Assembly (NCBI GenBank): GCA_032718475.1
Contig: JAUCBJ010006701.1
Location: 67,698-131,697, forward strand
DNA from: Nemertoderma westbladi
Lineage: Eukaryota; Animalia; Xenacoelomorpha
Direction of reading: 5' to 3'
Length of the DNA stretch: 64,000 bases
Shown: positions 1 through 64,000 of the stretch, one piece after another
Numbering within the stretch: position 1 is the stretch's first letter
Layout of the letters: every line of letters starts with the position of its first letter
Program-made: the position numbers and the translations under genes
The notes under the pieces: generated by a model
What the model was told of the DNA's origin: nothing
What the model saw: the letters and a program-made list of their open reading frames with translations, nothing else
Databases searched by the model: none

Positions 1-1398
1 TGTTTATTGTATAATAGTTATTATATCTTTTGTAATAAAAGTCAGAAATACTAGTCACATCTCAGCTCTTTTCTATCTGTTTTATCATGGATTCACTACG
101 GTGAACAAACTCAGGGACAGGATGGCCGGCTAGAGATCGGGCCGCAGCAATGAACGGGAACATCACGGGAATGTAGACGAGAGACAACCCGCAATACCAT
201 CTAGAGTTATTCGCCCATCGCCTGAAAGGTTAGACAGCGTTCGATCCTTGCTACCTAAGTATAAGACCAAAAGATCAAGAGGTAGACGTAGTGACACGCT
301 GTGAGCCTAAAATTACATCATAGGGACTGTACTGTCTTGATTCAGGAAAACCCACAGTAGACCTTCACATTCCTACGGGGGGGGAGAGAGAGAGCAGAGA
401 TACTAGTACGCAGATAGGACGTAGGCACACCGGTACAAGGCATACACATTGGTTAGGGTGCAGCAAACTGTACGCTTAACTCTTGCTAAGTACAGGTGCG
501 TGTGCGACTATTTGCAGTACGACAGTGTCCATTGCATTAGAACTTGTAGGCTAGGGGGGTTGCTGTGTTTTCACCTGAATTGGGATTGTACCGTTCAGGC
601 GGTAGGGCAGTTTACGCTAGGCGCAAATAAATTGAGGCTATCAGGGATACTAACATCTACCGTGTCCCCGCCAACGCCCTAATAGGAAGTTACCCGGACT
701 ACCTGGGTGACTAAAATTCTAGATAGGAGCCAGGATAGCTATTAGTACCCGTACGCCTACAGTAGTAAACTAACACATCTCTTCTTAGTATCAGGGACCT
801 GGTACCTAAAATTGCCGAATTCTGGGCGTAGTATTAACCTTATGCCTGAATTTGAGTCCTGGAAATACGCAAGAGGGGAAGGAACCTTATCATTCGTGAG
901 TATTGGACCTACAAGTTATAAAATTAGAATATTCGTAAAATGCACACCGTACCCAGTAATTATATATGTGAAGGAGCAAAACTGTTTTGACCGTTCAGAA
1001 TTAACACACGCGCGTTAGAAATTATTTAAACCTCAAAATATATAAAATTAACTTTGTCCGTACTGTGCTTTGCCCGCTAGTTAGACATCTCCAAATCTCT
1101 GCCTGTACCTAGCTAGCGTCCCTTTGCCCAAACCATATAAATCACACCGCGGCAAAGTATACGAGCCCTTAGTTCGTCAGTGAGTCAGCCTGATTTTAGG
1201 ATTCGCTGCGCGGGATTTTGTTTTATCGAAGTTTGTCTGCTCGTAGACTGTTTTCTGCCTCACCGGTTATAAGAGATCGATACTGCAATATATTCGCTTA
1301 CTTAGAGTTTACTGTTTTGGTGAGAAGGTCGGATTTATGATTTGATTTACAAACTTTACAGTAGGATATTGCAGGTATTGTTACCGTCTCTTCCAATA
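1..1398 (+). repeat. C-family LTR copy (C1; starts before the window), inserted in opposite orientation into pol of A1
   Basis: Reverse complement of ~56951-58320. Ends ...GTCTCTTCCAATA, then switches abruptly to A-family pol sequence (TTACTAGAATCCC, matching ~46844 in A2). Confidence 0.9.
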
Positions 1399-4300
1399 TT
1401 ACTAGAATCCCGTCGTTGTTGAGTTGTGGCGACAGCGTAATCAGCTCGCTGTCTCGTCAGAGGTGCTGTTGGTTACCGACGCGTTCCACCTCGTCGCCGT
1501 AGTTCTTCCGTTGTTCATAGCGGATCACTGCCTTGGCCGCTCCTTCCACATCTATGGTTGTCCTGATCTTCTTGTCCTTGCCGATTCCCGCAAGGAAATT
1601 CCCGAAGGCTCTCCAGTACGCCACTAGTTTCTTGGTCTTATACCAACTAGAACTGTAGCTGAGGAGTTTATCCGTTGGGTTATCGCATAGTTCCCTTCCT
1701 GGTTGCACGTCCCTAATCTCCCTCACCATTTGGGAGTATATCTCTTCTCCCTCTGAGTCTCCCTCTTCTCCTTCTGATACCACTTCCGAGCCCGGGTCCA
1801 CCTTCCTCATCGGCGGCCAGGCCTCCCTATCGCTCAGAAATTGTGGCCCATGTTGCCACAATACTTCCTTCTTTAGGAAAGTGTGGCGTTCCACGCCCCT
1901 CGACAGCAAGTCCGCTGGGTTCTCGTCTGTTGGGCAGTAGTGCCACCTTCCCAGTTCTGTGCTCGCCCTTATTTCATCCACTCTATTCGCGACGAATATC
2001 GGGTATCTCGTCCTTTCGTTGTGTAGCCAACCAAGCACTACCATGGAGTCCGTCCAGTAGTGTGTCTCCACTATGTTGGGAATAGTATCCACTAGGTAGG
2101 CTGTGGCTCTTACTCCTAGTCTCGCAGCTGTCAATTCTAACTTGGGAACTGATGCTGAATCTGGCGGCGTTGACTTTGCTTTGCTAGCCTTGGCTTATGA
2201 GCCCCCTCTCGTTGTACTAAGTAGAGTGCCGCTCCGTACGCTTCCAACGACGCGTCGGAGAACATGTGTAGGTCCAGATTCGTCATGTTCCCATCCGGGA
2301 AATACACCCTTGGCATGTTGTATGTTCCCATTTTCTCCAAGTTTCCTGTCCACTTGCTCCACTGTCTCTTGATTTCCTCTGGTACCTCTACGTCCCACTC
2401 ATCTTTCAGTTTGTATACTCTCTTGAGTATCTGTTTCCCTGTGACTAGTAATGGGGATGCTAGGCCTAGGGGATCGTATATCCTTGCTATATACGATACA
2501 TAGCCCCTCTTCGTGTGGATGTCTGCGCCCTCCTGGCTCAGCTGATACTTCAGTTCGTCTGTCTTCCTATCCCACACGATTCCCAATGCCTTCTGCTGAG
2601 ATTCTGTTCTCTTAATCGCCATGTCCTGCCCTTTGGCTGTTGTGGGGTTATCCATGGTCGATTCTGGTTTCCTGTCCTCTATGGCTTTGATAAATTCTTC
2701 CGAACTGGATTGGAATTTGGTCAGGTTAAAGCCGGATCCTTTTAGGATGTCGCGAACCTCGCGCCATGTATCCAGTATCTCCTTAACCGTATTCCCAGAC
2801 TCCATTCCGTCGTCTACGTAGAAGCCGCGTCGAATCATATCGACGGCCCTACTGCTGTATCTATCTTCCTTCCCCTTTACAGTGTCTCTCACTGCCATAG
2901 TCGTCGTAAATGAAGACGACTTGGCCCCCATGTTCTGTACTATCATCTTATATGCTGGTATTATCGGCGGTTCTTCTTCGCCGTTATACCATAAGAAGCG
3001 TTGACTGTCGCTATCTTCTTCCGTTACACGGACTTGGTTGAACATGCCTTCTATGTCACACGTGAAGGCGTGTTTCCCATTTCGAAATCTAAGCAACACC
3101 TCTATGCCCGAATTGTAAATATTTGGGCCTTCTAACAGGTAATCGTTTAAGCATTTTCCGTCGGTCTTTGCCGATGCGTCGACTACCATCCTTAGTTTAC
3201 CTTTCTTTGGATCTAAAGCCACGTGCAGTGGCAGGTAATATGTTCTATCCGTGTTCGGCTCGTCGACCGGTAACTCCACGGCCCATCCTTTCTCGACGTA
3301 CTTCTTAATCGTCCTGTGGATGTACTCATTCTTCTCGGGGCTCCGTTTTAGTGTTTGTTTCAGTTTCCGGAGTCTCGTGAGTACCATCCCCCTATTGTCG
3401 GGTAACGGTATCTTCGGTAGTTTCCATACCATTCCTATAGTATACCGTCCCTCATCGCATGTCATTGATTCCTCCACGCTTTGTATAGCCTGCTTGTCTT
3501 CCACCGAGGTCCCGACCCCGGTCTCTTTCAATCCCTCGAAATCCTGTCTGAGCAGTCTTTTAAGCTGCTCCTCTGCTCCCTCATCACCCATTTCCTGCAT
3601 TGTTCCCGCGAACATGCATCCTGATGTCTCCGACATCCTAAATGGTATCTTGCTCTTGATTGGACCACTCAGCGTCCACCCGAATGGTGTTAATATTGCC
3701 ACCGGGTCGCTCTGCTTGTCTTCGCCGAAGACCGTTTGCATTCTTTCGTGGGCCGTTGGGCAGTCCATACCTACTATGATGGATACCTTCCTAACGTCCA
3801 CGTCTGGGATTGAGAAGTCAATGTTGTCCAGGAATTTATACTGTTCGACCTCGATGTTGGTTGGCCGCCTGGCATTGATATTAATTGACTCTATCACTTG
3901 AATGGGGTCGATAGTTGCCCCATGGTCGCATCCTGGTGCCACTGCTGCAATTGCGCACCGTCCTGTTCTCATCTCCAGGATCTCATCTTTGCTAGAGATG
4001 GTTGCTACCGCCATCCTGCTTGGCCTCGTTCTCAATCCTATCTCCTCGGCCACCCATTCCTCGACTAATGTGAAGGCAGCTCCACTATCAACCAGCATTA
4101 GTGTTGTTACTGATCGATTGCCTTCCCCGATCACTCGTACTGGTACTACTCCAAGTAGCACCGTTCCTCTCTTCTTCGCCCCTACTGTGCTCGTCGCCAT
4201 CGTTTGGCCTCTCCTTTGACCAAATTTCATTGGCTTCTCCTTGCACTCCCTTGCTCTATGTCCACTCATTACACATCGCGAGCAGATTTTATTGCTGAAC

Positions 4301-7300
4301 GCATAATCTATCTGATCTTGCCTAGGTAGCGCCTGCCAGTACCTGCAGTTCATAGTTTGATGAAGCGCATTTGCGTGTAGCTGGCATTTGCTCTTTGGGT
4401 CGTAGCCCTCTTTATACAGTGCATTGCGTATCGCAGTTGCGTTCGTACCAAAGTCCCTACTATTCTTATTGTTTGGGTTTTGCCTATTGGACGTACTGGG
4501 GTTATGTTTATTCGTGTTATTATTGTTTCCCTGTCCGTTCCATGATGTTGTCTTATCCTCGGCTAGCTGTGGACTTGCAGTCCCCTGCGTCGCTGCATAT
4601 GGCAATGATTGCCTGAGTCTCGGAAATGCGTTCGATGTGTTGTGCTCTGGTTTCGGTCTATGGTAGTCTGTTTTCGGTCCCTTTCCCAGGCTGTCTTCGC
4701 TATAGACTGGGTCAGTTATTAGTTCAGCCTCGTAGTTTAAGAAGTTTTACATTTCTTCTAAACCCGGTTCCGCACCCTTCTTATCTCGAGTGGAGAAGGC
4801 AATTTTCCTCCACTTGTTGCGCAGCCAGTTTGGTAGTGCCTGCGCTATCGTGGTGATGTTGTTGGACGCATTGAGCTCGTACGGCGCGTCTAGCGTCTTC
4901 AGCACGATTAGCGCCTTTTCGACTTTGTTAGCGAACGTCTTAATGCTAACAGGATTATCCTGTAGGCCACCCGATGTTATGCCCCTCAGCATCTGCCTGA
5001 TGATCTTGGCCGGGTGCCCGTATTCCCTATCCAGTGCCCGCCATGCTGTCGTGAAGCCGCCCTCTATTCCTTGATATTGCCTCACGATGTCGTATGCTGG
5101 GCCTCCCGTGTACACTTGTAGATACTTTAGGCACTCCGCCTGCGTCAAGTTTTTTGTTAGTATTTCGTTACTATACATGCGCCGAAACTGTAGATATTCT
5201 TCCGGCCTGCTCCCATCGAATTTGAATGGTTCCACGGGTGGTAACTCGATCCTCGTTTTCAACGCATCGATCAACGTGGCCATCCCTATCGCCTGCGCTT
5301 CCAATGGATTCGATGGGTGCTGCATAGTTTCTCCTGTCTGGTGCATTCCGTCTGTCCTATTTCTTGACTTTCTCTGGCTTGGGTATGTCATCGGGGGTAG
5401 CGGCCCCCTCCATATTTCTGTGTCACACGACCTGTTTTCATCTGAGGGTCTTGTTGTTCTTGCTCCTATCGGGGTATATTGTTGATATTGTGATGGGGGA
5501 ATGTCACCCTGTCCCCCCCCCCCCACCGGTATGTTTGGTACTGGGGTTGATGTTAATATGTTGGGGCCCATACACCTATCCGCAATAATTCCCCCCTCCC
5601 CTGGGTATATGTTATGTCCCTGCATGCTGTAGTCATACTGCTGTGCTGGTACCGGTATAGGCCTATCAGCTTCTGGCCTACTCGCCGGTATGTATTCCGC
5701 GACTTCCGGGTTTAATCCCGTTGTCCACGCCATCCTATCGCCTACATTGCCTCTCTCAGTATGGCCTATGGTATGTGCAGTAAGGCCTACAGTATGTCCT
5801 ACAGTCTGCATGTGTCGCTCGGGATTGAAGTTTATTCTTCTCGAATAATCCTCCCCGCGGCTACCGTATTCTCGATCGATAGGTGTATTCCGTCGGAAAG
5901 TTTCTCTTCGACCCCCCTCTCTACTATCCTCATCTTCGTACCGGTACATCGCGTACCCCTCTCTCGGCGCGTAGTGCGCCTCGCCGGGTCGCATCCCTCC
6001 GGGGCGATGGCAATATCCCGGAGTCCGACCCCACTGACTCTCCGTTCTCATCTCAACTACCGACGGCTCGCTATCCGTCCTCGCTCTTCTATCGTTCGCG
6101 CCGATACCTCTACTACTGTCTTCTCTTCTTCTCCTTTCAGTGGAGTATTCCCGCTCGTGAGATCTCTCGTCGACCTCCCGGTTAAACCCCACTGTTCTTC
6201 TTCCCTCTTCTGATCGGGCTCGACGCTTCGTCCGCCCTCTTACGACGTCAACCTGTCTCTCTCTGCTCGGTCGCACGCCGCTGGGGATACTCGCAATCCC
6301 CCTATTACTTTCCGTCGCCGGTTGTTGCGGTTTACCTAGTTCGGCCCTCGCATTATCCGCTGACGGCTGTGCGACACTCTCTGCCCCCCCCTTTCGCCGC
6401 TAACCCGCTGTTGTGGGGTTCTCGTAGCCCCCCCCCATTCGCCACATCTAACTTCGCTACTCCTCACCCCGCTACTATATCCCTCTCCAGTCGACACATC
6501 AAGCCTACCGCGGTCGGGTCTATTCACCCCCGCCTCTCCCTGTGCTATTGCGTGGCCTACCAGGCCCTCTACTCCCTGCCTACCAACTATGTGGCCTACC
6601 AGGCCCTCGCTGGGTCTACCTAACCCAGCTATTCCCTGCCTACCAACTACGTGGCCTATCAGGCCCTCGCTGGGTCTACCTAACCTAGCTATTCCCTGCC
6701 TACCAACTACGTGGCCTACCAGGCCCTCGCTGGGTATACCTAACCCAGCTATTCCCTGCCTACCAACTACGTGGCCTACCAGGCCCTCGTCTGTCTGGCC
6801 ATACACGCCCGACGCGTTTACATTAATAGCACCCGTATTGGAAACGGAATTAATTTGTTCGTTCGAAACAAAATCATTTGAATTATCTTGCGCGACTACA
6901 CTATCTGGATTATTTTGTAAATTCGGGCTCGCTGAATTATTTAAGTTATTTAGATTATTTTGTGTTATTGCATTACTTAAATTATTTTGTAAGTTCGAAT
7001 TTGGGTTATTACTTTGATTAATTGGATTATTTTGCGTAGCTACATTAATATTAGAATTATTTTCTACATTAATACTAGGAACGTTCTGATTTAAATTTAA
7101 ATTACTACCACTAGGTAAAGTATTTCCTGCAATAAAGGTTTGATTAGAATTGTCCCATACGGTACTATTAATATTAACCACGTCTACTGTACCATTATCA
7201 TTATTACCCCCCCCCCCCCCCCCCCGCCCGTACGGTCACACCAGTTTTGAGTCTGTCGTGCGGTCCCTGTAAGTGGGGTATTAATAAATGTATCCACGGC

Positions 7301-8704
7301 CCCCGGCTCCTCAAAAATACTCGAGCCAGCCTCGCTCTCAGACTCCCCCATTTGCGCCAGTTCCACCTCACGCGCGTGTATAGCTTCATACTCTACGAGT
7401 TTGTCTCGCTGTTTCTCCAATTCTCTTCGCTCACGCTCCGCTTTTGCTATTTTATCCATAGCCTCCCTCTCGGTCTGCTTGGCCAATTCCACCTCTCTCC
7501 TAATCCCCTCCCTTCGCCTCACCTCACGCGCTCTACGCTCACCCTCCTCCCTCACTTCACGCTCTCTGCGTTCACTTTTCTCTCTCGCCACACGCTCTTC
7601 TTGTTCCTTCAACTCTATTTCATCATACTCCCTAAGGCTCCTCACAGCCCTTTCGGCCCTCTCTCTTATCTCTCCCATCGACGCCATTTCCCTCTCCAGC
7701 AGCATTCTCCCTTCCTCTAGCCGTCTACCTACTTCTCTATTACCTTGCACTGCTAGATTGAGACGGTACCTGGCGTCTATCTCTCTCACCCGTCTTTCTT
7801 TTGCGGAGGATGTAGCAGACTTATCGGTTGTGGAGGATTCCCTCCGCCTTCCCGATCTACTAGCTTTCCCCCTCCTCCCGGAACTCCCCCCGACCGACGA
7901 GACCGAATCCGCGGGGTCAGCCTCGGATTCGCCCTCCTCAGGTCTGTTCCAACCCACTAATTTTACTCCCCGGGCATCGACCAAGTATGGCCCTATGTAC
8001 ACTGGTGCTACGCTAGGTTCCATACTCCCACACTCCCATAGTTCAAACAGTTCGCCGGCAACCCCTTTTGCTCTCTCCTCGGCTAGTTCTCTCTGCCCAA
8101 AACGTATTAGGTAATTAAAGTGTTTATCCGACTCACCTAGTCGCTTTCTCAGTCTCACCTCGTCTACCTTCGCCCCTTCCTTCTTGGCGTCCTTTATTAG
8201 CTTCCGGGTCGCGTTGTAGGCCCGTCGAAGTCGCTCTGAAACCCCGACGTCCTCGTCGCCGACCTCTCCTCCGTCCCTCCGGGTTCGACGTCGTACCGGC
8301 GGCTCCACCGTCGCCGTTCCGGTGGGCCGTCCGTCGCCCTCGGCCTGTAGCTGGCCGGCGACATCGGTACCGATGTCTCCTCCGTCTCTTCGCGTCCGGC
8401 GTCGCACCGTCGGCCCCACCGTCGCCGTTTCGGTGGGCCGCTCGTCGCCCTCGGCCTGTAGCTGGCCGGCGACATCGGTGCGCCGATCTCCGTCCCGTGT
8501 CGACTCATCTCCGTCTTCCTCCGTCTCGCTCTCCCTTCCTCTCGGCTCGACCTCTTGTTCCAGGCTCCCCTCGTCTTGAACTTCCGGTTCACCCGTTATC
8601 GATGGCTCCGGTGTCGTGGGTCTATATCGCCTGGTTGCGGCCTCGCAGATCGTTAGGTCTTCGTCCGGGGTCTGCGTCGGTGTCGTGTCACCTGACTGAC
8701 TCAT
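1399..8704 (-). pseudogene. gag-pol: A1 gag-pol, disrupted (ORF pieces 7184-8704, 6336-7181, 4747-6276, 2137-4605, 1457-2134)
   Basis: Coiled-coil N-terminus, gag FDGS..YLQF region, knuckle CSRCVMSGHRAREC, protease LVDSGA, RT FYVDD, RNase H LHMFSDAS/YWTDS/NPADLLSRG. Lesions relative to A2: TCA>TAA at ~4748, a small deletion near 2190, and C-run frameshifts. Confidence 0.9.
6560..6790 (-). repeat. 60-bp coding tandem repeat (EGLVGHVVGRQGIAGLGRPS, ~3.5-4 copies) in A1 gag
   Basis: Lines 6601, 6661 and 6721 are near identical. A2 has a shorter 42-bp version at ~52000-52100. Confidence 0.9.
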
Positions 8705-8774
8705 CCTCTTTTGCAGGTTTCGATGGCTAGTGGTTATCGAGTTTTTATCTGGGGCGGCAGCTGGTTTTAGTTAC

Positions 8775-9305
8775 TGTGACGGGATCCAGGAGGGATCCCG
8801 ATTTATCCGGTATTTTAGTTTACGCGTCCCCGCCGTGTATAAAGAGTAAACGAAAGCAGTGAATGAGTTCTGATGTTCGGTGTATAATAACTGATGGGTA
8901 TAAAATATAGATATAGATATGTGGAAGGCGGGATACGGTAACTAAAAGTCCCGTGCTCCCCTATCTAAACTAACTAACCTAAGCTAGCACTACTGCATTT
9001 GAGATAACTGAATTACTGATTAATAGGTTACTGATTATATTACACGGTTGGCCTAATTACTACCTAATCGATGCCTTGCCCCCCTCTGATTGGTTGATAC
9101 CCTTGTTGGCGCCCCGTGGAGTGTTCCCGTTCACTCCACCTGTTCTCTCTGGGTTAGGGGTTTGGCCCCTGACCCTTTATTGTGTGCTTCCTTCCCACTC
9201 TTATTGGGATGGCACGAGTTGGTTAACTATCCAATCTCGTGGCTCCCAATATTGCTTATCGGCTTATAACTTTATGGGGTGTTAGCGGGATTGAATAAGC
9301 TAACA
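8775..9305 (-). repeat. 5' LTR of A1 (~530 bp)
   Basis: TGTGACGGG...AAGCTAACA; homologous to 40368-40905 and 54144-54691. Confidence 0.95.
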
Positions 9306-9696
9306 AATAGGTTGTTACTATAATACATCACAGAATAATTTTTTAAAAGCATTAATTAAAAATAATATTTTAGATACATCCAATTACCCTAAGGATCACC
9401 CGCTTTATAGTAATAAAAATAAATCGAGACTTTATTACTGTAAAGACAAACTAGCCTCACGTGAAATTAAACAAGCAGTATTTTTAAGACCAAAATTATA
9501 TTCAATTTTGGAATAGAATAACAAAAATATTCGTAGAGCAAAAGGTATTACAAGAGCTGTTGTGGAAACGAATATTACATATGAAGAATATTTAAAAGCA
9601 TATAACTCAAATGAAGAAATAATAAAAAACATACACAGATTTCAATCTAAATTACATCGTATTTATACCTTAAAGCAAAATAATTTGCACTCAGTA
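9306..9696 (+). pseudogene. Maverick/Polinton-type protein-primed DNA polymerase B, C-terminal fragment (part 1)
   Basis: Manual translation LDTSNYPKDHPLYSNKNKSRLYYCKDKLASREIKQAVFLRPKLYS..*..RRAKGITRAVVETNITYEEY...FQSKLHRIYTLKQN resembles the pPolB DTSNYP/KDE/LRPKMY/KAKG motifs. Contains one stop and a frameshift. Confidence 0.85.
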
Positions 9697-10471
9697 TGAT
9701 AAACAACCGCGACCTCTATACTAACAGCAGAACTGTTGAACAGACCAATACCCGTTAATATCCTTCTGTCAACCTAATGAGCTCTCGCCTAACCAATAAG
9801 ACACAAATAATGCTCTACTGTTAAGTAAAGGGGATCAGGAGCGTGATATTACTAAATTGTAAAGGTGGCTAAATACAAAACCGCTACTTACCGTTGGATG
9901 GCGCTAATCTGCCGTCCGCTAATATATTTTACTAAATTTACACAACTCCTGCAAAATCGCTTGTTCCTTTCTCTACCGATCGCTCGATAGAGAGCTAACT
10001 GTTCGAATCTATGAGCCACGCGGGAATAACCAAAACAATAAACCCGAGTCGGCTCCCTAAGCTTACTTAAGACGAGTGCGAGAGGCCTTGCACTCAGAGT
10101 ATTCTTACGCCTAATTCTATCACTATTAAAACACGCTATTGTCTACGTCTTTCTAATCGCGAATACTGGAGGTTCCCTAACGTAATGTGTGAATGCGAGA
10201 ATATTTAAAATAATCAAAATGATACAGTAATTGTTTTTACGTGGATAGTACCACTCTGGGTCTAAACTTGCCTGCGGCTGGCTTTAGGCCAGCAAATTAC
10301 TAGCGTATTGTGTGTACCGAATAGTGCGATCTAGCTGATTGCCCGCTAGTGCAAATAACCGCTCAGCGTGAATAGTTTACAGTACTCTAATTATTACCTT
10401 AGCTACTCTCCGCTATGCTGCGTACTAATTCTTAATTTTTACTAATCAATTACAGTCACAAATATTTAACA
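9697..10471 (-). repeat. Partial 3' LTR of B (terminal 775 bp only)
   Basis: Matches 25306-26080 with about 3 substitutions by eye, and abuts the truncated exonuclease ORF directly. Confidence 0.9.
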
Positions 10472-12748
10472 AATATTCTCTAACGATTGGTTGAAGAACG
10501 GGGTTAAGAAACGCTTCATCACGTCGGATTGGATTCCCCATTTCGAGCGAACGTATTGATCTCCTCCGAATACCAATGGATGACGCTTCAAAACTCGCGC
10601 AACGATATCCGCTAATAAACAAGTCACCGTGTTCGACTCAAGCACCAAATAATATTGTAGCGACGCACGGGGTGGGGCGCAAATGTTCCAATACACTAAC
10701 GCTTGCCGCTTGAAGTGGGATTTGAACTCCGCTCCCGGTGGCGTGTTGTATTCACCATACGCCTCCTCGTACTTCTTCTGCGTCTTTAACTTAAAGTCCC
10801 AATTATACAACAAGTGTGCTATAAAACCCATACCAGTCTTGGCAGAGTTGGGATACTCCCTATAAATTCCAATATCCTGTGCCCATAGCAACAATAGCTT
10901 GGTGTCGACAAACGGTCTCGGCAATCTATCTTCCAGATCAGTCATGGCGTTTAAGTCACTCTCCAAATCGCTCTGGACTCCCGATCCCACCTTGACGTAA
11001 TCTTGGTTAAGAATAGCCTCTCTAACTTTCTTGGGTAACATCCTGGCGTCGATACGCTCCGCTCCGTGCATACCTCCTCGCCTGCATACCTCCAAAATCT
11101 GTTCCCTAGGATCCTTCCCCTTCCGATATTGTGTCGTTATGATGGGCTCCGGTCTCTCTCGATCCGCCCTCACACGCATAAACACATGAGTCACACCATC
11201 GGCCGCACGAATTTAAATACACTTGCTAGTCAAACATTCCTGATGGGACCCTCCTTCATTGTGGTAGAACATCACCCTCCAATCTTGCAGTGATTCCTCC
11301 GTTTTCCTCCCCTGACGCTGAATCTCGTCTGATGGGGTCCACATGCGCTCGATAGCCTTGTGGTCATCATATCGGGTATAAGAACCCTTCCTCCTCAGCC
11401 ACATCTGGTCTACCTCCTCGTCATCTGGGAATGTAGCCACCACGACCCATACCTTGATGTACTTATCCAACCATCCGAATAGCTTACTCTCCTTCCCCGG
11501 AGCTCCAATCTTATCCAACGTGTCGTAATCTGTGATCTGCATTGGGACATCACGCAAGAACTTCGCACATAAAACTTCCTGTAGACAGTCAACGTTCCAA
11601 TGGTCCGCCATTCTTACCATCGGCAAGAATCGTATCGCTTCTCGCGATTCCGGATGATCTACTAATATCGCAGGTTCGGTGCCGTCGGAATAATACACCG
11701 GTCGGGGTTGAGATACGACCTGTGGAACAAATCCGGTCACTCTCCTCGTCTCCTCTTGATGTCTATCCGCGGTCTTATTATACTCCGCTATCCTGTTCTC
11801 AAATAACTCTTTCGCCTTCGCCGCTCGCTCCTCCTGCCGCAACGCGTCTATGTCGTCCTGATGCTCAGGCGTGAGGCTTCTCACTCGGTGAGGTGAAGTA
11901 AACGCAGTCCAGGGACTCGAGAGCTCCAAACCCGCGGGTTTGGTACCCGAGTCCCGCGCCGCTTCGCGCCGCGCCTCTAGATCCTTGTAGGCTCGGTACA
12001 GCGAAATGGCCGCTGCCGTCTCTATCAAACTGGGTGTCGAACAGGGTTTAATCTCCGTATACGGATCCAATGTCGTAACGGTCGGCGTAATGGGTCTCGG
12101 AGGTCGCTTTCCGCTGAAGTCGATACTGATCATCGGGTTGCTCATCGGGTAACCTCCCTCGTTGTATCTAAGGAATTGGTGAGCTGGACATCGCATTAAT
12201 ATCGGTTCCGGATGTTGCTCGTCTAATCGGTCGGGAATCGCCACGTCTTGTTTATTCATGCATTCACCACACTTGTAGAAGAGCTTGTATACGCTGAAGA
12301 CTTTCGGCGTCTCCTGATCCTCGCCTCGAGTCCTCCGGTACAGATGCATTCCGTCAAACTGATCTCGGACTGCAGGTAGAGGCTCCTCGTGTCGTAAATA
12401 CATATTCATATGGTATAGTCGTGCGATTTCCTCGTCCGGATCTGCGCTAATGTCACATACGTCCAAAGCGAAGTCGTAGGGATACCGCGTGCGATACTCT
12501 CTCCGCAAAACTTCCATCCGGTCCCCCAATGCTCTCATTCTTTCCCTCCGTAATTCTTTATCATAACTCGGCTTGTATTTCCCGTTTAGCTCCATCACGG
12601 ACCGCCCATGGTAGTAAACGTTAGAGTCTTTACATCCTGGTCGCGCGAATGGTAGCTCCGCCTCCTCTCTGGCAGTAAATCCTCTGCGCGGTTGCGCTCT
12701 AATATCCCTCTCCATTATGCCTCGCGTATATACATATATATATCCCAA
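10466..12748 (-). pseudogene. B extra ORF: novel N-terminal region + DEDD-type 3'-5' exonuclease-like domain (one in-frame stop, 3' truncated)
   Basis: 11213-12748 and 10466-11194 are in the same frame, separated by TAA (CI*IRAADG versus TIQIRAADG in C). Motifs FYHNEG, LPKKVREAIL..VKVGSGVQSDL, FVDT. Homologous to 29042-32423. Confidence 0.8.
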
Positions 12749-13483
12749 TAAGTGCCGTTACGTAACCAATTACACTGTGGGTAAATCAGTTAGATGTCGC
12801 CGAAGGACAGACCTCCCGAACCCCCCCCCCCCCCCCCCCCGCCTTCCAGCAGTTCAGGTTCGACTCTCTAGATCCCGTCTCTTCCTAACTAACTATCCTC
12901 TAACCTATTCCCATGCATAGCGCAAAAACTTTGGAGATAAACTGGCCGTGACCAACTCACTTTTTGATGCCCAAACTACTCCCATTACTCGTACTAAACT
13001 ACAGTAGTTAGAAAGGACCATAGCCACAATACTCGACTATACCAAACCCACAGGTTTGATAATCGAACATCACACATCCTGCAAACTACTGAGTGGGGTC
13101 CATGTACGCCTCTGGTGCTACTAACCTTTAGCACCTTAGTTGCACTGTTGGCACCAATCTGTGGAAGTTGCTAAACTCAATTTACACTCCTACGTAATAT
13201 AGCCGTCACCAAGGTTTCTAAATGCTATTTTCCAGGCTTCACGACTTTTCAAATTACTGTTTATCTATAGACGAATTCTAAAACGCGTCTATACACAGCG
13301 TCTGGAATTGTCTTGGGTTCACTTCTAATTTTAAAATTTTTAAATTTTCCAAAATTTTTGAAAATAAAATTTTGTTTTGATACCCACTAGACAAAACTCA
13401 ACGCAAATCACCACAACCCCGCTCCTATGCATTTCCTTGTATTTGCATACGAGGAATGCATACGAAGTGAGTTGCGTCCAACA

Positions 13484-16400
13484 CTAATTCTGTTTTGAGG
13501 CAGGAGACAAATTATAATCTCCCGTCTCGATACGTGTCTCCTCTAATAACACAATATCTTGGACCGGTCGGTCCAAGGTGTGTAAACCATTAGTTTTACA
13601 CTTTTTTGGGTGCGGACACTTGCACCAAATTTTCACAGTGACTGTGCGCACTATGTTTTGCACGTCTGGGTGTATGTGCAAGATCACTCCCGTCTCCCAA
13701 TACTTTCTCTTGACAATTGGTTCGGTTATCAATACGTAATCTCCCCTTTGGAGACTTCGAACCGTTTTGTACCACTTTGTTCTGGTGGATATGGTGGGAA
13801 GATAATATTCCCGCCAATATTCCCAGAAAGTGTACGCCACTAATTGTGTCACTTTCCAGCTTTTACGACTATATAGGTCGGCACTAATGGGTTCTGATGC
13901 CGGCACAAGAAATGCTGGACTCTGCATTAGCAAATGATTCGGCGTTAATGCAACACCGTCTGGCAACATAGCTATCGGCCTCGAGTTTAGGGTATGCTCG
14001 ATTTCAATGAAAGCTGTGACCAGTTCGTCATCGGTAAGTTGTTTGTTCACAGGCAATGTCTTGGCAATAGCCTGTTTTACAGAGCGAACTAAACGCTCCC
14101 AACTTCCTCCTCTCCAAGGACTTTCTGGAGTATTAAATCTCCACTCTACTCGTTGCGGCAAAAGTGCTGCAGAAATTTCCTTATTCTGTGCCGCTTTATG
14201 AGCCGCGTTCAACTCGCTATTCCCCCCGACAAAGTTTGTACCCTTATCGGAGTAGAACGCCTTTACTAGTCCTCTCCTGGCCATAAATCTCTTCAAGGCC
14301 AGGAGCAGAGATTTGGTCGACATGTCTGCCACACGCTCAATGTGTATGGCTCTACTAGCCATGCATGTCAGTAGCAGACCCCATCGCTTGTGGGTCAGCC
14401 GTCCACTCTTTGCTTCAATCGGACCAAAACAATCCACCCCTGTGTTCGTAAAGGGTGGGTCATATGCCTGCACTCTCGCTTCCGGGAGTTCAGCCATCTC
14501 CTGTTCCAATACTCTGGCGTTCACCCTCTTGCAAACCAGACAGGCGTCATACATAGTGCCAACTGCCCTGCTTGGCTGCAATAGAATGAATCGCTGTCTC
14601 GCTGCCGACAAACAGTGTAACTTTCCCGCGTGATGCAACCTCTTGTGTATATCCCATAGAATCGCTCTTTGCAATTCTATTGGGTGACTAGGGATTATCA
14701 CTGGGAACCGAAACTGTGAGTTTATGTCGACAGTCTGGATTCTCGATCTATGACAAATTAAACCCTTATGGATTAATGGACTCCATTTTCTAAGGGGTTT
14801 ATAGAGAACTGGTCGTTGAGCCGATAATAGATGGAATTCTTTAGGGAAGGCACACATTTGATAATGTTTCAAATGCTTTAATTCCGCTTGATCAATCTCA
14901 TCCTCTGTCAGAGGTTGTTTCAATTTCCAAATTCGCTCACTATTGGTGCTCAATGGTTCTCTCAAATGTTTCGAATGTTTTAAACAAAGGTACAAAATGT
15001 ATCGGCTTAACCACGCAGTTCTTTTACAAATTGTCAGCCAAGAGGCAGACGAATTTAGTAATTTGTCATAAATACTACATGGCTCTAATGCCAGCGACGG
15101 TTGTCCGCTAATTAATGGAAGTTTCGAATCCAAACCCGCAGGTTTGGAAACCAAAGACTCCATTGTGTCGGTCATTTTCTGTCCGTCACTTACCAATTGT
15201 GACTCCGGTTTAGTCTGTAAGGGTGGTTTGATGTCATAACTTACCCTTCCGGACCTAGTAGTCACGTAAGTCTGTTGGTCTGACAGGTCTCCGGGCCGCT
15301 CCAATGACTCTTCAGGCCGCTCCAATGACTCTTCAGGCCGCTCCAATGACTTAAGTTTGGCTTTAGACTTCGACTTAGAGACTTTCTCCACCTTGACTTC
15401 TGCATCTTCAGGCATCGGATTGGTCACTATCTTTAGTCGCTCTGGCCAATGTTCCTGTGTCCTCTTTAGAAAATCAGGTCCATGCAACCAAAACTCCTGC
15501 GACTCTTCCTGACAGAATTCCGCCGGCATTGCACCTCTCGAAGTTATGTCGGCCGGGTTCAACACTCCCGGACAATGTCTCCATTGTTCCTTCGTCGAAA
15601 AATCAACGATCTGAGCGCGTCTATTGGCCACAAATGTCTTTAGTGCAATATTGTCGGCCGCAATGTATACTAACACTAAGGATGCGTCCGTCCAATAGAA
15701 TAAGGTCAATGTCGTGTCTAACTCCTCAGTTATTTGCTTACTTACCTCGACTGAAACTACAGCCGCCTGTAACTCTGCACGAGGGACAGTCATGTATTTG
15801 ACCGGCATTGTCTTTGATCTAGAAGTCACAAAGGCCGTCTCAAACTTGTCCTGACTTACCTCTCGGCGAAGGTAGGCTACCATACCAAAGCCGGTGTCAC
15901 TTGCGTCACTGAACAAATGCAGTTCGAGATCAGCTGGAAATACCAGCTGATTCGGAAAGTAGGAACGGGGTACGTCTATGTTTTTCAATAGATGTAACTC
16001 GGCTTCCCACTCCCTCCACTGCTTTGCATGTATAGGAGATATTGGTTCGTCCCACTCTAAGTCGGACAACCAAATTTTCCTCATGCACGCTCGTGCCTGT
16101 AATATAACCGGACTGATAAAATTCATCGGGTCAAATAGTCTACTTAATGTCGATAAGCAAATCCTCTTTGTCAAAACTTTGTCTGGGCTACTGGGCTCAA
16201 ATCTAACTCTTACCTGGAACTTATCTGAGTTCGGGTTCCAAGCGAGTCCCAGTACTCGCGCCATGGGGATTGGTTCTACCCCCAATTCTATGTCTCCGCT
16301 CCCGCGATCTTTCACCGGGAACGATTCTAATAGGGCCTCCGAGTTCGTAGTGAACTTGGTTAGAGGAAATCCCCCTGTAGCCAAGCACTCTTGCAGGCCG

Positions 16401-19400
16401 TGAGCCACTTCTATGGCTTGTTCCGCTGTGTCCTTGGACACCAATCCGTCGTCCATGTAGAAGTTTCTCAAGATGGACTCAATTACTTCTACTGGATACT
16501 TACCAATCTGGGCTGTTGCCGTTTTCTTTAAAACGAACAGCGTGCCATTCGGACTATCGCGGGCGCCAAATATCCTAACGTACATCTGGTATGTAACCAC
16601 TGGGCCGGATAAGTCTTCATTCTCGTACCAGAGAAAGCGAAGGCTATCCTGGTCTGCCTTACAGGCTCTTACCTGGTGGAACATCGCCTCGATGTCACAA
16701 GTAAATGCGAATCGCCGCTGTCTAAAACGCAACAGTATTCCAATCAAATAGTTGTTCAGGTTGGGACCATCCATCAACTCTGAATTCAGGGACATACCTC
16801 TATAGACTGCTGCGCAGTCAAACAGACTACAGCGGCCAAGAATGCAGTTAAAGCTGCATCTAGGTCCCTGAACAGGCAGTACTCTGTTAATCTACAGGAG
16901 CTAATAAACCAACAGGTTGATGCCATCAATGATGCTGACGACAGCAGGCAATCATCCCAGGCATGGAAATCGATCAATCTGCTTACTGGGCGGAAAAGCC
17001 AACCAACCACCAAGGTTAAGGCTGAATCACCAGCCGATCGCCTCAATGGTTGGAAAGCCCACTTTGAAAAGCTCCTCAATAATGACAGGGTATTGCCTGA
17101 TAACTTTATAGAAGTAAAAGTGTCTGAGTCTGTACTCCCAGATATTCCCATTGGCGATATCTCCTTTGCAGAAGTGAAGGCTGCTGCAAAGAGCATTAAG
17201 ACCAATCGTGCCAGTGGAGTAGATGGTGTTCCCCCTGAGGTCTTTAAAATACCTGAGTGTTTAAAGCTCATCTATCCCATCATAGTAGACATGTACCGTA
17301 CAACAAGAGTCCCACAAGAAATGAAAACAAATAAGTTGGTGCCAGTTCCCAAGAAGGGCAACCTAACACTCTATGGTTCTTTTCGGGGAATCTCATTGAT
17401 CTCGATTGCTGCAAAACTATACAATAGAATTCTATTAAATCGCATCAGGGATCCCATTGAGAGACTGCTACGTGGAAATCAGAATGGGTTCCGTAAAGGT
17501 CGTGGGACCATGGAGCCCATTTTGGCACTTAGAAGGATAATTGAAGAGTTATCAAAAAAGAAAGACAGGCATCTGGCTGTTATCTTTGTTGACTTCTTCA
17601 AGGCCTTTGATTCAGTCTCTCGCTCACGTATGTTCAGCATACTTTCATTATATGGGATTCCTGATGAAATTATTGCAGCAATCAGATCAGTATACGATGG
17701 TTCGACAACATTTGTGTCTACTGTTGACGGTGACACAGAACCATTTGAAGTGTTATGGGGCGTCCTCCAAGGAGACACACTTGCACCATTCTTGTTCATT
17801 ATTGTGGTTGACTATGTTCTACGCATGTCCTTAGATCATCATAATGATGATGGGGTTATGATAACTCCACCTACTGGCTCCAGAAGTCGAGGAAATCCTG
17901 CCAAGTACCTAACTGATCTAGACTTTGCTGATGACTTAGGAGTACTCTCAGAATCATTAGAGGGAGCCCAGCGGCTCCTCAGCTCATTAGAACATGCTGC
18001 TTCTAGTGTTGGTCTCTTTATTAACTCCAGAAAGACCAAAATTCTGACAGTTAACTTTGAAAGTCCTCAGCAAGTCTCTGATCGGATGAGCATAAGCTCA
18101 AAGGATGGTATGCTTGAGCATGTGGACGACTTCTGTTACCTGGGATCATGGATCCGGAAGTCAGGTGAGGACCTTCGAATACGTAAGGGAAAGGCATGGG
18201 CAGCCTTGAATAGGCTTTCCAGGATTTGGAAGTCACCTAGAATTAATCGGAAACTTAAGGTCCGATTATTTAGAGCAGCAGTAGTTCCAGTACTCCTCTA
18301 CGGGAGTCCATGCTGGGCTCTAACTGCTGAGGACACCAAATCTCTGGATGGCACATTCACAAGAATGCTACGCCGGGTACATTGTGTCAAGTACAATGCA
18401 CACATCTCCAACCAGACACTATATAACATTGGAGGTGTCTCATTGGTTCCCCCAAGCTTGACACTAGAACAAAATCGCCTCCGCTTTGCAGGACATTGCT
18501 TTCGCCGTGAGGACCAGCCAGTGCATAATCTTGTACTTTGGCAGCCTCATGGAGTGAATAAGCATGGTGGACAGCCCATGACTTTCTTGAGACGCATCTT
18601 AAAGGACACTGGCCTTAAAGATGCGGATGATCTAGCAAATGTCATGGGTGATAGGGAGTTGTGGCGGTGCAATTTTGTTGACAAGCCGGCACAGCATTCT
18701 TAAAAATGCAGCTGCAATGCAGCATGCCGATCCTAGTAGTAGTAGTATCAACTCTGAATTCAGGGACATACCTCTATAGACTGCTGCGCAGTCGTTGACT
18801 ACTCGGACTTTGTCTGGCTTGTCAGGGTGAGTCACATAGTGGTGTGGAAGGTAATAAGTCTGGTCTGTCACTAAGTCAGGGTCCTCTACCTTCCCAGCAA
18901 ATCCCTTGGCGAAATAGTTGTTGATCTGGGCGCAATACTTCTCCCTAATATCCGGATTCTTCAACAACCGAGCCCTTACTCCGTTTAATCTTTTCAAGGC
19001 TAAGTTGTAGTTGTTCTCCAACTTAGGTGGTTGTCGACGCCACAACATTCCAACTTCAAAATGTCCAGTCGGTAGCAGACGTATGGTATCTTCCATCATC
19101 TCCAGCGACCGTTTCTCATCAGTAGACATGGCTAGGTCATATCCACCGGGTTCCATTGCGTCCCTATCCAGCCATTCGACGGTTCTGGCTCCTGTCTCGA
19201 GGTCCTGGCGTATCAATTCCTTCTGTAATTCCTCCTCACTGTATTGGAAAATGTCTAGGTCTCGATATTTAGCCACTTGACCCTCCACTATGTCTGTATA
19301 AGTCAAAACGTTAGTCAAATAGGTAGCGTGGGCTGCTGAACCAGACCCACGGGTCTGATAACAGTAGTCCTCGGGTTCACTATCTGTCCGGTTATTGTGA

Positions 19401-22400
19401 AGTGGTTCCGACAACCTAACATTATCGGGAATCAACTCCTCGTCCGACTCGCTAAAGTCACTATAGTGGTCAATACAGGTTCTCCTAAACTCGTCTATGT
19501 CTGGTGGTTCTACTAACGGTGGTTGAATTATAGGCTGTAATTCGTCGTATCTGTTTATTGGCTTGTCGCCACCTGTAAACTCATAAGACATGGGTACTCG
19601 TGTATACCAACCTAGTATGGTCCTATGGGCATGTGGTCCATTGACATGCGGCTCAGCTGGTCTCGTTTCCCATATTTGGTGTGCGATCAGCTGTTCTGCA
19701 CCAATCAACATAGAAACATTCCTATAACCTACCTGGTGTCTGGGTATCCTGAGCTTGTCAAAATACTCCTGTGCTATGGGACTCATCGGCGGCACCTTAC
19801 CTAACTGCCTGCCGAATCCCTTCATAGCTAGACACTTAAATCCGTCCAATGGCAAAGCTTTCCGTTCTTGTCGAGTATGTTGGTCTCTCGGAAGTAGGGA
19901 ATCTAGTTCTACCGAAATTCTGTGTCCCTTGAGGTCTCCTACTCCATGCATAGACTTCAACTCTATTTGGATCTCCTCGGCGTCCTGGAAGCTAGAAACA
20001 GCTCTCGCCACTTCCTCGTCGATATAAGATAATGTGGACGCAGTGTCCAACATCACATATATCCGCTTTGATCCCTTATCTCCAGTGAGTTTCACCGGAA
20101 TCACGCTAAATATTTCCGACGTGGCCGATGATAAATACGTCCGCGCGCTGGTCGATGAACTATCCGCGGTGAAACCTTGGCAGGTCACTTCTCTCGCGCT
20201 CGACTCGCCATCCTCGTCCGACGAACCTGGTTGGTAACCATCGTTCTGAATGCCAGTGTACGTATTCCTCCTTATCAATACGGGTTCTTTGCTCCCCTTC
20301 CCGTGAGGATTTCGCTGTAAGTAACGGTCTGTTGGGGTGTGGAAATCCGCATGTAGCAACTTGTGATGTAGTCTGCCGCATTCCATGCATCCGTCCTTGC
20401 TGTTCGGGCACTGCCGCCGTACATGACCTGGCGCAAGACATGCCCAACAGGTGTCCAATGTCCGCACTTGAACTCTTCTCTGTTCCGAATTTAATTCTTT
20501 GAACCGTCTGCAACTATCTAACTTATGATCGTCAGATCTTACCTCCTTTAGTAAACAGTATTGGCAACCTACAAATCCATCCGGCAACTCCTGTTGCTTT
20601 AACCTAGGTCTATCTAACCGCTCACCTGACCATACTCGCGAGTCTGATCTAAAGGCTGGGGTACTCGAATTATATCTGTCTACTGAGTTAAATGTCACAG
20701 TGGTCCTGTCATCATCAAAACTTACCATAGACTTACCGGTAACAGGTTTAGACTCCCTCATGTTCTCCTCTGAGAAGTTTGATTTCATCTCTGCTACTGC
20801 GTCTGTGGCTATCATGTCATGAATATGCTGAAGTGTCAATACCTTACCTTGGCCCTCCAACTTATTCTCTAATTTGCGCCATTTCTGTCGATAACGCATG
20901 TTTAAACGTCTTATTACGCTCTTTAAAACTTCGGCGTGATCACCATGATGAGGTAGATTCACCGTCCTCAAGATGTCCAATGCGTTCGAAATAGCGTTCG
21001 CTAAGTTCAACAGCTCTAACGGAGTTGTAATCCTTCCGCCCTTACCCAAGTCTTCTACTATCGACTGCGCCATCTTCGTTTTATTCCCGTAGATGTCGCT
21101 AAGCGTCTTCATCGCTAACTCGAATGCTCTCTCATTGCCAACGAAGTTATCAGCAATGGCTCTAGGTTCTCGATGGAGCATCTGAAGCAAATAGTTGAAC
21201 TTCTCGTTGGGAGTAAAGGTGCTGTTGGTTAGCTGCTCGTCGACATAGGTTTTGAAAGTCCTCCAATGCTTATGGTTGCCCATAAACTTCTGGGGTTGTT
21301 GCGTCGGCAGTCCTTGCCTAGCAGCAAACTTACCTATGTCCCTAAGGGTTGTGTCGTTCCGGGTTAACAAATGGTTTAGTTCCGCAGGGTTGTTAAGTCT
21401 GTTCCTTTCCCGGTGGTTCCAACTTACCTGCTCCGCGTCGGTCCTTCTTTCCTTATAGTTTCGGGACTTCTGACGTCTCATGTCTTCCTCTTCATCGCTT
21501 GACTCGGTGTCAGTCCTTAGCGCTCGCGATGGTTTGCGCGCCGAGGCCCTGACCCAAGCCTCCTCAATAAATCTTTCCGCCGAATTTTCGAAATTGGGAT
21601 TATGGATATTCGGGACAGGCGTTCTTACCTGAGGTCTATGTGGTATAGTCTCCTCCGATATGCGTACTCGTTGACTAGGCTGGACTTTATCTAATTCAGG
21701 CCTGCTGGGATTTGAATTACTTCTTACCTGGGCTGCTTCCTTTAACCGTAGGTTGCTAAGCATGTCCGTTATAGGTTGGATGTGCGGCGATATAGCTTGC
21801 GCTAAACTAGCACTTAACTCATCTCTCGTAATAAATTCCTGGCTAGGGTTCTGTTGTATAGTCGGCTCTATCTGAGTAATTCGCTGTCTCTCATATGATC
21901 CCTCTTCCGGTTTAACCCGGAAGTTCTCCGTCGAACTGGGTCGGCGCTCCGTCCGCGTATTCCAAACCCGCGGGTTCGGTTCGCCCAATACTCGGCCCGT
22001 CGGGGTTTCTCTAAACTCTCCGTTGTCGCGTTCGGTGTATAGTGGTGCGGTGTTCTGATGACGTAGATCCTGCGCGATAGGTGAAGCACTAATACCAAAT
22101 GGCGTGCGATATGTAGAGAACGGTTTAGCGATCCGTGTACTCGTAATAGCTGGACCGGGTATAGGAATTCTGGTCGTCGTCGACTCGCGTATAGTCGGAG
22201 TTCTCGCTTCCTGTTCGGCCTTCTGCAGTGCGAACAGTTCTCGCAACTCAGTCCCTACACTCGCCCCACATTCTTCGATCATTCGCATCCCCTTCTCGGC
22301 GATTTCATTCGCCTTCCTAGTCCGTTCTTCGCTCTCTAAACTTAATCTCGCACTTTCCAACTGCGCCAGTGTACGTTCTTCTTCTTCCCTCGCTCGTCTC

Positions 22401-23785
22401 GCTGCGCCCTCTTCTTCCACACGCGCCCTTTCTTCATACAACGCTTGTCGCTCTTTCTCGATCTCGAGTTCGCGTTCCTTGCGTTCGCGTTCAAGTTCGA
22501 GTTCGCGTTTCTTCTGTTCGTGTTCGAGCTGGAGTTCGCGTTCTTTCTGCTCGCGTTCAAGTTTGAGTTCGCGTTCCTTGCGTTCGCGTTCAAGTTGAAG
22601 TTCACGTTCCTTCTGCTCGCGTTCCGCTCGCTCACGCTTACCTTTCTCTTCCAATTCGCGCAACTTCGCGTCTAACTTACGTGTTTGCTCCCGTTCCCGC
22701 ACGGCTTCCTTCCGTGCTTCCGATGCACGCAAAACTTCCGCCTGCTGTTCGTCCAGTCGGCGTCTTCTCTCCTCCGCCGAGTTGTGAGAAACAAGAGATC
22801 TAGCACATATAACTTTCCCTCGCGCGTGACTAACCTGGTAATCGCCACTGTCTCTGGATGCGTCGTCGGGTGGAGTCAACGTCCTCTGTTGAATGTTCTC
22901 CGTCGTCGGTAGCACCTGGCCTGGTACCACCACTCCATTCTGCATCAGCCAGCTAGTAACTTCCCTTTGATACCGGCGCTCCTCTTTATCTTGGATCTCT
23001 TCTCGCTCCACTAAGTCTCTCAACTCTGCGTCACTCACCTGAGTCGCCTGCGTTTGTGATGCCCATAGCAGCCAGTTCTCCGTCCTAACTCGTCGGAATC
23101 GCTCCGATAACTCGCGATGCTCCAACAGGGCTGCCAAAACCCTATCATAAATCCTCGTCGCCACGTCGCTCGACTGAGACTCTACTGCCTTCTTCGCTAG
23201 GACTGCAAGCTCCTCCGTCTGCTTGAATAACGCTGAGTTATATCCTCTTCTAATCTCTACTAACTCTACCCTCCCGATGTTCGCTGAGTCAGCTAACATC
23301 TTCCTTACCTTGTCCGCCGTCCGAGTTATATGTCCGGCATGCGCGCGAAGTTTCTTCTTTATCGCAATGTCTAGTTCTCTCTCGCTTACCTGACTCACAC
23401 TCGGTGGACTTGAAGGATTATTTCGGGAACTACGGGTACTCCTTACAGCCGTTGGGACCACGGCACTTACCATACCCACAGGTCTGGAAACCGGGCTCCG
23501 GGCTCTCGCTTCTGCTACACTACCCTCCCTATCACTCACCTCTGTCCGGGCTGCCGTACAGTCCTTCCTATCAGTAGCGGTAGGGGATCCTAATACTATT
23601 ACTTGAGGTTGTTGTTCTTCCTCACTAGTCACTGTCTCGCCCTCCTGTTCACTTACGTCAGCGTCGCTCGCTGCGTCGTCATAGTCGGCATTGTCATCAA
23701 CAGTAATGTTTACGCTTTCGTCAGTCGGCGGTCCAGCCGCCGTCTCATAGCTGTCCTCTAGTGCCTCTTTGTCTGAGACACTCAT
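13484..23785 (-). CDS. gag-pol: B gag-pol polyprotein (~2775 aa when rejoined), interrupted by the RTE-like insertion
   Basis: Knuckles CWACLAPGHVRRQC, protease MLDTAS, RT FYMDD, RNase H LHLFSDAS, integrase HKRLHH..CLVC and GVDCFGP/SDKGTNF/WERL. Both halves carry the duplicated MSLNSEL. Confidence 0.92.
16820..18746 (+). mobile_element. 5'-truncated non-LTR retrotransposon (RTE-like) with (TAG)n tail and 47-bp TSD
   Basis: Exact duplication 16773-16819 = 18747-18793. Tail TAGTAGTAGTAGT follows a very short 3' UTR. Confidence 0.92.
17093..18703 (+). CDS. Non-LTR reverse transcriptase (RTE-like), 5' truncated; frame open back to ~16820
   Basis: VPKKG, FRGISL, QNGFRKGR, FVDFFKAFDSV, GVLQGDTLAPFLF, DFADD, FCYLGS, LRFAGH. 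Confidence 0.92.
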   Translation: MPDNFIEVKVSESVLPDIPIGDISFAEVKAAAKSIKTNRASGVDGVPPEVFKIPECLKLIYPIIVDMYRTTRVPQEMKTNKLVPVPKKGNLTLYGSFRGISLISIAAKLYNRILLNRIRDPIERLLRGNQNGFRKGRGTMEPILALRRIIEELSKKKDRHLAVIFVDFFKAFDSVSRSRMFSILSLYGIPDEIIAAIRSVYDGSTTFVSTVDGDTEPFEVLWGVLQGDTLAPFLFIIVVDYVLRMSLDHHNDDGVMITPPTGSRSRGNPAKYLTDLDFADDLGVLSESLEGAQRLLSSLEHAASSVGLFINSRKTKILTVNFESPQQVSDRMSISSKDGMLEHVDDFCYLGSWIRKSGEDLRIRKGKAWAALNRLSRIWKSPRINRKLKVRLFRAAVVPVLLYGSPCWALTAEDTKSLDGTFTRMLRRVHCVKYNAHISNQTLYNIGGVSLVPPSLTLEQNRLRFAGHCFRREDQPVHNLVLWQPHGVNKHGGQPMTFLRRILKDTGLKDADDLANVMGDRELWRCNFVDKPAQHS

Positions 23786-24979
23786 AGTCTAAATAATGTT
23801 TGCCTTCCGGCAAAATATCTCGCAAAGGTTCGAGATATAATTATAATTTAACCGAAACACGGTCAAATTATTTGTCAAATAATCAGTTGGTCCAAAATGT
23901 CAAAATAAATTCGCAATGCAATATTGTGAATTTAATGGGGTATATAGTTATAGCAAATACTAGCACAATATTTAAACAAAAATATTATTATATAGCTACT
24001 ATATAGTATTAAATACCGGTATAGCACAAAATAACTTTGAATCTAATACAAAATATTCAAAATATACTTGCCGCCCGAATATTTCTAATTTTATATATAT
24101 AGCTCTAATTAACGTAATTTTAGTTTCAAATATTATATGTATCCACTAGCACGTGGCTACATCTTCGGGTTGCGACTCTCTCTAACTCTCTCTCTAACTT
24201 GAGCGATTCAAAAAACCATGGCCGGCTAAACCTAAATATCCTAACTAATAAATTGAGTTCAGCTTCGTGTTTAAACAACCGATAATTTTTTACTGCTTCC
24301 ACAAACACACCGGTGCCAACAGAACAACTAACCTTGTTTGCTGTGAGATTCCACGTCCGCGTCCAAAGATTCAGGCCCTTCGCTGATTGCAAACCGAACC
24401 CGCAGACCCACACGAACCCCAAACTCAGAAGTTCCGTCTTGCCATGTATCTCCAGATGGTATAAAATAACTAAGCGGTTACCTAACATACCGGTACAAAA
24501 CTCTAGAATTTTACAAAATAATTTTGACCGAATCTCGCAAACCTAGCTAAAATTTTCAAAAACTTACTAATTACAATTTGCCCTAAGGCCTAAGGAACTG
24601 CTGTATTCGCAATTAGTAAAAACGCACTACCGTACATCCACTGTATGCAGTACAGTAAGTAAAACAGTACACCAACCTAACAGCCTAATTGATACTGTGT
24701 GTGTGGTACGGCAAACAAATGTCCTTCTACCGTACGCAGTAACAGCAATCAGCCTAATGTACTACTGTACTATTGTACGCGACCAGTGAATACAGTAATC
24801 TAAACTAACAGCCTAAGAATACACTCAATGTTCTACTGTACGCTACAGCCTACAGCAAACAAAGCATACCTTACTGTTAAAGCAGTCAAGCAATCTAAAG
24901 TAACAGTAGTCTAAACTAATCAGCCTAAGAATACACTATTGACCGCTGCAAGCAACAGCCAATAAAACGCATACCTTAC

Positions 24980-25305
24980 TGATACGAAGTATCAGTAATC
25001 TAAAAATACAATAATCTAAGCTAACAGCCTAAGAATACTCTATCTGCCTTACTGTACGCAGTACAGCAAAGCAATATACGCGTACTACTGATACGAAGTA
25101 TCAGTAATCTAAAAATACAATAATCTAAGCTAACAGCCTAAGAATACTCTATCTGCCTTACTGTACGCAGTACAGCAAAGCAATATACGCGTACTACTGA
25201 TACGAAGTATCAGTAATCTAAAAATACAATAATCTAAGCTAACAGCCTAAGAATACTCTATCTGCCTTACTGTACGCAGTACGAAGTACAATATACGCGT
25301 ATTAC
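24980..25305 (-). repeat. Three tandem ~109-bp units in the B leader, each containing the PBS-position sequence and a 9-bp hairpin
   Basis: Units start TGATA at 24980, 25089 and 25198 (+ strand). Hairpin TACTGATAC-GAA-GTATCAGTA. Confidence 0.9.
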
Positions 25306-27514
25306 TGATAAACAACCGCGACCTCTATACTAACAGCAGAACTGTTGAACAGACCAATACCCGTTAATATCCTTCTGTCAACCTAATGAGCTCTCGCCTA
25401 ACCAATAAGACACAAAGAATGCTCTACTGTTAAGTAAAGGGGATCAGGAGCGTGATATTACTAAATTGTAAAGGTGGCTAAATACAAAACCGCTACTTAC
25501 CGTTGGATGGCGCTAATCTGCCGTCCGCTAATATATTTTACTAAATTTACACAACTCCTGCAAAATCGCTTGTTCCTTTCTCTACCGATCGCTCGATAGA
25601 GAGCTAACTGTTCGAATCTATGAGCCACGCGGGAATAACCAAAACAATAAACCCGAGTCGGCTCCCTAAGCTTACTTAAGACGAGTGCGAGAGGCCTTGC
25701 ACTCAGAGTATTCTTACGCCTAATTCTATCACTATTAAAACACGCTATTGTCTACGTCTTTCTAATCGCGAATACTGGAGGTTCCCTAACGTAATGTGTG
25801 AATGCGAGAATATTTAAAATAATCAAAATGATACAGTAATTGTTTTTACGTGGATAGTACCACTCTGGGTCTAAACTTGCCTGCGGCTGGCTTTAGGCCA
25901 GCAAATTACTAGCGTATCGTGCGTACCGAATAGTGCGATCTAGCTGATTGCCCGCTAGTGCAAATAACCGCTCAGCGTGAATAGTTTACAGTACTCTAAT
26001 TATTACCTTAGCTACTCTCCGCTATGCTGCGTACTAATTCTTAATTTTTACTAATCAATTACAGTCACAAATATTTAACAGCGTACTAATTACTAAGAGT
26101 TCCAGAATACGTAATTCTAATTTATTACGCAACAGGTTTCGCTAGTAATAGCCTAAATTGCCGTATTACTTTGACCTAATCAGTAACTAATTATTGTAAC
26201 TAAGAAATAGAAATCAATCAAAAGAAAAGGGCGCCTACCTAAACATTCATAATCATAGGCACACTTCAATAACACACCAATCAGCGTCAGAAATCACAGT
26301 TCGCAATTATGCAGTTAACTACTGTATAGCCCACAATTATGCGATTCACTACTCGTACTCTACACTCAACGTTGTAGTACGCGCAGGCCTCTCCCGGATA
26401 CATCTAGGATTCCTAACTAACCCAATTCCTGCCCCCCTAATACTAAATAGAGACAAAACCTGGATCATCAGCCCCCTAGATACTGTATCGGCGAATGGTC
26501 TGCGTGTTACAGTGCAAGTGCCCGCCCGCAACGGTGACCCCCGCCAGCGTTGCCCGCTTTGAATCCTCCGCTCTCTCCTAGTCGCTCAACCCCCCGATGT
26601 GCCCACCGCCCACTGGCACCTTAGCCCTCCATTATGCTAATAGCTACCGTAGCGGCGCATGCAAATCACAAAGTCTGACAGTCTCAGAAATCCCTTAGGA
26701 TTATTGCGCAGAAAGGAATCACATAGAACCATTAATCAAAAGTAGAAATCATAGTTCAGTTGTAATTAGCAGTAATCGAAGGAATTAATTGAGAAACACA
26801 ATCGAGAGTAATCGCACTAGCAAATCATTCCAAGAAATTAATCAAAATTAGCAAATTGCAGAAAATACGCTAAAATATCCGTCAAAATTGAATAGAGACA
26901 GCTCAACAAGTACAAAGGTGATAGCAGATCATGTGAGGTGTCATGTGAGGCTCTACCGGCACACCGCCAATTTATAGGTGATCCGGATGGGGTGATGCAA
27001 TAGGGTGACTCAATCGCTCTCCTATTGGCTCTCCAGTCCGCGCTAGCATTAGACCAACCTGGAAACAGTTAGTCCAATAAGGAGGCCGGATTGTAGCCCT
27101 ATTGCTTGCCCAAACCTCAAATTATTACCATATATGGTAATGGTTCACGTCTCTGGCTGCTGAATGGCCAGGACAGCGTCCCTATGCTAGCCCTATCGAT
27201 GCTAATATCAGCAAGCACAAAATCCAGGGTCCAAATAAACTCGCTACCCTGGAACTATCTACATATATCCTAATACAAAATTACGTAGGTAGGGCTACAT
27301 ACTATACAAAATGGATGGATTCAAATATATGGGTGTTTCGATTTCCCTATCTAAATACCACTGCGTTATTATGCCTTATCTAAAATGTTATGCTGCACAA
27401 CGGACTAATATTACATACAGTATAACGGACTAATATTGCATACTGCATAACGAACTAATATTGCATACTGCATAATGACTAATATATGTGGATACAGCGC
27501 CATATACCGTAACA
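25306..27514 (-). repeat. 5' LTR of B (~2.2 kb)
   Basis: Left end matches 9697; right end ...CCGTAACA is followed by the TSD. Minus-strand TATAAAT at 26970-26976 with CCAAT/ATTGG boxes upstream. Confidence 0.9.
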
Positions 27515-27519
27515 CAGTA

Positions 27520-27677
27520 GCTTTGATGATAAACTTTATTGGGTTAATAAAAATCAATCACTTCCTTGGGGGCACTATAAAACAAACCTCAAAAAACCTA
27601 TAAAAATATCAAATATACCAATTTATGAAGAACCAAAAGGCGATGATGTTGATGATGAATTATCAAATAGTAAATAA
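27520..27677 (+). pseudogene. pPolB extreme C-terminus (part 2)
   Basis: SFDDKLYWVNKNQSLPWGHYK...* resembles the ALSxxDDKR...LPWGHY end of Maverick pPolB. Confidence 0.85.
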
Positions 27678-27947
27678 AAATATAAGTTGTAAGCAGATCA
27701 TTTATGGACTTAATTTAAAAGAATTAAAAAATCAATTGACAGGTAAAATTGTACTCAAACCTAATCAGTTTATATATAAGGTATTTGGTGCAACCATATT
27801 AATGTTTACAAATGGACGAATAACAATTCTCGGTAGAAAATATAATTTTAATAAAGTGAAAAAGCATATATTCGAAAAAACAAACATTAATTTGATTTTT
27901 AAATCAATCAATTTGTGTACTTATATTTTTAGTATCGACACCGTAAT
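27655..27947 (+). CDS. TBP-like protein, N-terminal repeat (interrupted by element C)
   Basis: YQIVNKNISC...LNLKEL...ATILMFTNGRITILG resembles TBP repeat 1 (TALIFSSGKMVCTG). ATG at 27655 overlaps the pPolB stop. Confidence 0.72.
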
Positions 27948-28279
27948 TATTAGAAGAGATACCGTATTCCTACTAATGCGAAGAGACGGTAACAATACCT
28001 GCAATATCCTACTGTAAAGTTTGTGAATCAAATCATAAATCCGACCTTCTCACCAAAACAGTAAACTCTAAGTAAGCGAATATATTGCAGTATCGATCTC
28101 TTATTACCGGTGAGGCAGAAAACAGTTTACGAGCAGACAAACTTCGATAAAACAAAATCCCGCGCAGCGAATCCTAAAATCAGGCTGACTCACTGACGGA
28201 CTAAGAGGCTCGTATACTTTGCCGCGGTGTGATTTATATGGTTGGGCAAAGGGACGCTAGCTAGGTACAGAGGCAGAGA
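27948..28279 (-). repeat. Partial 3' LTR of C (terminal ~332 bp)
   Basis: Matches 56951-57282 with about 1 substitution, then diverges abruptly. Confidence 0.9.
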
Positions 28280-29041
28280 CGAAAACTGCGCACAGGTGAC
28301 TTTGCTCGCAATATGGGACTTGTGGGGCGAGTCACTGGTTTCGTTTGGACGTTGAGAGACGGTGCGACTATTTCCTCGCAAATTCGTCTATTTGGCATCC
28401 CAAAACCTCGACCGATTCCTCGTGACCGATCAGTTGTCACTACAGTTGGTAGAACGTCTGGGAACGCGCGAGAAGCGGACGACGCAGACCCAAGAGTAGC
28501 TTGCGCCCCCTTCTGATCAGCTGGTGTGTGTCCCGATCCTCCTGTTGGTTCTCTAGGAAGCGATACCGTATCCCGAGTAATTCGAATAGTCGGCTCAGCT
28601 CCCTTGCGTTCTTCTATATTTGTTCGTTTCGTTGATTATTATATTATATTAAAATATTGATTGCATATAATTATAAAAGTAACAAAATATATTTCAATGG
28701 CTAAGGGCCAACATTGTCAATAATCCTAAAACAGTAATACTACTATATGATATAACTCTGTAAATACCTATAAAATTGAGATGTGATTGTATGATAATAT
28801 AATAATAGGCCTACAACAGTACCGGTACCAACATACGTAATGCAGTAACACATAGTGTACGGTAAATAAACTATATAAAGCACAACCTACATGTATGCAA
28901 TATTGTATGACTCCCCCCCCCCCATGTTTATTTCTATATTTTTTAATTTTGTTTAGGAATCCTCCGCCTTCAAGTACCGCTACGCTTAAATGGTCAACAT
29001 CTACTGATAGCCTTTTATTGATTGCCCGTGGGCCTAGTGAT

Positions 29042-32000
29042 TTAATGTATAAACTTTCCAAAATCTTCTATATTAATAATTTTCTTTAATTGTTGGCCCA
29101 CTTTCTGGACCCGTATGATCCTACCCTGTCCGTCCTCCCGAGGGTGACGTGCAGACGGCGCAACCGGAGTGGCTGGTATATTCGTCGCCTCTAGGACCTC
29201 CTCTTCCTCGAATATGCTCGCTCGTATACGTTTATGGTAAAACGCGGCTCGGTACGCCCATGCGACGGTTAACCAAGCTCCTTTATTCCGCTTTTCAGTT
29301 CGGAAACGATCGAATTCACCATACGTAATGCGATTAACGACTTTCTGAAAATTCCACGTGTTTTTGTTATCCGGGTGAATCTGTAGTAGATACTCGCGCA
29401 CTACTCGGAATCCACTGTCGTGGGGCAAAATATCGACTACCTCGATAAGTTCGTCATATTGGGGCATAGCGGAGATATATCCTTCCGACATCATCGTTTG
29501 GGGATTTACCCGTTTGGGCGCCCTCATCGGAAACCGTCTTCTTTGCGCCGATACATGTTCGTCGGCTAAATCTTCCCACTCATCGAATAATTTTCTCACG
29601 AGTTTTACAGATTCGTGTTCATAAGGTATGTCTCTTAGTTGGCATTCAGATGCTCGATGCCCTTTTATATTGCAATAAGTACATTGAGCCATAAATCTCC
29701 AGCAAGTATAAAAGGTATGAGACCCTTGATCTCCACACCATCCACAGATTAGCTGAGTCGTAGTAATGTGCTTTCCACTGCACTTGGTCATATGATGTCC
29801 AGCGACGCCACATTTACTACACATCGTATTGGCAGGGTACCACACTCGTTCGTATATAAGATCTCCAATCGGTCGAGCGCTTCCTCCCACACTATAATCG
29901 TAATCATCTGGATCTATGGGTTGGTAGGTTTCTGAAGGTTGTATACAAACTATAGCATCTGTTGCTTCAAGTTGTCGAATCTCCGTCTGAGATTTCTTCG
30001 GGAGGTTCCTTTCTATCTCAAGAAGTTCCTCTAAAGGATCGTCAGCGATCGTAGTAGTTACTTCGAAATCATCACCAAGGTGACCGATAGGCGCGCGCGT
30101 CTGCCGTGATTCATCCGTAATCTCCACGATACGTTCTCCTTCATAGGGTAACAATGTAAACATAGATGGTCTTTCGATAAGAGATCCCGCACAGCGAAGA
30201 TACACGTCTCGAAATATACTAAATCCTGCTCGAGTAAAGGCATTACACTGAGCGTCGGAGTTGTAGAAGGGTTCAAGGAATCGTCTAAACACGTCGGTAT
30301 GAATTCTCCCTTCCATGTAGAACGTATGATCTTCTCCGAGACAAAGTGGATGTCTTTTGAGAGTCCGAGACACAATGTCGGCGATTAGGCAAACATTCAC
30401 TGACGACTCTATTGCTAAATAATATTGTAGGACCGCTCTTGGAGGTGACGTAATAGCCCAATACACGCATCCTCTCCATTTAAGCTGTGATTCAAACTCA
30501 CTCATATCTGGAGTATCACCTTCTCCATAAGTCTCAATATACTTGTTTCTCTTACTTTCCTTATAATCCCAATTGAATAACAGGTAGGAAATGTATCCAG
30601 TTCCAGTCTTCTGAGTATTATACTCACGAAAATATCACAGACCACAAAATCATAGACCACAAAATAAGAGGTCGAGTGTCGACGTAAGGTGTCGGTAGTC
30701 GGTCATCGCTGTCCGTCATGCCGGCGAAGTCGCTAATTAAGTCCTCCCTTACTCCTGATCCAATCTTTACAACAGTTTTATCTAAAATCATGTTTCTTAC
30801 CATCTTCGGTAGCATTCTAGCGTCGATATTACAAGCTTGGTCCATCTTCTTTACTATGTCAGTGATAAGATGGTGTCGCTTTGTAGTCGCTGGAGGTATC
30901 GGCATTCGTTTGTCGCTCCTCTGTCTACTGAAAACGTGCAGGACTCCGTCCGCCGCTCTAATTTGTATAGTCTTAGAAGTCAAACTCTGCTGATGACTGC
31001 CGCCCTCGTTATCGTAAAACATGTAACCATTTTCCTGAAACGATCTAAACGTTCTATTCCATTCATCCAACAATTCTTCCGAAGGTTGCCAAATCTTCTC
31101 ATTGTCCTTATCATCTTCGAAACGAATAACCTTACCTCGCCAATCTGCAGCAATATCTGTATCCGACTCGAAGGTTCCGGTTCCAATCCATAAACGAATC
31201 GTCTTGGTTAAATATCCTTTCAAATTACTCGGAGCTATATCGGCACCAGCTCTATCCAGTTCCTTAAAGTCTTGAATATGAGGTGGAACGTTGTACACGA
31301 CCTTTTGAGTAATATGTCTACGTAAATCATATATCTTACTCATATCGCTGAAAACAACTGCAGGAAGAAACTCCAAGTTTGAAATGATTTCTGGATGATC
31401 CACGATGGGTATTTCGTTCGTCGTATCCTGTCGGACTGGTATACTAATAGGAAAATTGAGTGTCGTACTCAATGGTTTCGTAGTTGAAGTACTATATGGT
31501 TGCATTTCTCTTGTCCTCTCCGGGGATGCAATCTGTAGTCTCTGAATAACGTTTTGAGCAAAGTTTATGCTCTCGAAAACTTCCGGTGTCATCTCCTTAG
31601 CTGGAGTTTGATCGTGTGACGTCCAATGGTAAGGTAGGCTCGCGAGTCTTCCGCCCCATTCTTCCATCTCACCTTTCTCGAAAGCCTTGTAGGCTCTGTA
31701 TAGGCTAAGAGCTTCTTTCTTTTCGCGGGTTGACTGATTTGCCTCGTCCAGCATAAGTTCAAATACATCGGGTTCAACAACCTTAGGTGGGTAAACGACA
31801 ATTTCTCCCGCCTTTGGTCCGGTCATAGCAAATGAATGATATGGGTTCGATAAAGGATACCCTCCTTCCTGGTAGCGTAGTTGTTGATGGTTCGAACACC
31901 TCGCCAATATCGGTTCGGGATTTTCCTTATTCAAACGCATTGGAATCGCATTTCGTTGTTCGCGCATACAAGAACCGCATTGATAATAAAGTTTATAAAC

Positions 32001-32423
32001 TGAAAATGCTTCCTTGGTTTCTCTATCGTCCCCTCGAGTTCGTCTGTAAAGGTGCATTCCATCGAATTCGTCTCTTACCGCGGGCATAGGTTCGTGCGCC
32101 TTTAGGTATTGCATGGTATGATACAAACGACTAATTTCAGTATCGGGGTCTTCGCTAATGTCTCCCGTATCACACAAAGCGTCGTACGGGTAAAGTTCGT
32201 TGAAGGTTTTGCGCAAACTTTCGATTCTTTCGTTTAATGCATTTTGTCTTCTCTTTAATACATTCGAGTCATATTTAGTTCTCGCGAGTTTCGCTGTACT
32301 TTCCGATAATTCCTTTATACCAAATATAGTGTAGTCCTTGGCTCCAAATCTTTCGAATGGCGCTGCTGCCTCCTCTTGGATATCATATCCCCATCTCGGC
32401 TCTCCTTGTATCCCTTTCTCCAT
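29042..32423 (-). pseudogene. C extra ORF (~1130 aa): novel N-terminus + 3'-5' exonuclease + 3 CCHC knuckles; one frameshift near 30630
   Basis: FYDNEG, IQIRAADG, LPKMVRNMILDKTVVKIGSGVREDL, YVDT, YYLAIE; CSKCGVAGHHMTKC, CGWCGDQGSHTFYTC, CTYCNIKGHRASEC. The bridging frame IFREYNTQKTGTGYISYLLFNWD aligns with B. Confidence 0.82.
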
Positions 32424-33082
32424 AATTAGGGGTGTAGTTACATAATCATTACTACTAGAGGGAATACAACAGAGTTTGTAGTTAGTTGTGAGGAGACGTG
32501 AGAGTTTCGTCTGCCCTTTGGGCTCGACAACGCTCTAACCTCCTACCCATAGCCTAAGATCTAGGGTTTCTTTAATGACACGCTGCTTCTTATCTAAAAT
32601 TTTTTGCCGAAATAAAAACGAATTTGGGCTAAACTGGCTGTGAGTCTAAAATACTCACTTTTTGATCCCAAACTATTATCAGAAAATAAGCAATCAAGAA
32701 TTAGTAATAAATATAGGGGAGTCTATTTTGACGTAACTTATTGAAACAAGACCGTGTAAAATTTAATTAAAATTTTAAGAAAGGCTCGCAAGTCTTCCTC
32801 TCTTGTTTCTCTAATTTTAAGTTCCACCCGACTGTACCCTGAAATCTATTCACTGGAGAAAATTTTAAAAATTTTTCAAATCCAAATGGATTGTCTAAAA
32901 TTTCGAAAATGTCTCAATATTGTGAGTTCCAAGTAGAATTCCATTTCTTATACCTACAAATCCCGCTCCTATGTGACACATAAGGGTACCACCCTCAATG
33001 TTCACATATAAAGACAATGGAATTCTACCGCTGTCCTTACTACGGTGTACAGGTACGTGGAAATCTATTTGTAAACTCCTAA

Positions 33083-36000
33083 TTATTTACTAATATTAGG
33101 TGGAGATTTGTAGTCTCCAGAATCGTTACGAGTCTCTTCAAGAAGTACGAGACGTTGAGTCGGTCTGTCTACTGTACGACCGTCAATTGTCCGTACCGTC
33201 ACAGTTCTTGTCACTCCATCCATAGATGGATGTGTGGCTAAAATTACACCTGTTATCCAGAAGCGTCTTTTTAGATTCACTTCCGCTAACAGCACGTGAT
33301 CTCCCGGCTTTAATGCGCGGGTGTTATTGTACCAGTTTGTTCTGGCAGAAATAGAGGGCAAATAATGGTTTTGCCATATTTCCCAGAATTTGTTAGCCAG
33401 TAGTTGCGTGATTTTCCACGCTTTTCTACCGTAGCTATCGCCTTCTATTGGAATAGAAATAGGCGTCAAAGTCGTCGGTGCCTGCATAAGCAGGTGTGCC
33501 GGTGTTAATGCAAACTGGGATTGTTTGTCATCGGGTACTAATACTATTGGTCTAGTATTTAGTATTGCCTCGATTTCAACAAACAATGTTGTCAGTTGGT
33601 CGTCTGTCAATATGTGGTTTACTGGAATGACCTTTGCCATGGCTGTCTTTATAGATCTAATCAATCTCTCCCAGACTCCGCCTCTCCATGGACTATCTGG
33701 AGGATTAAACTTCCAAACAATCTTGTAAGGACGTAGTTCGTTTGAGATTTGATCATGATCTAATTTCTTAAAGGCTCTAGCAATCTCATTTCGAGCACCA
33801 ACAAAGTTTGTCCCTTGGTCTGAGTACAAGCATTTCACTAGTCCGCGTCTAGCGATAAATCGCCGCAATGCTAGTATAAACGCGTTGGTAGAAAGATCCA
33901 TCACTCGTTCAATATGAACTGCCCTACTGGACATACATGTGAAAATCAGTCCCCAGCGTTTTACTAGTATACGTCCACGTTTCGTATGTATGGGACCAAA
34001 GCAATCAATTCCAGTCTCTGTAAAAGGTGGTCTGAATGCTTGAAGTCGTGCTTGTGGAAGTTCACTCATTTCTTGGGTACCTATTCTAGAATGTACCTTT
34101 TTACAAATAATACACGTACGTGTCACTGAACTTAATGCTTTACTGGGTCTAATTAATACAAATCTTGTACGTAAGTAGGAAAGACAGTGGTGTCTTCCAG
34201 CGTGTTTCAGATGTAAATGTGCGTCCAGTATCATTGCACGTTGTAGTTCGTGATGTTGCGGTATTATTATTGGGTATCTAAAGTTTGTGTTAAAGTCAAT
34301 GTTTTGAAGCCGAGATTTATGACAAATTAAGCCATTATAAATAATCGGACTCCAACTCAGTATTGGTGACGACTTGATTGGTTGACCTTGATTTATAGAT
34401 GTGAATTCGCGCGCGAAATATCGCAGTTGGTAATGGCGAATTAATTTAATTTCACACCTGTCAATCTCAGCCAATGTAAGTCGACGTGTAAAGTCGCGTT
34501 TGCCTTTAACGTATTGTACAAAACGTACAATCCACGCTAATTTTCGGCAAGCGTTTGTCCAAGAGTCTGTTAAGTTTACAATACGGTCGACGTGAGTATT
34601 TGTGACGTCATCAGGTAAGTCAATGGAGATTTTGGAAGGTTTTGATTTACTAGAAGGGCCCACGGGTCCGCCGGTAAGTATTCCCTTGTTGACTGTTGAT
34701 CCGTCCGGGTCTACAAGTAATTTGTCCTTCTTCGTCTTCCTACCTTGGTTGTCAGTACTTTGTAAGTCGATCGTTAATGGTGGTTTGAACTCTATGGGGT
34801 CACTGGGTTTCGGTAAACTTAATTTTCTGCCGATATTAATCCCAGGTTTCACCATAGGTTGCAAGTTCGGTATGTCTCTTGAGCGCAAAGTAACACCTGT
34901 ATTTACATTAGCGTAGGTACTACCCACATCTGTAATACATGAGGTTTCACCGTGCTTGTGGTTGCTCAAGTGTGTCAAATTTGGTAGTTTGTCAATACAA
35001 GGCCGCTCCAATAGGGAAACTGCGGCTTTACTGTTTGTCAATATGTTACTAGTGTCTGGTAGAACATTTTGTGACATGTCTGGTAAAATGTTTCGCGGAA
35101 CATCCGGCGAAATATCTAGTGACGTGTCTGGCAAAACGTCTGGTTGACCGTCTAGTAACGTGTCTGGCGATACGTCTGGTAACGTATCTGGTTGTTTGTC
35201 AATAGAAGGCCGCTCCAATAGAGAAACTGCGGCTTTACTGTTTGTCAATGCGTTACTAATGTCTGGTAGAACGTCTGGTTGACCGTCTAGTAACGTGTCT
35301 GGTTGACTGTCTAGTAACGTGTCTGGTTGACCGTCTGGCGATATGTCTGGTGTAGAAAGGCTCGCAAGTCTTCCGTTCTTGACCTTTGAAGTTATATCTT
35401 TCCATTTCGCCTTCGGTTTCTTCTTGAGTTTAGCCGCCGTCTTTTTCTTTGCTTTCCCTTTCTTTGGTTTTTTGATTTCCGCGTCTTTAGGGATAGTGTT
35501 AGACTTGTTGTCATATAGTGGTGGCCAATCTTGTGTCGATTTCTGCAAGAATTGGGGTCCATGTTGCCAAAATTCTTTGTTCTCCGGTTTACAGAATTCC
35601 TCAGGCATCATTCCTCGCGACGCAATATCGGCTGGGTTTTGTGGTCCGGGACAATGTCGCCAATCTTCCTTTATTGAACGGTCTAGAATTTCCGCGCGAC
35701 GGTTAGCTACGAATGTCTTGAATTCAAGTGTGTCGTTGTTTATGTAAAATAAAACCAACGTCGCGTCAGTCCAATAAAATATCTGTAAACTTGACTGTAG
35801 TTCTGTCTGTATAAGGTTCACGATGGTGGTTGACAGGGTTGCAGCTTGTAGCTCAGCTCGTGGTGTCGTCATATACTTAGTAGGCATTGTTTTTGCCTTA
35901 GAAGTAATGAGCGAAACATCGAATTCTTCTGAGTCTACTTGTCTGCGCAAGTACGCAGCCACACCAAAACCGTTGTCACTGGCGTCAGAAAAACAGTGTA

Positions 36001-39000
36001 ATTCCAAGTTGTCAGGAAATGTTGTTTGTAATGGAAAGTAGACTCTGGGTATGGAATAATCCTCTAGCGAAGATAATTCCGCCTCCCAGGTCTTCCATAA
36101 GTCCACTTGGTCTGATGAGATCGGCTCGTCCCATGTCAGTCCATCCTTCCAAATACTGCGCATATAAATGCGGGCTTGCAGTATTATTGGACTGATGAAT
36201 CCTAATGGATCGAACAATCGGCTCAATTTTGACAAGCATGATCTCTTTGTCAGTGTGTTTTCTTGACTGTCCAGTCTCACCTTCACTCGAAAGTTGTCCG
36301 TGTTTGGGTCCCAAAAGAGCCCCAACACCTTGGTCGTCGGTAGTGGTTCGAACTCTAGGTCTATGTCACCACCTCCACGCTCAGTCGTTCCGAATGAGTC
36401 TACTAATTCGGCACTGTTTGAGGCGAATTTGGTGAGGTTAAAACCTCCGCCCGCTAAGCAGTCCCGTAATTGATGTGCTACTGTTGTAGCACGTTCTACT
36501 GTGTCGCAACTCTGTAAACCGTCGTCGACGTAAAAGTCACGCTCCACAATCCTAATTATCTCTGGGTCATATAAATGTTTCTGATCCCTAGCGGCTTGTT
36601 TTAGGGCGTACATCGTACAGTTTGGGCTGTCTCTGGCACCGAAAACGCGAACTTGCATTTGGTAAGTCGCCGGTGGTAGACTTAAGTCTCCTTCCGGATA
36701 CCAGAGGAACCTCAAACTGTCTCTGTCTTGCTCTAACGCTCTCACTTGGTGAAACATAGCTTCAACGTCACAAGTAAAAGCTACTTGACGCTGACGGAAG
36801 CGCATAATCACCCCCATAAGATAATTATTCATGTTTGGTCCATCCATCAACTCGCTATTGAGGGACATTCCCTCAAACAGAGCCGCACAGTCATTGACTA
36901 CACGTACTTTGTCTGGTTTGTCGGGGTGTCTCACATAGTGATGTGGCAGGTAGTATGTCTGGTTAGTCACTATCTCTGGGTTAGTCATTCGGATAGCGTA
37001 TCCCTTAGTCAAATACGTCTCCATCTGAGTGTTGTACTGCAGATGGGCTTTCTCGTCCTTTAATAGACGTTGTCGTATTGAGTGTAGACGTCTTAAAGCT
37101 AGTGGGTAGTTATTTATAAGTTTAGGACTTTGGCTACGCCATAACATCCCCACCTCATAATGTCCGTCTTTCGTCTGGCGGATAGTATCTTCCATGATCC
37201 TCAAAGATTGTTTCTCCTGTTCCGACATACATGGTTCGTAGCTACCAGGTTCAGCTGTATCTTGTTCTAACCACCTGATAGTCTTCTCCGTTAATTCTTT
37301 GTCCAATGCAGCTTGTTCCACTTGATGATTTCTCAACGCGTCATCATCGATATCGACGGGCATTGTTGAGGTTGTTGGGGTAGGTAGACTCGCAAGCCTT
37401 CCGGCGTTATCATCTGTCGTCGATGGAATCTCTAGCTGACTCGTCTTCTCCCCAAGTTCTAAACTCACCTGGTGAATTAGCTGCTCCTTGTGACTTATCA
37501 TACTAGTTACACGTCTGTCATGTTTTGTATGTAAGGTAGTATGGTCCACGTCGTGTGAAAAGGAATGAATTGAATTTGTAGTTAATAAACTACATGTACT
37601 TTGTACATCGTCTTCCTCGTCACTTATGTCCAGTGTGCGCACAGGCGCTCGAGTATACCACCCTATCGGCGTTCTACAGGCGTATGCGTTTCCCGCTACG
37701 ACTGCCGATGGTCTGGTTTCCCACACTTGATGTAGGTTGAATTGGTCTGTCCCGATCAGCATGGCTACCGATCTATAATTGACAGGACATTCAGGTACAC
37801 CAAGGTGTCTGAAATACTTACGGTCCTCCAAGGATTGTTCTGGGACAGGACCTAGTAGGTTACTAAAGTCTTTTGTGGCCGCAAAAGTCAAATCCTTGAA
37901 GGGTAACAAAGACCTCTCCTTTTCGCTGTGTTGCGATTTTGGAAGAAGAGTGTCTAAGTTTAACTTAACTCGTGTCACTGGTATTGCACGTTGTCCGTGC
38001 ATACTACTCACGGTGTAACTGACGCGCTTACCTTGTCTGAGATCCGTCACTACATCAGCTATCTGCTCATCCACGTAGCTGTGAGATGAGGCTGAATCCA
38101 GGATAGCGTAGATTCTCTTGCTCCCCTTTGTGCCAGTAATCTTAATCGGAATTACACTGAATCCCTTTAGTTGGTCAGTCGTCAGAAGCGCGATCGATGG
38201 TTGTTCGTCTCCATCAGAATATACGTCGTCGTCTTCTGACTCTTCGTCCGACGATCCGGATTGTTCTGAGAAGCAATCCTTTATATGTGTCACAAAGGTT
38301 GGAGTCGTTTTCGATTCTCGATTTTTGTAGGCCGCATCACATCTCGCTGCTGCTTCCGGGTGTTCCCTGGCGAAGCGTTTTGTCGGCGTGTGGCTGTCTG
38401 TGTGGAGCAGACCGTCGTGGTTGCGTCCACAGGATGGACAAGTGTCGGTATTTGGGCAATCTTTACGGACGTGTCCGTGTCGCGTACACCGCCAACAAGA
38501 GTCCAATGGCCGTATCTGCAGCCGTCGTTCTTCCGAGTTTAACTCGCGAAACTGTCGACAACCTCTCAACTTGTGACCGATATACCGCTTGCCCAAATGC
38601 TCGCAGTATTGGCAGCCGCTGAAGTCGGTACCGAGTTGCTGTCTAGTCTGTTTTGTCCCAATGGGCGCAGATACCCTACTACCGTCCGAGAATTGTCGGG
38701 TTTCCGTCGGTGTGGCGTAAGTGGCCGTCTTGGTGGATGTTGTCTGGGGTTTTTGTCGGTTTGAGGATGGCAAGGTGATTCCTTCTGCCACGATGTGCTG
38801 GTCAGTGTAGTTGGATCGAGTTTCTACCACTGCTTCCCTGGATATCAAAAGGTACACATCCTCCAGTTTTAAGAATCCACCCCGCTCTTCCCGCTGGTAT
38901 TCAATCTTCCTCCACTCCCGACGAAGTCGATGGTGGAGTCGTCCTATGATCTTTAATAGGACTGTAGGGGTATTCCCGTAGTCAAGTTGTCCAATGGATC

Positions 39001-40367
39001 TCAAAGTAGTGATAGCGTTCTTTATCTCGTCAGCCAGTTTCAATAAGTCTACGGGTTTAGTAATAGCCCCTCCCTTACAGAGTTCCTCTATCACTGACCT
39101 GGCCATGCTGACTGTACCTCCGTAGATCGAAGTTAAACGATCGTACGCTAGTTCGAAAGCGTCCGGTACACCAACGAAGGTCTCCGCCAAATGTTTAGGT
39201 TCTCCTGACAACGTTTGAAGCAGGTAATTAAACTTCTCCCGTGATGTAAAGGCGCACACGGCGATCTGAGATTCGATATAGTCTACGAAAGTGTGCCAGT
39301 GTTTTGAACTACCGGAAAACTTCGGTGGTTGTTGTACCGGCAATCCCTGTCTGGCTGCGAATTTCGCTATCTCCTCGGCAACGTTCAGAGTTTCGCGTCC
39401 TTGGTTGGTAATCTGGTTGATATCCCTTCTTGGCGCTTTTCCCTGATACGATGTGTGTTTTGAAGGTACCGGTCTTTGTGGTTCCTTCGGGTGTCTATTG
39501 TGTTCGAATTCAGTGTTCCTCGAACTATCGGTTTGAACTTCCTCCAGACGTTCCTCAATCTGAGCCAACTTGTTAACAACTGGTCGCAGGATGTCGGCGA
39601 ACTGTTGTGTACTGATTGCGTCCGTTGGTTGTAACGCCTTCTGTGTTGGTGTATTCTGTGGAGGATTGTCTACAAAGGAGTTGTCTGAACGCTCGCGTTT
39701 ATATTCATCGGCCGCCCCTGTTCTAAATACCTCGCGTTTCGGGTAATCCGATTCGCTCGAAGTACTACTATCATCTGGATATGGTGGTCGACGTGTTCGC
39801 GTCCGTTGCGTCGTCCGAATTCTAACGTTTCGTTTCGGAACATCGTCCACTGATCTCCGTTGTTCGGTAGGCTCACAAGTCTTCCTCGAAGTCGTAGATT
39901 GCGATGTAAATTGGTTGAACGGTCGCGTATCCACTGGTCTCCGTTGTTCGGTAGGCTCACAAGTCTTCCTCGAAGTCGTAGATTGCGATGTAAACTGAAC
40001 CGGTGGGCGAATGACAGCATTTGAATCAACTGGCCTTGTAGGTCGAAACGTCATTGGGTAAGCGTAGTGTGTAACGGGTTTAGGTGTCGACGGTGGACTC
40101 ACCTGTTTAGTCGTCAGTAGTGCAGGTCCGGTCAATAAACTACTACGATCTGTAATCGGTGGGTTACTTACCTTGACTTTCAAAATAGGCGACGACGTTG
40201 CTCTTGGCGGTGTAAACTTGTCCGGAATAACAAACCTGTGTTCCGTCACACCATGGATAGGAGAAATATCACTACTACCCGCAATCGAAACAGGTTTCTT
40301 AGTCATAATTGGTGCAAACATAGGAGTTACTTGTGGGAATCGTTGACACAAGTCTTTTACTAATTGT
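33083..40367 (-). CDS. gag-pol: C gag-pol, major C-terminal part (gag core, protease, RT, RNase H, integrase)
   Basis: CWRCTRHGHVRKDC, ILDSAS, FYVDD, LHCFSDAS, HLHLKH..CIIC, GIDCFGP/SDQGTNF/WERL. The first ~42 aa of the ORF-track call are A2 LTR sequence. Confidence 0.93.
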
Positions 40368-40905
40368 TGTGACGGGCTCCAGGAGGGATCCCGATTTATC
40401 CGATGTGGTAATTTAGTCCACGCGTCCCCGCCGTGTATAAGGGTGAAATAAAGTGACTGAGTTCTGAAGTTCGGTGTATAATAATAATAGGGCATAGGAT
40501 ATAGATATAGATAATGTGTACAAGGCGGGATACGGTAACTAAAGTCCCGTGATCCCCTAACTAAACTAATTGGCTGTACCCTACGCTAGCACTGCTGCAC
40601 TGAGATAACTGCATCACTGATTAATAGGTTATTGGTTATATTGCACGGTGGCCTTACTGCTACTCAATCGATGCCGTTCCCCCCTCTGATTGGTTAATAC
40701 CCTTGTTGGCGCCCCGTGGAGTATTCCCGTTCACTCCACCTGTTCTCTCTGGGTTAGGGGTTTGGCCCCTGACCCTCTGTTGTGTGCTTCCTTCCCACTC
40801 TTATTGGGAAGGCACGAGTTGGTTAATTGCCCAATCTCGTGGCTCCCAATATTGCTTATCGGCTAATAACTTTATGGGGTGTTGGCGGGATTGAATAAGC
40901 TAACA
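40368..40905 (-). repeat. 3' LTR of A2
   Basis: TGTGACGGG...GCTAACA, homologous to 54144-54691. Confidence 0.95.
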
Positions 40906-40943
40906 CTCCCCCCCATGCTATCTTCCCGGTAAGAAGATAGCAT
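40906..40943 (-). promoter_or_regulatory. Polypurine tract of A2 preceded by a perfect 11-bp hairpin
   Basis: Minus strand ...GGGGGGGAG|TGTTAGC; inverted repeat ATGCTATCTTC (40915-40925) / GAAGATAGCAT (40933-40943). Confidence 0.8.
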
Positions 40944-41609
40944 CAACCAAAAAAAGTGCGCTACAATCCCGCTGGATCCCGATCTAGTATCGGGTGTGGG
41001 GTGGAATTCTTTTCTCTTGGAGCCGGCTTTCCAGGCCGCCCCCTATGGGTATGATAACGCTACCCTGTGTGCCTGGCGTCTCATGTCGGGCCGATCGCGC
41101 TCACCTCTTCACACGACTTTTGTTTCCCCAACACTTTCGCCCTATCTCACCTTCACTCTCACCCTAACTCTCTCACATTCGGACCTCCTCGTCCCTTACT
41201 CAGCCTCTTATTCCCCCCCCCCACACTGGAATTGCATCGGCACTCTCTCCGCACTCCGCACTATTATTCCGTCCCTCAACCTCACATCGACTGTCTCTTT
41301 CCTTCTGACGAATCTCCCCCCCCTCTCGTGCCGTCGCACTCAAGAAGTGTGAAATTGTCTGGCGTCTCGTCCATAGTGCCATAGTCAGTTATCCCCCAGT
41401 CCCACTAGCTAGTTGAGAAAGGTTGTATGACTATAGTACTTACTCCGATCGTGTATTTTACTGCTAATTACTACGTATGTACATACGAATTGCACTTATA
41501 TGGTTATTTGCATTAATTAAATTTATACTTAATAGTTCGTACGTTACATGCGGCGCCTTCCAGGCGCACCACGTCCCAGTCTCAGCCTCATTCCCTCGCC
41601 TCCGGGAAC

Positions 41610-44153
41610 TTATCTGTACCTCCTCACGTCCTCCTCCCTGGCCCGTTTCTTGGTTATCACCGCTCCTCTGGCATCATCCGCTTTCTGCTTCCGGACCTTT
41701 GCCGCCACTTCCTTGCTGATCCCGGTCGTCGGCTCCTTGGGCGCTGGTGTTATTAAAGCCCGATACCGCTTCGCCGGTGGCCCCTCAGAATGGCCTGGTT
41801 GTTTCCCTCGTGTGGCGTCCCATAGGATCATCTTCATTGCCTTTGGTACGTGTTCCGCCAAGAAATCCCTAAACTCCCTCCGGTTCTCTGGTGTCCACCT
41901 GTCCAGGTACCGTTGCGTGTTCATAACTCCGGCGAACGATGCCGCCGTAGCTACCTCTTGATAGGTAAACGGTAACCTTCGCTTTATGATTTCCATGTGG
42001 GTCTCCTGGTTTATGAGGAAGAAACCCCACTTGAACTCTTGGGCCTTCATGCGCTGGCGCGTCATGGCCCCGACGTCGGCCCACTCCTCGAACCTCGTGA
42101 ACTTCTCCTCGTCGCTCATCCAGTCGCACTCGCGCCCGTAGTGTCCCCGAAAGTGGCACTTTGGACATCGGTTATGCAACCGTGGACACGCCCCCATCCT
42201 GTGACTTGGTTCTCTACAATAGAGACAAAAGGTTCCCCGTTGGAACCGGTATAGGCAGCTGCTTTCCTGATGGGTCTGCCTCCCACAGTAGTCGCAGCCG
42301 AGTACCAATGTCTCGCGTCCCACCTCGTCCTTCGTCCCAAGCGATCTCCGCGGTCTATGGAGTCGCTGGTAGGCAAACTTCTCCACGTTGCTCTCCCTGT
42401 TTACGTCGATCTCTCCGCCCCTCTCGGGCATCGTCTCCCCGAATACTATCCGTGGTGCCGTCCCCGGTTGCTCGCCCAACCTGATGGTGCTCCCCGCGAA
42501 ATCCATCGCCGGCCCCTCGTGCACCCAGGTCCGCTTGCCGGATCTGTTCCAGAAGGCCCTCGCCCCACTGGCCGTCACCACCCTTCCGCCAACCCAGTCC
42601 GTGTCCGAGTGGCCTATCCTTTCGATGGGCGGCATCTCTCCGAACTCGTCGTCGTCGTCCTCCTCTTCTGGTAGTGTCTCCAATCCCGGTATCCCGATGG
42701 ATCCACTATGTCCCTTCCCGCCTTGGCTCTCGCCCGTAGCTCTCCATCCCTCTAGCTCCCTTAACTTCCTTGGCGGTTGGTCGCCCTCGGCGCCCGCTGG
42801 TATGGGCATCGCGTGCAACCCCGACGTCGACTGTTTCGGCGATCCCACCGTCCATCCCAATTCTCGCCCTAGAGACTCCCCCGAACTCCCCGACGAAGTC
42901 CAATGAAGTTCGTCTAGGCCCGCCTGTTCCTCGAAGCCGTAACTCTGTGCCCTGGCCTCCTCTTCCCTCTCCTCTGCTTCTATCCTCTCCCGTCTAGCGA
43001 CTTCTTCCAGTCGCTTTGCTTCCCGTCTATCCATCTCTAGCTGCTCCCATCTCTGATACGGTGTATCCGTCTCCCCATCTACCAGATGTCGGCTGTTGTA
43101 GTACACCGACTCGCCCTTCAGCCCCGGGTGGTCTACCAGACCGTCAAAGGCCGTCTTAAAGGCTCTCCTGTAGCTTAGGGGTGATCCCGATAACAGAAAT
43201 GCCCCTGGTTCCCTCTCGATAACTACGGTCATGAATAAGTTAAGTAAACTTATCATCATCCAGTCCTCCTGCAGGATATATCGCTTCTGATATACCTTTA
43301 TCGCTCCTCTGCGAAACTGATATACCTCCTGCTTTCCCGGTCTCGCTCCCCACTTCAGCGAGTTCGCTAGTTCTGCTCCGTATTCTTCCCTAAACTTCCC
43401 CCAATCCATCGGTTTGTGGCATACGAGCCCCAATAATTGGCCCATCGCCACCGCCCCGCATTGGCCTGTGTTCTCGACCACCCCCAATCCATCCGGTGCC
43501 GTCATAGCCATAAAGACTTTCTGCATGTCCAGGAGGTTGGTGGCGTCCGGACCGATGATCCTCTCCGCATCCTCGCGAATCGCCGATCCCACTTTCGTCG
43601 TCGACTTCTCTCTTACTAAGACTTGTACCGCTTTCGGCAGTCGGTCTAATTTCGGCCCGTCCTTCTTCCCATACGTCCCTAGATCGAATAAGAAGATGTC
43701 CCCATTCGGCGCGGCCAAATGTAGGAGTATGGTCCTGGCCGACCCTGCCGTTCCTCGCCTTGAACCCGCTTCGTCTTCCACGGTTCCCTCGTCATCTAGG
43801 ATCATATATCCTCCTCTGTTGACGGACTCTATGAATCTTTTCCAGTCCTTCCTCGGCGATTCCCTCGGGTACTTCGGAATCCCGAACTTCGCTTCGTCTC
43901 CTTTCACCACGTAGTGGAAGTGTTGGAAGATCGCGTTGTCCAGCGACGGCGTCCCGTAGGTCCCGACCAACCGCTGTTCGTGCGCCTCCCGGAAGTGATC
44001 CTGCAGCGCTCGTGCCGCGTGACCCCTTTCCAACCTCTCGTAGTATCCTCTCGTCTTCTCCTCCGGGTGTCTTTCGGTGAAATCCACCAATATTTCTTTT
44101 CCTCCTGACTCCGCCTTTCTCTTCCTGATCAGCTTACTCGCCATTCCGAACAC
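41610..44153 (-). CDS. A2 extra ORF (847 aa, intact): WRN/Mut-7/RNase D-like 3'-5' exonuclease + 3 CCHC zinc knuckles
   Basis: MILDDEG (ExoI), ILLHLAAPNGDIFLFDL, LPKAVQVLV..TKVGSAIREDA (ExoII), LLDMQ, RYILQED (ExoIII); CDYCGRQTHQESSC, CLYCREPSHRMGAC, CPKCHFRGHYGREC. Confidence 0.85.
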   Translation of the reverse strand: MFGMASKLIRKRKAESGGKEILVDFTERHPEEKTRGYYERLERGHAARALQDHFREAHEQRLVGTYGTPSLDNAIFQHFHYVVKGDEAKFGIPKYPRESPRKDWKRFIESVNRGGYMILDDEGTVEDEAGSRRGTAGSARTILLHLAAPNGDIFLFDLGTYGKKDGPKLDRLPKAVQVLVREKSTTKVGSAIREDAERIIGPDATNLLDMQKVFMAMTAPDGLGVVENTGQCGAVAMGQLLGLVCHKPMDWGKFREEYGAELANSLKWGARPGKQEVYQFRRGAIKVYQKRYILQEDWMMISLLNLFMTVVIEREPGAFLLSGSPLSYRRAFKTAFDGLVDHPGLKGESVYYNSRHLVDGETDTPYQRWEQLEMDRREAKRLEEVARRERIEAEEREEEARAQSYGFEEQAGLDELHWTSSGSSGESLGRELGWTVGSPKQSTSGLHAMPIPAGAEGDQPPRKLRELEGWRATGESQGGKGHSGSIGIPGLETLPEEEDDDDEFGEMPPIERIGHSDTDWVGGRVVTASGARAFWNRSGKRTWVHEGPAMDFAGSTIRLGEQPGTAPRIVFGETMPERGGEIDVNRESNVEKFAYQRLHRPRRSLGTKDEVGRETLVLGCDYCGRQTHQESSCLYRFQRGTFCLYCREPSHRMGACPRLHNRCPKCHFRGHYGRECDWMSDEEKFTRFEEWADVGAMTRQRMKAQEFKWGFFLINQETHMEIIKRRLPFTYQEVATAASFAGVMNTQRYLDRWTPENRREFRDFLAEHVPKAMKMILWDATRGKQPGHSEGPPAKRYRALITPAPKEPTTGISKEVAAKVRKQKADDARGAVITKKRAREEDVRRYR

Positions 44154-44656
44154 TACACTCGCTCACCTGTAGGGTGGTGCCTTACCAAGGCGCAATACAG
44201 ATGAGTGATGTATTAAGATGTTTCGTACAGTTCGATAATGGCCTACTTTTCTACTTAACTGCGCCTTTCAAGCTTAATTTAATCTAATTAATTTCGGAGC
44301 TAGTAAATCAGCCTAATTTACAATTTCCGTCCGTTACTTTTATTATGTTCTAGAACGACTTTCTTTGTGTTACCACTATTTTCCGATTTTAGCCCTATTC
44401 TATTTATTTGTTTATTTTGCTTTGATTCTACTGTCCTACTACTTACTACTGCCTATGGATTTATTCTATTCTCTCTCTGATCCATATTCTGGCCTACTCA
44501 GTGGGCCTATGCAGTACAGCAGTATGCGTCGTGTGGCCACACGATTTATCCAGCTGCACTCATATGCCCCCCTCTCGCTACTAACTCTACTTACTGCTAA
44601 CTAATATCTATATCCTATTTACCCCTTTTACCTCTTACTCTCTCTCTCTAACTAAT

Positions 44657-45515
44657 GGTACTACGTACCCTCTAACTCTAACTCTAACTAGGTACTACGT
44701 ACCTACCAACTCTCTAACTATCGGTACTACGTACCCTCTAACTCTAACTCTAACCAGCGGTACTACGTACCCTCTAACTCTAACTCTAACTAGCGGTACT
44801 ACGTACCTACTAACTCTCTAACTAACTCTAGGTACTACGTACCTACTAACTCTCTAACTAACTCTAGGTACTACGTACCTACTAACTCTCTAACTAACTC
44901 TAGGTACTACGTACCTACTAACTCTCTAACTAACTCTAGGTACTACGTACCTACTAACTCTCTAACTCTAGGTACTACGTACCTACTAACTCTCTAACTA
45001 ACTCTAGGTACCACGTACCTAGTAACTCTCTAACTCTAGGTACTACGTACCTACTAACTCTCTAACTCTAGGTACTACGTACCTACTAACTCTCTAACTA
45101 ACTCTAGGTACTACGTAACTACTAACTCTCTAACTCTAGGTACTACGTACCTACTAACTCTCTAACTAACTCTAGGTACTACGTACCTACTAACTCTCTA
45201 ACTCTAGGTACTACGTACCTACTAACTCCCTAACTCTAGGTACTACGTACCTACTAACTCTCTAACTCTAACTAGGTACTACGTACCTACTAACTAACTA
45301 ACTCTAGGTACTACGTACCTACTAACTAACTAACTCTAGGTGCTACGTACCTACTAACTCTCTAACTCTAACTAGGTACTACGTACCTATTAACTAACTA
45401 ACTAACTAGGTACTACGTACCTCTTAGCTAATTTCTGCCTACTAACTCTCTAACTAACTCTAGGTACTACGTACCTACTAACTAAGTAACTAACTCTAGG
45501 TACTACGTACCTACT
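44657..45515. repeat. Array of ~25 units (mostly 32-36 bp) with the hairpin TAGGTAC-TAC-GTACCTA, between pol and the extra ORF
   Basis: Directly visible; linkers are variants of CTAACTCT. Confidence 0.92.
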
Positions 45516-45632
45516 ATGTACTATTATTTTTATTTTATTTTTATTTTTATTTGTGTGGGAAGGGCGTCTCGCCCTCAATCCCACCCCCCTCAGTCCAAAA
45601 CTTGGACGACTAAACTTCACTCTAACTCCGCT

Positions 45633-48600
45633 TTAAGGTGCCCCTTCTAGAAGACAGCATTTACCTACCGCTCTCCTGTAGGTTTTTCTGTCCTTCGCAC
45701 CTATCTTTCCACCTATCCGCACTTCTACCGATCGGACTCTTCCGTCCTCGTCGGAGTAGGTGCCTACAACTCTCGCCAACCGCCACTGGTTGTTGATGAT
45801 AGTATCATCCGTGACGATTACGAGATCTCCCTCTCTTAACTCCCTGTTCGGCTTCCTCCACTTGCTCCGCTTATGGAGTGTGGGTAGGTATTCCTCTACC
45901 CACCTCCTCCAGTATTCTGCGCTAATTGCTTTAGCTACTTTCCAACTTTGGCGGGAGTGTATATCATCTGGGTCTACACCCCGCATATCGATGGTCGCTG
46001 GCCTTTCCATCAGGAAATGGCTAGGTGTTAGCACGTCTAATGACTCAGGGTCATCATTCTCTGGATATAGCGGTCTGCTATTAATGATCCCCTCGCACTT
46101 CGCAAGTACTGTCCGTAAGACGTCTTCAGTGACCATGTGGGTGTTCATCAGCTTCGTCATTAGACGTTTTGAACTGCCCACCAGTCTCTCGACGCATCCT
46201 AGTGTATGTGGTGCATACGGCGTCCTTCTCTCCCACTTCACTTGTCGTCTTCTCATGGCCGCCCTGACTTCTTCTCCCTCCAAGATGTCTAAGGCCTCTG
46301 CCATCTCACTCTCTGCGCCCACAAAGTTGGTGCCGTTGTCGCTATATATCACTGCGATCGTCCCACCTTTGCGGTCCCTAAACCTTTCTAAGGCGTTAAT
46401 GAATGCTGATGCGGTTGCATCTTGGGCGAGTTCTATCCCTACCGCCCGCGTATTGTTGCATACGAAGATAATACCGTAGCGTTTCTCCGTGTGTCGCATC
46501 ACCTTGATCTTTATCGGCCCGAACATGTCCACACCGCAATGCGTAAATGGCGGGTCGTGCTGTCTTACCCTACTCGCCGGTAGTGGCGCCATCTCCTGTA
46601 CGGCTCGCTCCTTCTTCGCTCGTCGGCAGGTCTGGCACTGCCCCACTACCGCTTTCACCTTCTTCCTTAGTTGTTTGACCCAATAGGTCCTCCTTATCTC
46701 TGTGAGGGTTCGGTTGGTGCCCCCATGCAGTATCGATTTGTGGGAGTCCCATATGATCTGGTGGACTATAGGCGATCCTGTGGGAATGATGATGGGTTTC
46801 GGTGGCACGACTATACTGTTGTTATATCCCACCCTAGAATTCATTACTAGAATCCCATCCTCGTTGAGTTGTGGCGACAGCGTGATCAACTCGCTATCCC
46901 GTCGGAGGTGCTGTTGGTTACCGACGCGTTCCACCTCGTCGCCGTAGTTCTTGCGTTGTTCATAGCGGATCACTGCCTTGGCCGCTCCTTCCAGATCTAT
47001 GGTTATCCTGGTCTTCTTGTCCTTGCCGACTCCCGCAAGGAAATTCCCAAAGGCTCTCCAGTACGCCACTAGTTTCTTGGTCTTATACCAACTGGAACTG
47101 TAGCTGAGGAGTTTATCCGTCGGGTTGTCGCACAGTTCCCTTCCTGGTTGCACGTCCCTAATCTCCCTCACCATCTGGGAGTATATCTCTTCTCCCTCTG
47201 AATCTCCCTCTTCTCCTTCTGATACTGGTTCCGAGCCCGGGTCCACCTTCCTCATCGGCGGCCAGGCCTCTCTATCGCTCAGAAATTGTGGCCCATGTTG
47301 CCACAATACTTCCTTCTTCAGGAAAGTGTGGCGTTCCACGCCCCTCGACAGCAAGTCCGCTGGGTTCTCATCTGTTGGGCAGTAGTGCCACCTTTCCAGT
47401 TCTGTGCTCGCCCTTATTTCGTCCACTCTATTCGCGACGAATATCGGGTATCTCGTCTTTTCGTTGTGTAGCCAACCAAGCACTACCATGGAGTCCGTCC
47501 AGTAGTGTGTCTCCACTATGTTGGGAATTGTATCCACTAGGTAGGCTGTGGCTCTAACTCCTAGTCTCGCAGCTGTCAATTCTAACTTGGGAACAGATGC
47601 TGAATCTGGCGGCGTTGACTTAGCTTTGCTAAAGGCTAGTCTGGGCTTGTGAGGCCCCTCTCGTTGTACTAAATAGAGTGCCGCTCCGTATGCCTCTAAC
47701 GACGCGTCGGAGAACATATGTAGGTCCAGATTCGTCATGTTCCCGTCCGGGAAATACACTCGCGGCATGTTGTATGTTCCCATCCTCTCCAAGTCTCCTG
47801 TCCATTTGCTCCACTGTTTCTTGATGTCTTCTGGTACCTCTACGTCCCACTCATCCTTCAACTTATATACTCTCTTGAGTATCTGTTTCCCCGTGACTAG
47901 TAATGGGGATGCTAGGCCTAAGGGATCGTATATCCTTGCTATATACGATACGTAACCCCTCTTCGTATGGGTGTCTGCGCCCTCCTGGCTCAGCTGATAC
48001 TTCAGTTCGTCTGTTTTTCTATCCCACACGATTCCCAACGCCTTCTGCTGGGATTCCGTTCTCTTAATCGCCATGTCCTGTCCTTTGGCTGTTGTAGGGT
48101 TGTCCATGGTCGATTCTGGTTTCTTGTCTTCTATTTCCCTGATAAATTCTTCTGAACTGGATTGGAATTTGGTCAGGTTGAAGCCGGATCCTTTCAGGAT
48201 GTCGCGAACCTCGCGCCCTGTTTCCAGTATCTCCTCAACCGTATTTCCAGACTCCATGCCGTCGTCTACGTAGAAACCGCGTCTGATCATATCGACGGCC
48301 CTACTGCTGTATCTATCTTCCTTCCCCTTTACCGTGTCTCTCACTGCCATAGTCGTCGTAAATGAGGACGACTTGGCCCCCATATTTTGTACTACCATCT
48401 TATATGCCGGTATTATAGGCGGTTCTTCTTCGCCGTTATACCATAAGAAGCGTTGACTGTCGCTATCTTCCTCTGTTACTCGGACTTGGTTGAACATGCC
48501 TTCTATGTCACACGTGAAGGCGTGTTTCCCATTCCTAAATCTAAGTAGTACTTCTATGCCCGAATTGTATATGTTTGGGCCCTCTAGTAGGTAATCGTTT

Positions 48601-51600
48601 AAGCACTTTCCGTCGGTCTTTGCCGATGCATCGACTACCATCCTAAGTTTACCTTTCTTTGGGTCTAAAGCTACGTGGAGTGGCAGGTAGTATGTCCTGT
48701 CCGTGTTCGGTTCGTCGACCGGTAACTCCACGGCCCATCCTTTCTCGACGTACTTCTTAATGGTTTTGTGAATGTACTCGTTCTTCTCGGGGCTCCGTTG
48801 TAGTGTTTGTTTCAGCTTGCGGAGTCTCGTGAGTACCATCCCTCTATTATCGGGTAGCGGTATCTTCGGTAGTTTCCATACCATTCCTATTGTATACCGC
48901 CCCTCATCACACGTCATCGATTCCTCCACACTTTGTAGAGCCTGCTTGTCTTCTACCGAGGTCCCGACCCCGGTCTCTTTCAGTCCCTCGAAGTCCTGTC
49001 TGAGCAGTCTTTTAAGCTGCTCCTCTGCTCCCTCGTCACCCATTTCCTGCATTGTTCCCGCGAACATGCATCCTGATGTCTCCGACATCCTGAATGGTAT
49101 CTTGCTCTTAATTGGACCACTCAGCGTCCACCCGAATGGCGTTAATATGGCCACCGGGTCGCTCTGCTTGTCTTCGCCGAAGACCGTCTGCATTCTCTCG
49201 TGGGCCGTTGGGCAGTCCATGCCTACTATGATGGATACCTTCCTAACGTCCACGTCTGGGATTGAGAAGTCAATGTTGTCCAGGAATTTGTATTGCTCGA
49301 CCTCGATGTTGGTTGGCCGCCTGGCATTGATGTTAATTGACTCTATTACTTGGATGGGGTCGATGGTTGCCCCATAATCGCATCCTGGTGCCACTGCTGC
49401 AATTGCGCACCGTCCTGTCCTCATCTCTAGGATCTCGTCTTTGCTAGAGATGGTTGTCACCGCCATCCTGCTTGGCCTCGTTCTCAACCCTATTTCTTCG
49501 GCTACCCATTCCTCAACTAATGTGAAGGCAGCTCCACTATCAACCAGCATTAGTGTTGTTACTGATCGATTGCCTTCCCCGATCACTCGTACTGGTACTA
49601 CTCCAAGTAGCACTGTTCCTCTCTTCTTCGCCCCTACTGTGCTCGTTGCCATCGTCTGGCCTCTCCTTTGGCCAAACTTGACCGGTTTCTCTTGGCATTC
49701 CCTGGCCTTGTGTCCACTCTTCACACATCGCGAGCAGATTTTATTGCTCGACGCGTAATCTATCTGGTCTTGCCTCGGTAGCGCCTGCCAGTACCTGCAG
49801 TTCATGGTTTTATGAAGCGCATTTGCGTGTAACTGGCATTTGCTCTTTGGGTCATAGCCCTCTTTATACAATGCATTGCGTATCGCAGTTATATTCGTAC
49901 CAAAGTCCCTACTATTCTTATTGACTGGGTTTGACCTACTGGACGTACTGGGGTTATGTTTATTCATGTTGTTATTGTTCCCCTGTCCGTCCCTTGATGT
50001 TGTCTTATCTTCGTTTGTCTGTGGACTTGCAGTCCCCTGCGTCGCTGCGTATGGCAATGATTGTCTGAGCCTCGGCAATGCGTTTGATGTATTGTGCTCT
50101 GGTTTGGGCCTGTAATGATCTGTCTTTGGTCCCTTTCCCAGGCTATCTTCACTATAGACTGGGTCCGTTATTAGTTCAGCCTCGTAATTTAAGAAGTTTG
50201 ACATTTCTTCTAAACCTGGTTCCGCACCCTTCTTGTCTCGGGTGGAGAAAGCGATCTTCCTCCATTTGTTGCGCAGCCAGCTCGGTAGTGCCTGCGCTAT
50301 CGTGGTGATGTTATTGGACGCGTTGAGTTCGTATGGCGCGTCTAGCGTCTTCAGCACGATCAGCGCCTTCTCGACTTTGTTAGCAAACGTCTTAATGCTA
50401 ACGGGATTATCCTGTAGGCCACCCGATGTTATGCCTCTCAGCGTTTGCCTGATGATCTTGGCCGGGTGCCCGTATTCCCTATCCAGTGCCCGCCATGCTG
50501 TCGTGAAGCCGCCCTCTATTCCCTGGTATTGCCTCACGATGTCGTATGCTGGGCCTCCCGTGTACACTTGTAGATACTTTAGGCACTCCGCCTGCGTCAA
50601 GTTTTTTGTTAGTATTTCGTTACTATACATTCGCCGAAACTGCAAGTATTCTTCCGGCCTGCTCCCATCGAATTTGAACGGTTCCACGGGTGGTAATTCG
50701 ATCCTCGTTTTCAACGCATCGATCAACGTGGCCATCCCCATTGCCTGCGCTTCTAATGGATTCGACGGATGCTGTATAGTTTCCCCTGTCTGGTGCGGTT
50801 CGTCCGTCCTATTTCTTGATCTTCTCTGACTCGGATATGTCATCGGGGGTAGCGGCCCCCTCCATATGTCTGTATCACACGACCTGTTTTCGTCCAAGGG
50901 TTTCACTGTTCTTGCTACCATCGGGGTATATTGTTGATATTGTGATGGGGGAATGTCACCCTGTCCCCCCCCCCACCGGTATGTCTGGTACTGGGGTTGA
51001 TGTTAATACGTTGGGGCCCATGCACCTATCCGCAATAATTCCCCCCTCCCCTGGGTATATGTTATGTCCCTGCATGCTGTAGTCATACTGCTGTGCTGGT
51101 ACCGGTATAGGCCTATCAGCTTCTGGCCTACTCGCCGGTATGTATTCCGCGACTTCCGGGTTTAATCCCGTTGTCCGCGCTATCCTATCGCCTACATTGC
51201 CTCTCTCAGTATGGCCTACGGTATGTGCAGTAAGACCTACAGTATGCCCTACAGTCTGCATGTGTTGCTCGGGATCGAAGTTTATTCTTCTCGAATAATC
51301 CTCCCCGCGGCTACCGTATTCTCGATCGGTAGGTACATTCCGTCGGAAAGTTTCTCTTCGACCCCCCTCTCTACTGTTCTCTTCTTCGTACCGGTACATC
51401 GCGTACCCCTCTCTCGGCGTGTAATGCGTCTCACCGGATCGCATCCCTCCGGGGCGACGGCAATCTCCCGGAGTCCGACCCCACTGACTCTCCGTTCTCA
51501 TCTCGATTACCGACGGCTCGCTGTCCGTCCTCGCTCTTCTATCGTTTGCGGCGATACTTCTACTACTCTCTTCCTCTCTTCTCCTATCAGTGGAATATTC

Positions 51601-54064
51601 CCGCTCACGAGATCTCTCGTCGACCTCCCGGTTAAACCCCACTGTTCTTCTTTCCTCCTCTGATCGGGCTCGACGCTCCGTCTGCCCTCCCGCGACGTCA
51701 ACCTGTCTTTCTCTGCTCGATCGCACGTCGCTGGGGATACTCGCAATCCCCCTATTACTTTCCGTCGCCGGTTGTTGCGGTTTACCTTGTTCGGCCCTCG
51801 CATTGTCCGCTGACGGCTGTGGGACACTCTCTGCCCCCCCCCCTCTCGCCGCTAACTCTCTGTTGTGGGGCCCTCGTAGCCCCCCCCCACTCGCTACATC
51901 TAACTTCGCTACCTCTCTCCCCGCCATTATATACCTCTCTAGTCGACACATCAACCCTACTACAGTCGGGTCTATTTACCCCCCCTCTCCCTCTGCTATT
52001 GCGTGGCCTTCCAGGCCCTCTACTCCCTGCCTACCAACTACGTGGCCTACCAGGCCCTCTGCTCCTTGTCTACTAACTACGTGGCCTACCAGGCCCTCTT
52101 CCGGCTGGTTATGTAGGCCCGACGTGTTCACATTAATAGCACCCATATTGGAAACGGAATTAATTTGCTCGTTCGAAACAAAATCATTCGTATTATTCTG
52201 CGCGACTACGTTATCTGAATTATTTTGTAAATTCGGGCATGGATCATTATTTAAATTATTTGGATTATTTTGCGTAATCGCGTTATTTAGATTATTTAGT
52301 AAGTTCGAATTTGGGTTATTATTTTGATTATTTAAATTATTTTGCGTAATTACATTAATATTAGAATTATTTTCTACATTAATACTAGGATTGTTCTGAT
52401 TTAAATTTAAATTACTACCACTAGGTAAAGTATTTCCTGCAATAAAGGTTTGATTAGAGTTATCCCATACGGTACTATTAATATCAACAACTTCTACTGT
52501 ACCATCATTATTACCCCCCCCCGCCCGTACGGTCACACCAGTTTTGGGTCTGTCGTGCGGTCCCTGTCAGTGGGGTATTAATAAACGTATCTAGGGCCCC
52601 CGGGTCCTCAAAAATACTCGAGCCGGCCCCGCTTGCAGACGGCGACGCTTGCGCCAGTCGCAGCTCGTGCGCCCGTCTAATCTTATGTTCCGCAAGCACA
52701 CTTTGGCGTCTCTTTATTTTCTCTTGCTCTCGCTCAGCCTCTGCCCTTCTCTTCTCACACTCCTGGGTGTCCCGACTGCCCGACTCTACTATACTCCTAG
52801 CGCTCTCCCTTCGTCTCGCCTCACGCTCTTTGCGTTCCTTTTCCCTTCTCGTCTCATATTCCTTGCGTTCCTTTTCCCTTTTTGCCTCACGTTCCCTGCG
52901 TTCCCCGTCCTCCCTTTCCTCACGCTCTCTGCGTTCCCTTTCCTCCCTTTCCTCACGCTCTCTGCACTCATTTTCCTCTATTTCGTCTCTCTCCCTAAGG
53001 CTTCTCAAAGCTCTTTCGACCCTCTCTCCGGTCTCCTTAATCAATTCCGCTTCCCTCATTAACCGCACTCTCCCCTCCTCTAACCGTTCCTCCATTTCCT
53101 TCTGACCTTGCTCTACCACGTTGAGACGGTATGCGGCACCTATCTCTCTCACCACTCTTCCTTTCGCGGAGGATGTAGCAGACTTATCGGTTGCGACGGA
53201 CCCCCTCCGCCTTCCCGACCTACTAACTTTCCCCCGCTTCCCGGAACTTTCTCCGACCGACGAGGCCGAATCCTCGCGGTTAACCTCGGATTCGCCCCCC
53301 TCAGGTCCCCTCCAACCCACTGGTTTTACTCCCCGGGCATCGACCAAGTATGGCCCTATGTACACTGGCGCTACGCTAGGTTCCATACTCCCACACTCCC
53401 ATAGTTCAAACAGTTCGCCTGCAATTCCCTTTGCTCTCTCCCCGGCTAGTTCTCTCTGCCCAAAACGTATCAGGTAATTTAAGTGTCTGTCCGACTCACC
53501 TAGTCGCTTTCTCAGTCTCACCTCGTCTACCTTCGCCCCTTGCTTCTTGGCGTCGTTTATCAGCTTCCGGGTCGCGTTGTAGGCCCGTCGAAGTCGGTCA
53601 GAAACCCCGACGTCCTCGTCGCCGACCTCTCCTCCGTCCCTCCGGGTCCGACGTCGTACCGGCGGCTCCACCGTCGCCGTTCCGGTGGGCCGCTCGTCGC
53701 CCTCGGCCTGTAGCTGGCCGGCGACATCGGTACCGATCTCTCCTCCGTCTCTTCGCGTCCGGCGTCGCACCGTCGGCCCCACCGTCGCCGTTTCGGTGGG
53801 CCGCTCGTCGCCCTCGGCCGGTAGCTGGCCGGCGACATCGGCGCGCCGTTCTCCGTTCCGTGTCGACTCATCTCCTTCTCCCTCCGTCTCGCTCTCCCTT
53901 TCCCTCTGCTCGACTTCGGGTTCCAGACCCTCCTCGTTCTGGACTTCCGGTTCGCCCGTTATCGATGGCTCCGGCGTCGTGGGCCTGTATCGCTTGGTCG
54001 CGGCCTCGCGGATCGTTAGGTCTTCGTCCGGGGTCCGCGGCGGTGTCTCGCCCGATTCACTCAT
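45633..54064 (-). CDS. gag-pol: A2 gag-pol (pieces 52511-54064, 51976-52536, 50956-51954, 45633-50921; breaks at poly-C runs)
   Basis: 45633-50921 is an uninterrupted gag core-PR-RT-RH-IN frame (LVDSGA, FYVDD, FSDAS, HKSILH..CQTC, GVDMFGP/SDNGTNF/VERL). Upstream breaks coincide with homopolymers at ~52514, ~51980 and ~50965. Confidence 0.92.
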
Positions 54065-54143
54065 CTCGTCTGCTCGGTGGAGTTCGACTAGCTAGCGTGG
54101 GGTTCTTTGAGTTTAACTAGGGCGGCAGCTCGGATTTAGTTAC

Positions 54144-54691
54144 TGTGACGGGATCCAAGAGGGATCCCGATTTATCCGGTTGTGGTAATTTAGTCCACGC
54201 GTCCCCGCCGTGTATAAGGGTGAAATAAAGTGACTGAGTTCTGAAGTTCGGTGTATAATAGGATAGTTCATAGGATATAGATATTGTGAATGTGTACAAG
54301 GCGGGATACGGTAACTAAAGTCCCGTGATCCCCTATCTAAACTAATTGGCTATTATCCTACGCTAGCACTGCTGCACTGAGATGACTGAATCACTGGTAA
54401 TAGTTACTGCCAAGTGGCTATACTGCACGGTTGGCCTTACTTACTACCTCAATCGATGCCGTTGCCCCCCTCTGATTGGTTGTTACCCTTGTTGGCGCCC
54501 CGTGGAGTATTCCCGTTCACTCCACCTGTTCTCTCTGGGTTAGGGGTTTGGCCCCTGACCCTCCGTTGTGTGCTTCCTTCCCATTCTTATTGGGATGGCG
54601 CGAGTTGGTTAATTGCCCAATCTCGCGGCTCCCAATATTGCTTATCGGCTAATAACTTTATGGGGTGTTGGCGGGATTGAATAAGCTAACA
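54144..54691 (-). repeat. 5' LTR of A2
   Basis: Homology to the other A LTRs; adjacent TSD. Confidence 0.95.
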
Positions 54692-54696
54692 ATTGT

Positions 54697-56141
54697 CGTT
54701 CCCGTCCGGGTGCTCCTACGCTTCCTTCCTTCTTCCGTTCCTGAATTTGGCGATGTCTTACCTCTAACTGATCCAAATCATGTCCGTCACGAGATCTCAT
54801 TGATCGATCGCGGGCCTTTTGATCCAGATCCTCCTCGGCGTTCGCTAATTCTCTCGCCTTCTTCTCGAGTTCGAAATGAAGTTTAGCTGTCTTCTCTCGT
54901 TGTTCCGTTTGTTGTCGTTGCGCCTCAAACTCCGCTTGTCGTATAGCGGATTGAGCTTTTATTTGCCGTGTTTTCATTTCGGCCCGCGCTTCCGAAACTA
55001 ACCTTTCTCATTCTAATTCCGCCGCTGCCGTTTGTCGCTCTAATTCCGCCGTTTGTCGCTCTAATTCCGCCGCTGCCGTTTGTCGCTCTAGTTCGGCCGC
55101 TGCGTTTCGTTGCGCTAAATCAGCCGCTGCCGTTCGTTGAGCAATGTCTACCTCTAACCTTTCTACTTCAGCTGCTTCTAATTCAGCTTGTTCCTGTAGA
55201 TGAGAGATTCTCGCTACATTCGCAACGCGTAGCTTCTCTTCTTCTACTGCTGCCTGCATCACTAGAAGTTGAGCTTGTTCCTCCATTTCTCGTCGTTGTC
55301 GGTAGAATTCTTGCTGTTTTCGAGCAACTTCTGACGTAACCATACTTCCCTCGCCAATTTCGCTACGAATACTTACCAACGATTGATCCAATATTCCCGT
55401 TGCCGATTCGATTCGTACGGGTGAAGTTTCCCTCGTATATTCCGGCACGGTTTCCAAATCGCCGACGTCTTCGCCGCACATACGTAAGTGATCCGTCAGG
55501 TGTTTCAATTGTCCATCCAGTCGGTACAGTTCCTGTTCTTCCTCGGGTTGTAATAATTCGTCCGAAACTGACTCACCTAACAACTGGTCTGCTTGTTCCT
55601 GTTGTATCTGCCTAATCGTCGACTTAAACTGAATCAGTTTCTCTCTAGCGATCATTAGTTTCTCGAGGATTCTAAGTTGAGTATCCATGTCCTGTCTCTG
55701 TCTAGCTAGATCTTGTAGACCAATTAGGTTATCTACGGACTTGTGTACTCTACTTTGTACTCTAACCTGGAGGGTGTAGAACTCGAATCGAGACATCGGA
55801 GCGGTCAACTCGTTTAATATGCGTTGGCCTTCTCCAATACTCCTGGTTATATGCGCCATGTAACCTCCGACGCTTCTAACCACACTTTCTGTGCTTCCTG
55901 CTGAACTTACCAGGTCCGTTTCCCTGTATCTAGGTTGCGGAACAGTTAGAAAGTCCTCGGTCCTGCCGTCGCCTCGTACTACGGCATCCGGTACTCCCGT
56001 TGGATGTACTGGTGACGCGCACGGTGTAGGTTCGGTAGGCTCGCGAGTCTTCCCCTGTTGTTCTTCCGCTGCTGACTTATCCGCGTCACATGAGTCATAG
56101 TCGGTTTGTGTATTCTTCGTATAGTCTTGTTTGTCACTCAT
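54697..56141 (-). pseudogene. gag: C gag N-terminal coiled-coil part (one in-frame TGA at 55008-55010)
   Basis: 55008-56141 and 54642-54977 share a frame. It joins 40367 in frame (RQ|LVKDLC) after A2 is removed. YMAHITR resembles HAGHITR in B. Confidence 0.85.
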
Positions 56142-58429
56142 TTCGGTAGTTGTAAGTCAAGTAAAGTGAGTGTCAAAGTATCAAACTTACCGTATTTTAT
56201 CTAAACGGTACTAATTACAGTCATATAAAATTAGCCTACCGGCCGATTTTATAGCAGATGGATAAAATTAGCCTAAACGGCCAATTTTACAGCAAATAAA
56301 TGTCACGGAATAAGTATATAATAAAATTAGCCTAGCGGCCAATTTTATAATAAATAAATCGGATAACGATATGCGTTATCAAAAGGTAAATTAAATACAA
56401 TAATTACGGACTAATTCAGCAATGAACAAAGAAATCATACGGAATGCATAAATACTTGAGACAGTGGAACCCACAATAATTTTAACTAATACGGTAATGC
56501 CTAACTTATTTATGCAACTTTTCGAACTCACCCACTCCAATAATTCTCCAGAAAAACAGATTCCCACATACAAACCGGACGTGAACCTTTCCGTTTTCAG
56601 CGTTGCGGACGAAACGCGATTTTCCCAACCAAAGTTGTTGAGTTATCTATCTCCCAAACTTGCTAATCACGGTCTTGCTCCCGTTACAGTCTAGAAATGA
56701 GTTCTGAATCCTGAAAAACAAAAGAGTTAGGTTTTGCTTTTACGAAAATTTTGTACCGGTACAATATGGTATTTAAACCCTTTTAAACACCGGTATTCAA
56801 TTCCAAAAATATTTTACACGCGGTTCAAATCAAATTTTATTTCAAAAAATTAGCACTTAGCTAATCAAATATAAACTTTTACCTCAAAATACAAAATTTT
56901 CAAATAACTTTAGTCCTACCGAACCGTAGTTCAGTAAAACATATTCCTACTATTAGAAGAGATACCGTATTCCTACTAATGCGAAGAGACGGTAACAATA
57001 CCTGCAATATCCTACTGTAAAGTTTGTGAATCAAATCATAAATCCGACCTTCTCACCAAAACAGTAAACTCTAAGTAAGCGAATATATTGCAGTATCGAT
57101 TTCTTATTACCGGTGAGGCAGAAAACAGTTTACGAGCAGACAAACTTCGATAAAACAAAATCCCGCGCAGCGAATCCTAAAATCAGGCTGACTCACTGAC
57201 GGACTAAGAGGCTCGTATACTTTGCCGCGGTGTGATTTATATGGTTGGGCAAAGGGACGCTAGCTAGGTACAGAGGCAGAGATTTGGAGATGTCTAACTA
57301 GCGGGCAAAACACAGTAAGGACGAAAGTTAATTTTATATATTTTGAGGTGTAAATAATTTCTAACGCGCGTGTGTTAATTCTGAACGGTCAAAAGCAGTT
57401 TTGCTCCTTCACATATATAATTACTGGGTACGGTGTGCATTTTACGAATATTCTAATTTTGTAACTTGTAGGTCCAATACTCACGAATGATAAGGTTCCT
57501 TCCCCTCTTGCGTATTTCCAGGACTCAAATTCAGGCATAAGGTTAATGCTACGCCCAGAATTCGGCAATTTTTAATTTACCAGGCCCCTAATACTAAGAA
57601 GAAATGTGTTAGTTTACTACAGTAGGCGTACGGTTACTAATAGCTATCCTGGCTCTTGTCTAGAATTTTAGTCACCTAGGTAGGCTGGGTAACTTCCTAT
57701 TAGGACGTTGGCGGGGACACGGTAGATGTTAGTATATCCCTAATAGCCTCAATTTATTTGCGCCTAGTTGTAAACTGCCCTACCGCCTGAACGGTACAAT
57801 CCCAATTCAGGTGAAACACAACGACCCTCCTAGCCTACAAGTTCTAATGCAATGGACACCGTTGTACTGCAAATAGTCACAGACGCACCTGCACTTAGCA
57901 AGAGTTAGGCGTACAGTTTGCTGCACCCTACCAATGTGTATGCCTTGTACCGGTGTGCCTACGTCCTATCTGCGTACTAGTATCTGCCTGCTCTCCTCCC
58001 CCCGTAGGAATATGAAGGTCTACTGTGGTTTTTTCCTGAATCAAGACAGTACAGTCCCTAAGATGTAATTTTAGGCTCACAGCTTGTCACTACTTCTACC
58101 TTTGATCTTTGGTCTTACGCTTAGGTAGCAAGGCGTCGAACGCTGTCTAACCTTTCAGGCGATGGGCGAATAACTAAGGTGGTATTGCGGGTTGTCTCCT
58201 GTCTACATTCCTTTGATGTTCCCGTTCATTGCTGCGGCCCGATCTCTAGCCGGCCATCCTGTTCCTAAGAGTGTTCACCGTAGTGAATCATGGTGAAAAG
58301 AAAAGCAGATAGCGGTATTTCTGAATTTATTGCAGATAATAATACAAAATGTAATCTGAAAACTAATGACAGAATAAACAAGATTGAGTAACTAATAAGA
58401 TTAGATAGATTGCACTGAGATTGAGAGAT

Positions 58430-58464
58430 TGAGATAACTAATGAACGAAATCGCACCTTTTATA
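58430..58464 (-). promoter_or_regulatory. Putative Pol II core promoter of C (TATAAAA + Inr-like TTAGTT)
   Basis: Minus strand TATAAAA (58464-58458) ~25 nt upstream of TTAGTTATCTCA. The A1 LTR has the same AGTTATCTCA (TCAGTTATCTCA, ~9000-9011). Confidence 0.55.
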
Positions 58465-58670
58465 CCAAATTTGTGCCGCAATCAATCGAGAAATTCTCGA
58501 TTGTTCTATAGGTTCTAACAGGTTTTTAAAGATAACTATTGGTCCAGCGAATATATAACTTGCACGACATTGGTTACAATCTAATAACTACAGTCTCATT
58601 GGTTAATCTAGGTACAGACAAATGCAATTTAATTTGTAGCGGTTAATTTAAATGAGTTGAAATTCTGCAC

Positions 58671-58757
58671 AAAAAATAATTCGCACTTACTAGGATTCGA
58701 ACTCAATACCTACTACACATATAATTTCCAACGCTCTACCGACTGAGCTACTGAACC
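58671..58757 (-). ncRNA. Degenerate tRNA-like Pol III unit inside the C LTR
   Basis: A-box/D-arm TAGCTCAGTCGGTAGAGC, B-box GAGTTCGAATCC, then a T6 run. The acceptor stem does not pair. Confidence 0.6.
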
Positions 58758-58890
58758 ACTTGACTAATAGGCGTACAATAGATATAACAAATACAAATGA
58801 GGACTCAAAGCAATCTTTTACAAAGTTAATTCGAATAAAATAAAAATTTTGAAAATCCACGGCATTTAGAGAATATAATTCTATAGTAAT

Positions 58891-59137
58891 CTATAGGTTA
58901 CTTATAAACAATATCAGGTTTTATGTTATATTTGATAATGTTAAACTAGAAATTTCATACGACCCCGAAATATTCAATAACTGTAAAGTCAGAATAAATA
59001 ATATTGTTGTTGTTTGCTGCTTCTACACTGGTAAATGTACATTAATGTGTTCCCCGTTTAAATTTCATATATATTATCCTATATTCAACAAACTGGTTAA
59101 TAATTTATTATTGTTTGGTGGTGGGTTTTTGATGTAA
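58891..59137 (+). CDS. TBP-like protein, C-terminal repeat
   Basis: In-frame continuation IYRLL...ISYDPEIFNNCKVRINNIVVVCCFYTGKCTLM resembles TBP SYEPELFPGLIYR...LIFVSGKVVLT. Stop at 59135-59137. Confidence 0.72.
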
Positions 59138-59841
59138 AATATAATTAGTGAGAGTGAAATTTATTGTTGTTGTTTGGTGGTGGAGATTTTTTACTGTAAA
59201 ATATATATATTAAATTGGAAGGAGAAGAAATTTATGAATATTTTTTTTTTAAATCAACAACTAGTTGGGGAAATTAACTAACTAACTTCGGTAGAGCGAT
59301 TGCTTGTAACACTCAAGTATGCATAGTATACTCAGAGACAGTAGCTAGCTAGCTAGCTAAGCATCGCAGCTCACGAGTGAGCTACAATAGCGCATCTGTT
59401 ACTTATGAGTGTGTGTGTGTATGCAGCGGGCAACGCTAAGCTTGGTGAGAAAAGTTTAGGGCTATGTACTGGTATTCGTAGTCAAAGTCGAAGCCCACCT
59501 ATCTGTTACTAGCCTGTATACCAGTACATATTATTAAAACATCAGCTATGCATTTCCCTACATTCAGAATAGAACAATGGACAGAGCATATATCGCTAAT
59601 CAGCATGGGAAAGGTTTATGTTCTACATTTTGTTAACTATGTGAATTTTGTAATGTAAACATCTGCGACCCACTACAAAAATATATATAAACTCAATTTT
59701 GTTACCCTACTGTAAATAAAAAAAATAAAATACCGGTATATACTAACTTATATTCATACTTGAAAAAAAAACTAACCTCCAAACTTCAGTTCCGGCGATC
59801 CTTCATTTAATCAATCAATCAACCAACATCCAACATCCAAC

Positions 59842-60192
59842 ATGGCGTTTTCATTTATTGAAAATAGAGATAGCAGCGACTGTTTATTAAAATTTGATCT
59901 TGATGGGGAAGAACTCTATTTTACATCATTAAATGTAATTGAATTATATTTAAAAAATAACAATGGCGAAATTACTATAATGGTTAAGAATAAAACCAGC
60001 GGTGAAGGTCGACAAACTATATTGACAACAAATAAAAACTTTAATTTAAACGTTCGGGTCCAACCAGGAGAAGCTCACCAGATAAGTCTGGATAATTATA
60101 GTAGGGGTGAGCACTGGGAAGAACAAGAAGAAATATCAGTAGCACCTGCTCCGACTCTACTACTTCCAACAGATCCAAGAATACGCCAGTAG
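59842..60192 (+). CDS. Hypothetical 116-aa protein, probably part of the Maverick-like backbone
   Basis: Clean ORF with good start context (CAACATGG) in AT-rich DNA; no motif recognised. Confidence 0.45.
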   Translation: MAFSFIENRDSSDCLLKFDLDGEELYFTSLNVIELYLKNNNGEITIMVKNKTSGEGRQTILTTNKNFNLNVRVQPGEAHQISLDNYSRGEHWEEQEEISVAPAPTLLLPTDPRIRQ

Positions 60193-61196
60193 CAAGTAGA
60201 CTCGTATATAATTAGTCACGTCTGTTAGGTACAGTGTTAATGTGTTACCGGTATCGGTAAGTTTTTGTATTTTATATTTTATATCTAATTAAAAAAAGTG
60301 AATACATAAATAAACTAACTATGTTTTATATAGGCCTACAATATGAAGTGAATGAATGAACTTGTGAGCGGCGAATTTTATATATTGCTAGCCACACCTA
60401 TTGTATCAATGAGCTAGGCGGCTTTCAGTTGAGGAGTAGTCATTAGGCCTATATGCCTAACCGAATGAAGGTGTGCCTGACCGCGAGTTCTAAAGGTTAA
60501 CCGTAAACCATATTGGGTCAACATTCGAAAAAGGGGGGCCGCATAAAGTTAACTATAGCAGTATAGGCTTACCTATGCAACAGTAGTACCGGTACCCCCC
60601 ACAGTAATAATAATAATGTAGATTAGACCAATTAAAGTTGTAAACAGAAAATTGGAAGCATTCAAGTGTAATAGCCTAATCCTTAAATCGGAGAAACCAG
60701 CGTGCCCTTGCTCTATCCAAGTATACAGTTACAAGAGTGATACAGCATCGGTACCAGTAGGTCTATTGTTAGGAGGGCCTCTCTAATGCTGCATTCACGA
60801 ACCACACCACATGTCGAGTTAATTTAATTTTATTACTAGTAAGTAACGCTAAAGCGCTATGGCTGCTGTCAGTCTAGAATGGGATCCATTCTGCTGTTCT
60901 ACAGTTTAGCGTTGTTGTTATATGTCTGTATGTGTAAAGTCAGCTACTGGTAGTTAAACTCAGATACAACAGCCGGCTACCGGTAGGTACGGTGTGTTTG
61001 TGGGTGTAAACCTAAACCCTACATCTTCAGTCAAACTGAAATATAAAAATAGATTTTAATGTTTTTATTATTTTTATTGACATTAAAACAATTATATTAT
61101 CCCATCACATTACATGCTTAGAGTAAACCTACTGTACGAGTACATCTTCCACCGCAGTTATTTCTTTCTGTTTATCAACAGTCTCAGTTAATCGCT

Positions 61197-61676
61197 TCAT
61201 TTCATACAGTTATCCTTTGTGTTTAAGTGGTAAGCGCATTTATTATCTACTGTAGTCAATTGATTGTGGAAGGGGCATGGGGTTAAATAGTTGTAATATC
61301 GTTGATATATTCCCAATTTCTCCATCGAATTTGGAGCAAGTACATCAAGTTGGGAAATTAATATTGCCTGCTTCATCAACCCAAATACATATATATTTTT
61401 TTTATATTTTAAATGTCTCTTCATGTACTTTTTAAAGTCATCTTGTGAAATGTCGCCGTAATCCCAAGGTAAATGTGAAGTCATGTCCCGTAAATTGTTT
61501 ACATGGGCTTTATCTAATGCTGATAACTTAATATTAGGAGGTCCTTTAATTAAAAACGTCTTTATATTAGTTTTGGTGTAATTAGAATCGAATATAGCAA
61601 ATTCTTTAAATACTACCGGATATTCCTTATTGTCTATCGTATAATATTGAAAATCAACAAAAATAATATTATCCAT
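61197..61676 (-). CDS. Small DEDD/RNase H-fold nuclease-like protein of the kind seen in Mavericks/Polintons
   Basis: IFVDFQ...VFKEFAI...HLPWDYGDI...IYVFG..K...CPFH...CA pattern. Confidence 0.6.
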   Translation of the reverse strand: MDNIIFVDFQYYTIDNKEYPVVFKEFAIFDSNYTKTNIKTFLIKGPPNIKLSALDKAHVNNLRDMTSHLPWDYGDISQDDFKKYMKRHLKYKKNIYVFGLMKQAILISQLDVLAPNSMEKLGIYQRYYNYLTPCPFHNQLTTVDNKCAYHLNTKDNCMK

Positions 61677-61769
61677 TTTATCTGATAATATATTTAGATA
61701 AACAAAAGTTAAATGATTAATTACAACGCTTGTTGGTTTATTTTATAATAATTAACAAGCCATTTATAT

Positions 61770-63932
61770 ATTAATGTGCCAATCATTAATGTTTGTGTCC
61801 TTCATTAATGTTTGTGTCCCTCATTAATGTTTGTGTCCCTCAGTAATGTTTGTGTCCCTCATTAATGTTTGTGTCCCTCATTAATGTTTGTGTCCCTCAT
61901 TAATGTGCCAATCATTAATGTTTGTGTCCTTCATTAATGTTTGTGTCCCTCATTAATGTTTGTGTCCCTCATTAATGTTTGTGTCCCTCATTAATGTTTG
62001 TGTACCTCATTAATGTTTGTGTCCCTCATTAATGTTTGTGTCCCTCATTAATGTTGTGTCCCTCATTAATGTTTGTGTCCCTCATTAATGTTTGTGTCCC
62101 TCATTAATGTTTGTGTCCCTCATTCATGTTGTGTCCCTCATTAATGTTTGTGTCCCTCATTAATGTGCCAATCATTAATATTTGTGTCCTTCATTAATGT
62201 TTGTGTCCCTCATTAATGTTTGTGTCCCTCATTAATGTTTGTGTCCCTCATTAATGTTTGTGTCCCTCATTAATGTGCCAATCATTAATGTTTCTGTCCC
62301 TCATTAATGTTTGTGTCCCTCATTAATGTTTGTGTCCCTCATTAATGTTGTGTCCCTCATTAATGTTTGTGTCCCCCATTAATGTGCCAATCATTAATGT
62401 TTGTGTCCTTCATTAATGTTTGTGTCCCTCATTAATGTTTGTGTCCCTCATTAATGTTTGTGTCCTTCATTAATGTTTGTGTCCCTCATTAATGTGCCAA
62501 TCATTAATGTTTGTGTCCCTCATTAATGTTTGTGTCCCTCATTAATGTTTGTGTCCTTCATTAATGTTTGTGTCCCTCATTAAAGTTTGTGTCCCTCATT
62601 AATGTTTGTGTCCCTCATTAATGTTTGTGTCCTTCATTAATGTTTGTGTCCCTCATTAATGTTTGTGTCCTTCATTAATGTTTGTGTCCCTCATTAATGT
62701 TGTGTCCTTCATTAATGTTTGTGTCCCTCATTAATGTTTGTGTCCCTCATTAATGTTGTGTCCTTCATTAATGTTTGTGTCCCTCATTAATGTGCCAATC
62801 ATTAATGTTTGTGTCCCCCATTAATGTTTGTGTCCCTCATTAATGTTTGTGTCCCTCATTAATGTTTGTGTCCCTCATTAATGTTTGTGTCCCTCATTAA
62901 TGTTTGTGTCCCTCATTAATGTTGTGTCCTTCATTAATGTTTGTGTCCTTCATTAATGTTTGTGTCCCTCATTAATGTTTGTGTCCCTTATTAATGTTTG
63001 TGTCCTTCATTAATGTTTGTGTCCCTCATTAATGTGCCAATCATTAATGTTTGTGTCCTTCATTAATGTTTGTGTCCCTCATTAATGTTTGTGTCCCTCA
63101 TTAATGTTTGTGTCCCTCATTAATGTTTGTGTCCTTCATTAATGTTTGTGTCCCTCATTAATGTTTGTGTCCTTCATTAATGTTTGTGTCCCTCATTAAT
63201 GTTGTGTCCCTCATTAATGTTTGTGTCCCTCATTAATGTTTGTGTCCTTCATTAATGTTTGTGTCCCTCATTAATGTTTGTGTCCCTCATTAATGTGCCA
63301 ATCATTAATGTTTGTGTCCTTCATTAATGTTTGTGTCCCTCATTAATGTTTGTGTCCCTCATTAATGTTTGTGTCCCTCATTAATGTTGTGTCCTTCATT
63401 AATGTTTGTGTCCCTCATTAATGTTTGTGTCCCTCATTAATGTTTGTGTCCCTCATTAATGTTTGTGTCCTTCATTAATGTTTGTGTCCCTCATTAATGT
63501 TTGTGTCCTTCATTAATGTTTGTGTCCCTCACTAATGTTTGTGTCCTTCATTAATGTTTGTGTCCCTCATTAATGTTTGTGTCCTTCATTAATGTTTGTG
63601 TCCCTCATTAATGTTTGTGTCCCTCATTAATGTTTGTGTCCTTCATTAATGTTTGTGTCCCTCATTAATGTGCCAATCATTAATGTTTGTGTCCCCCATT
63701 AATGTTTGTGTCCCTCATTAATGTTTGTGTCCCTCATTAATGTTTGTGTCCCTCATTAATGTTTGTGTCCCTCATTATTGTTTGTGTCCCTCATTAATGT
63801 TGTGTCCTTCATTAATGTTTGTGTCCCTCATTAATGTTGTGTCCTTCATTAATGTTTGTGTCCCTCATTAATGTGCCAATCATTAATGTTTGTGTCCTTC
63901 ATTAATGTTTGTGTCCCTCATTAATGTTGTGT
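61770..63932. repeat. Minisatellite, 19-bp unit TCATTAATGTTTGTGTCCC with an interspersed 15-bp variant TCATTAATGTGCCAA
   Basis: Directly visible; more than 100 units. Confidence 0.97.
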
Positions 63933-64000
63933 GATGAATTATTTCACTATAAGGTAGCATTTGTAGTTTAACTTTAGCGTAAAAACTTTGAAAATCCGAC

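Follow-up and report, generated by a model that had tools for sequence, protein, structure and literature searches.

The 64,000-nt stretch of DNA analysed here (the window) contains an AT-rich relic that nested BEL/Pao retrotransposons have divided into three pieces, and it consists of the end of a gene for a protein-primed DNA polymerase (pPolB) and an overlapping TBP-like gene (Table 1). The comparisons described below support the reading of this split gene as a highly divergent, minimal two-repeat TBP. We consider it somewhat probable (roughly 55%) that the relic belongs to a Maverick-type family with a minimal TBP behind pPolB, which would bind the TATA-like promoters of the element and recruit host TFIIB and RNA polymerase II.

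Architecture of the relic and its insertions

Table 1. Features of the relic and its surroundings (window coordinates; '.' in the strand column: no strand).
Feature	Position	Strand	Basis or remark
pPolB, C-terminal ~130 codons	9306..9696	+	matched in tblastn with 13 pPolB relatives, lowest E 1e-18
Insertion B, BEL/Pao retrotransposon, 17.8 kb, splits pPolB	9697..27514	-	5-bp duplication CAGTA
pPolB, last ~52 codons including stop	27515..27677	+	alignment to final motif of pPolB relatives
TBP-like gene, 5' half (repeat 1 and the beginning of repeat 2)	27655..27947	+	ATG within pPolB, 23-nt overlap
Insertion C, BEL/Pao retrotransposon, 30,938 nt, splits TBP-like gene	27948..58885	-	5-bp duplication GTAAT
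TBP-like gene, 3' half (second repeat and stop codon)	58886..59137	+	stop TAA 59135-59137
116-aa ORF	59842..60192	+	no family match
159-aa ORF, same element family, high depth	61197..61676	-	no Pfam/PDB match
19-bp tandem array, ~116 copies	61783..63932	.	possible subterminal repeat or unrelated satellite

The window copy is dead, having been broken up later by retrotransposon insertions. A BEL/Pao LTR whose last position is 9305 cuts the relic off on its left, within pPolB, and the first pPolB piece is itself broken by an in-frame stop (9514-9516) and a frame break near 9690. The first-pass annotation had proposed that a 31-kb insertion hides the TBP-like gene, and this was borne out: copies of GTAAT at 27943-27947 and 58886-58890 flank insertion C, and excision of the insertion with one GTAAT joins halves of 293 nt and 247 nt in frames that are compatible by their lengths, giving 180 codons with the stop and hence the 179 aa that had been claimed. 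The repeats of insertion C differ at 1 of 332 positions, and a second BEL/Pao element is nested within it (40368-54691, duplication ATTGT). Beyond what had been annotated, we found that pPolB is also split, by insertion B, so that about 130 more of its codons could be recovered; the two pPolB pieces align to consecutive parts of the pPolB relatives. Insertion B has repeats that differ at 3 of 775 positions and carries a nested LINE-type RT at 16784-18703.

The ATG of the TBP-like gene (27655-27657) does lie inside the last pPolB codons, as had been noted, with the pPolB stop codon TAA at 27675-27677 in a different frame. Two TATA-type words, at 27576 and 27599, precede this ATG by 79 and 56 nt (P 0.044 against shuffles, in a post hoc test); enrichment of such words upstream of the 116-aa and 159-aa ORFs was not significant (P 0.06-1.0).

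Relationship of the split gene to TBP

Two TBP-like repeats had been described from peptide motifs, and these (SYDPEIF and CFYTGKCTLM among them) are present in the frames given for them. PF00352 was the top Pfam match for each half, with E values of 0.0064 and 0.009 (16.7 and 16.3 bits when the halves were scored separately; the curated cut-off is 22.9 bits). As each half matches the TBP family and the halves are contiguous in natural copies, the two direct repeats of TBP stand in one chain. With a profile of 67 archaeal TBPs the halves ranked 1 and 2 among the 645 ORFs of the window (E 0.00076 and 0.099), and none of 1000 shuffles of either half reached the TBP profile score. For tracing a donor, the halves are short and divergent and the reference set, 67 archaeal and 2 eukaryote-like sequences, is skewed. 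The sole PDB match at E<=10 among 177,635 sequences was the TATA-binding protein 1mp9 (E 0.024); phmmer with each half alone gave no TBP match in the PDB. In an atlas comparison the best set for the 5' half was PF00352 (score 0.91, 29 of 30 hits), with a low recognition value that makes this result weak when taken alone, and the 3' half gave no usable match. TBP identity is thus supported by four tests at the sequence level, namely Pfam, the atlas, the PDB search and the archaeal profile with its shuffles. Homologue searches with each half found nothing among longer proteins. A search of 1.84 billion representatives with the 5' half returned two matches, both of them unrelated repeat proteins, which we rejected. 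When viral contigs were scanned, the 5' half had a single weak match over 35 residues, and the 3' half, the pPolB piece and the 159-aa ORF had none.

Alignment to natural TBPs indicates that the four DNA-contacting Phe are kept, in PNQF and LMF of repeat 1 and in PEIF and CCF of repeat 2, as are the two central Asn, in IVN and SIN; in TBPs the other pair of Phe and both Asn also serve DNA binding. The acidic TFIIB-contact loop reads YDPE where natural TBPs have YEPE, with Asp replacing the first Glu and the second Glu retained, and we take these acidic residues to be positions C.L3.2 and C.L3.4. The protein is short and basic and has no N-terminal extension. It shares with cellular TBPs and PF00352 the two repeats, the four Phe, the two Asn and, by alignment, the acidic loop, but differs from them in that its halves score below the Pfam cut-off, the strand region of repeat 1 is shortened, repeat 2 has a longer loop, and the Thr-Gly that is conserved after the last strand in TBPs is altered in both repeats; unlike the gene of cellular TBP, it is intronless and multi-copy. 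We read L5.1 of the viral-TBP numbering as probably the Phe of IFxSG, its role in the TBP lobes being taken from the available text of Ravarani et al. (2020; PMC7221094).

A single-sequence model of the 5' half was of low confidence (pLDDT 52), with a helix, three strands and a helix in an order like that of a TBP lobe. Fold searches with this low-confidence model gave a best Z of 3.5, and two TBP-sized chains of initiation complexes appeared at Z 2.9 and 2.6, none of these being a significant match; Foldseek with the same model gave no match.

Related copies and the carrier element

Uninterrupted copies across both insertion sites were found at high depth in public sequencing runs. Contigs of three of the four runs (X1, X3 and X4, the last of which may be an RNA run) leave the window at 27948 and resume as window sequence at 58892, and one X4 contig has the mirror junction at 58886; the uninterrupted junctions come from organism A, in two studies, and from organism B. 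The linkage of pPolB and TBP that the first-pass annotation had claimed recurs in other copies (X3 record 21, spanning 27582-27791, and X4 record 30, spanning 27515-27794). The number and divergence of high-depth contigs in three DNA runs point to a multi-copy family in host DNA, with the proviso that depth is not copy number. Among the ten listed variants, one of which comes from the 3' half, nine fall at codon position 3 (p 3.6e-4) and eight are silent against an expected fraction of 0.19 (p 6e-5). Because so many of these variants lie at third codon positions, we conclude that the TBP-like gene has been kept under selection.

The polymerase is a PF03175-type pPolB, in that its relatives carry PF03175 and the relic was compared with them over its C-terminal ~180 codons. 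We examined 81 related pPolB loci, the best 80 of 475 confirmed loci plus one viral contig, ranked on the polymerase of a relative; 56 of them have at least 700 nt downstream. These loci gave matches to rve integrase, A32 ATPase, double-jelly-roll and adenain proteins. When 558 ORFs from these loci were used as queries against the window, only pPolB pieces matched the relic, and no remnant of an integrase, capsid, ATPase or protease gene was found in the window. Nor did the window contain an inverted repeat pair attributable to the relic, the ends of which lie out of view. The proposal of a Maverick-like element with its own TBP therefore stands as regards the pPolB type and the gene neighbourhood of the relatives, but the integrase, capsid genes and terminal repeats were not found in the window, and we regard the host element as likely to be of a high-copy Maverick/Polinton type. 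Most of the element, where a TFIIB-like gene might be sited, lies outside the view.

No TBP was found in the related loci: PF00352 at E<=0.05 was among the best five families of none of the 184 Met-started ORFs of at least 100 aa, and the archaeal TBP profile matched none of 1727 ORFs better than E 0.98. We therefore interpret the TBP as cargo of a lineage.

Possible roles of the TBP-like protein and comparison with known systems

In the reading that we prefer, the TBP encoded directly downstream of the polymerase would engage TATA-like promoter sequences within the element, as the four aligned Phe and two Asn suggest, and would recruit host TFIIB and RNA polymerase II, for which the acidic loop argues; it could then act as a switch for the element's own genes through the host transcription machinery. 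More tentatively, this may be an animal Maverick lineage with a core-promoter programme of its own, whose stripped TBP plugs into host TFIIB and RNA polymerase II and bypasses TFIID control; it would be the smallest known viral stand-in for the eukaryotic initiation platform and an undescribed way to time particle-building genes.

A private, orthogonal system of the kind suggested for large DNA viruses, in which the protein and a partner encoded by the element read a promoter word peculiar to that element, or in which the protein works without any TFIIB, strikes us as unlikely. It would suit the extreme divergence of the halves, neither of which finds a PDB match by phmmer, the fact that the window misses most of the element, and the observation that nearly all viruses with a TBP-like gene also had a TFIIB-like gene (PMC7221094, available text). 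However, acidic residues are kept at both aligned TFIIB-contact positions of the repeat 2 loop, and according to the same text only some 40% of viral TBPs conserve the first of these positions. We think it rather unlikely that the protein serves as a decoy that competes with host TBP or titrates TFIIB, or as a DNA-binder outside transcription that attaches to AT-rich terminal repeats during pPolB replication. Its short, basic form without an N-terminal extension, the altered Thr-Gly motifs and the overlap with pPolB, which suggests co-expression with a replication gene, are what such a role might predict, but from TBP biology we would expect four Phe, both Asn and an acidic loop together to fit promoter binding better.

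Rather than a Maverick proper, the carrier might also be a pPolB element that is non-autonomous or lacks a capsid, or else the relic of another midsize DNA virus. The only parts present are the polymerase end, the TBP and two unnamed ORFs, and none of the 81 related loci matches the TBP or either ORF; the neighbourhood of virion and integration genes around the polymerase relatives nevertheless makes this distinctly unlikely in our view, and the high depth and the number of diverged variants are in keeping with an integrating family that has dispersed. A carrier of this kind is compatible with each of the TBP mechanisms proposed. The weak individual scores could alternatively reflect a chance likeness, or a host TBP paralogue or retrocopy lying beside a pPolB fragment by accident. 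This reading is disfavoured, and we hold it to be very improbable: the reading frames overlap, the same linkage recurs in other high-depth contigs, the gene shares the base composition of pPolB (GC 0.23-0.28, versus 0.46 in the retrotransposon), eukaryotic TBP chains in the PDB show no single-sequence similarity to it, and the TBP score was not reached by shuffling.

In the available text of two recent papers on Polintons (PMC10748475 and PMC11161782) a term count found the word 'transcription' in neither. A selected, family-wide TBP gene would give a concrete handle on the gene control of Mavericks, through a promoter word, a TFIIB contact and timing, and would place virus-encoded TBPs in small integrating elements as well as in large DNA viruses. 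In Starrett et al. (2021; PMC8502044), Mavericks/Polintons are adintoviruses of the Alpha (PF03175) PolB class, and the relic has the same type of pPolB and resembles them in being a decayed endogenous copy in what is presumably an animal genome, but their hallmark integrase and virion genes were not found in the relic window. In that paper TBP appears only as a label in a figure legend on adintovirus-like elements, in a section on non-animal datasets; its supplement gave no TBP match, and a term search of one other paper retrieved from the Maverick literature found no TBP either, figures and most subscription papers being outside the search. The novelty implied by the first-pass annotation is therefore reduced by the legend. 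Like the TBPs of large dsDNA viruses, as described in the available text of PMC7221094, the protein is strongly divergent, has by its sequence a core of two lobes that lacks an N-terminal extension, and keeps the Phe that we read as L5.1 in both lobes. It differs in that its element is small and integrating and showed neither an RNA polymerase nor a TFIIB in the window, and in its acidic residues at both aligned TFIIB-contact positions; most viral TBPs are argued in that paper to work with their own TFIIB and not with that of the host.

Neither of the two ORFs to the right of the TBP-like gene had a match in any of the 81 loci, and searches of NCBIfam and PHROGs gave nothing informative. In X3 the contig depth was 10,833 over the pPolB-TBP overlap and 73 over the 116-aa ORF, and although depth is not copy number, this ORF is likely to be a variable cargo gene because its depth is far below that of its flanks. 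The 159-aa ORF, the low-confidence model of which gave a best fold-search Z of 4.4, may be a DEDDh/RNase-H-like nuclease, a guess from its motifs. The 19-bp array may be a subterminal repeat of the element or an unrelated satellite.

Retrotransposons and the relic between them

The window is made of nested BEL/Pao LTR retrotransposons (Pfam matches to Peptidase_A17, DUF1759, DUF5641 and integrase), a group whose known range suggests an animal genome, among which lie remnants of an older element encoding a protein-primed DNA polymerase (pPolB), with a GC content of 0.23-0.35 as against 0.46. The terminal repeats of insertion B differ at 3 of 775 positions and those of insertion C at 1 of 332; both insertions are therefore recent.

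The ends of B and C are asymmetric: the left repeats measure 775 and 332 bp, and the right ends consist of the left repeat again plus an additional block (1434 and 1603 bp) that reaches the target duplication. Either both left LTRs are truncated or these families have an unusual terminal layout. Insertion C starts and ends with TA, not TG..CA. Three BEL/Pao elements carry long additional ORFs that match no Pfam family except for a weak zinc knuckle; on visual inspection the ORFs of B and C seem related to each other. The fused inverted arrangement left of the relic implies a deletion or rearrangement adjoining the site where the remainder of the polymerase gene disappeared.

Positions of features in the window
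Feature	Positions	Setting	Remarks
Older-element remnants	9306-9696; 27515-27947; 58886 to ~61780	between retrotransposons	AT-rich
pPolB pieces	9306-9696; 27515-27677		
TBP-like gene, 5' half	27655-27947		
TBP-like gene, 3' half	58886-59137		
Low-depth region	59699-60243		contains 116-aa ORF
159-aa ORF	61197-61676		
Insertion B	9697-27514	5-bp target duplication CAGTA	splits relic
Insertion C	27948-58885	5-bp target duplication GTAAT	splits relic; further nested element inside
Additional BEL/Pao ORFs	10466-12757 and 29042-32534 (minus strand); 41610-44162 (minus strand)	between integrase and 3' end	
Fused inverted arrangement	80-1393 + 1398-9305		partial inverted copy of insertion C end, joined to 85-92% copy of nested element

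The polymerase and its relatives

A query covering 9310-9513 matched 13 proteins among 30 candidates, with PF03175 in 11, and pPolB relatives aligned collinearly, to 9325-9687 (E to 1e-18) and then to 27516-27581. Because they align across both pieces in order, we assign these to the C-terminus of one pPolB. In the window copy, a stop codon interrupts the polymerase frame at 9514-9516 and the frame breaks near 9690.

The 81 related loci (80 from metagenomes, the best of 475 confirmed, and one on a viral contig) encode rve integrases, some with a chromodomain, and A32 ATPases, together with weak double-jelly-roll and adenain matches; this gene set is that of Maverick/adintovirus. Since the 64-kb window holds no remnant of integrase, A32 ATPase, double-jelly-roll or adenain genes, we infer Maverick membership from the polymerase; that the vehicle is something other than a full Maverick is a separate question, and improbable. 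The related loci tested do not have TBP as a core gene, since PF00352 was matched by 0/184 ORFs in Pfam and an archaeal TBP profile by none of 1727. One Maverick-like locus (L057) has a match to the PC4 transcriptional coactivator at 13550-13870 (E 6e-05).

A TBP-like gene behind the polymerase

The first-pass annotation had described a split TBP-like gene overlapping the pPolB stop, and this observation is confirmed. The halves (293 + 247 nt) have compatible frames and form, as claimed, one ORF of 180 codons including the stop, whose ATG at 27655 indeed lies within the last codons of pPolB, giving a 23-nt overlap with the polymerase stop at 27675-27677. Alternative in-frame ATGs lie at 27625, 27643, 27646 and 27652; among the variants listed, 27643 and 27646 are affected and 27652 and 27655 untouched, which backs the proposed start to within one codon.

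Matching sequence was present in four public runs (X1-X4). In X1, X3 and X4, contigs depart from the window at 27948 and resume as at 58892, and likewise depart at 27515 and resume as near 9663-9690; the mirror junction at 58886 was seen in one X4 contig. The loose ends crossing these junctions have median lengths of only 19-68 letters (138 at the mirror junction). The best DNA run may be the window's own sample, but the contigs represent three studies and two organism labels. Other copies with the pPolB-TBP linkage, which the annotation had proposed to seek, were found: X3 record 21 (27582-27791, depth 10,833) and X4 record 30 (27515-27794) span the overlap. The X3 depth of a small ORF at 59708-60055 is 73, against 10,833 for record 21, and each run holds hundreds of variant contigs; both fit a high-copy family, although depth is no copy number. 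In the TBP-only frame, 9/10 of the variants listed are third-position and 8/10 silent (two in one codon), a sign of purifying selection. We conclude that this repeated element has, in a fixed position after pPolB, a TBP-family gene under selection, and that retrotransposons destroyed the window copy.

When the halves were scored separately, PF00352 was the top Pfam family for each, as predicted, but each fell below the cut-off. In the atlas the 5' half fell among TBP clusters (0.91, a weak result because recognition is low), and the 3' half gave nothing; large protein collections yielded no sequence relatives of either. A lobe-on-lobe profile of the halves had a single match in 177,635 PDB sequences, TATA-binding protein (E 0.024). 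With a profile of 67 archaeal TBPs the halves ranked 1 and 2 among 645 window ORFs, and 0/1000 shuffles of either attained its score. Alignments to this profile keep four Phe (PNQF, LMF, PEIF, CCF), two Asn (IVN, SIN) and the acidic loop (YDPE opposite YEPE). The protein has no N-terminal extension; its Thr-Gly motifs are altered, the strand region of repeat 1 is shortened and repeat 2 has a longer loop. The structure predicted for the 5' half, at low model confidence, is helix, three strands, helix, as in a TBP lobe; fold searches gave no significant match.

Predicted role and comparison with viral TBPs

The interpretation of a pPolB element with its own divergent TBP is supported, the element being a probable Maverick and the protein's function a prediction. 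We favour, at a probability of about 0.55, a protein that would bind TATA-like DNA and would then probably bring the host's TFIIB and Pol II to the promoters of the element. In the available text of PMC7221094, Phe at L5.1 is described as the key DNA contact, and the acidic loop as often lost in viral TBPs having their own TFIIB; its retention here makes host recruitment likely. Two TATA-type words upstream of the gene's own start (P 0.044, post hoc) are no more than a weak hint. A private system, in which the protein works with an unseen element-encoded partner, is unlikely, and a decoy or replication-linked DNA binder slightly more so. A host paralogue or chance resemblance is very improbable.

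Large dsDNA viruses have established TBPs of their own, according to the available part of PMC7221094. A figure legend of Starrett et al. 2021 (PMC8502044) carries a TBP label for MELD viruses with adintovirus-like PolB, which the accessible text does not discuss, and a search of the supplement for TBP gave no match. In the literature searched, whose reach excludes most subscription papers, no paper had a Maverick TBP as its subject.

Two viral contigs encode a 570-aa ORF (L203, 857-2566; L208, 2572-4281) that joins an N-terminal TBP-like motif region to a long, basic C-terminal portion. In the relic, each of the three DNA runs shows a summed depth over the region with the 116-aa ORF that is ~10-100-fold lower than in the flanking sequence, which suggests a cargo gene carried by a minority of copies. 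The 159-aa ORF has acidic motifs that we take to resemble those of DEDDh nucleases, and one X2 contig omits 550 nt that include it.

Follow-up and report, generated by a model that had tools for sequence, protein, structure and literature searches.

Organization of the elements

Three related families of BEL/Pao LTR retrotransposons, A (copies A1 and A2), B and C, lie on the minus strand of a single 64-kb window, that is, the whole stretch of DNA analysed. A2, whose insertion point falls inside the gag of B, is laid out as follows:

40368-54691, minus strand: whole A2 element, 14.3 kb, with LTRs and a 5-bp target duplication
40363-40367, with a second copy at 54692-54696: target-site duplication, 5 bp
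54144-54691, minus strand: 5' LTR, 548 nt, TG...CA; other copies have loose ends at its flanks (54691 and 54142-54144)
54384-54389, minus strand: predicted initiator of family A (TCAGT), about 70 nt upstream of the anti-PBS, by motif prediction
54311-54319, minus strand: anti-PBS, 5' LTR copy, TTTAGTTAC, with the candidate primer 3' end at 54311
54199-54210, minus strand: LTR segment pairing with the 12 nt after the anti-PBS (predicted second helix), common to A1 and A2, P 0.05-0.06
54135-54143, minus strand: PBS, GTAACTAAA, adjoining the LTR, without a TGG start
50959-54064, minus strand: N-terminal part of gag in three pieces (52514-54064, 51979-52566 and 50959-51975)
45633-51002, minus strand: gag-pol frame of 1789 codons, with DUF1759, protease, RT (YVDD), RNase H (Peptidase_A17 model), integrase and DUF5641
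44640-45516, strand not assigned: tandem array of ~34-nt units between pol and ORF3
41610-44144, minus strand: ORF3, an open frame of 844 aa with three CCHC knuckles and a DEDDy-like domain
40906-40914, minus strand: polypurine tract
40535-40543, minus strand: anti-PBS, 3' LTR copy, matching the PBS complement
40368-40905, minus strand: 3' LTR, 538 nt

The Pao-type gag-pol has the order PR-RT-RH-IN, and A2, B and C give Pfam matches to PF03564, PF05380 (E 6e-40, 3e-42 and 2e-39), PF17921 and PF18701, with intact RNase H motifs in all three. LTRs, a polypurine tract and a target duplication are present as in BEL/Pao, and the nearest proteins are from BEL/Pao elements at 34-38% identity. Searches of the elements gave no chromodomain hit, which sets them apart from the Ty3/gypsy chromoviruses. 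Elements of these families measure 14-17 kb with LTRs of up to 2.2 kb, and the size limits of BEL/Pao are exceeded both by A2 (14.3 kb) and by the LTRs of B and C (1935 and 2209 nt). In an RT-RNase H tree built with 37/120 homologues, A, B and C fall on one branch (SH-aLRT 94); the three families therefore count once, and the co-occurrence of self-priming and ORF3 described below is one phylogenetic event.

The initial annotation took A2 for a nearly intact element with all its parts, but its gag is in three pieces, with two frame changes at G runs and one stop ahead of the 1789-codon frame, and its LTRs are 92% identical. The remaining copies show these features:

8775-9305, minus strand: A1 5' LTR, with the anti-PBS at 8938-8947 (10 nt) and the PBS at 8765-8774, each one base longer than in A2
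56951-58885, minus strand: B 5' LTR, 1935 nt, TA...TA, its upstream boundary inferred from the target duplication
58004-58014 and 56940-56950, minus strand: B anti-PBS and B PBS, 11 nt
29045-32420, minus strand: B ORF3, interrupted by one frame break, with three CCHC knuckles and an exonuclease-like domain
27948-28279, minus strand: B 3' LTR remnant, 99.7% identical to the end of the 5' LTR, without the anti-PBS
25306-27514, minus strand: C 5' LTR, 2209 nt, TG...CA
26374-26384 and 25295-25305, minus strand: C anti-PBS and C PBS, one mismatch, with fully matching PBS repeats starting at 25197 and 25088
10469-12757, minus strand: C ORF3, interrupted by one stop and missing its C-terminus, with 42% identity to B ORF3
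9697-10471, minus strand: C 3' LTR remnant, 99.6%, without the anti-PBS

A PBS complementary to the element's own LTR

In A, B and C alike the PBS begins with GTA directly at the LTR end, and each 5' LTR contains an anti-PBS that ends in ...TAC. The PBS of A2, GTAACTAAA, begins immediately behind the last base of the LTR, and its complement, TTTAGTTAC, is found on the minus strand of the window in 3 places only, with ends at 54311, 40535 and 8938 (A1). The match extends over 9 nt in A2, 10 nt in A1 (where the PBS has gained one A and the anti-PBS one T), 11 nt in B and 10/11 at the true PBS of C, whose anti-PBS also matches in full two tandem PBS copies just downstream. The chance of such a match is 0.003 for A2, 0.0013 for A1, 0.0006 for B and ~0.09 for C, and other offsets in the leader match as well in 0/288 cases for A2, 0/288 for A1 and 1/288 for B. 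The core duplex would have 9-11 bp, with an energy of -10 to -14 kcal/mol when formed with the true PBS, and would span an anti-PBS to PBS distance of 167 to ~1070 nt; in all three families it stops at the U5 edge, where the next base is mismatched. The PBS and anti-PBS letters differ among families, with only GTA/TAC common to all, and the bases after the anti-PBS also differ (CGT, GGG and AAC). Judged on its start letters, GTA and not TGG, no PBS here is the 18-nt tRNA-Arg/tRNA-Gly site of BEL/Pao; searches of the elements returned no tRNA or Rfam match, nor was an element-encoded tRNA-like primer matching the PBS found.

Since the letters are specific to each family and each PBS matches its own LTR, self-priming is likely, and we consider it probable that families A, B and C prime from their own LTR-derived RNA. 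An LTR-encoded self-primer ending exactly at the U5 edge appears well supported in A and B, and more weakly in C. Among other copies of the A2 region 54145-54298, at least 25 substitution rows at 23 places include none in the PBS or anti-PBS, an absence that carries little weight, as these rows miss a change at 54336, sit 21-33 nt from stretch ends and cover substitutions only, beside 42 rows of indels; one contig has a PBS variant at +5, the LTR of that copy lying beyond the readable part.

Transcript signals and RNA folding

The anti-PBS had been placed downstream of the transcription start, and this agrees with a plausible promoter by motif prediction: in family A a TATA-like box lies ~30 nt before the Inr, and the predicted TSS is upstream of the anti-PBS by ~70 nt in A and by ~420-560 nt in B and C. 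The expected second copy near the 3' end of the genomic RNA is found in the 3' LTR of A2, but the 3' LTR leftovers of B (the last 332-335 nt) and C (the last 775 nt) are without it. An AATAAA follows the anti-PBS by 246 nt in B and 248 nt in C and is absent downstream of it in A; in B another AATAAA precedes the anti-PBS by 317 nt and follows a TATA box by 130 nt.

In the predicted 5' fold of A2 all nine PBS-anti-PBS pairs form with a probability of 0.89-0.98, and in that of B these pairs reach mostly 0.44 across 1.2 kb. In A1 the anti-PBS is predicted to pair with an internal look-alike (PBS pairing 0.03), and in C it joins the true PBS with a probability of 0.01. For A and B, folding predicts a second helix, in which nucleotides following the anti-PBS pair with the end of the LTR; its support is borderline (P 0.062, 0.047 and 0.13), and C has none (P 0.85). 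In the folds of A and B the tail beyond the anti-PBS would itself be paired, in A through three more bases facing the LTR end followed by a 7-bp GC helix, and in B through 8-12 bp at 4 nt from the junction.

A putative exonuclease gene after pol

An exonuclease-like ORF3 is placed after pol in A, B and C. In A2 the residues of interest are D (43794-43796), E (43788-43790), D (43569-43571), Y (43278-43280) and E (43266-43268), and three CCHC knuckles lie at 42126-42296; B also has three knuckles, and C has lost them and carries H in place of the first catalytic D. The D-x-E of ExoI and the D of ExoII align in the ORF3 of A and B, and ExoIII reads Y-x3-E by hand alignment (vs Y-x3-D), hhalign having set this motif elsewhere. 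The domain aligned with 69 bacterial PF01612 proteins in hhalign at 76% (E 2.2e-5, 158 columns), and in 40 shuffles the best score was 18.9 vs 39.1, with a probability of at most 1.2%; sub-group profiles taken singly were not significant. Atlas matches of ORF3 to the RNase D/WRN family reached 0.94-0.95, and the top Atlas match of the B domain, a lead only, was a cluster mostly from Rotifera (0.89). A bacterial-exonuclease HMM run against 645 six-frame segments placed the ORF3 of A and B at ranks 1 and 2 with one profile, though at E 0.77 and 0.98.

Pfam gave no hit for the exonuclease-like domain, and neither HRDC nor any other Rrp6 domain was hit in ORF3. Structure models had a pLDDT of 32 and 37, and at such low confidence they gave no Foldseek match at E 0.001. 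No ORF3 relatives were found in protein databases, nor in plasmid sequences, which returned 1 and 3 records at E 4-6; viral contigs yielded no relatives with LTR context, and the 6 loci from metagenome contigs, with lengths of 1.1-5.0 kb, end before any LTR would be reached. Two candidates were set aside, a repeat-rich protein matching ORF3 over 19 residues, rejected as a relative, and Ssu72 (PDB sequence search, E 0.018), taken as a chance match. From these comparisons ORF3 likely contains a remote DEDDy/RNase D-like domain and would be an RNA-trimming enzyme. The RT-RNase H regions of A and B are only 37% identical, yet ORF3 has retained acidic catalytic-type residues in both, which suggests a core role. 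The initial annotation saw the PBS complement together with the exonuclease ORF in all three families; both are indeed found in A, B and C, but the C anti-PBS matches at only 10/11 and ORF3 is broken in B and C. A DEDDy-type domain works with CCHC knuckles in Rrp6 with Air1/Air2; ORF3 is alike in domain and knuckles but joins them in one polypeptide without HRDC, an analogy and not membership.

How the primer may be made

The best explanation, held tentatively, is that a Tf1-like RNase H cut makes the primer and that the exonuclease gene, likely accessory, is unneeded for priming. Transcription would start upstream of the anti-PBS, the 5' part of the transcript would fold onto the PBS, and the element's RNase H would cut, as in Tf1, presumably after ...UAC. 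The primer would then be a capped fragment longer than the 11-mer of Tf1, the 3' piece would serve as template for minus strong-stop DNA, and the exonuclease with its knuckles may act on other RNA ends, in polishing or counter-silencing. Consistent with the cut are the match anchored at +1 of the PBS, the paired extra A/T of A1, the fold of A2, the second helix in A and B and the RNase H motifs. Less easily accommodated are the predicted TSS well upstream of the anti-PBS, a geometry undescribed for Tf1, the borderline second helix and its absence in C, the A1 and C folds that bypass the true PBS, the PBS mismatch of C, the conservation of ORF3 in A and B and the contig with the +5 PBS variant.

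Somewhat less likely than the RNase H cut, and on the whole doubtful, is a primer made by the exonuclease, in which an RNA with the anti-PBS near its 3' end (genomic, or a short, early-polyadenylated LTR transcript) would anneal to the PBS and ORF3 with its zinc knuckles would trim the tail to ...UAC-3'OH. Such a role would suit the apparent resemblance of ORF3 to the RNase D/WRN family, trimmers of structured RNA ends, its three knuckles of RNA-binding type and its conservation in A and B, and it would fit the presence of both traits in all three families, the duplex ending at the U5 edge before a mismatched base, the AATAAA that follows the anti-PBS in B and C and the distant predicted TSS. 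However, the co-occurrence is one phylogenetic event, and in print each trait occurs without the other (Tf1; rotifer elements). The core duplex is only 9-11 bp, and, although the statistics are weak, pairing of the tail is predicted for A and B, which would bring a single-strand exonuclease to an early halt. The upstream AATAAA of B could end the RNA before the anti-PBS, A lacks an AATAAA downstream of it, and in the cis form the primer would serve as template once strand transfer has taken place and would be gone by the time the plus strand is copied.

Improbable in our view is that the pairing is an RNA switch for packaging, dimerisation, translation or poly(A) control, with some host RNA as primer. 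PBS look-alikes within the LTRs of A and B, together with repeats downstream in C, could be read in this way, and so could a second, longer duplex of A2 between the LTR upstream of the anti-PBS and the leader/gag start (0/500 shuffles), but the latter is not significant in A1, B and C (P 0.09, 0.26 and 0.44-0.67), and an equally low score came from a cross-family pair. Against a switch, each of three different PBSs matches the LTR of its own element in a stretch that ends precisely at the U5 edge, and no PBS starts with TGG. Least probable is self-priming with a 3'-OH supplied by the host, be it through a nuclease, through small-RNA slicing or through an end left by transcription or splicing. 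GTA/TAC is kept while the remaining duplex differs, which a cut with sequence specificity might call for, but the anti-PBS forms one uninterrupted stretch of DNA, so that an intron is unneeded, and there is no shared splice donor because the bases after the anti-PBS differ among families.

Comparison with known elements

The Belpaoviridae are described by the ICTV as having an 18-nt PBS for tRNA-Arg/tRNA-Gly, a genome size of 4.2-10 kb and an LTR length of 0.2-1.2 kb, and BEL/Pao elements as tRNA-primed (PMC8742986). The families reported here share with them the Gag-PR-RT-RH-IN order, Pao-type domains, LTRs and polypurine tract, but differ in having no tRNA-type PBS, a length of 14-17 kb, LTRs of up to 2.2 kb and a non-env ORF3 (PMC8742986).

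In the portions of the sources available, self-priming is known for Tf1/Tf2/Tj1, the Tf1/sushi group and the plant Tcn1 and TAR lineages (PMC7175516, PMC4600332, PMC6317226); in Tf1 it is stated to require RNase H only (PMC7175516), the primer consists of the RNA's initial 11 bases (PMC7175516, PMC4600332, PMC6317226, bioRxiv 2022.12.06.519325) and the RNA adopts a ‘pretzel’ structure of three duplexes (bioRxiv 2022.12.06.519325). As far as these texts go, A, B and C resemble the Tf1/sushi group in the lack of a tRNA PBS, in a PBS that adjoins the LTR and is complementary to 9-11 bases of their own LTR, and in predicted flanking helices, the second helix of A and B recalling the Tf1 ‘pretzel’. 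Unlike the Tf1/sushi, Tcn1 and TAR elements they belong to BEL/Pao and not to Ty3/gypsy or Ty1/copia, and unlike Tf1 they have an anti-PBS predicted to lie 70-560 nt past the TSS instead of coinciding with it, a gap of 167 to ~1070 nt between anti-PBS and PBS, and an exonuclease-like ORF.

DEDDy ORFs are described, in the available text, in the Juno/Vesta LTR elements and in Athena/Terminon of bdelloid rotifers, Athena not being LTR elements (PMC5408684, PMC6431247), and 3'-end processing of the element RNA has been proposed for the rotifer ORF (PMC5408684), a paper in whose available portion the term PBS has 0 occurrences. An RNase D-like ORF in the env position is common to Juno/Vesta (PMC5408684) and the elements reported here; the latter differ from the rotifer elements, to the extent that these are covered there, in being BEL/Pao, in the fusion to three CCHC knuckles and in the last acidic residue, E by hand alignment. 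A search of openly accessible papers returned no report of BEL/Pao self-priming or of an exonuclease-made retrotransposon primer.

Some Cer BEL elements of C. elegans reportedly carry an RNase D-like domain, and Cer7 is said to have an element-encoded tRNA-like primer. If right, this would be an earlier pairing of an exonuclease-like domain with an own primer.

Implications

An open, full-length ORF joining an exonuclease-like domain with knuckles, beside a candidate substrate (a tailed duplex of 9-11 bp), makes the role of retroelement DEDDy ORFs testable. An exonuclease-made primer, if true, would replace the host tRNA by a self-made primer, add a third LTR priming route besides tRNA and the RNase H cut, and give a function to retroelement DEDDy ORFs; if the enzyme does not make the primer, the families would be one more lineage that combines two traits already known. 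Self-priming in a BEL/Pao lineage, if true, would mean that the Tf1 mechanism, in a different geometry, also reaches into a third LTR superfamily.

Nested BEL/Pao elements and their boundaries

The minus strand of the window holds a series of nested LTR retrotransposons of the BEL/Pao type, recognised by the Pfam families PF03564, PF05380, PF17921 and PF18701 and belonging to three related families, A, B and C:

40368–54691, minus strand: A2, a copy of family A; its LTRs measure 548 and 538 nt and share 92% identity, and its target duplication is 5 bp long
27948–58885, minus strand: element B
9697–27514, minus strand: element C

A2 is inserted in the gag of element B, and the second copy, A1, is truncated before the integrase and therefore shows no ORF3 (the extra ORF after pol). 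The upstream edges of B and C were placed by target duplication, taking for B the one of five candidate sites whose flanks are open frames in register and for C the only one of three followed by TG; their downstream LTR edges are the points at which the two LTR copies diverge. Public DNA runs support the LTR edges and show the same organism to be rich in family A. A2 had been described in the initial annotation as nearly intact with all parts; the parts are indeed all present, but gag lies in three pieces upstream of a 1789-codon frame, broken by one stop and by two shifts of frame at G runs, which may be sequencing errors, and in its present form A2 is no working copy. Around the predicted promoter, the differences between its LTRs (40368–40905 versus 54144–54691) form two clusters, a pattern that conversion or template switching could leave.

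The B LTR (56951–58885) has TA at both ends, not TG...CA, and B interrupts an AT-rich open frame with 114 codons on one side and 83 on the other, in register. After the B polypurine tract, 28280–28912 is without a match to the B 5' LTR (the local score is 38, whereas shuffles reach 44). A segment of the B LTR recurs in inverted form (80–1393, plus strand, 94% identical), with one change in its anti-PBS, next to the truncated A1. Within C pol, a plus-strand LINE-type RT fragment (16773–18793) is flanked by direct repeats of 47 nt, more than is usual in a target duplication. At 54142–54213, contigs of runs X3 and X6 agree with the A LTR over its final 70 nt only and differ from it beyond, which points to additional related families. 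In the flanking DNA lie ~116 tandem copies of a 19-nt unit and AT-rich ORFs without an assigned family (61770–63933; 59776–60189; 61200–61742).

Primer binding sites and their complements in the LTR

In all elements the primer binding site (PBS) starts with GTA at the first base past the LTR, and in none with TGG. The claim that all three families encode its complement (anti-PBS) in their own LTR holds for A and B, while in C the anti-PBS is only probable. The complement measures 9 nt in A2 (ends at 54311 and 40535) and 10 nt in A1 (end at 8938), these three being its only minus-strand occurrences in the whole window; it matches the PBS at 11/11 positions in B (end at 58004) and the true PBS at 10/11 in C, where two tandem PBS copies 108 and 217 nt downstream are matched in full. 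The probability that a match this good turns up by chance somewhere in the LTR is 0.003 for A2, 0.0013 for A1, 0.0006 for B and, in C, 0.0014 for the repeat and ~0.09 for the true PBS with one mismatch; among 288 other offsets in the leader downstream of the 5' LTR, 0 (A2), 0 (A1), 1 (B) and 135 (C) match equally well. The base next to the duplex is mismatched in all three families, and a 3' copy of the anti-PBS is kept in A2 only. The anti-PBS is an uninterrupted stretch of DNA in these elements, which makes splicing unnecessary. Relative to A2, the PBS of A1 is longer by one A and its anti-PBS by one T, a homopolymer change whose extra base could also serve an internal look-alike of the PBS.

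Such look-alikes lie inside the LTR of B (9 nt, 26 nt in) and A (longer, ~50 nt in), and in C the U5-end/PBS unit is present three times with a 109-nt period (24977–25310). The B 5' LTR contains the sole A-box and B-box pair of the window (58693–58750, minus strand), in a degenerate tRNA-like or SINE-like stretch with a T run behind it; this stretch had no match in Rfam or default ARAGORN and no pairing with the PBS from base +1.

The promoter motifs predicted in family A are CCAAT, a TATA-like box and, ~30 nt further, an Inr, which place the predicted TSS ~70 nt before the anti-PBS. Motif prediction puts TATAAA 450 nt (B) and 590 nt (C) upstream of the anti-PBS and AATAAA 246 nt (B) and 248 nt (C) downstream, with another AATAAA 317 nt upstream in B; the motif search found no AATAAA downstream of the anti-PBS in A. 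A stretch with the look of a small LTR (TG start, TATA, AATAAA, CA end, then TGA/TGG) at 58292–58590 (minus strand) inside the B LTR and at 1–87 (plus strand) may simply be the B promoter region.

The product of ORF3

ORF3 is open in A2 (844 aa), has one break in B and is broken and truncated in C. The A and B proteins are remote homologues (E 3e-6 for the exonuclease-like part, 2e-6 for the knuckles); B and C share 42% identity. Pfam detected a weak zinc knuckle in B and nothing else, and the searched protein sets held no close relatives. In the Atlas, A ORF3 reached unnamed clusters (0.95) and PF01612 clusters (0.94), and B ORF3 PF01612 clusters (0.88–0.89), the first mostly of rotifers, which is a lead only. 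Against 69 bacterial PF01612 proteins (39/40 short-frame loci and 30/33 longer ones), the three-family profile reached a probability of 76% (E 2.2e-5) when B was the first row and of 54% (E 1.3e-4) when A was, while 40 column shuffles gave probabilities ≤1.2%. The ExoI D-x-E and ExoII D aligned with PF01612; the ExoIII Y-x3-E comes from a hand alignment, hhalign having put ExoIII elsewhere. A and B each have three zinc knuckles (C-x2-C-x4/5-H-x4-C). Judged by sequence, ORF3 is likely a DEDDy-like exonuclease. Its N-terminal 450 aa (11216–12757 in C, 31130–32420 in B) are conserved between B and C, missing in A, and matched no Pfam or PHROG family. In C. elegans, some Cer elements carry a domain of the RNase D type, and the tRNA-like primer of Cer7 is encoded by the element itself.

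Formation of the primer end

By their proteins these elements are of the same class as the BEL/Pao elements of the ICTV description (PMC8742986), from which their PBS and size depart. The literature search returned no report of self-priming in BEL/Pao or of an exonuclease-made primer, and a term search of a BEL/Pao survey (PMC3118150) gave nothing for primer, tRNA or exonuclease. Tf1 uses an 11-base primer made by RNase H (PMC7175516), Tcn1 and TAR are predicted to prime themselves (PMC6317226), and DEDDy ORFs are known from rotifer LTR elements and Athena elements (PMC5408684); in these published cases, self-priming and a DEDDy ORF each occur alone.

The likeness to Tf1 is likely, by analogy, one of self-priming mode of action, whereas A, B and C fall outside the Tf1 group. 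We give close to an even chance to an RNase H-type cut, which would make the primer end. In A and B, the bases past ...UAC are predicted to pair with the end of the LTR, similarly to the Tf1 pretzel, but at borderline P (0.062, 0.047 and 0.13); the fold prediction for C yielded no such pairing. In the predicted A1 fold, an internal look-alike outcompetes the PBS.

It is possible, though rather unlikely, that ORF3 instead trims the RNA to the primer end, as the initial annotation proposed. The enzyme family would suit the job and the knuckles would suit RNA binding; ORF3 is retained across families with only 34–37% RT-RNase H identity, and the anti-PBS is apparently far from the predicted TSS. 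An exonuclease-like ORF and a non-tRNA PBS do go together in all three families, as annotated, with a weaker anti-PBS in C. However, in a quick tree of 40 RT-RNase H sequences, with A long-branched, a single branch (SH-aLRT 94) sets A, B and C apart from the rest, and therefore the co-occurrence of ORF3 and a non-tRNA PBS counts as one event, which speaks against trimming, and the pairing predicted in A and B between the tail and the end of the LTR leans slightly against it. That the LTR-PBS pairing serves no priming is improbable, and self-priming from a host-made 3' end even more so.

Apart from how the primer end would be made, A, B and C are a real BEL/Pao lineage that likely primes itself, and this same lineage likely carries an exonuclease with zinc knuckles; the proposed trimming mechanism is directly testable.

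Follow-up and report, generated by a model that had tools for sequence, protein, structure and literature searches.

What does the gene in the env slot of BEL/Pao elements of Nemertoderma westbladi encode? In LTR elements, a gene at this position is commonly taken for an infectivity gene. An earlier note on the 64,000-nt stretch of DNA analysed here (the window) had claimed that three divergent BEL/Pao families carry, between integrase and the 3' LTR, an extra gene (ORF3) for a DEDDy 3'-5' exonuclease with CCHC knuckles. The elements concerned, whose genes all lie on the minus strand, are placed in the window as follows.

40368..54691, minus strand: element A2, a complete BEL/Pao copy of 14,324 nt, recognized by its LTR pair, the duplication ACAAT and a PPT.
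54144..54691, minus strand: 5' LTR of A2, TG..CA.
40368..40905, minus strand: 3' LTR of A2, with a G-rich PPT just before it.
44580..45516, no strand assigned: array of repeats, each 32-36 nt, after the A2 pol stop and before ORF3.
1398..9305, minus strand: element A1, a sister copy of A2 with truncated pol.
9697..26080, minus strand: element B, with 775-nt LTRs that are 99.6% alike.
27948..58298, minus strand: element C, limits uncertain, with gag-pol at 33083-40367 and 54692-56141.

Elements A2, B and C belong to BEL/Pao (Belpaoviridae), as assigned from pol; all three have Peptidase_A17 (E 1e-39 to 1e-42), DUF1759, DUF5641 and Integrase_H2C2, and in A2 these domains, with the integrase, lie in one ORF (45633-51002). 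The full set of TG..CA LTRs, PPT and duplication is present in A2, whose LTRs (538 and 548 nt) are 92% alike and flanked by the target-site duplication ACAAT, and is incomplete in B and C. A2 is nested in the gag gene of C, and contigs joined across its empty site were obtained in 4 of 4 runs. The pol of B is interrupted by a non-LTR insertion, and neither a PPT nor a matching target-site duplication was found at its LTR ends. C has a PPT at about 28912-28925 and a 332-nt direct repeat (27948-28279 and 56951-57282) without TG..CA; a canonical LTR pair was not found for it. Separately, the A family is highly repeated in the host, with widely varied copies. The layout agrees with that given for Belpaoviridae in the accessible text of the ICTV profile (PMC8742986) and of de la Chaux and Wagner 2011 (PMC3118150), namely a DUF1759 gag with a knuckle, PR-RT-RH-IN, Peptidase_A17, DUF5641 and, in full in A2, LTRs and a PPT. 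The elements here differ from that family in their measured length (14.3-15.0 kb, against the 4.2-10 kb given in the same texts), in a third gene that is not env and in a primer-binding site (PBS) that is not tRNA-like.

The third ORFs and their parts are the following.

41610..44144, minus strand: A2 ORF3, intact, 844 aa.
43170..43862, minus strand: predicted DEDDy-type exonuclease domain of A2, placed by alignment register with bacterial PF01612 domains and by the model.
D117 (43796), E119 (43790), D192 (43571), Y289 (43280) and E293 (43268), minus strand: predicted active site of A2.
42126..42296, minus strand: three CX2CX4HX4C knuckles of A2.
29042..32423, minus strand: C ORF3, frameshifted near 30630, inside the predicted exonuclease domain.
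10466..12715, minus strand: B ORF3, with an in-frame stop at 11213-11215, running into the LTR and ending before any knuckle.

All three ORF3s lie 3' of integrase, in the same sense as pol, and start 660-1,490 nt past the pol stop; A1 has none because it is truncated inside pol. The position claimed for the gene holds fully for A2, whereas B runs straight into its LTR and C has no canonical LTR pair to bound it. Likewise, A2 is intact and B truncated as had been described, but C proves to be frameshifted and B to contain a stop as well, and the first ATG of A2 (44144) and of B (12715) lies a few codons inside the upper limits first given. In A2, the exonuclease-like domain is followed by an acidic low-complexity linker, the three knuckles (~270-290 residues behind that domain) and a helical tail. 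C has exonuclease motifs at 31013, 30743 and 30421 and its own three CCHC knuckles at 29642-29821, so that the knuckles reported for A2 and C are both present. B and C have an extra N-terminal domain of ~450 aa that A2 lacks, which in C bears a CxxC-x21-CxxH motif. No membrane-spanning hydrophobic segment was found in any of the five ORF pieces (maximum 19-residue Kyte-Doolittle mean, 1.0-1.4), and for this reason we do not regard ORF3 as env-like; the N-termini of the pieces are charged, with no signal peptide plus transmembrane anchor.

Is the shared domain an exonuclease? The motifs D-x-E-G (H-x-E-G in B), LPKxV..KxGS..xD and xD[TM] are all present. When the 281 ORFs of the window were ranked with a profile made from 57 bacterial PF01612 domains and free of window sequence, B, A2 and C came first, second and third, all at the ExoII motif (hmmsearch E-values of 0.016, 0.59 and 0.79); with a narrower, EXD-only profile, C was not detected. 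HHalign gave E 0.002 and a score of 26, against 11.2 +/- 2.0 (maximum, 16.5) in 60 column shuffles, with a probability of 13.5% and with ExoI and ExoII in register. In a MAFFT alignment, the D, E, D, W, Y and last acid fall in the conserved columns of the PF01612 family. With the A2 and C ORF3s as Atlas queries, 25 of the 30 matches listed for A2 and 28 of the 30 listed for C fall in cluster sets with PF01612; shuffled proteins reached Atlas scores of 0.9 in 4-10 of 100 cases, and the top cluster for C is mostly rotifer. Pfam assigned no exonuclease family to the ORF3s even at E 10, sequence searches of the PDB gave no exonuclease match, and the unguided single-sequence fold had a pLDDT of 33.8. 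A guided AlphaFold2 model reached a mean pLDDT of 71.9 (about 90 in the core) from an alignment in which known exonucleases make up 46 of 49 rows, which renders the matches of its fold circular in large part. Exd1, diDNase, RNase D, Trypanosoma brucei RND (TbRND) and Nibbler tie at Z 11.3-11.9 (rmsd 3.5-4.1 over 169-201 residues); the WRN and PolA proofreading domains match at Z 10-11.7 and Egalitarian at Z 10.4, and TbRND is the top Foldseek match (E 8e-5). Each fold test is weak alone, and no single sequence test is significant. Taken together, their agreement makes it likely that the shared domain is a DEDDy-type 3'-5' exonuclease; the earlier proposal stands as a prediction, with the ranking by our own profile in its favour and the Pfam PF01612 cut-off not reached.

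The motif set, too, stands in part. ExoI D-x-E and the ExoII Asp are in register in A2 (D117/E119/D192) and in C, and B has His in place of the first Asp; ExoIII reads YxxxE in A2, B and C, against the canonical YxxxD. As judged from alignment, the predicted domain departs from the canonical DEDDy set and is a variant with Glu. A2 and C nevertheless keep the Tyr and an acid at each of the four positions, despite about 75% divergence.

The ORF3s are homologous: in comparisons with 300 shuffles each, A2 scores z 8.8 against C part 1, z 10.0 against C part 2 and z 5.2 against B. B and C ORF3 are 40-51% identical, and A2 and C about 26%. In RT-RNase H, B and C share 60% identity and either shares 32-36% with A2; therefore two deep lineages are present, not the three families first counted. 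An unrooted RT tree, with A2 on a long branch, separates A2, B and C from six metagenome rows (99/99), a split that does not show common descent of ORF3. Great age of the gene is plausible, three rows and an unrooted tree being unable to separate ancestry from exchange. No homologue was found among near-length proteins with A2 ORF3, C part 1 or a two-row alignment of them; phmmer over 1.84 billion representatives returned a single, repetitive false match; a search of IMG/VR and tblastn against phages found no ORF3 homologue; C ORF3 had no match among metagenome contigs; and tblastn of ORF3 against six metagenome BEL pol loci, which are too short to span ORF3, had none.

The gene had been called not only old but also selected. 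Among the A-family ORF3 variants listed, 30 of 40 are synonymous, where transitions alone would give 34% (P = 1.4e-7), and none is a small indel in 4 runs, which supports purifying selection on the ORF3 of this family. As 38 of the 40 listed variants fall within residues 236-341, selection on ExoI and ExoII is not directly seen.

Nor is the concept new, as had been supposed. The precedent comes from bdelloid rotifers, whose LTR elements Juno and Vesta are presumably not BEL/Pao. DEDDy ORF3s on Juno/Vesta and on Athena/Terminon elements were published in 2017 by Rodriguez, Kenefick, and Arkhipova (PMC5408684), who, in the accessible text, suggested either 3'-end processing of element RNA or a Mut-7-like role in silencing. 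According to the same text, the Juno/Vesta ORF3, like those here, is a stand-alone RNase D-like ORF past pol, in the env slot and without a transmembrane domain. In both cases one catalytic Asp is replaced by Glu, but the signature is DEED in rotifers and D-E-D-E here, and the rotifer function is itself a prediction. Compared by description, the rotifer ORF3s have no knuckle fusion, and the accessible text contains neither "CCHC" nor "PBS" (PMC5408684). The nearest fusion is TbRND (PDB 7C42/7C45), in which, as predicted for A2 and C, an RNase D-type exonuclease is followed by several CCHC fingers, four in this case, that raise RNA binding and cleavage (PMC7797062, accessible part). The guided A2 model matches it at Z 11.5 and rmsd 4.0 over 201 residues, with 16-18% identity. 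However, TbRND is a cellular enzyme whose four fingers follow a 28-residue linker, as described there, compared with three knuckles ~270-290 residues away in A2, and the likeness is, on these sequences, likely to reflect convergence. No exonuclease is mentioned in the ICTV profile (PMC8742986) or in the accessible portions of de la Chaux and Wagner 2011 (PMC3118150). Our literature search, which covered mainly open-access papers and neither the Terminon paper nor the repeat databases (Repbase, Dfam, GyDB), returned no BEL/Pao exonuclease and no knuckle-fused case. In the literature so covered, we met no earlier report of BEL/Pao carriers, of three knuckles fused to the domain, of a DEDE signature or of such a gene alongside self-complementary primer sites.

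These primer sites offer a candidate substrate. Within the A2 5' LTR, 54311-54319 is perfectly complementary to the 9 nt just past the LTR (54135-54143), a match equalled by 3 of 2000 shuffles, and the pairing is present in the minimum-energy fold. The putative PBS of C (56940-56950) is complementary over 11 nt to 58004-58014 (2 of 2000 shuffles as good). In A1 the word is 10 nt, PBS and LTR word each having one matching base more than in A2. B shows no self-complementary PBS, its best match being 5-6 nt; a splice-junction primer inside the LTRs is unsupported in B, where 89 of 100 shuffles did equally well, and needless for A. The sequences following the 5' LTR start with GTA, and no PBS starts with the TGG expected of a tRNA end. 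The ICTV profile describes tRNA priming for Belpaoviridae, with an 18-nt PBS complementary to the 3' end of tRNA-Arg or tRNA-Gly (PMC8742986), so the sites in A1, A2 and C mark an apparently atypical mode of priming. In the Tf1/Tj1 group, which belongs to another LTR family, the PBS likewise complements part of the LTR of the same element; there, in the accessible text, the primer is freed by RNase H and a third gene is not needed (PMC4600332).

We tentatively favor, at somewhat less than an even chance, the reading that the ORF3 protein is an RNase D/Mut-7-type exonuclease that trims single-stranded 3' ends of element RNA, most likely finishing a self-made primer; the suggestion arises because the PBSs of A and C complement their own LTR region. 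Because ORF3 begins so far past the pol stop, a separate mRNA, spliced or internally started, would serve for its translation. The knuckles, like the fingers of Trypanosoma RND, would grip single-stranded RNA and guide its 3' end into the active site; by binding genomic RNA, they could also bring the protein into the particle. An LTR-derived RNA piece would pair with the PBS over 9-11 nt, and the exonuclease would digest the 3' tail that stays unpaired as far as the edge of the duplex, leaving a 3'-OH for RT. Several points count against this model. All three aligned proteins have Glu as the fourth acid, and in B a His replaces the first Asp, positions on which the activity of TbRND depends; B has no self-complementary PBS; self-priming in Tf1 is attributed, in the accessible account, to RNase H alone; and DEDDy cargo on Penelope-like elements, which have neither LTR nor PBS, favors a function independent of priming.

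An alternative is an active exonuclease aimed at the small RNAs or the RNA surveillance of the host, one that would undermine silencing by destroying or shortening piRNAs or siRNAs or by competing with Nibbler/Mut-7. The fit of the guided model is equally good for Nibbler, Exd1 and RNase D, and the repeated, varied A family is consistent with this reading. Mature piRNAs, however, carry a 2'-O-methyl at the 3' end. Such 3'-terminal methylation blocks many such exonucleases. The presence of like genes on the differently replicating Juno, Vesta and Athena does suggest a host-facing role, although in the rotifer study, as far as its accessible text goes, copy number was not clearly tied to ORF3 (PMC5408684). 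We consider this reading unlikely, if the foremost of the alternatives.

The altered residues may instead indicate a dead or weak DEDD fold serving as an RNA-binding adaptor that moves, protects or packages element RNA, in the manner of Exd1, Egalitarian or Maelstrom. YxxxE in all three proteins and H-x-E in B point that way, Exd1 ties as top structural match, Egalitarian fits the guided model, and the rotifer paper offers inactive EXD1 and Maelstrom as parallels (PMC5408684, accessible text). But B is a broken copy, retention of the four acids and Tyr in A2 and C argues for activity, and the same text judged the rotifer DEED ORFs, with their Asp-to-Glu swap, possibly active; an adaptor is slightly less probable still. 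An enzyme that edits DNA, by proofreading for RT or by polishing cDNA ends before strand transfer or integration, would suit elements of 14-15 kb and a class that includes the WRN and PolA domains. ORF3 is not fused to pol, however; part of the extra length is ORF3 itself; CCHC knuckles indicate RNA in the sole solved precedent (PMC7797062, accessible part); and A2 LTRs merely 92% alike in a family of widely varying copies show no unusual fidelity, which leaves this role improbable. Least probable of all is a chance likeness of motifs in an unrelated orphan nucleic-acid-binding protein, for which the missing Pfam, PDB and database homologues, the Atlas shuffles and the poor unguided fold could speak. 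Against it stand five motif positions in correct order, the top three places when the ORFs were ranked blind, an HHalign score controlled by shuffles, and the convergence on PF01612 of two Atlas queries that share just ~26% identity.

In its boldest form, the primer-trimming model holds that a deep, tRNA-independent lineage of BEL/Pao encodes the enzyme that matures its primer: an exonuclease of the DEDE variant, joined to three zinc knuckles, would trim LTR-derived RNA to the PBS duplex. We regard this as doubtful, but if true, it would be a second biochemical route to self-priming, different from RNase H cleavage as in Tf1, and would give the exonuclease cargo of retroelements its first assigned job. 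The A2 case brings together an intact ORF, named residues, signs of purifying selection and a candidate substrate in the 9-11-nt PBS duplex, which make the model testable in vitro. An exonuclease-like gene under selection in this slot, coupled to an RNA-binding module and now seen in one more retroelement family, suggests recurrent capture of 3'-trimming enzymes and that such cargo is no rotifer oddity.

The BEL/Pao retrotransposons of the window are nested and all lie on the minus strand. Element A2 is inserted in element C, within its gag gene; contigs of all four public runs bridge the empty site. Family A (A1 and A2) and element B are delimited as follows.

40368-54691, minus strand: element A2, whose LTRs measure 548 and 538 nt (92% alike); it has a polypurine tract (PPT) and is flanked by a 5-nt target-site duplication
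1398-9305, minus strand: A1, a sister copy of A2 that ends prematurely inside pol
9697-26080, minus strand: B, with 775-nt LTRs (99.6% alike)

Element C has a PPT at ~28912-28925. In place of a canonical LTR pair it shows just a direct repeat of 332 nt, and the 5' LTR probably reaches beyond 58014. In B, both a PPT and a matching target-site duplication are absent and the third ORF (ORF3, the extra gene between integrase and the 3' LTR) passes straight into the downstream LTR, leaving the gene without its end. Net element sizes are 14.3, 14.4, and ~15.0 kb, in contrast to the 4.2 to 10 kb stated for BEL/Pao elements in PMC3118150 and PMC8742986. An earlier note had counted three divergent families, but RT-RNase H identity is 60% between B and C, compared with 36% (A2-C) and 32% (A2-B), and therefore indicates two deep lineages.

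Several other features accompany these elements. The A2 LTRs (40368-40905 and 54144-54691) are no more than 92% alike despite an intact target-site duplication and intact pol and ORF3 frames, a combination that points to gene conversion or to recombination between RNAs of different subfamilies. Upstream of the gag core, A2 (50956-54091) and A1 (4747-8770) show several frames with breaks at partly similar places, possibly reflecting introns or recoding, and this region contains an Asn-rich stretch and short repeats. The pol gene of B is interrupted by a 5'-truncated non-LTR element (16773-18793, plus strand) with RVT_1, a weak DUF6451 match, and a (TAG)n tail; the duplication that flanks it is exact and, at 47 nt, unusually long as a target site. 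Positions 80-1393 hold an inverted copy (94%) of the C 5' region that ends at the A1 boundary, and positions 61627-64000 hold a long 19-nt repeat array. A 181-aa frame (61197-61742, minus strand), which carries the motif IFVDFQ...FKEFAI and has a Cys/His cluster at its C terminus, gave nothing useful in a Pfam search; we take it to be reminiscent of the RNase H-like ORFs of Maverick/Polinton-type elements. A stretch at 58690-58770 (minus strand) looks tRNA-like by eye, and both ARAGORN and Rfam were blank for it.

The third ORF is preserved to different degrees. That of A2 is intact, as first noted, whereas that of C is frameshifted near 30630 and that of B carries a stop at 11213-11215.

41610 (stop) to 44144 (ATG), minus strand: A2 ORF3, 844 aa, intact
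31000-32423 (C) and 11300-12715 (B), minus strand: N-terminal domain of ORF3, ~40% identical

Sequence comparison shows the three ORF3s to be homologous. Identity between B and C is 40% across 615 columns and 51% across 129, and A2 matches C in both the exonuclease part (z of 12.7 for the domain) and the knuckle part (E of 2e-7, including the F-x-E-W-x-D that follows the knuckles). Exonuclease, knuckles, and tail thus form a cassette of single origin. B and C carry an additional N-terminal domain of ~450 aa with a CxxC-x21-CxxH motif, which is missing in A2 and for which a Pfam search gave nothing convincing (best E, 0.17). No membrane-spanning stretch was found in the ORF3 pieces of A2, B, or C.

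Pfam returned no exonuclease family for ORF3, a PDB sequence search returned zero matches, and no relatives were found in the sequence databases searched. Because these standard searches were uninformative, a reference profile was built from 57 bacterial PF01612 domains, picked from 150 listed places, and run against all 281 window ORFs of at least 60 aa. The top ranks were the ORF3s of B (E, 0.016), A2 (0.59), and C (0.79), each matching at the ExoII motif. With a sub-profile restricted to 18 rows, most of them EXD-like, B ranked first and A2 third, and C was not detected. Profile-profile alignment of ORF3 with the PF01612 set scored 26.0 (E, 0.002; probability, 13.5%). The controls scored lower: 60 column shuffles averaged 11.2 and reached at most 16.5, the reversed alignment gave 12.5, and two other window domains gave 11.5 to 16.7. 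MAFFT placed A2 residues D117, E119, D192, W265, Y289, and E293 in conserved columns of the exonuclease alignment. In the ESM Atlas, 25 of 30 matches to A2 fell in the PF01612-bearing set (best cluster, 34% of members), the top three clusters being unnamed fungal proteins (0.94-0.95); the C query, only ~26% identical to A2, pointed in the same direction, with 28 of 30 matches in that set and a mostly rotifer top cluster (0.92; 17% of members).

AlphaFold2 gave a pLDDT of 33.8 from A2 alone and 71.9 (core, ~90) once two pieces of C and 46 rows of bacterial exonucleases were added. The guided model matched the DEDDy group (Z, 11.3 to 11.9), and Foldseek ranked Trypanosoma brucei RND (TbRND) first (E, 8e-5), with viral DEDDy proteins at 2e-4; these matches indicate compatibility only, since the fold was supplied by the alignment. 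Taken together, these lines make a DnaQ-like fold highly likely and catalytic activity likely. The proposed DEDDy assignment is favored by the profile ranks, the shuffle-controlled score, and the Atlas, but all three copies have Glu as the last catalytic acid, the first catalytic position is His in B, and no Pfam exonuclease family was recovered; ORF3 probably encodes a knuckle-bearing DEDDy exonuclease of variant type.

Contigs of runs X1 and X3 covered A2 in 30 of 30 bins, including ORF3, with many variant copies. Among the best-supported 40 of 139 variants at 43050-43950, a nonrandom sample with 38 in residues 236-341 and a best run that is possibly the source of the window, 30 were synonymous, 10 changed a residue, and none created a stop; transitions would be expected to be synonymous in 34% of cases (P = 1.4e-7; omega roughly 0.17). 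Seven of nine additional ORF3 variants were synonymous. No small indels were listed for A-family ORF3 in four runs from three samples, and five larger deletions occurred in single contigs. ORF3 is a real gene and is under selection in at least one family.

The bases that follow the 5' LTR end begin with GTA in A1, A2, B, and C, and the TGG of a tRNA site was not seen. Instead, the exact complement of the first 9 (A2), 10 (A1), or 11 (C) of these bases lies upstream from the PBS (primer-binding site), at 172 to 175 nt in A and 1,063 nt in C.

54135-54143 with 54311-54319, minus strand: A2 PBS-like site and LTR word, exact complement
8765-8774 with 8938-8947, minus strand: A1 PBS-like site and LTR word, exact complement
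56940-56950 with 58004-58014, minus strand: C PBS-like site and 5'-region word, exact complement

The C LTR end was placed from the edge of the 332-nt repeat. On the minus strand of the window, the A words are confined to the A LTRs and the C word has a single occurrence, in the C 5' region; 2 to 3 of 2,000 shuffles match equally well. Between A1 and A2, each side of the pairing differs by one base, and the two changes match; the pairing of A2 is present in the predicted RNA fold (z, -1.9). The complementary word of C has a one-base difference in the inverted C-like copy at 80-1393. The complementarity in A1, A2, and C is a putative self-priming signature; B has no self-complementary PBS match. 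The B leader (24700-25305) has three 109-nt tandem repeats whose starts resemble the B LTR end and PBS; in each, a word of 12 nt is complementary to the LTR at position 25716.

The closest solved architecture to ORF3 is TbRND, in which, according to the accessible part of PMC7797062, CCHC fingers lie behind an RNase D-type domain and enhance both RNA binding and 3' trimming. By analogy, the ORF3 protein may act on element RNA in the same manner, a reading we hold at slightly below even chances; the self-primer would be its leading candidate substrate, a doubtful proposal overall. Antagonism of small RNAs is about as doubtful, and a dead RNA-binding scaffold somewhat more so. DNA editing is improbable, and chance resemblance to exonucleases marginally more improbable still.

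The impression that such a gene was undescribed did not survive. RNase D-like DEDDy ORF3s, with a DEED motif, without a membrane domain, and of unproven activity, are reported for the bdelloid rotifer elements Juno and Vesta, and also for Athena/Terminon elements, in the accessible part of PMC5408684, an account repeated in that of PMC6431247. For BEL/Pao, the accessible part of the survey PMC3118150 leaves such a gene unmentioned ("exonuclease" occurs 0 times), the ICTV profile PMC8742986 mentions no exonuclease gene, and literature searches yielded no BEL/Pao case. The ORF3 of these elements is a variant of a published type of retroelement cargo, one that may work on element RNA as TbRND does.

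What the first reader, a model, noticed from the sequence alone, without database searches (positions are those of the whole stretch)
56940..58014. No tRNA PBS: the sequence after each 5' LTR is complementary to the family's own LTR (candidate self-priming)
Seen (element sense): every 5' LTR is followed by GTA..., not TGG. In C, GTAGGAATATG (56950-56940) is the perfect 11-nt complement of LTR 58004-58014. In A1, GTAACTAAAA (8774-8765) pairs with 8938-8947 (10/10). In A2, GTAACTAAA (54143-54135) pairs with 54311-54319, and the A/T run length changes together in A1 and A2. In B, GTAATACGCG (25305-25296) pairs with 26374-26383 at 9/10, and its tandem copies at 10/10. Pairing always begins exactly at the LTR edge. 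An exact 11-mer in 1.9 kb is expected about 5e-4 times by chance at uniform composition. Known: S. pombe Tf1 self-primes with the first 11 nt of its RNA, whereas BEL elements are described as tRNA-primed. Here the complement lies roughly 70 (A), 435 (C) and 570 (B) nt after the predicted TSS, so the mechanism would differ from Tf1.
Basis: partly seen in the sequence, partly recalled or inferred. Interest (0 to 1): 0.9.

Follow-up and report, generated by a model that had tools for sequence, protein, structure and literature searches.

The report
Self-primer signature in BEL/Pao retrotransposons
Three families of BEL/Pao jumping genes nested in this animal DNA have no tRNA landing site; that spot instead pairs with 9-11 letters inside each element's own terminal repeat, as it does in distant relatives (often only across an intron), so these elements likely start copying themselves with a cut piece of their own RNA.

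Summary
Observation confirmed. The window is a nest of BEL/Pao LTR retrotransposons (families A, B, C). After each 5' LTR, whose edges are fixed by target-site duplications or LTR alignment, comes GTA, not TGG. The site pairs with the element's own LTR from the first base: C 11/11, A1 10/10, A2 9/9, B 9/10. In shuffled LTRs this occurred 0, 5 and 6 times in 2000 for C, A1 and A2; B alone is weak (168/2000). Of 8 distant BEL/Pao relatives with a readable junction, none starts with TGG. Six have an 11-12-nt self-match, five of them only across a canonical LTR intron, and two sister elements change both partners together. The matched LTR stretch ends in AC or ACT in all 12 elements. Best reading: tRNA-independent self-priming from an internal RNA site cut after AC, unlike Tf1's 5'-terminal primer. 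No RNA ends, host tRNAs or activity could be tested, and folding from the predicted start buries the site in 3 of 4 elements. Ten literature searches found no report for BEL/Pao; earlier notes of this scan saw the same signature in other genomes.

The parts
56951..58885 (-). Element C 5' LTR (1935 nt, ends TA...TA)
   Evidence: TSD ATTAC; last 332 nt shared with the 3' LTR remnant; empty-site contig in run X5
56940..56950 (-). C site at the PBS position, 11 nt
58004..58014 (-). C LTR complement (candidate self-primer; inferred cut 3' of 58004)
   Evidence: 11/11 pairing, 0/2000 shuffles
56967..56976 (-). Extra, 9-nt-matching copy of the PBS-like site inside the C LTR end (28-nt duplication absent from C')
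58458..58464 (-). C TATA-like box below three CCAAT boxes (predicted promoter)
   Evidence: motif scan
57753..57758 (-). C AATAAA about 245 nt downstream of the candidate primer end
   Evidence: also present in C'
57823..57841 (-). C alternative local partner that buries the candidate primer in a predicted long hairpin
   Evidence: fold
27948..28279 (-). C 3' LTR remnant (331/332 identical to the 5' LTR end)
1..1398 (+). C'-type LTR, inverted, cut by the window start; candidate primer at 366-376 differs from C at one base
54144..54691 (-). Element A2 5' LTR (inserted in C gag)
   Evidence: TSD ACAAT
54135..54143 (-). A2 site at the PBS position, 9 nt
54311..54319 (-). A2 LTR complement
   Evidence: 9/9, 6/2000 shuffles
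40368..40905 (-). A2 3' LTR preceded by a purine tract
45633..51002 (-). A2 gag-pol frame (DUF1759, protease, RT YVDD, RNase H/Peptidase_A17, integrase, DUF5641)
8775..9305 (-). Element A1 5' LTR
   Evidence: alignment to A2 LTRs
8765..8774 (-). A1 site at the PBS position, 10 nt
8938..8947 (-). A1 LTR complement
   Evidence: 10/10, 5/2000 shuffles
25306..27514 (-). Element B 5' LTR (2209 nt)
   Evidence: TSD TACTG
25296..25305 (-). B site at the PBS position, 9/10 match
26374..26383 (-). B LTR complement
24977..25303 (-). B leader tandem repeat (about 109 nt x3) with 10/10 copies of the site at 25197 and 25088
26121..26126 (-). B AATAAA about 247 nt downstream of the candidate primer end; the only canonical one in the B LTR
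9697..10471 (-). B 3' LTR remnant (772/775 identical)
33083..40585 (-). C gag-pol frame downstream of the A2 insertion
13484..16891 (-). B pol frame downstream of a LINE insertion

Best explanation
Each of these BEL/Pao elements carries, where the tRNA site should be, 9-11 bases complementary to a site inside its own LTR, and it likely primes minus-strand DNA synthesis with that piece of its own RNA after a predicted cut just 3' of the site. SHOWN: the pairing, its start at the LTR edge, the absence of TGG, the shared AC end, the same signature in distant relatives, and recognisable RT and RNase H motifs. INFERRED: (1) transcription starts 70-570 nt upstream of the site, so the primer is the 3' end of a longer capped fragment, not the first 11 nt as in Tf1; (2) nucleocapsid chaperoning moves the site out of a local hairpin and onto the PBS; (3) the element's RNase H cuts after AC, by analogy with Tf1; (4) strong-stop DNA runs from the PBS back to the cut and jumps to the 3' end through the stretch between the cut and the poly(A) site. 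Step 4 would explain why AATAAA lies downstream of the primer end in B, C and six relatives, and how relatives keep an LTR intron: sequence upstream of the cut would be copied from the 3' LTR. A, B and C would be the intron-free form. I take the 5' LTR copy of the same RNA as the likeliest primer source (about 60% within this reading); the 3' LTR copy or a short LTR transcript acting in trans are not excluded.
For: Window: pairing and nulls. Among 960 leader positions, a match this long to the LTR occurs only at offset 0 in A1 and A2, and at 5 positions in C. At offset 0 each site matches its own family's LTR best (other families at most 8 nt). A-run and T-run lengths agree in A1 and in A2. 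The C LTR ends before the second, 11/11 copy of a duplicated site, while C' ends where the first copy begins. Relatives: of 8 readable junctions from 6 assemblies, L010, L011, L016, L018 (11 nt) and L026 (12 nt) match only across a GT(A/G)AG...YAG intron in the LTR, and L012 matches contiguously (11 nt); nulls 0-1/300 each. L010 and L011 differ at two of the last three exon-1 bases before the same donor (CAC vs TAA), and their PBS differs to match (GTG vs TTA). The matched stretch ends in AC in 10 of 12 elements and ACT in 2. AATAAA follows the primer end by 0-23 nt in L010, L011, L014, L016, L018 and L026, and by about 246 nt in B and C. RNase H motifs are present in A2, B and C.
Against: No RNA-level data. 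When folded from the predicted TSS, the helix forms only in A2 (p 0.97); A1 0.03, B 0, C 0. From the site itself: C about 1.0, B about 0.87, A2 0.48, A1 0.04. B's edge sits at the 9/10 copy although 10/10 copies with the same preceding bases lie 108 and 217 nt downstream, and B is not significant alone (168/2000; 210/300). A2's 9 nt and B's 9/10 miss the >=10-bp self-primer criterion of PMC6317226. C has another AATAAA 327 nt upstream of the site, also seen in C'; A has no canonical AATAAA downstream. Among relatives L014 is not significant (34/300), L013 has only 8 nt (6/300, LTR cut by the contig end), L016 has TGG at offset 1, and the LTR ends of L018 and L026 are uncertain. With offsets 0-10 free, cross-element matches reach 10 nt in 3 of 132 comparisons. 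Host tRNAs could not be checked (no genome).
Confidence: 0.68

Rival explanations
1. Tf1-identical self-priming: the real transcription start is at the complementary site, so the primer is simply the first 9-11 nt of the RNA and the upstream TATA boxes are misread.
For: The helix forms readily when the RNA starts at the site (C about 1.0, B about 0.87). In C the bases after the site pair with the LTR end (p 0.72), like one arm of the Tf1 'pretzel'.
Against: CCAAT plus TATA motifs lie 460 (C) and 602 (B) nt upstream, and TATAA/INR 101/73 nt upstream in A1; no TATA-like match lies about 30 nt before any site. In five relatives the match spans an intron, which needs an upstream exon.
Confidence: 0.1
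2. The pairing is a structural switch (packaging, dimerisation, translation or poly(A) control) between a local hairpin and an LTR-leader helix, and priming uses something else.
For: Each site has a predicted alternative local partner (A1 near 8823-8812, B 26359-26355, C 57841-57823), and the long-range helix loses in 3 of 4 folds from the predicted TSS.
Against: It leaves no primer site (no TGG in 30 nt). It does not explain the register at or near the LTR edge, the shared AC end, or the LTR edge following a duplicated site in C.
Confidence: 0.12
3. A host RNA (tRNA half or other small RNA ending in UAC) is the primer, and the LTR complement is incidental.
For: ICTV describes the family as primed by host tRNA-Arg or tRNA-Gly (PMC8742986). 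Anticodon-loop priming is known in Copia elements (PMC10886601). The host tRNA set was not available.
Against: It needs a different host RNA for each of about 11 different site sequences, each also matching its own LTR, and cannot account for the L010/L011 covariation across a splice junction. No tRNA or Rfam match lies in the window.
Confidence: 0.07
4. Chance, or GTA is only a splice donor.
For: B alone is compatible with chance; only three families are in the window.
Against: C, A1 and A2 nulls are 0-6/2000; six relatives are at 0-1/300; donor consensus match is 4-6/9, reached by 18-77% of GT sites.
Confidence: 0.03

Closest known systems
Tf1/Tf2/Tj1 and the Tf1/sushi group (Ty3/gypsy chromoviruses)
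   Same: PBS next to the 5' LTR complementary to about 11 nt of the element's own LTR; no tRNA site; RNase H cleavage makes the 3'-OH in Tf1 (PMC7175516; PMC4600332).
   Different: Different superfamily. The Tf1 primer is the first 11 nt of the RNA, in a three-duplex 'pretzel' (bioRxiv 2022.12.06.519325); here the site is predicted to be 70-570 nt inside the transcript, up to 1068 nt from the LTR end, and in relatives is often built across an intron.
Plant TAR (Ty1/copia) and Tcn1 lineages, predicted self-primers
   Same: Predicted from the same kind of evidence: >=10 bp LTR complement starting 0-5 nt after the LTR (PMC6317226). A1 and C meet it.
   Different: Other superfamilies, in plants; no intron-built primer in the passages read.
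BEL/Pao LTR retrotransposons (Belpaoviridae)
   Same: Domain content and order, LTRs, 5-bp TSDs.
   Different: ICTV lists an 18-nt PBS for host tRNA-Arg or tRNA-Gly, LTRs of 0.2-1.2 kb and genomes of 4.2-10 kb. Here there is no tRNA PBS, B and C LTRs are 1.9-2.2 kb, A2 is 14.3 kb, and there are extra 3' ORFs.

Membership tests
BEL/Pao LTR retrotransposons | Pao-type pol and gag domains (Peptidase_A17, DUF1759, DUF5641) in PR-RT-RH-IN order | tested here: met
   Pfam E 1e-28 to 1e-42 for Peptidase_A17 in all four elements; motif order
BEL/Pao LTR retrotransposons | LTRs with target-site duplication | tested here: met
   5-bp TSDs for A2, B and C; C ends TA...TA instead of TG...CA
BEL/Pao LTR retrotransposons | 18-nt PBS complementary to the 3' end of host tRNA-Arg or tRNA-Gly (ICTV profile) | tested here: not met
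   No TGG within 30 nt of any of the 4 LTR ends. Filed as BEL/Pao by protein only, as a variant in priming.
BEL/Pao LTR retrotransposons | Assignment to a named clade (Sinbad, Suzu, Flow, Tas, etc.) | tested here: inconclusive
   Quick tree without labelled references: B and C group (99), A2 is a long branch; best homologues 35-39% identical
Tf1-type self-priming | PBS complementary to >=10 nt of own 5' LTR, starting 0-5 nt after the LTR | tested here: met
   C 11, A1 10; A2 (9) and B (9/10) fall just short
Tf1-type self-priming | Primer is the extreme 5' end of the transcript | tested here: inconclusive
   Promoter motifs place the start 70-570 nt upstream; no RNA ends were available
Tf1-type self-priming | Three-duplex 'pretzel' around the PBS | tested here: inconclusive
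   One flanking duplex predicted in C; in A a stem directly after the site and a hairpin at the LTR end; not the full set
Tf1-type self-priming | Cleavage by the element's RNase H | not testable with these tools
   Catalytic motifs present in A2, B and C
Tf1/sushi group | Ty3/gypsy chromovirus pol | tested here: not met
   Pao domains, no chromodomain hit

The most novel reading that the evidence does not exclude
A broad part of the BEL/Pao superfamily has dropped tRNA priming for a self-primer cut from inside its transcript after an invariant AC. The primer is built by splicing an LTR intron in some families and is ready-made after intron loss in others (A, B, C here). The cut redefines R as the stretch from the cut to the poly(A) site, which makes host splicing a licence for reverse transcription.
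Probability: 0.5. Interest if true: 0.9.

Novelty: new variant of a known kind. Interest (0 to 1): 0.78.

Why it matters
How BEL/Pao elements replicate is called 'poorly understood' and is assumed to be tRNA-primed (PMC8742986), although they are the second most abundant LTR class in animals (PMC3118150). Self-priming here would be a third superfamily using it, with a geometry Tf1 lacks: an internal primer, in relatives joined by splicing. It predicts an exact nucleotide for the RNA-DNA junction in each family, so it can be tested directly. It would also free these elements from silencing by 3' tRNA fragments (inference), and tools that need a tRNA PBS would misannotate them.

Tried and rejected
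No whole genome is held, so there was no family survey and no host tRNA comparison. No tRNA or Rfam match in the window. No RNA holder listed. Contigs of 4 runs laid on 56800-59000 supported the C boundary; none of the 40 variant rows shown (133 not shown) fell in the two sites, so they say nothing on covariation. Copy-level variation at the A sites was not obtained. A splice-built primer in the window elements was tested and rejected: the best junction at offset 0 gives 8, 6, 7 and 9 nt against 10, 9, 9/10 and 11 unspliced. Compensatory change between C and C' was inconclusive: 18 of 23 changes in paired sites kept the pair against 13.1 expected, but 13 of 21 against 12.2 in the reverse direction, with no two-sided change. 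B and C LTRs share no alignable sequence. A ribozyme was considered; there is no Rfam hit. Viral-contig scans and the first genome-contig scan found nothing; the 6 metagenome loci were too short for LTRs. Of 28 loci fetched, 8 short ones were not examined, 20 were searched for LTR pairs, 10 had none, L017 (tandem repeat) and L020 (contig-end overlap) were dropped, and 8 were scored. The careful tree did not finish; the quick tree is cited. A recalled report that C. elegans Cer7 encodes its own tRNA-like primer was not confirmed by search and is not used.

Full report
Anatomy. The window holds nested LTR retrotransposons on the minus strand, with Pao-type Pfam domains (Peptidase_A17 in all four elements, with DUF1759 and, where pol is complete, DUF5641). 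RT, RNase H and integrase motifs are recognisable in A2, B and C. A2 (54691-40368; both LTRs, purine tract, TSD ACAAT) sits inside the gag of C (58885-27948, TSD ATTAC). B spans 27514-9697 (TSD TACTG) and carries a LINE insertion. A1 starts at 9305 and is cut at 1398 by an inverted C-type LTR, C'. A contig of run X5 joins the sequence left of 27948 to 58886, which supports C's ends. The best protein relatives are only 35-39% identical; the named ones come from cnidarians, echinoderms, molluscs, barnacles and fish. No host genome is held.

The observation. After every 5' LTR comes GTA, and no TGG lies within 30 nt. The following bases pair with the element's own LTR: C 11/11, A1 10/10, A2 9/9, B 9/10. 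In A1, A2 and C the match starts at the first base after the LTR and does not extend into it. Shuffled LTRs reach the same match at offset 0 in 0 (C), 5 (A1), 6 (A2) and 168 (B) of 2000 trials, and at any offset 0-5 in 11, 5, 25 and 798. With shuffled leaders and offsets 0-10 the counts are 1, 0, 2 and 210 of 300. So C and A are real, and B rests on its position and its 10/10 tandem copies. The A/T run has 4 bases on both sides in A1 and 3 in A2. C's LTR end holds a 28-nt duplication with an earlier, 9-nt-matching copy of the site; C' ends where that copy begins and C ends before the 11/11 copy, so in both the edge abuts the site. Against this, B's edge lies at its imperfect copy. As splice donors the sites are unremarkable: 6, 6, 4 and 5 of 9 consensus positions, reached by 601, 2624 and 1503 of 3392 GT sites for scores 6, 4 and 5.

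Independent test in relatives. Earlier notes of this scan (unchecked) reported the same signature in at least 3 other genomes, some built by splicing. I tested that on other data. A scan of prokaryote assemblies returned 22 BEL/Pao loci, evidently animal DNA carried in the bins (that origin is my inference). Of 28 loci held, 20 were searched for LTR pairs and 8 gave a readable 5' junction, from 6 assemblies; L010, L011 and L018 share one. None starts with TGG; L016 has TGG at offset 1. Five match their own LTR over 11-12 nt only across an intron with GT(A/G)AG donor and pyrimidine-rich YAG acceptor: L010, L011, L016, L018, L026 (nulls 0, 0, 0, 1, 1 of 300). L012 matches contiguously over 11 nt (1/300). 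L013 has 8 nt right after an acceptor in an LTR cut by the contig end (6/300). L014 is not significant by the test (34/300), though by eye 10 of 11 bases pair across a GTGAGT...CAG intron. L010 and L011 use the same donor; their last exon-1 bases differ (CAC, TAA) and their PBS differs to match (GTG, TTA). Offsets run 0-8, and the LTR ends of L018 and L026 are uncertain. In the cross-element table own-LTR matches are best or tied in most rows (not B or L013), and 3 of 132 foreign comparisons reach 10 nt. The matched LTR stretch ends in AC in 10 of 12 elements and ACT in L010 and L011. The window's elements gain nothing from splicing: they are the contiguous form. A quick tree puts the scored relatives in several branches, groups B with C (99) and leaves A2 unplaced.

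Where the site lies in the RNA. TATA boxes with CCAAT boxes lie 460 (C) and 602 (B) nt upstream of the site's 3' end; A1 has TATAA at -101 and an initiator-like motif at -73. AATAAA lies about 246 nt downstream in both B and C, whose LTRs share no alignable sequence, and 0-23 nt downstream in six relatives. A has no canonical signal downstream, and C has another 327 nt upstream. Folded from the site, the PBS helix has probability about 1.0 (C), 0.87 (B), 0.48 (A2) and 0.04 (A1); folded from the predicted start, only A2 forms it (0.97), because local hairpins take the site. A C/C' test for compensatory change was inconclusive.

Mechanism. Shown: sequence complementarity, register, covariation in A1/A2 and L010/L011, the AC end, and downstream poly(A) motifs in most elements. 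Inferred: the site is chaperoned onto the PBS, cut after AC (by RNase H, as in Tf1) and extended by RT through U5 to the cut; transfer to the 3' end uses the stretch from the cut to the poly(A) site. In ordinary reverse transcription an intron spliced from the 5' R would vanish from both new LTRs. Its retention in relatives whose PBS fits only the spliced form is easier to explain if sequence upstream of the cut comes from the other LTR copy or another RNA. Splicing of that copy as well would give intron-free families such as A, B, C and L012. I put internal self-priming at 0.68, Tf1-identical priming at 0.10, a structural switch at 0.12, a host RNA primer at 0.07 and chance or splice donor at 0.03. 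Which RNA copy supplies the primer is open.

Known systems. ICTV describes BEL/Pao as primed by host tRNA-Arg or tRNA-Gly and its replication as poorly understood (PMC8742986, whole text). Self-priming is shown for Tf1, where the first 11 bases pair with the PBS and RNase H cuts after base 11 (PMC7175516, passages). It needs a three-duplex structure (bioRxiv 2022.12.06.519325, passages), is proposed for Tj1 (PMC4600332, passages), and is predicted for plant Tcn1 and TAR lineages (PMC6317226, passages). Term searches in the main texts of BEL/Pao surveys (PMC3118150, PMC554778, PMC6238403, PMC8220671) found no analysis of their primer sites. Passages of PMC3286476, PMC3601003, PMC13524379, PMC5341516, PMC10886601 and PMC5443660 gave no BEL self-priming. 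Ten searches listed no paper reporting it. Subscription papers, GyDB and Repbase notes and all supplements were not seen and may bear on novelty.

Verdict. The feature is real. It works like Tf1 self-priming but is not a Tf1/sushi member, and it fails the tRNA-PBS feature of BEL/Pao. New variant of a known kind; interest 0.78. It is held below 0.9 because there are no RNA data, B is weak, and other windows of this scan already show the signature.

Noticed in passing
window 58885, 56951, 27948 and 1398: Family C LTRs begin and end with TA rather than TG...CA, in C (both ends) and at the C' 3' end.
   Followed up: partly
window 9697-10471 and 27948-28279: Both B and C 3' LTRs lack their 5' parts. 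B joins an ORF directly at a short repeated motif; C is preceded by unrelated AT-rich and gag-like DNA (28911-28280) with a 37-nt, 81% likeness to the C LTR end.
   Followed up: partly
window 54144-54691 vs 40368-40905: A2's LTRs are only 507/536 identical although A2 sits inside C, whose LTR remnants are 331/332 identical; around the TATA region the A2 3' LTR resembles A1 more. Suggests recombination or conversion rather than age.
   Followed up: partly
window 41610-44162, 29042-32534, 10466-12757: Extra ORFs between pol and the 3' LTR in A2, C and B, with no Pfam hit; CCHC knuckles in A2 and C; the B and C proteins are visibly related.
   Followed up: no
window 16784-18703 (+): LINE-type RT ORF (RVT_1, DUF6451) inserted in B pol in the opposite orientation.
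   Followed up: no
window 25259, 25150, 25041 approx.: Each unit of B's leader repeat also has a 12-nt perfect complement in the B LTR, 46 nt into the unit.
   Followed up: no
window 61600-64000; 44700-45500; 6569-6789: 19-bp satellite at the window end; 32/36-bp tandem array after A2 pol; 60-bp repeat in A1 gag.
   Followed up: no
L007-L028: Prokaryote genome bins carry BEL/Pao contigs, several with both LTRs and TSDs: likely host DNA contamination, and a usable source of eukaryotic elements.
   Followed up: yes
window 58718-58755 (-): A tRNA-like A-box/B-box look (visible by eye) near the start of the C LTR; ARAGORN and Rfam call nothing.
   Followed up: no
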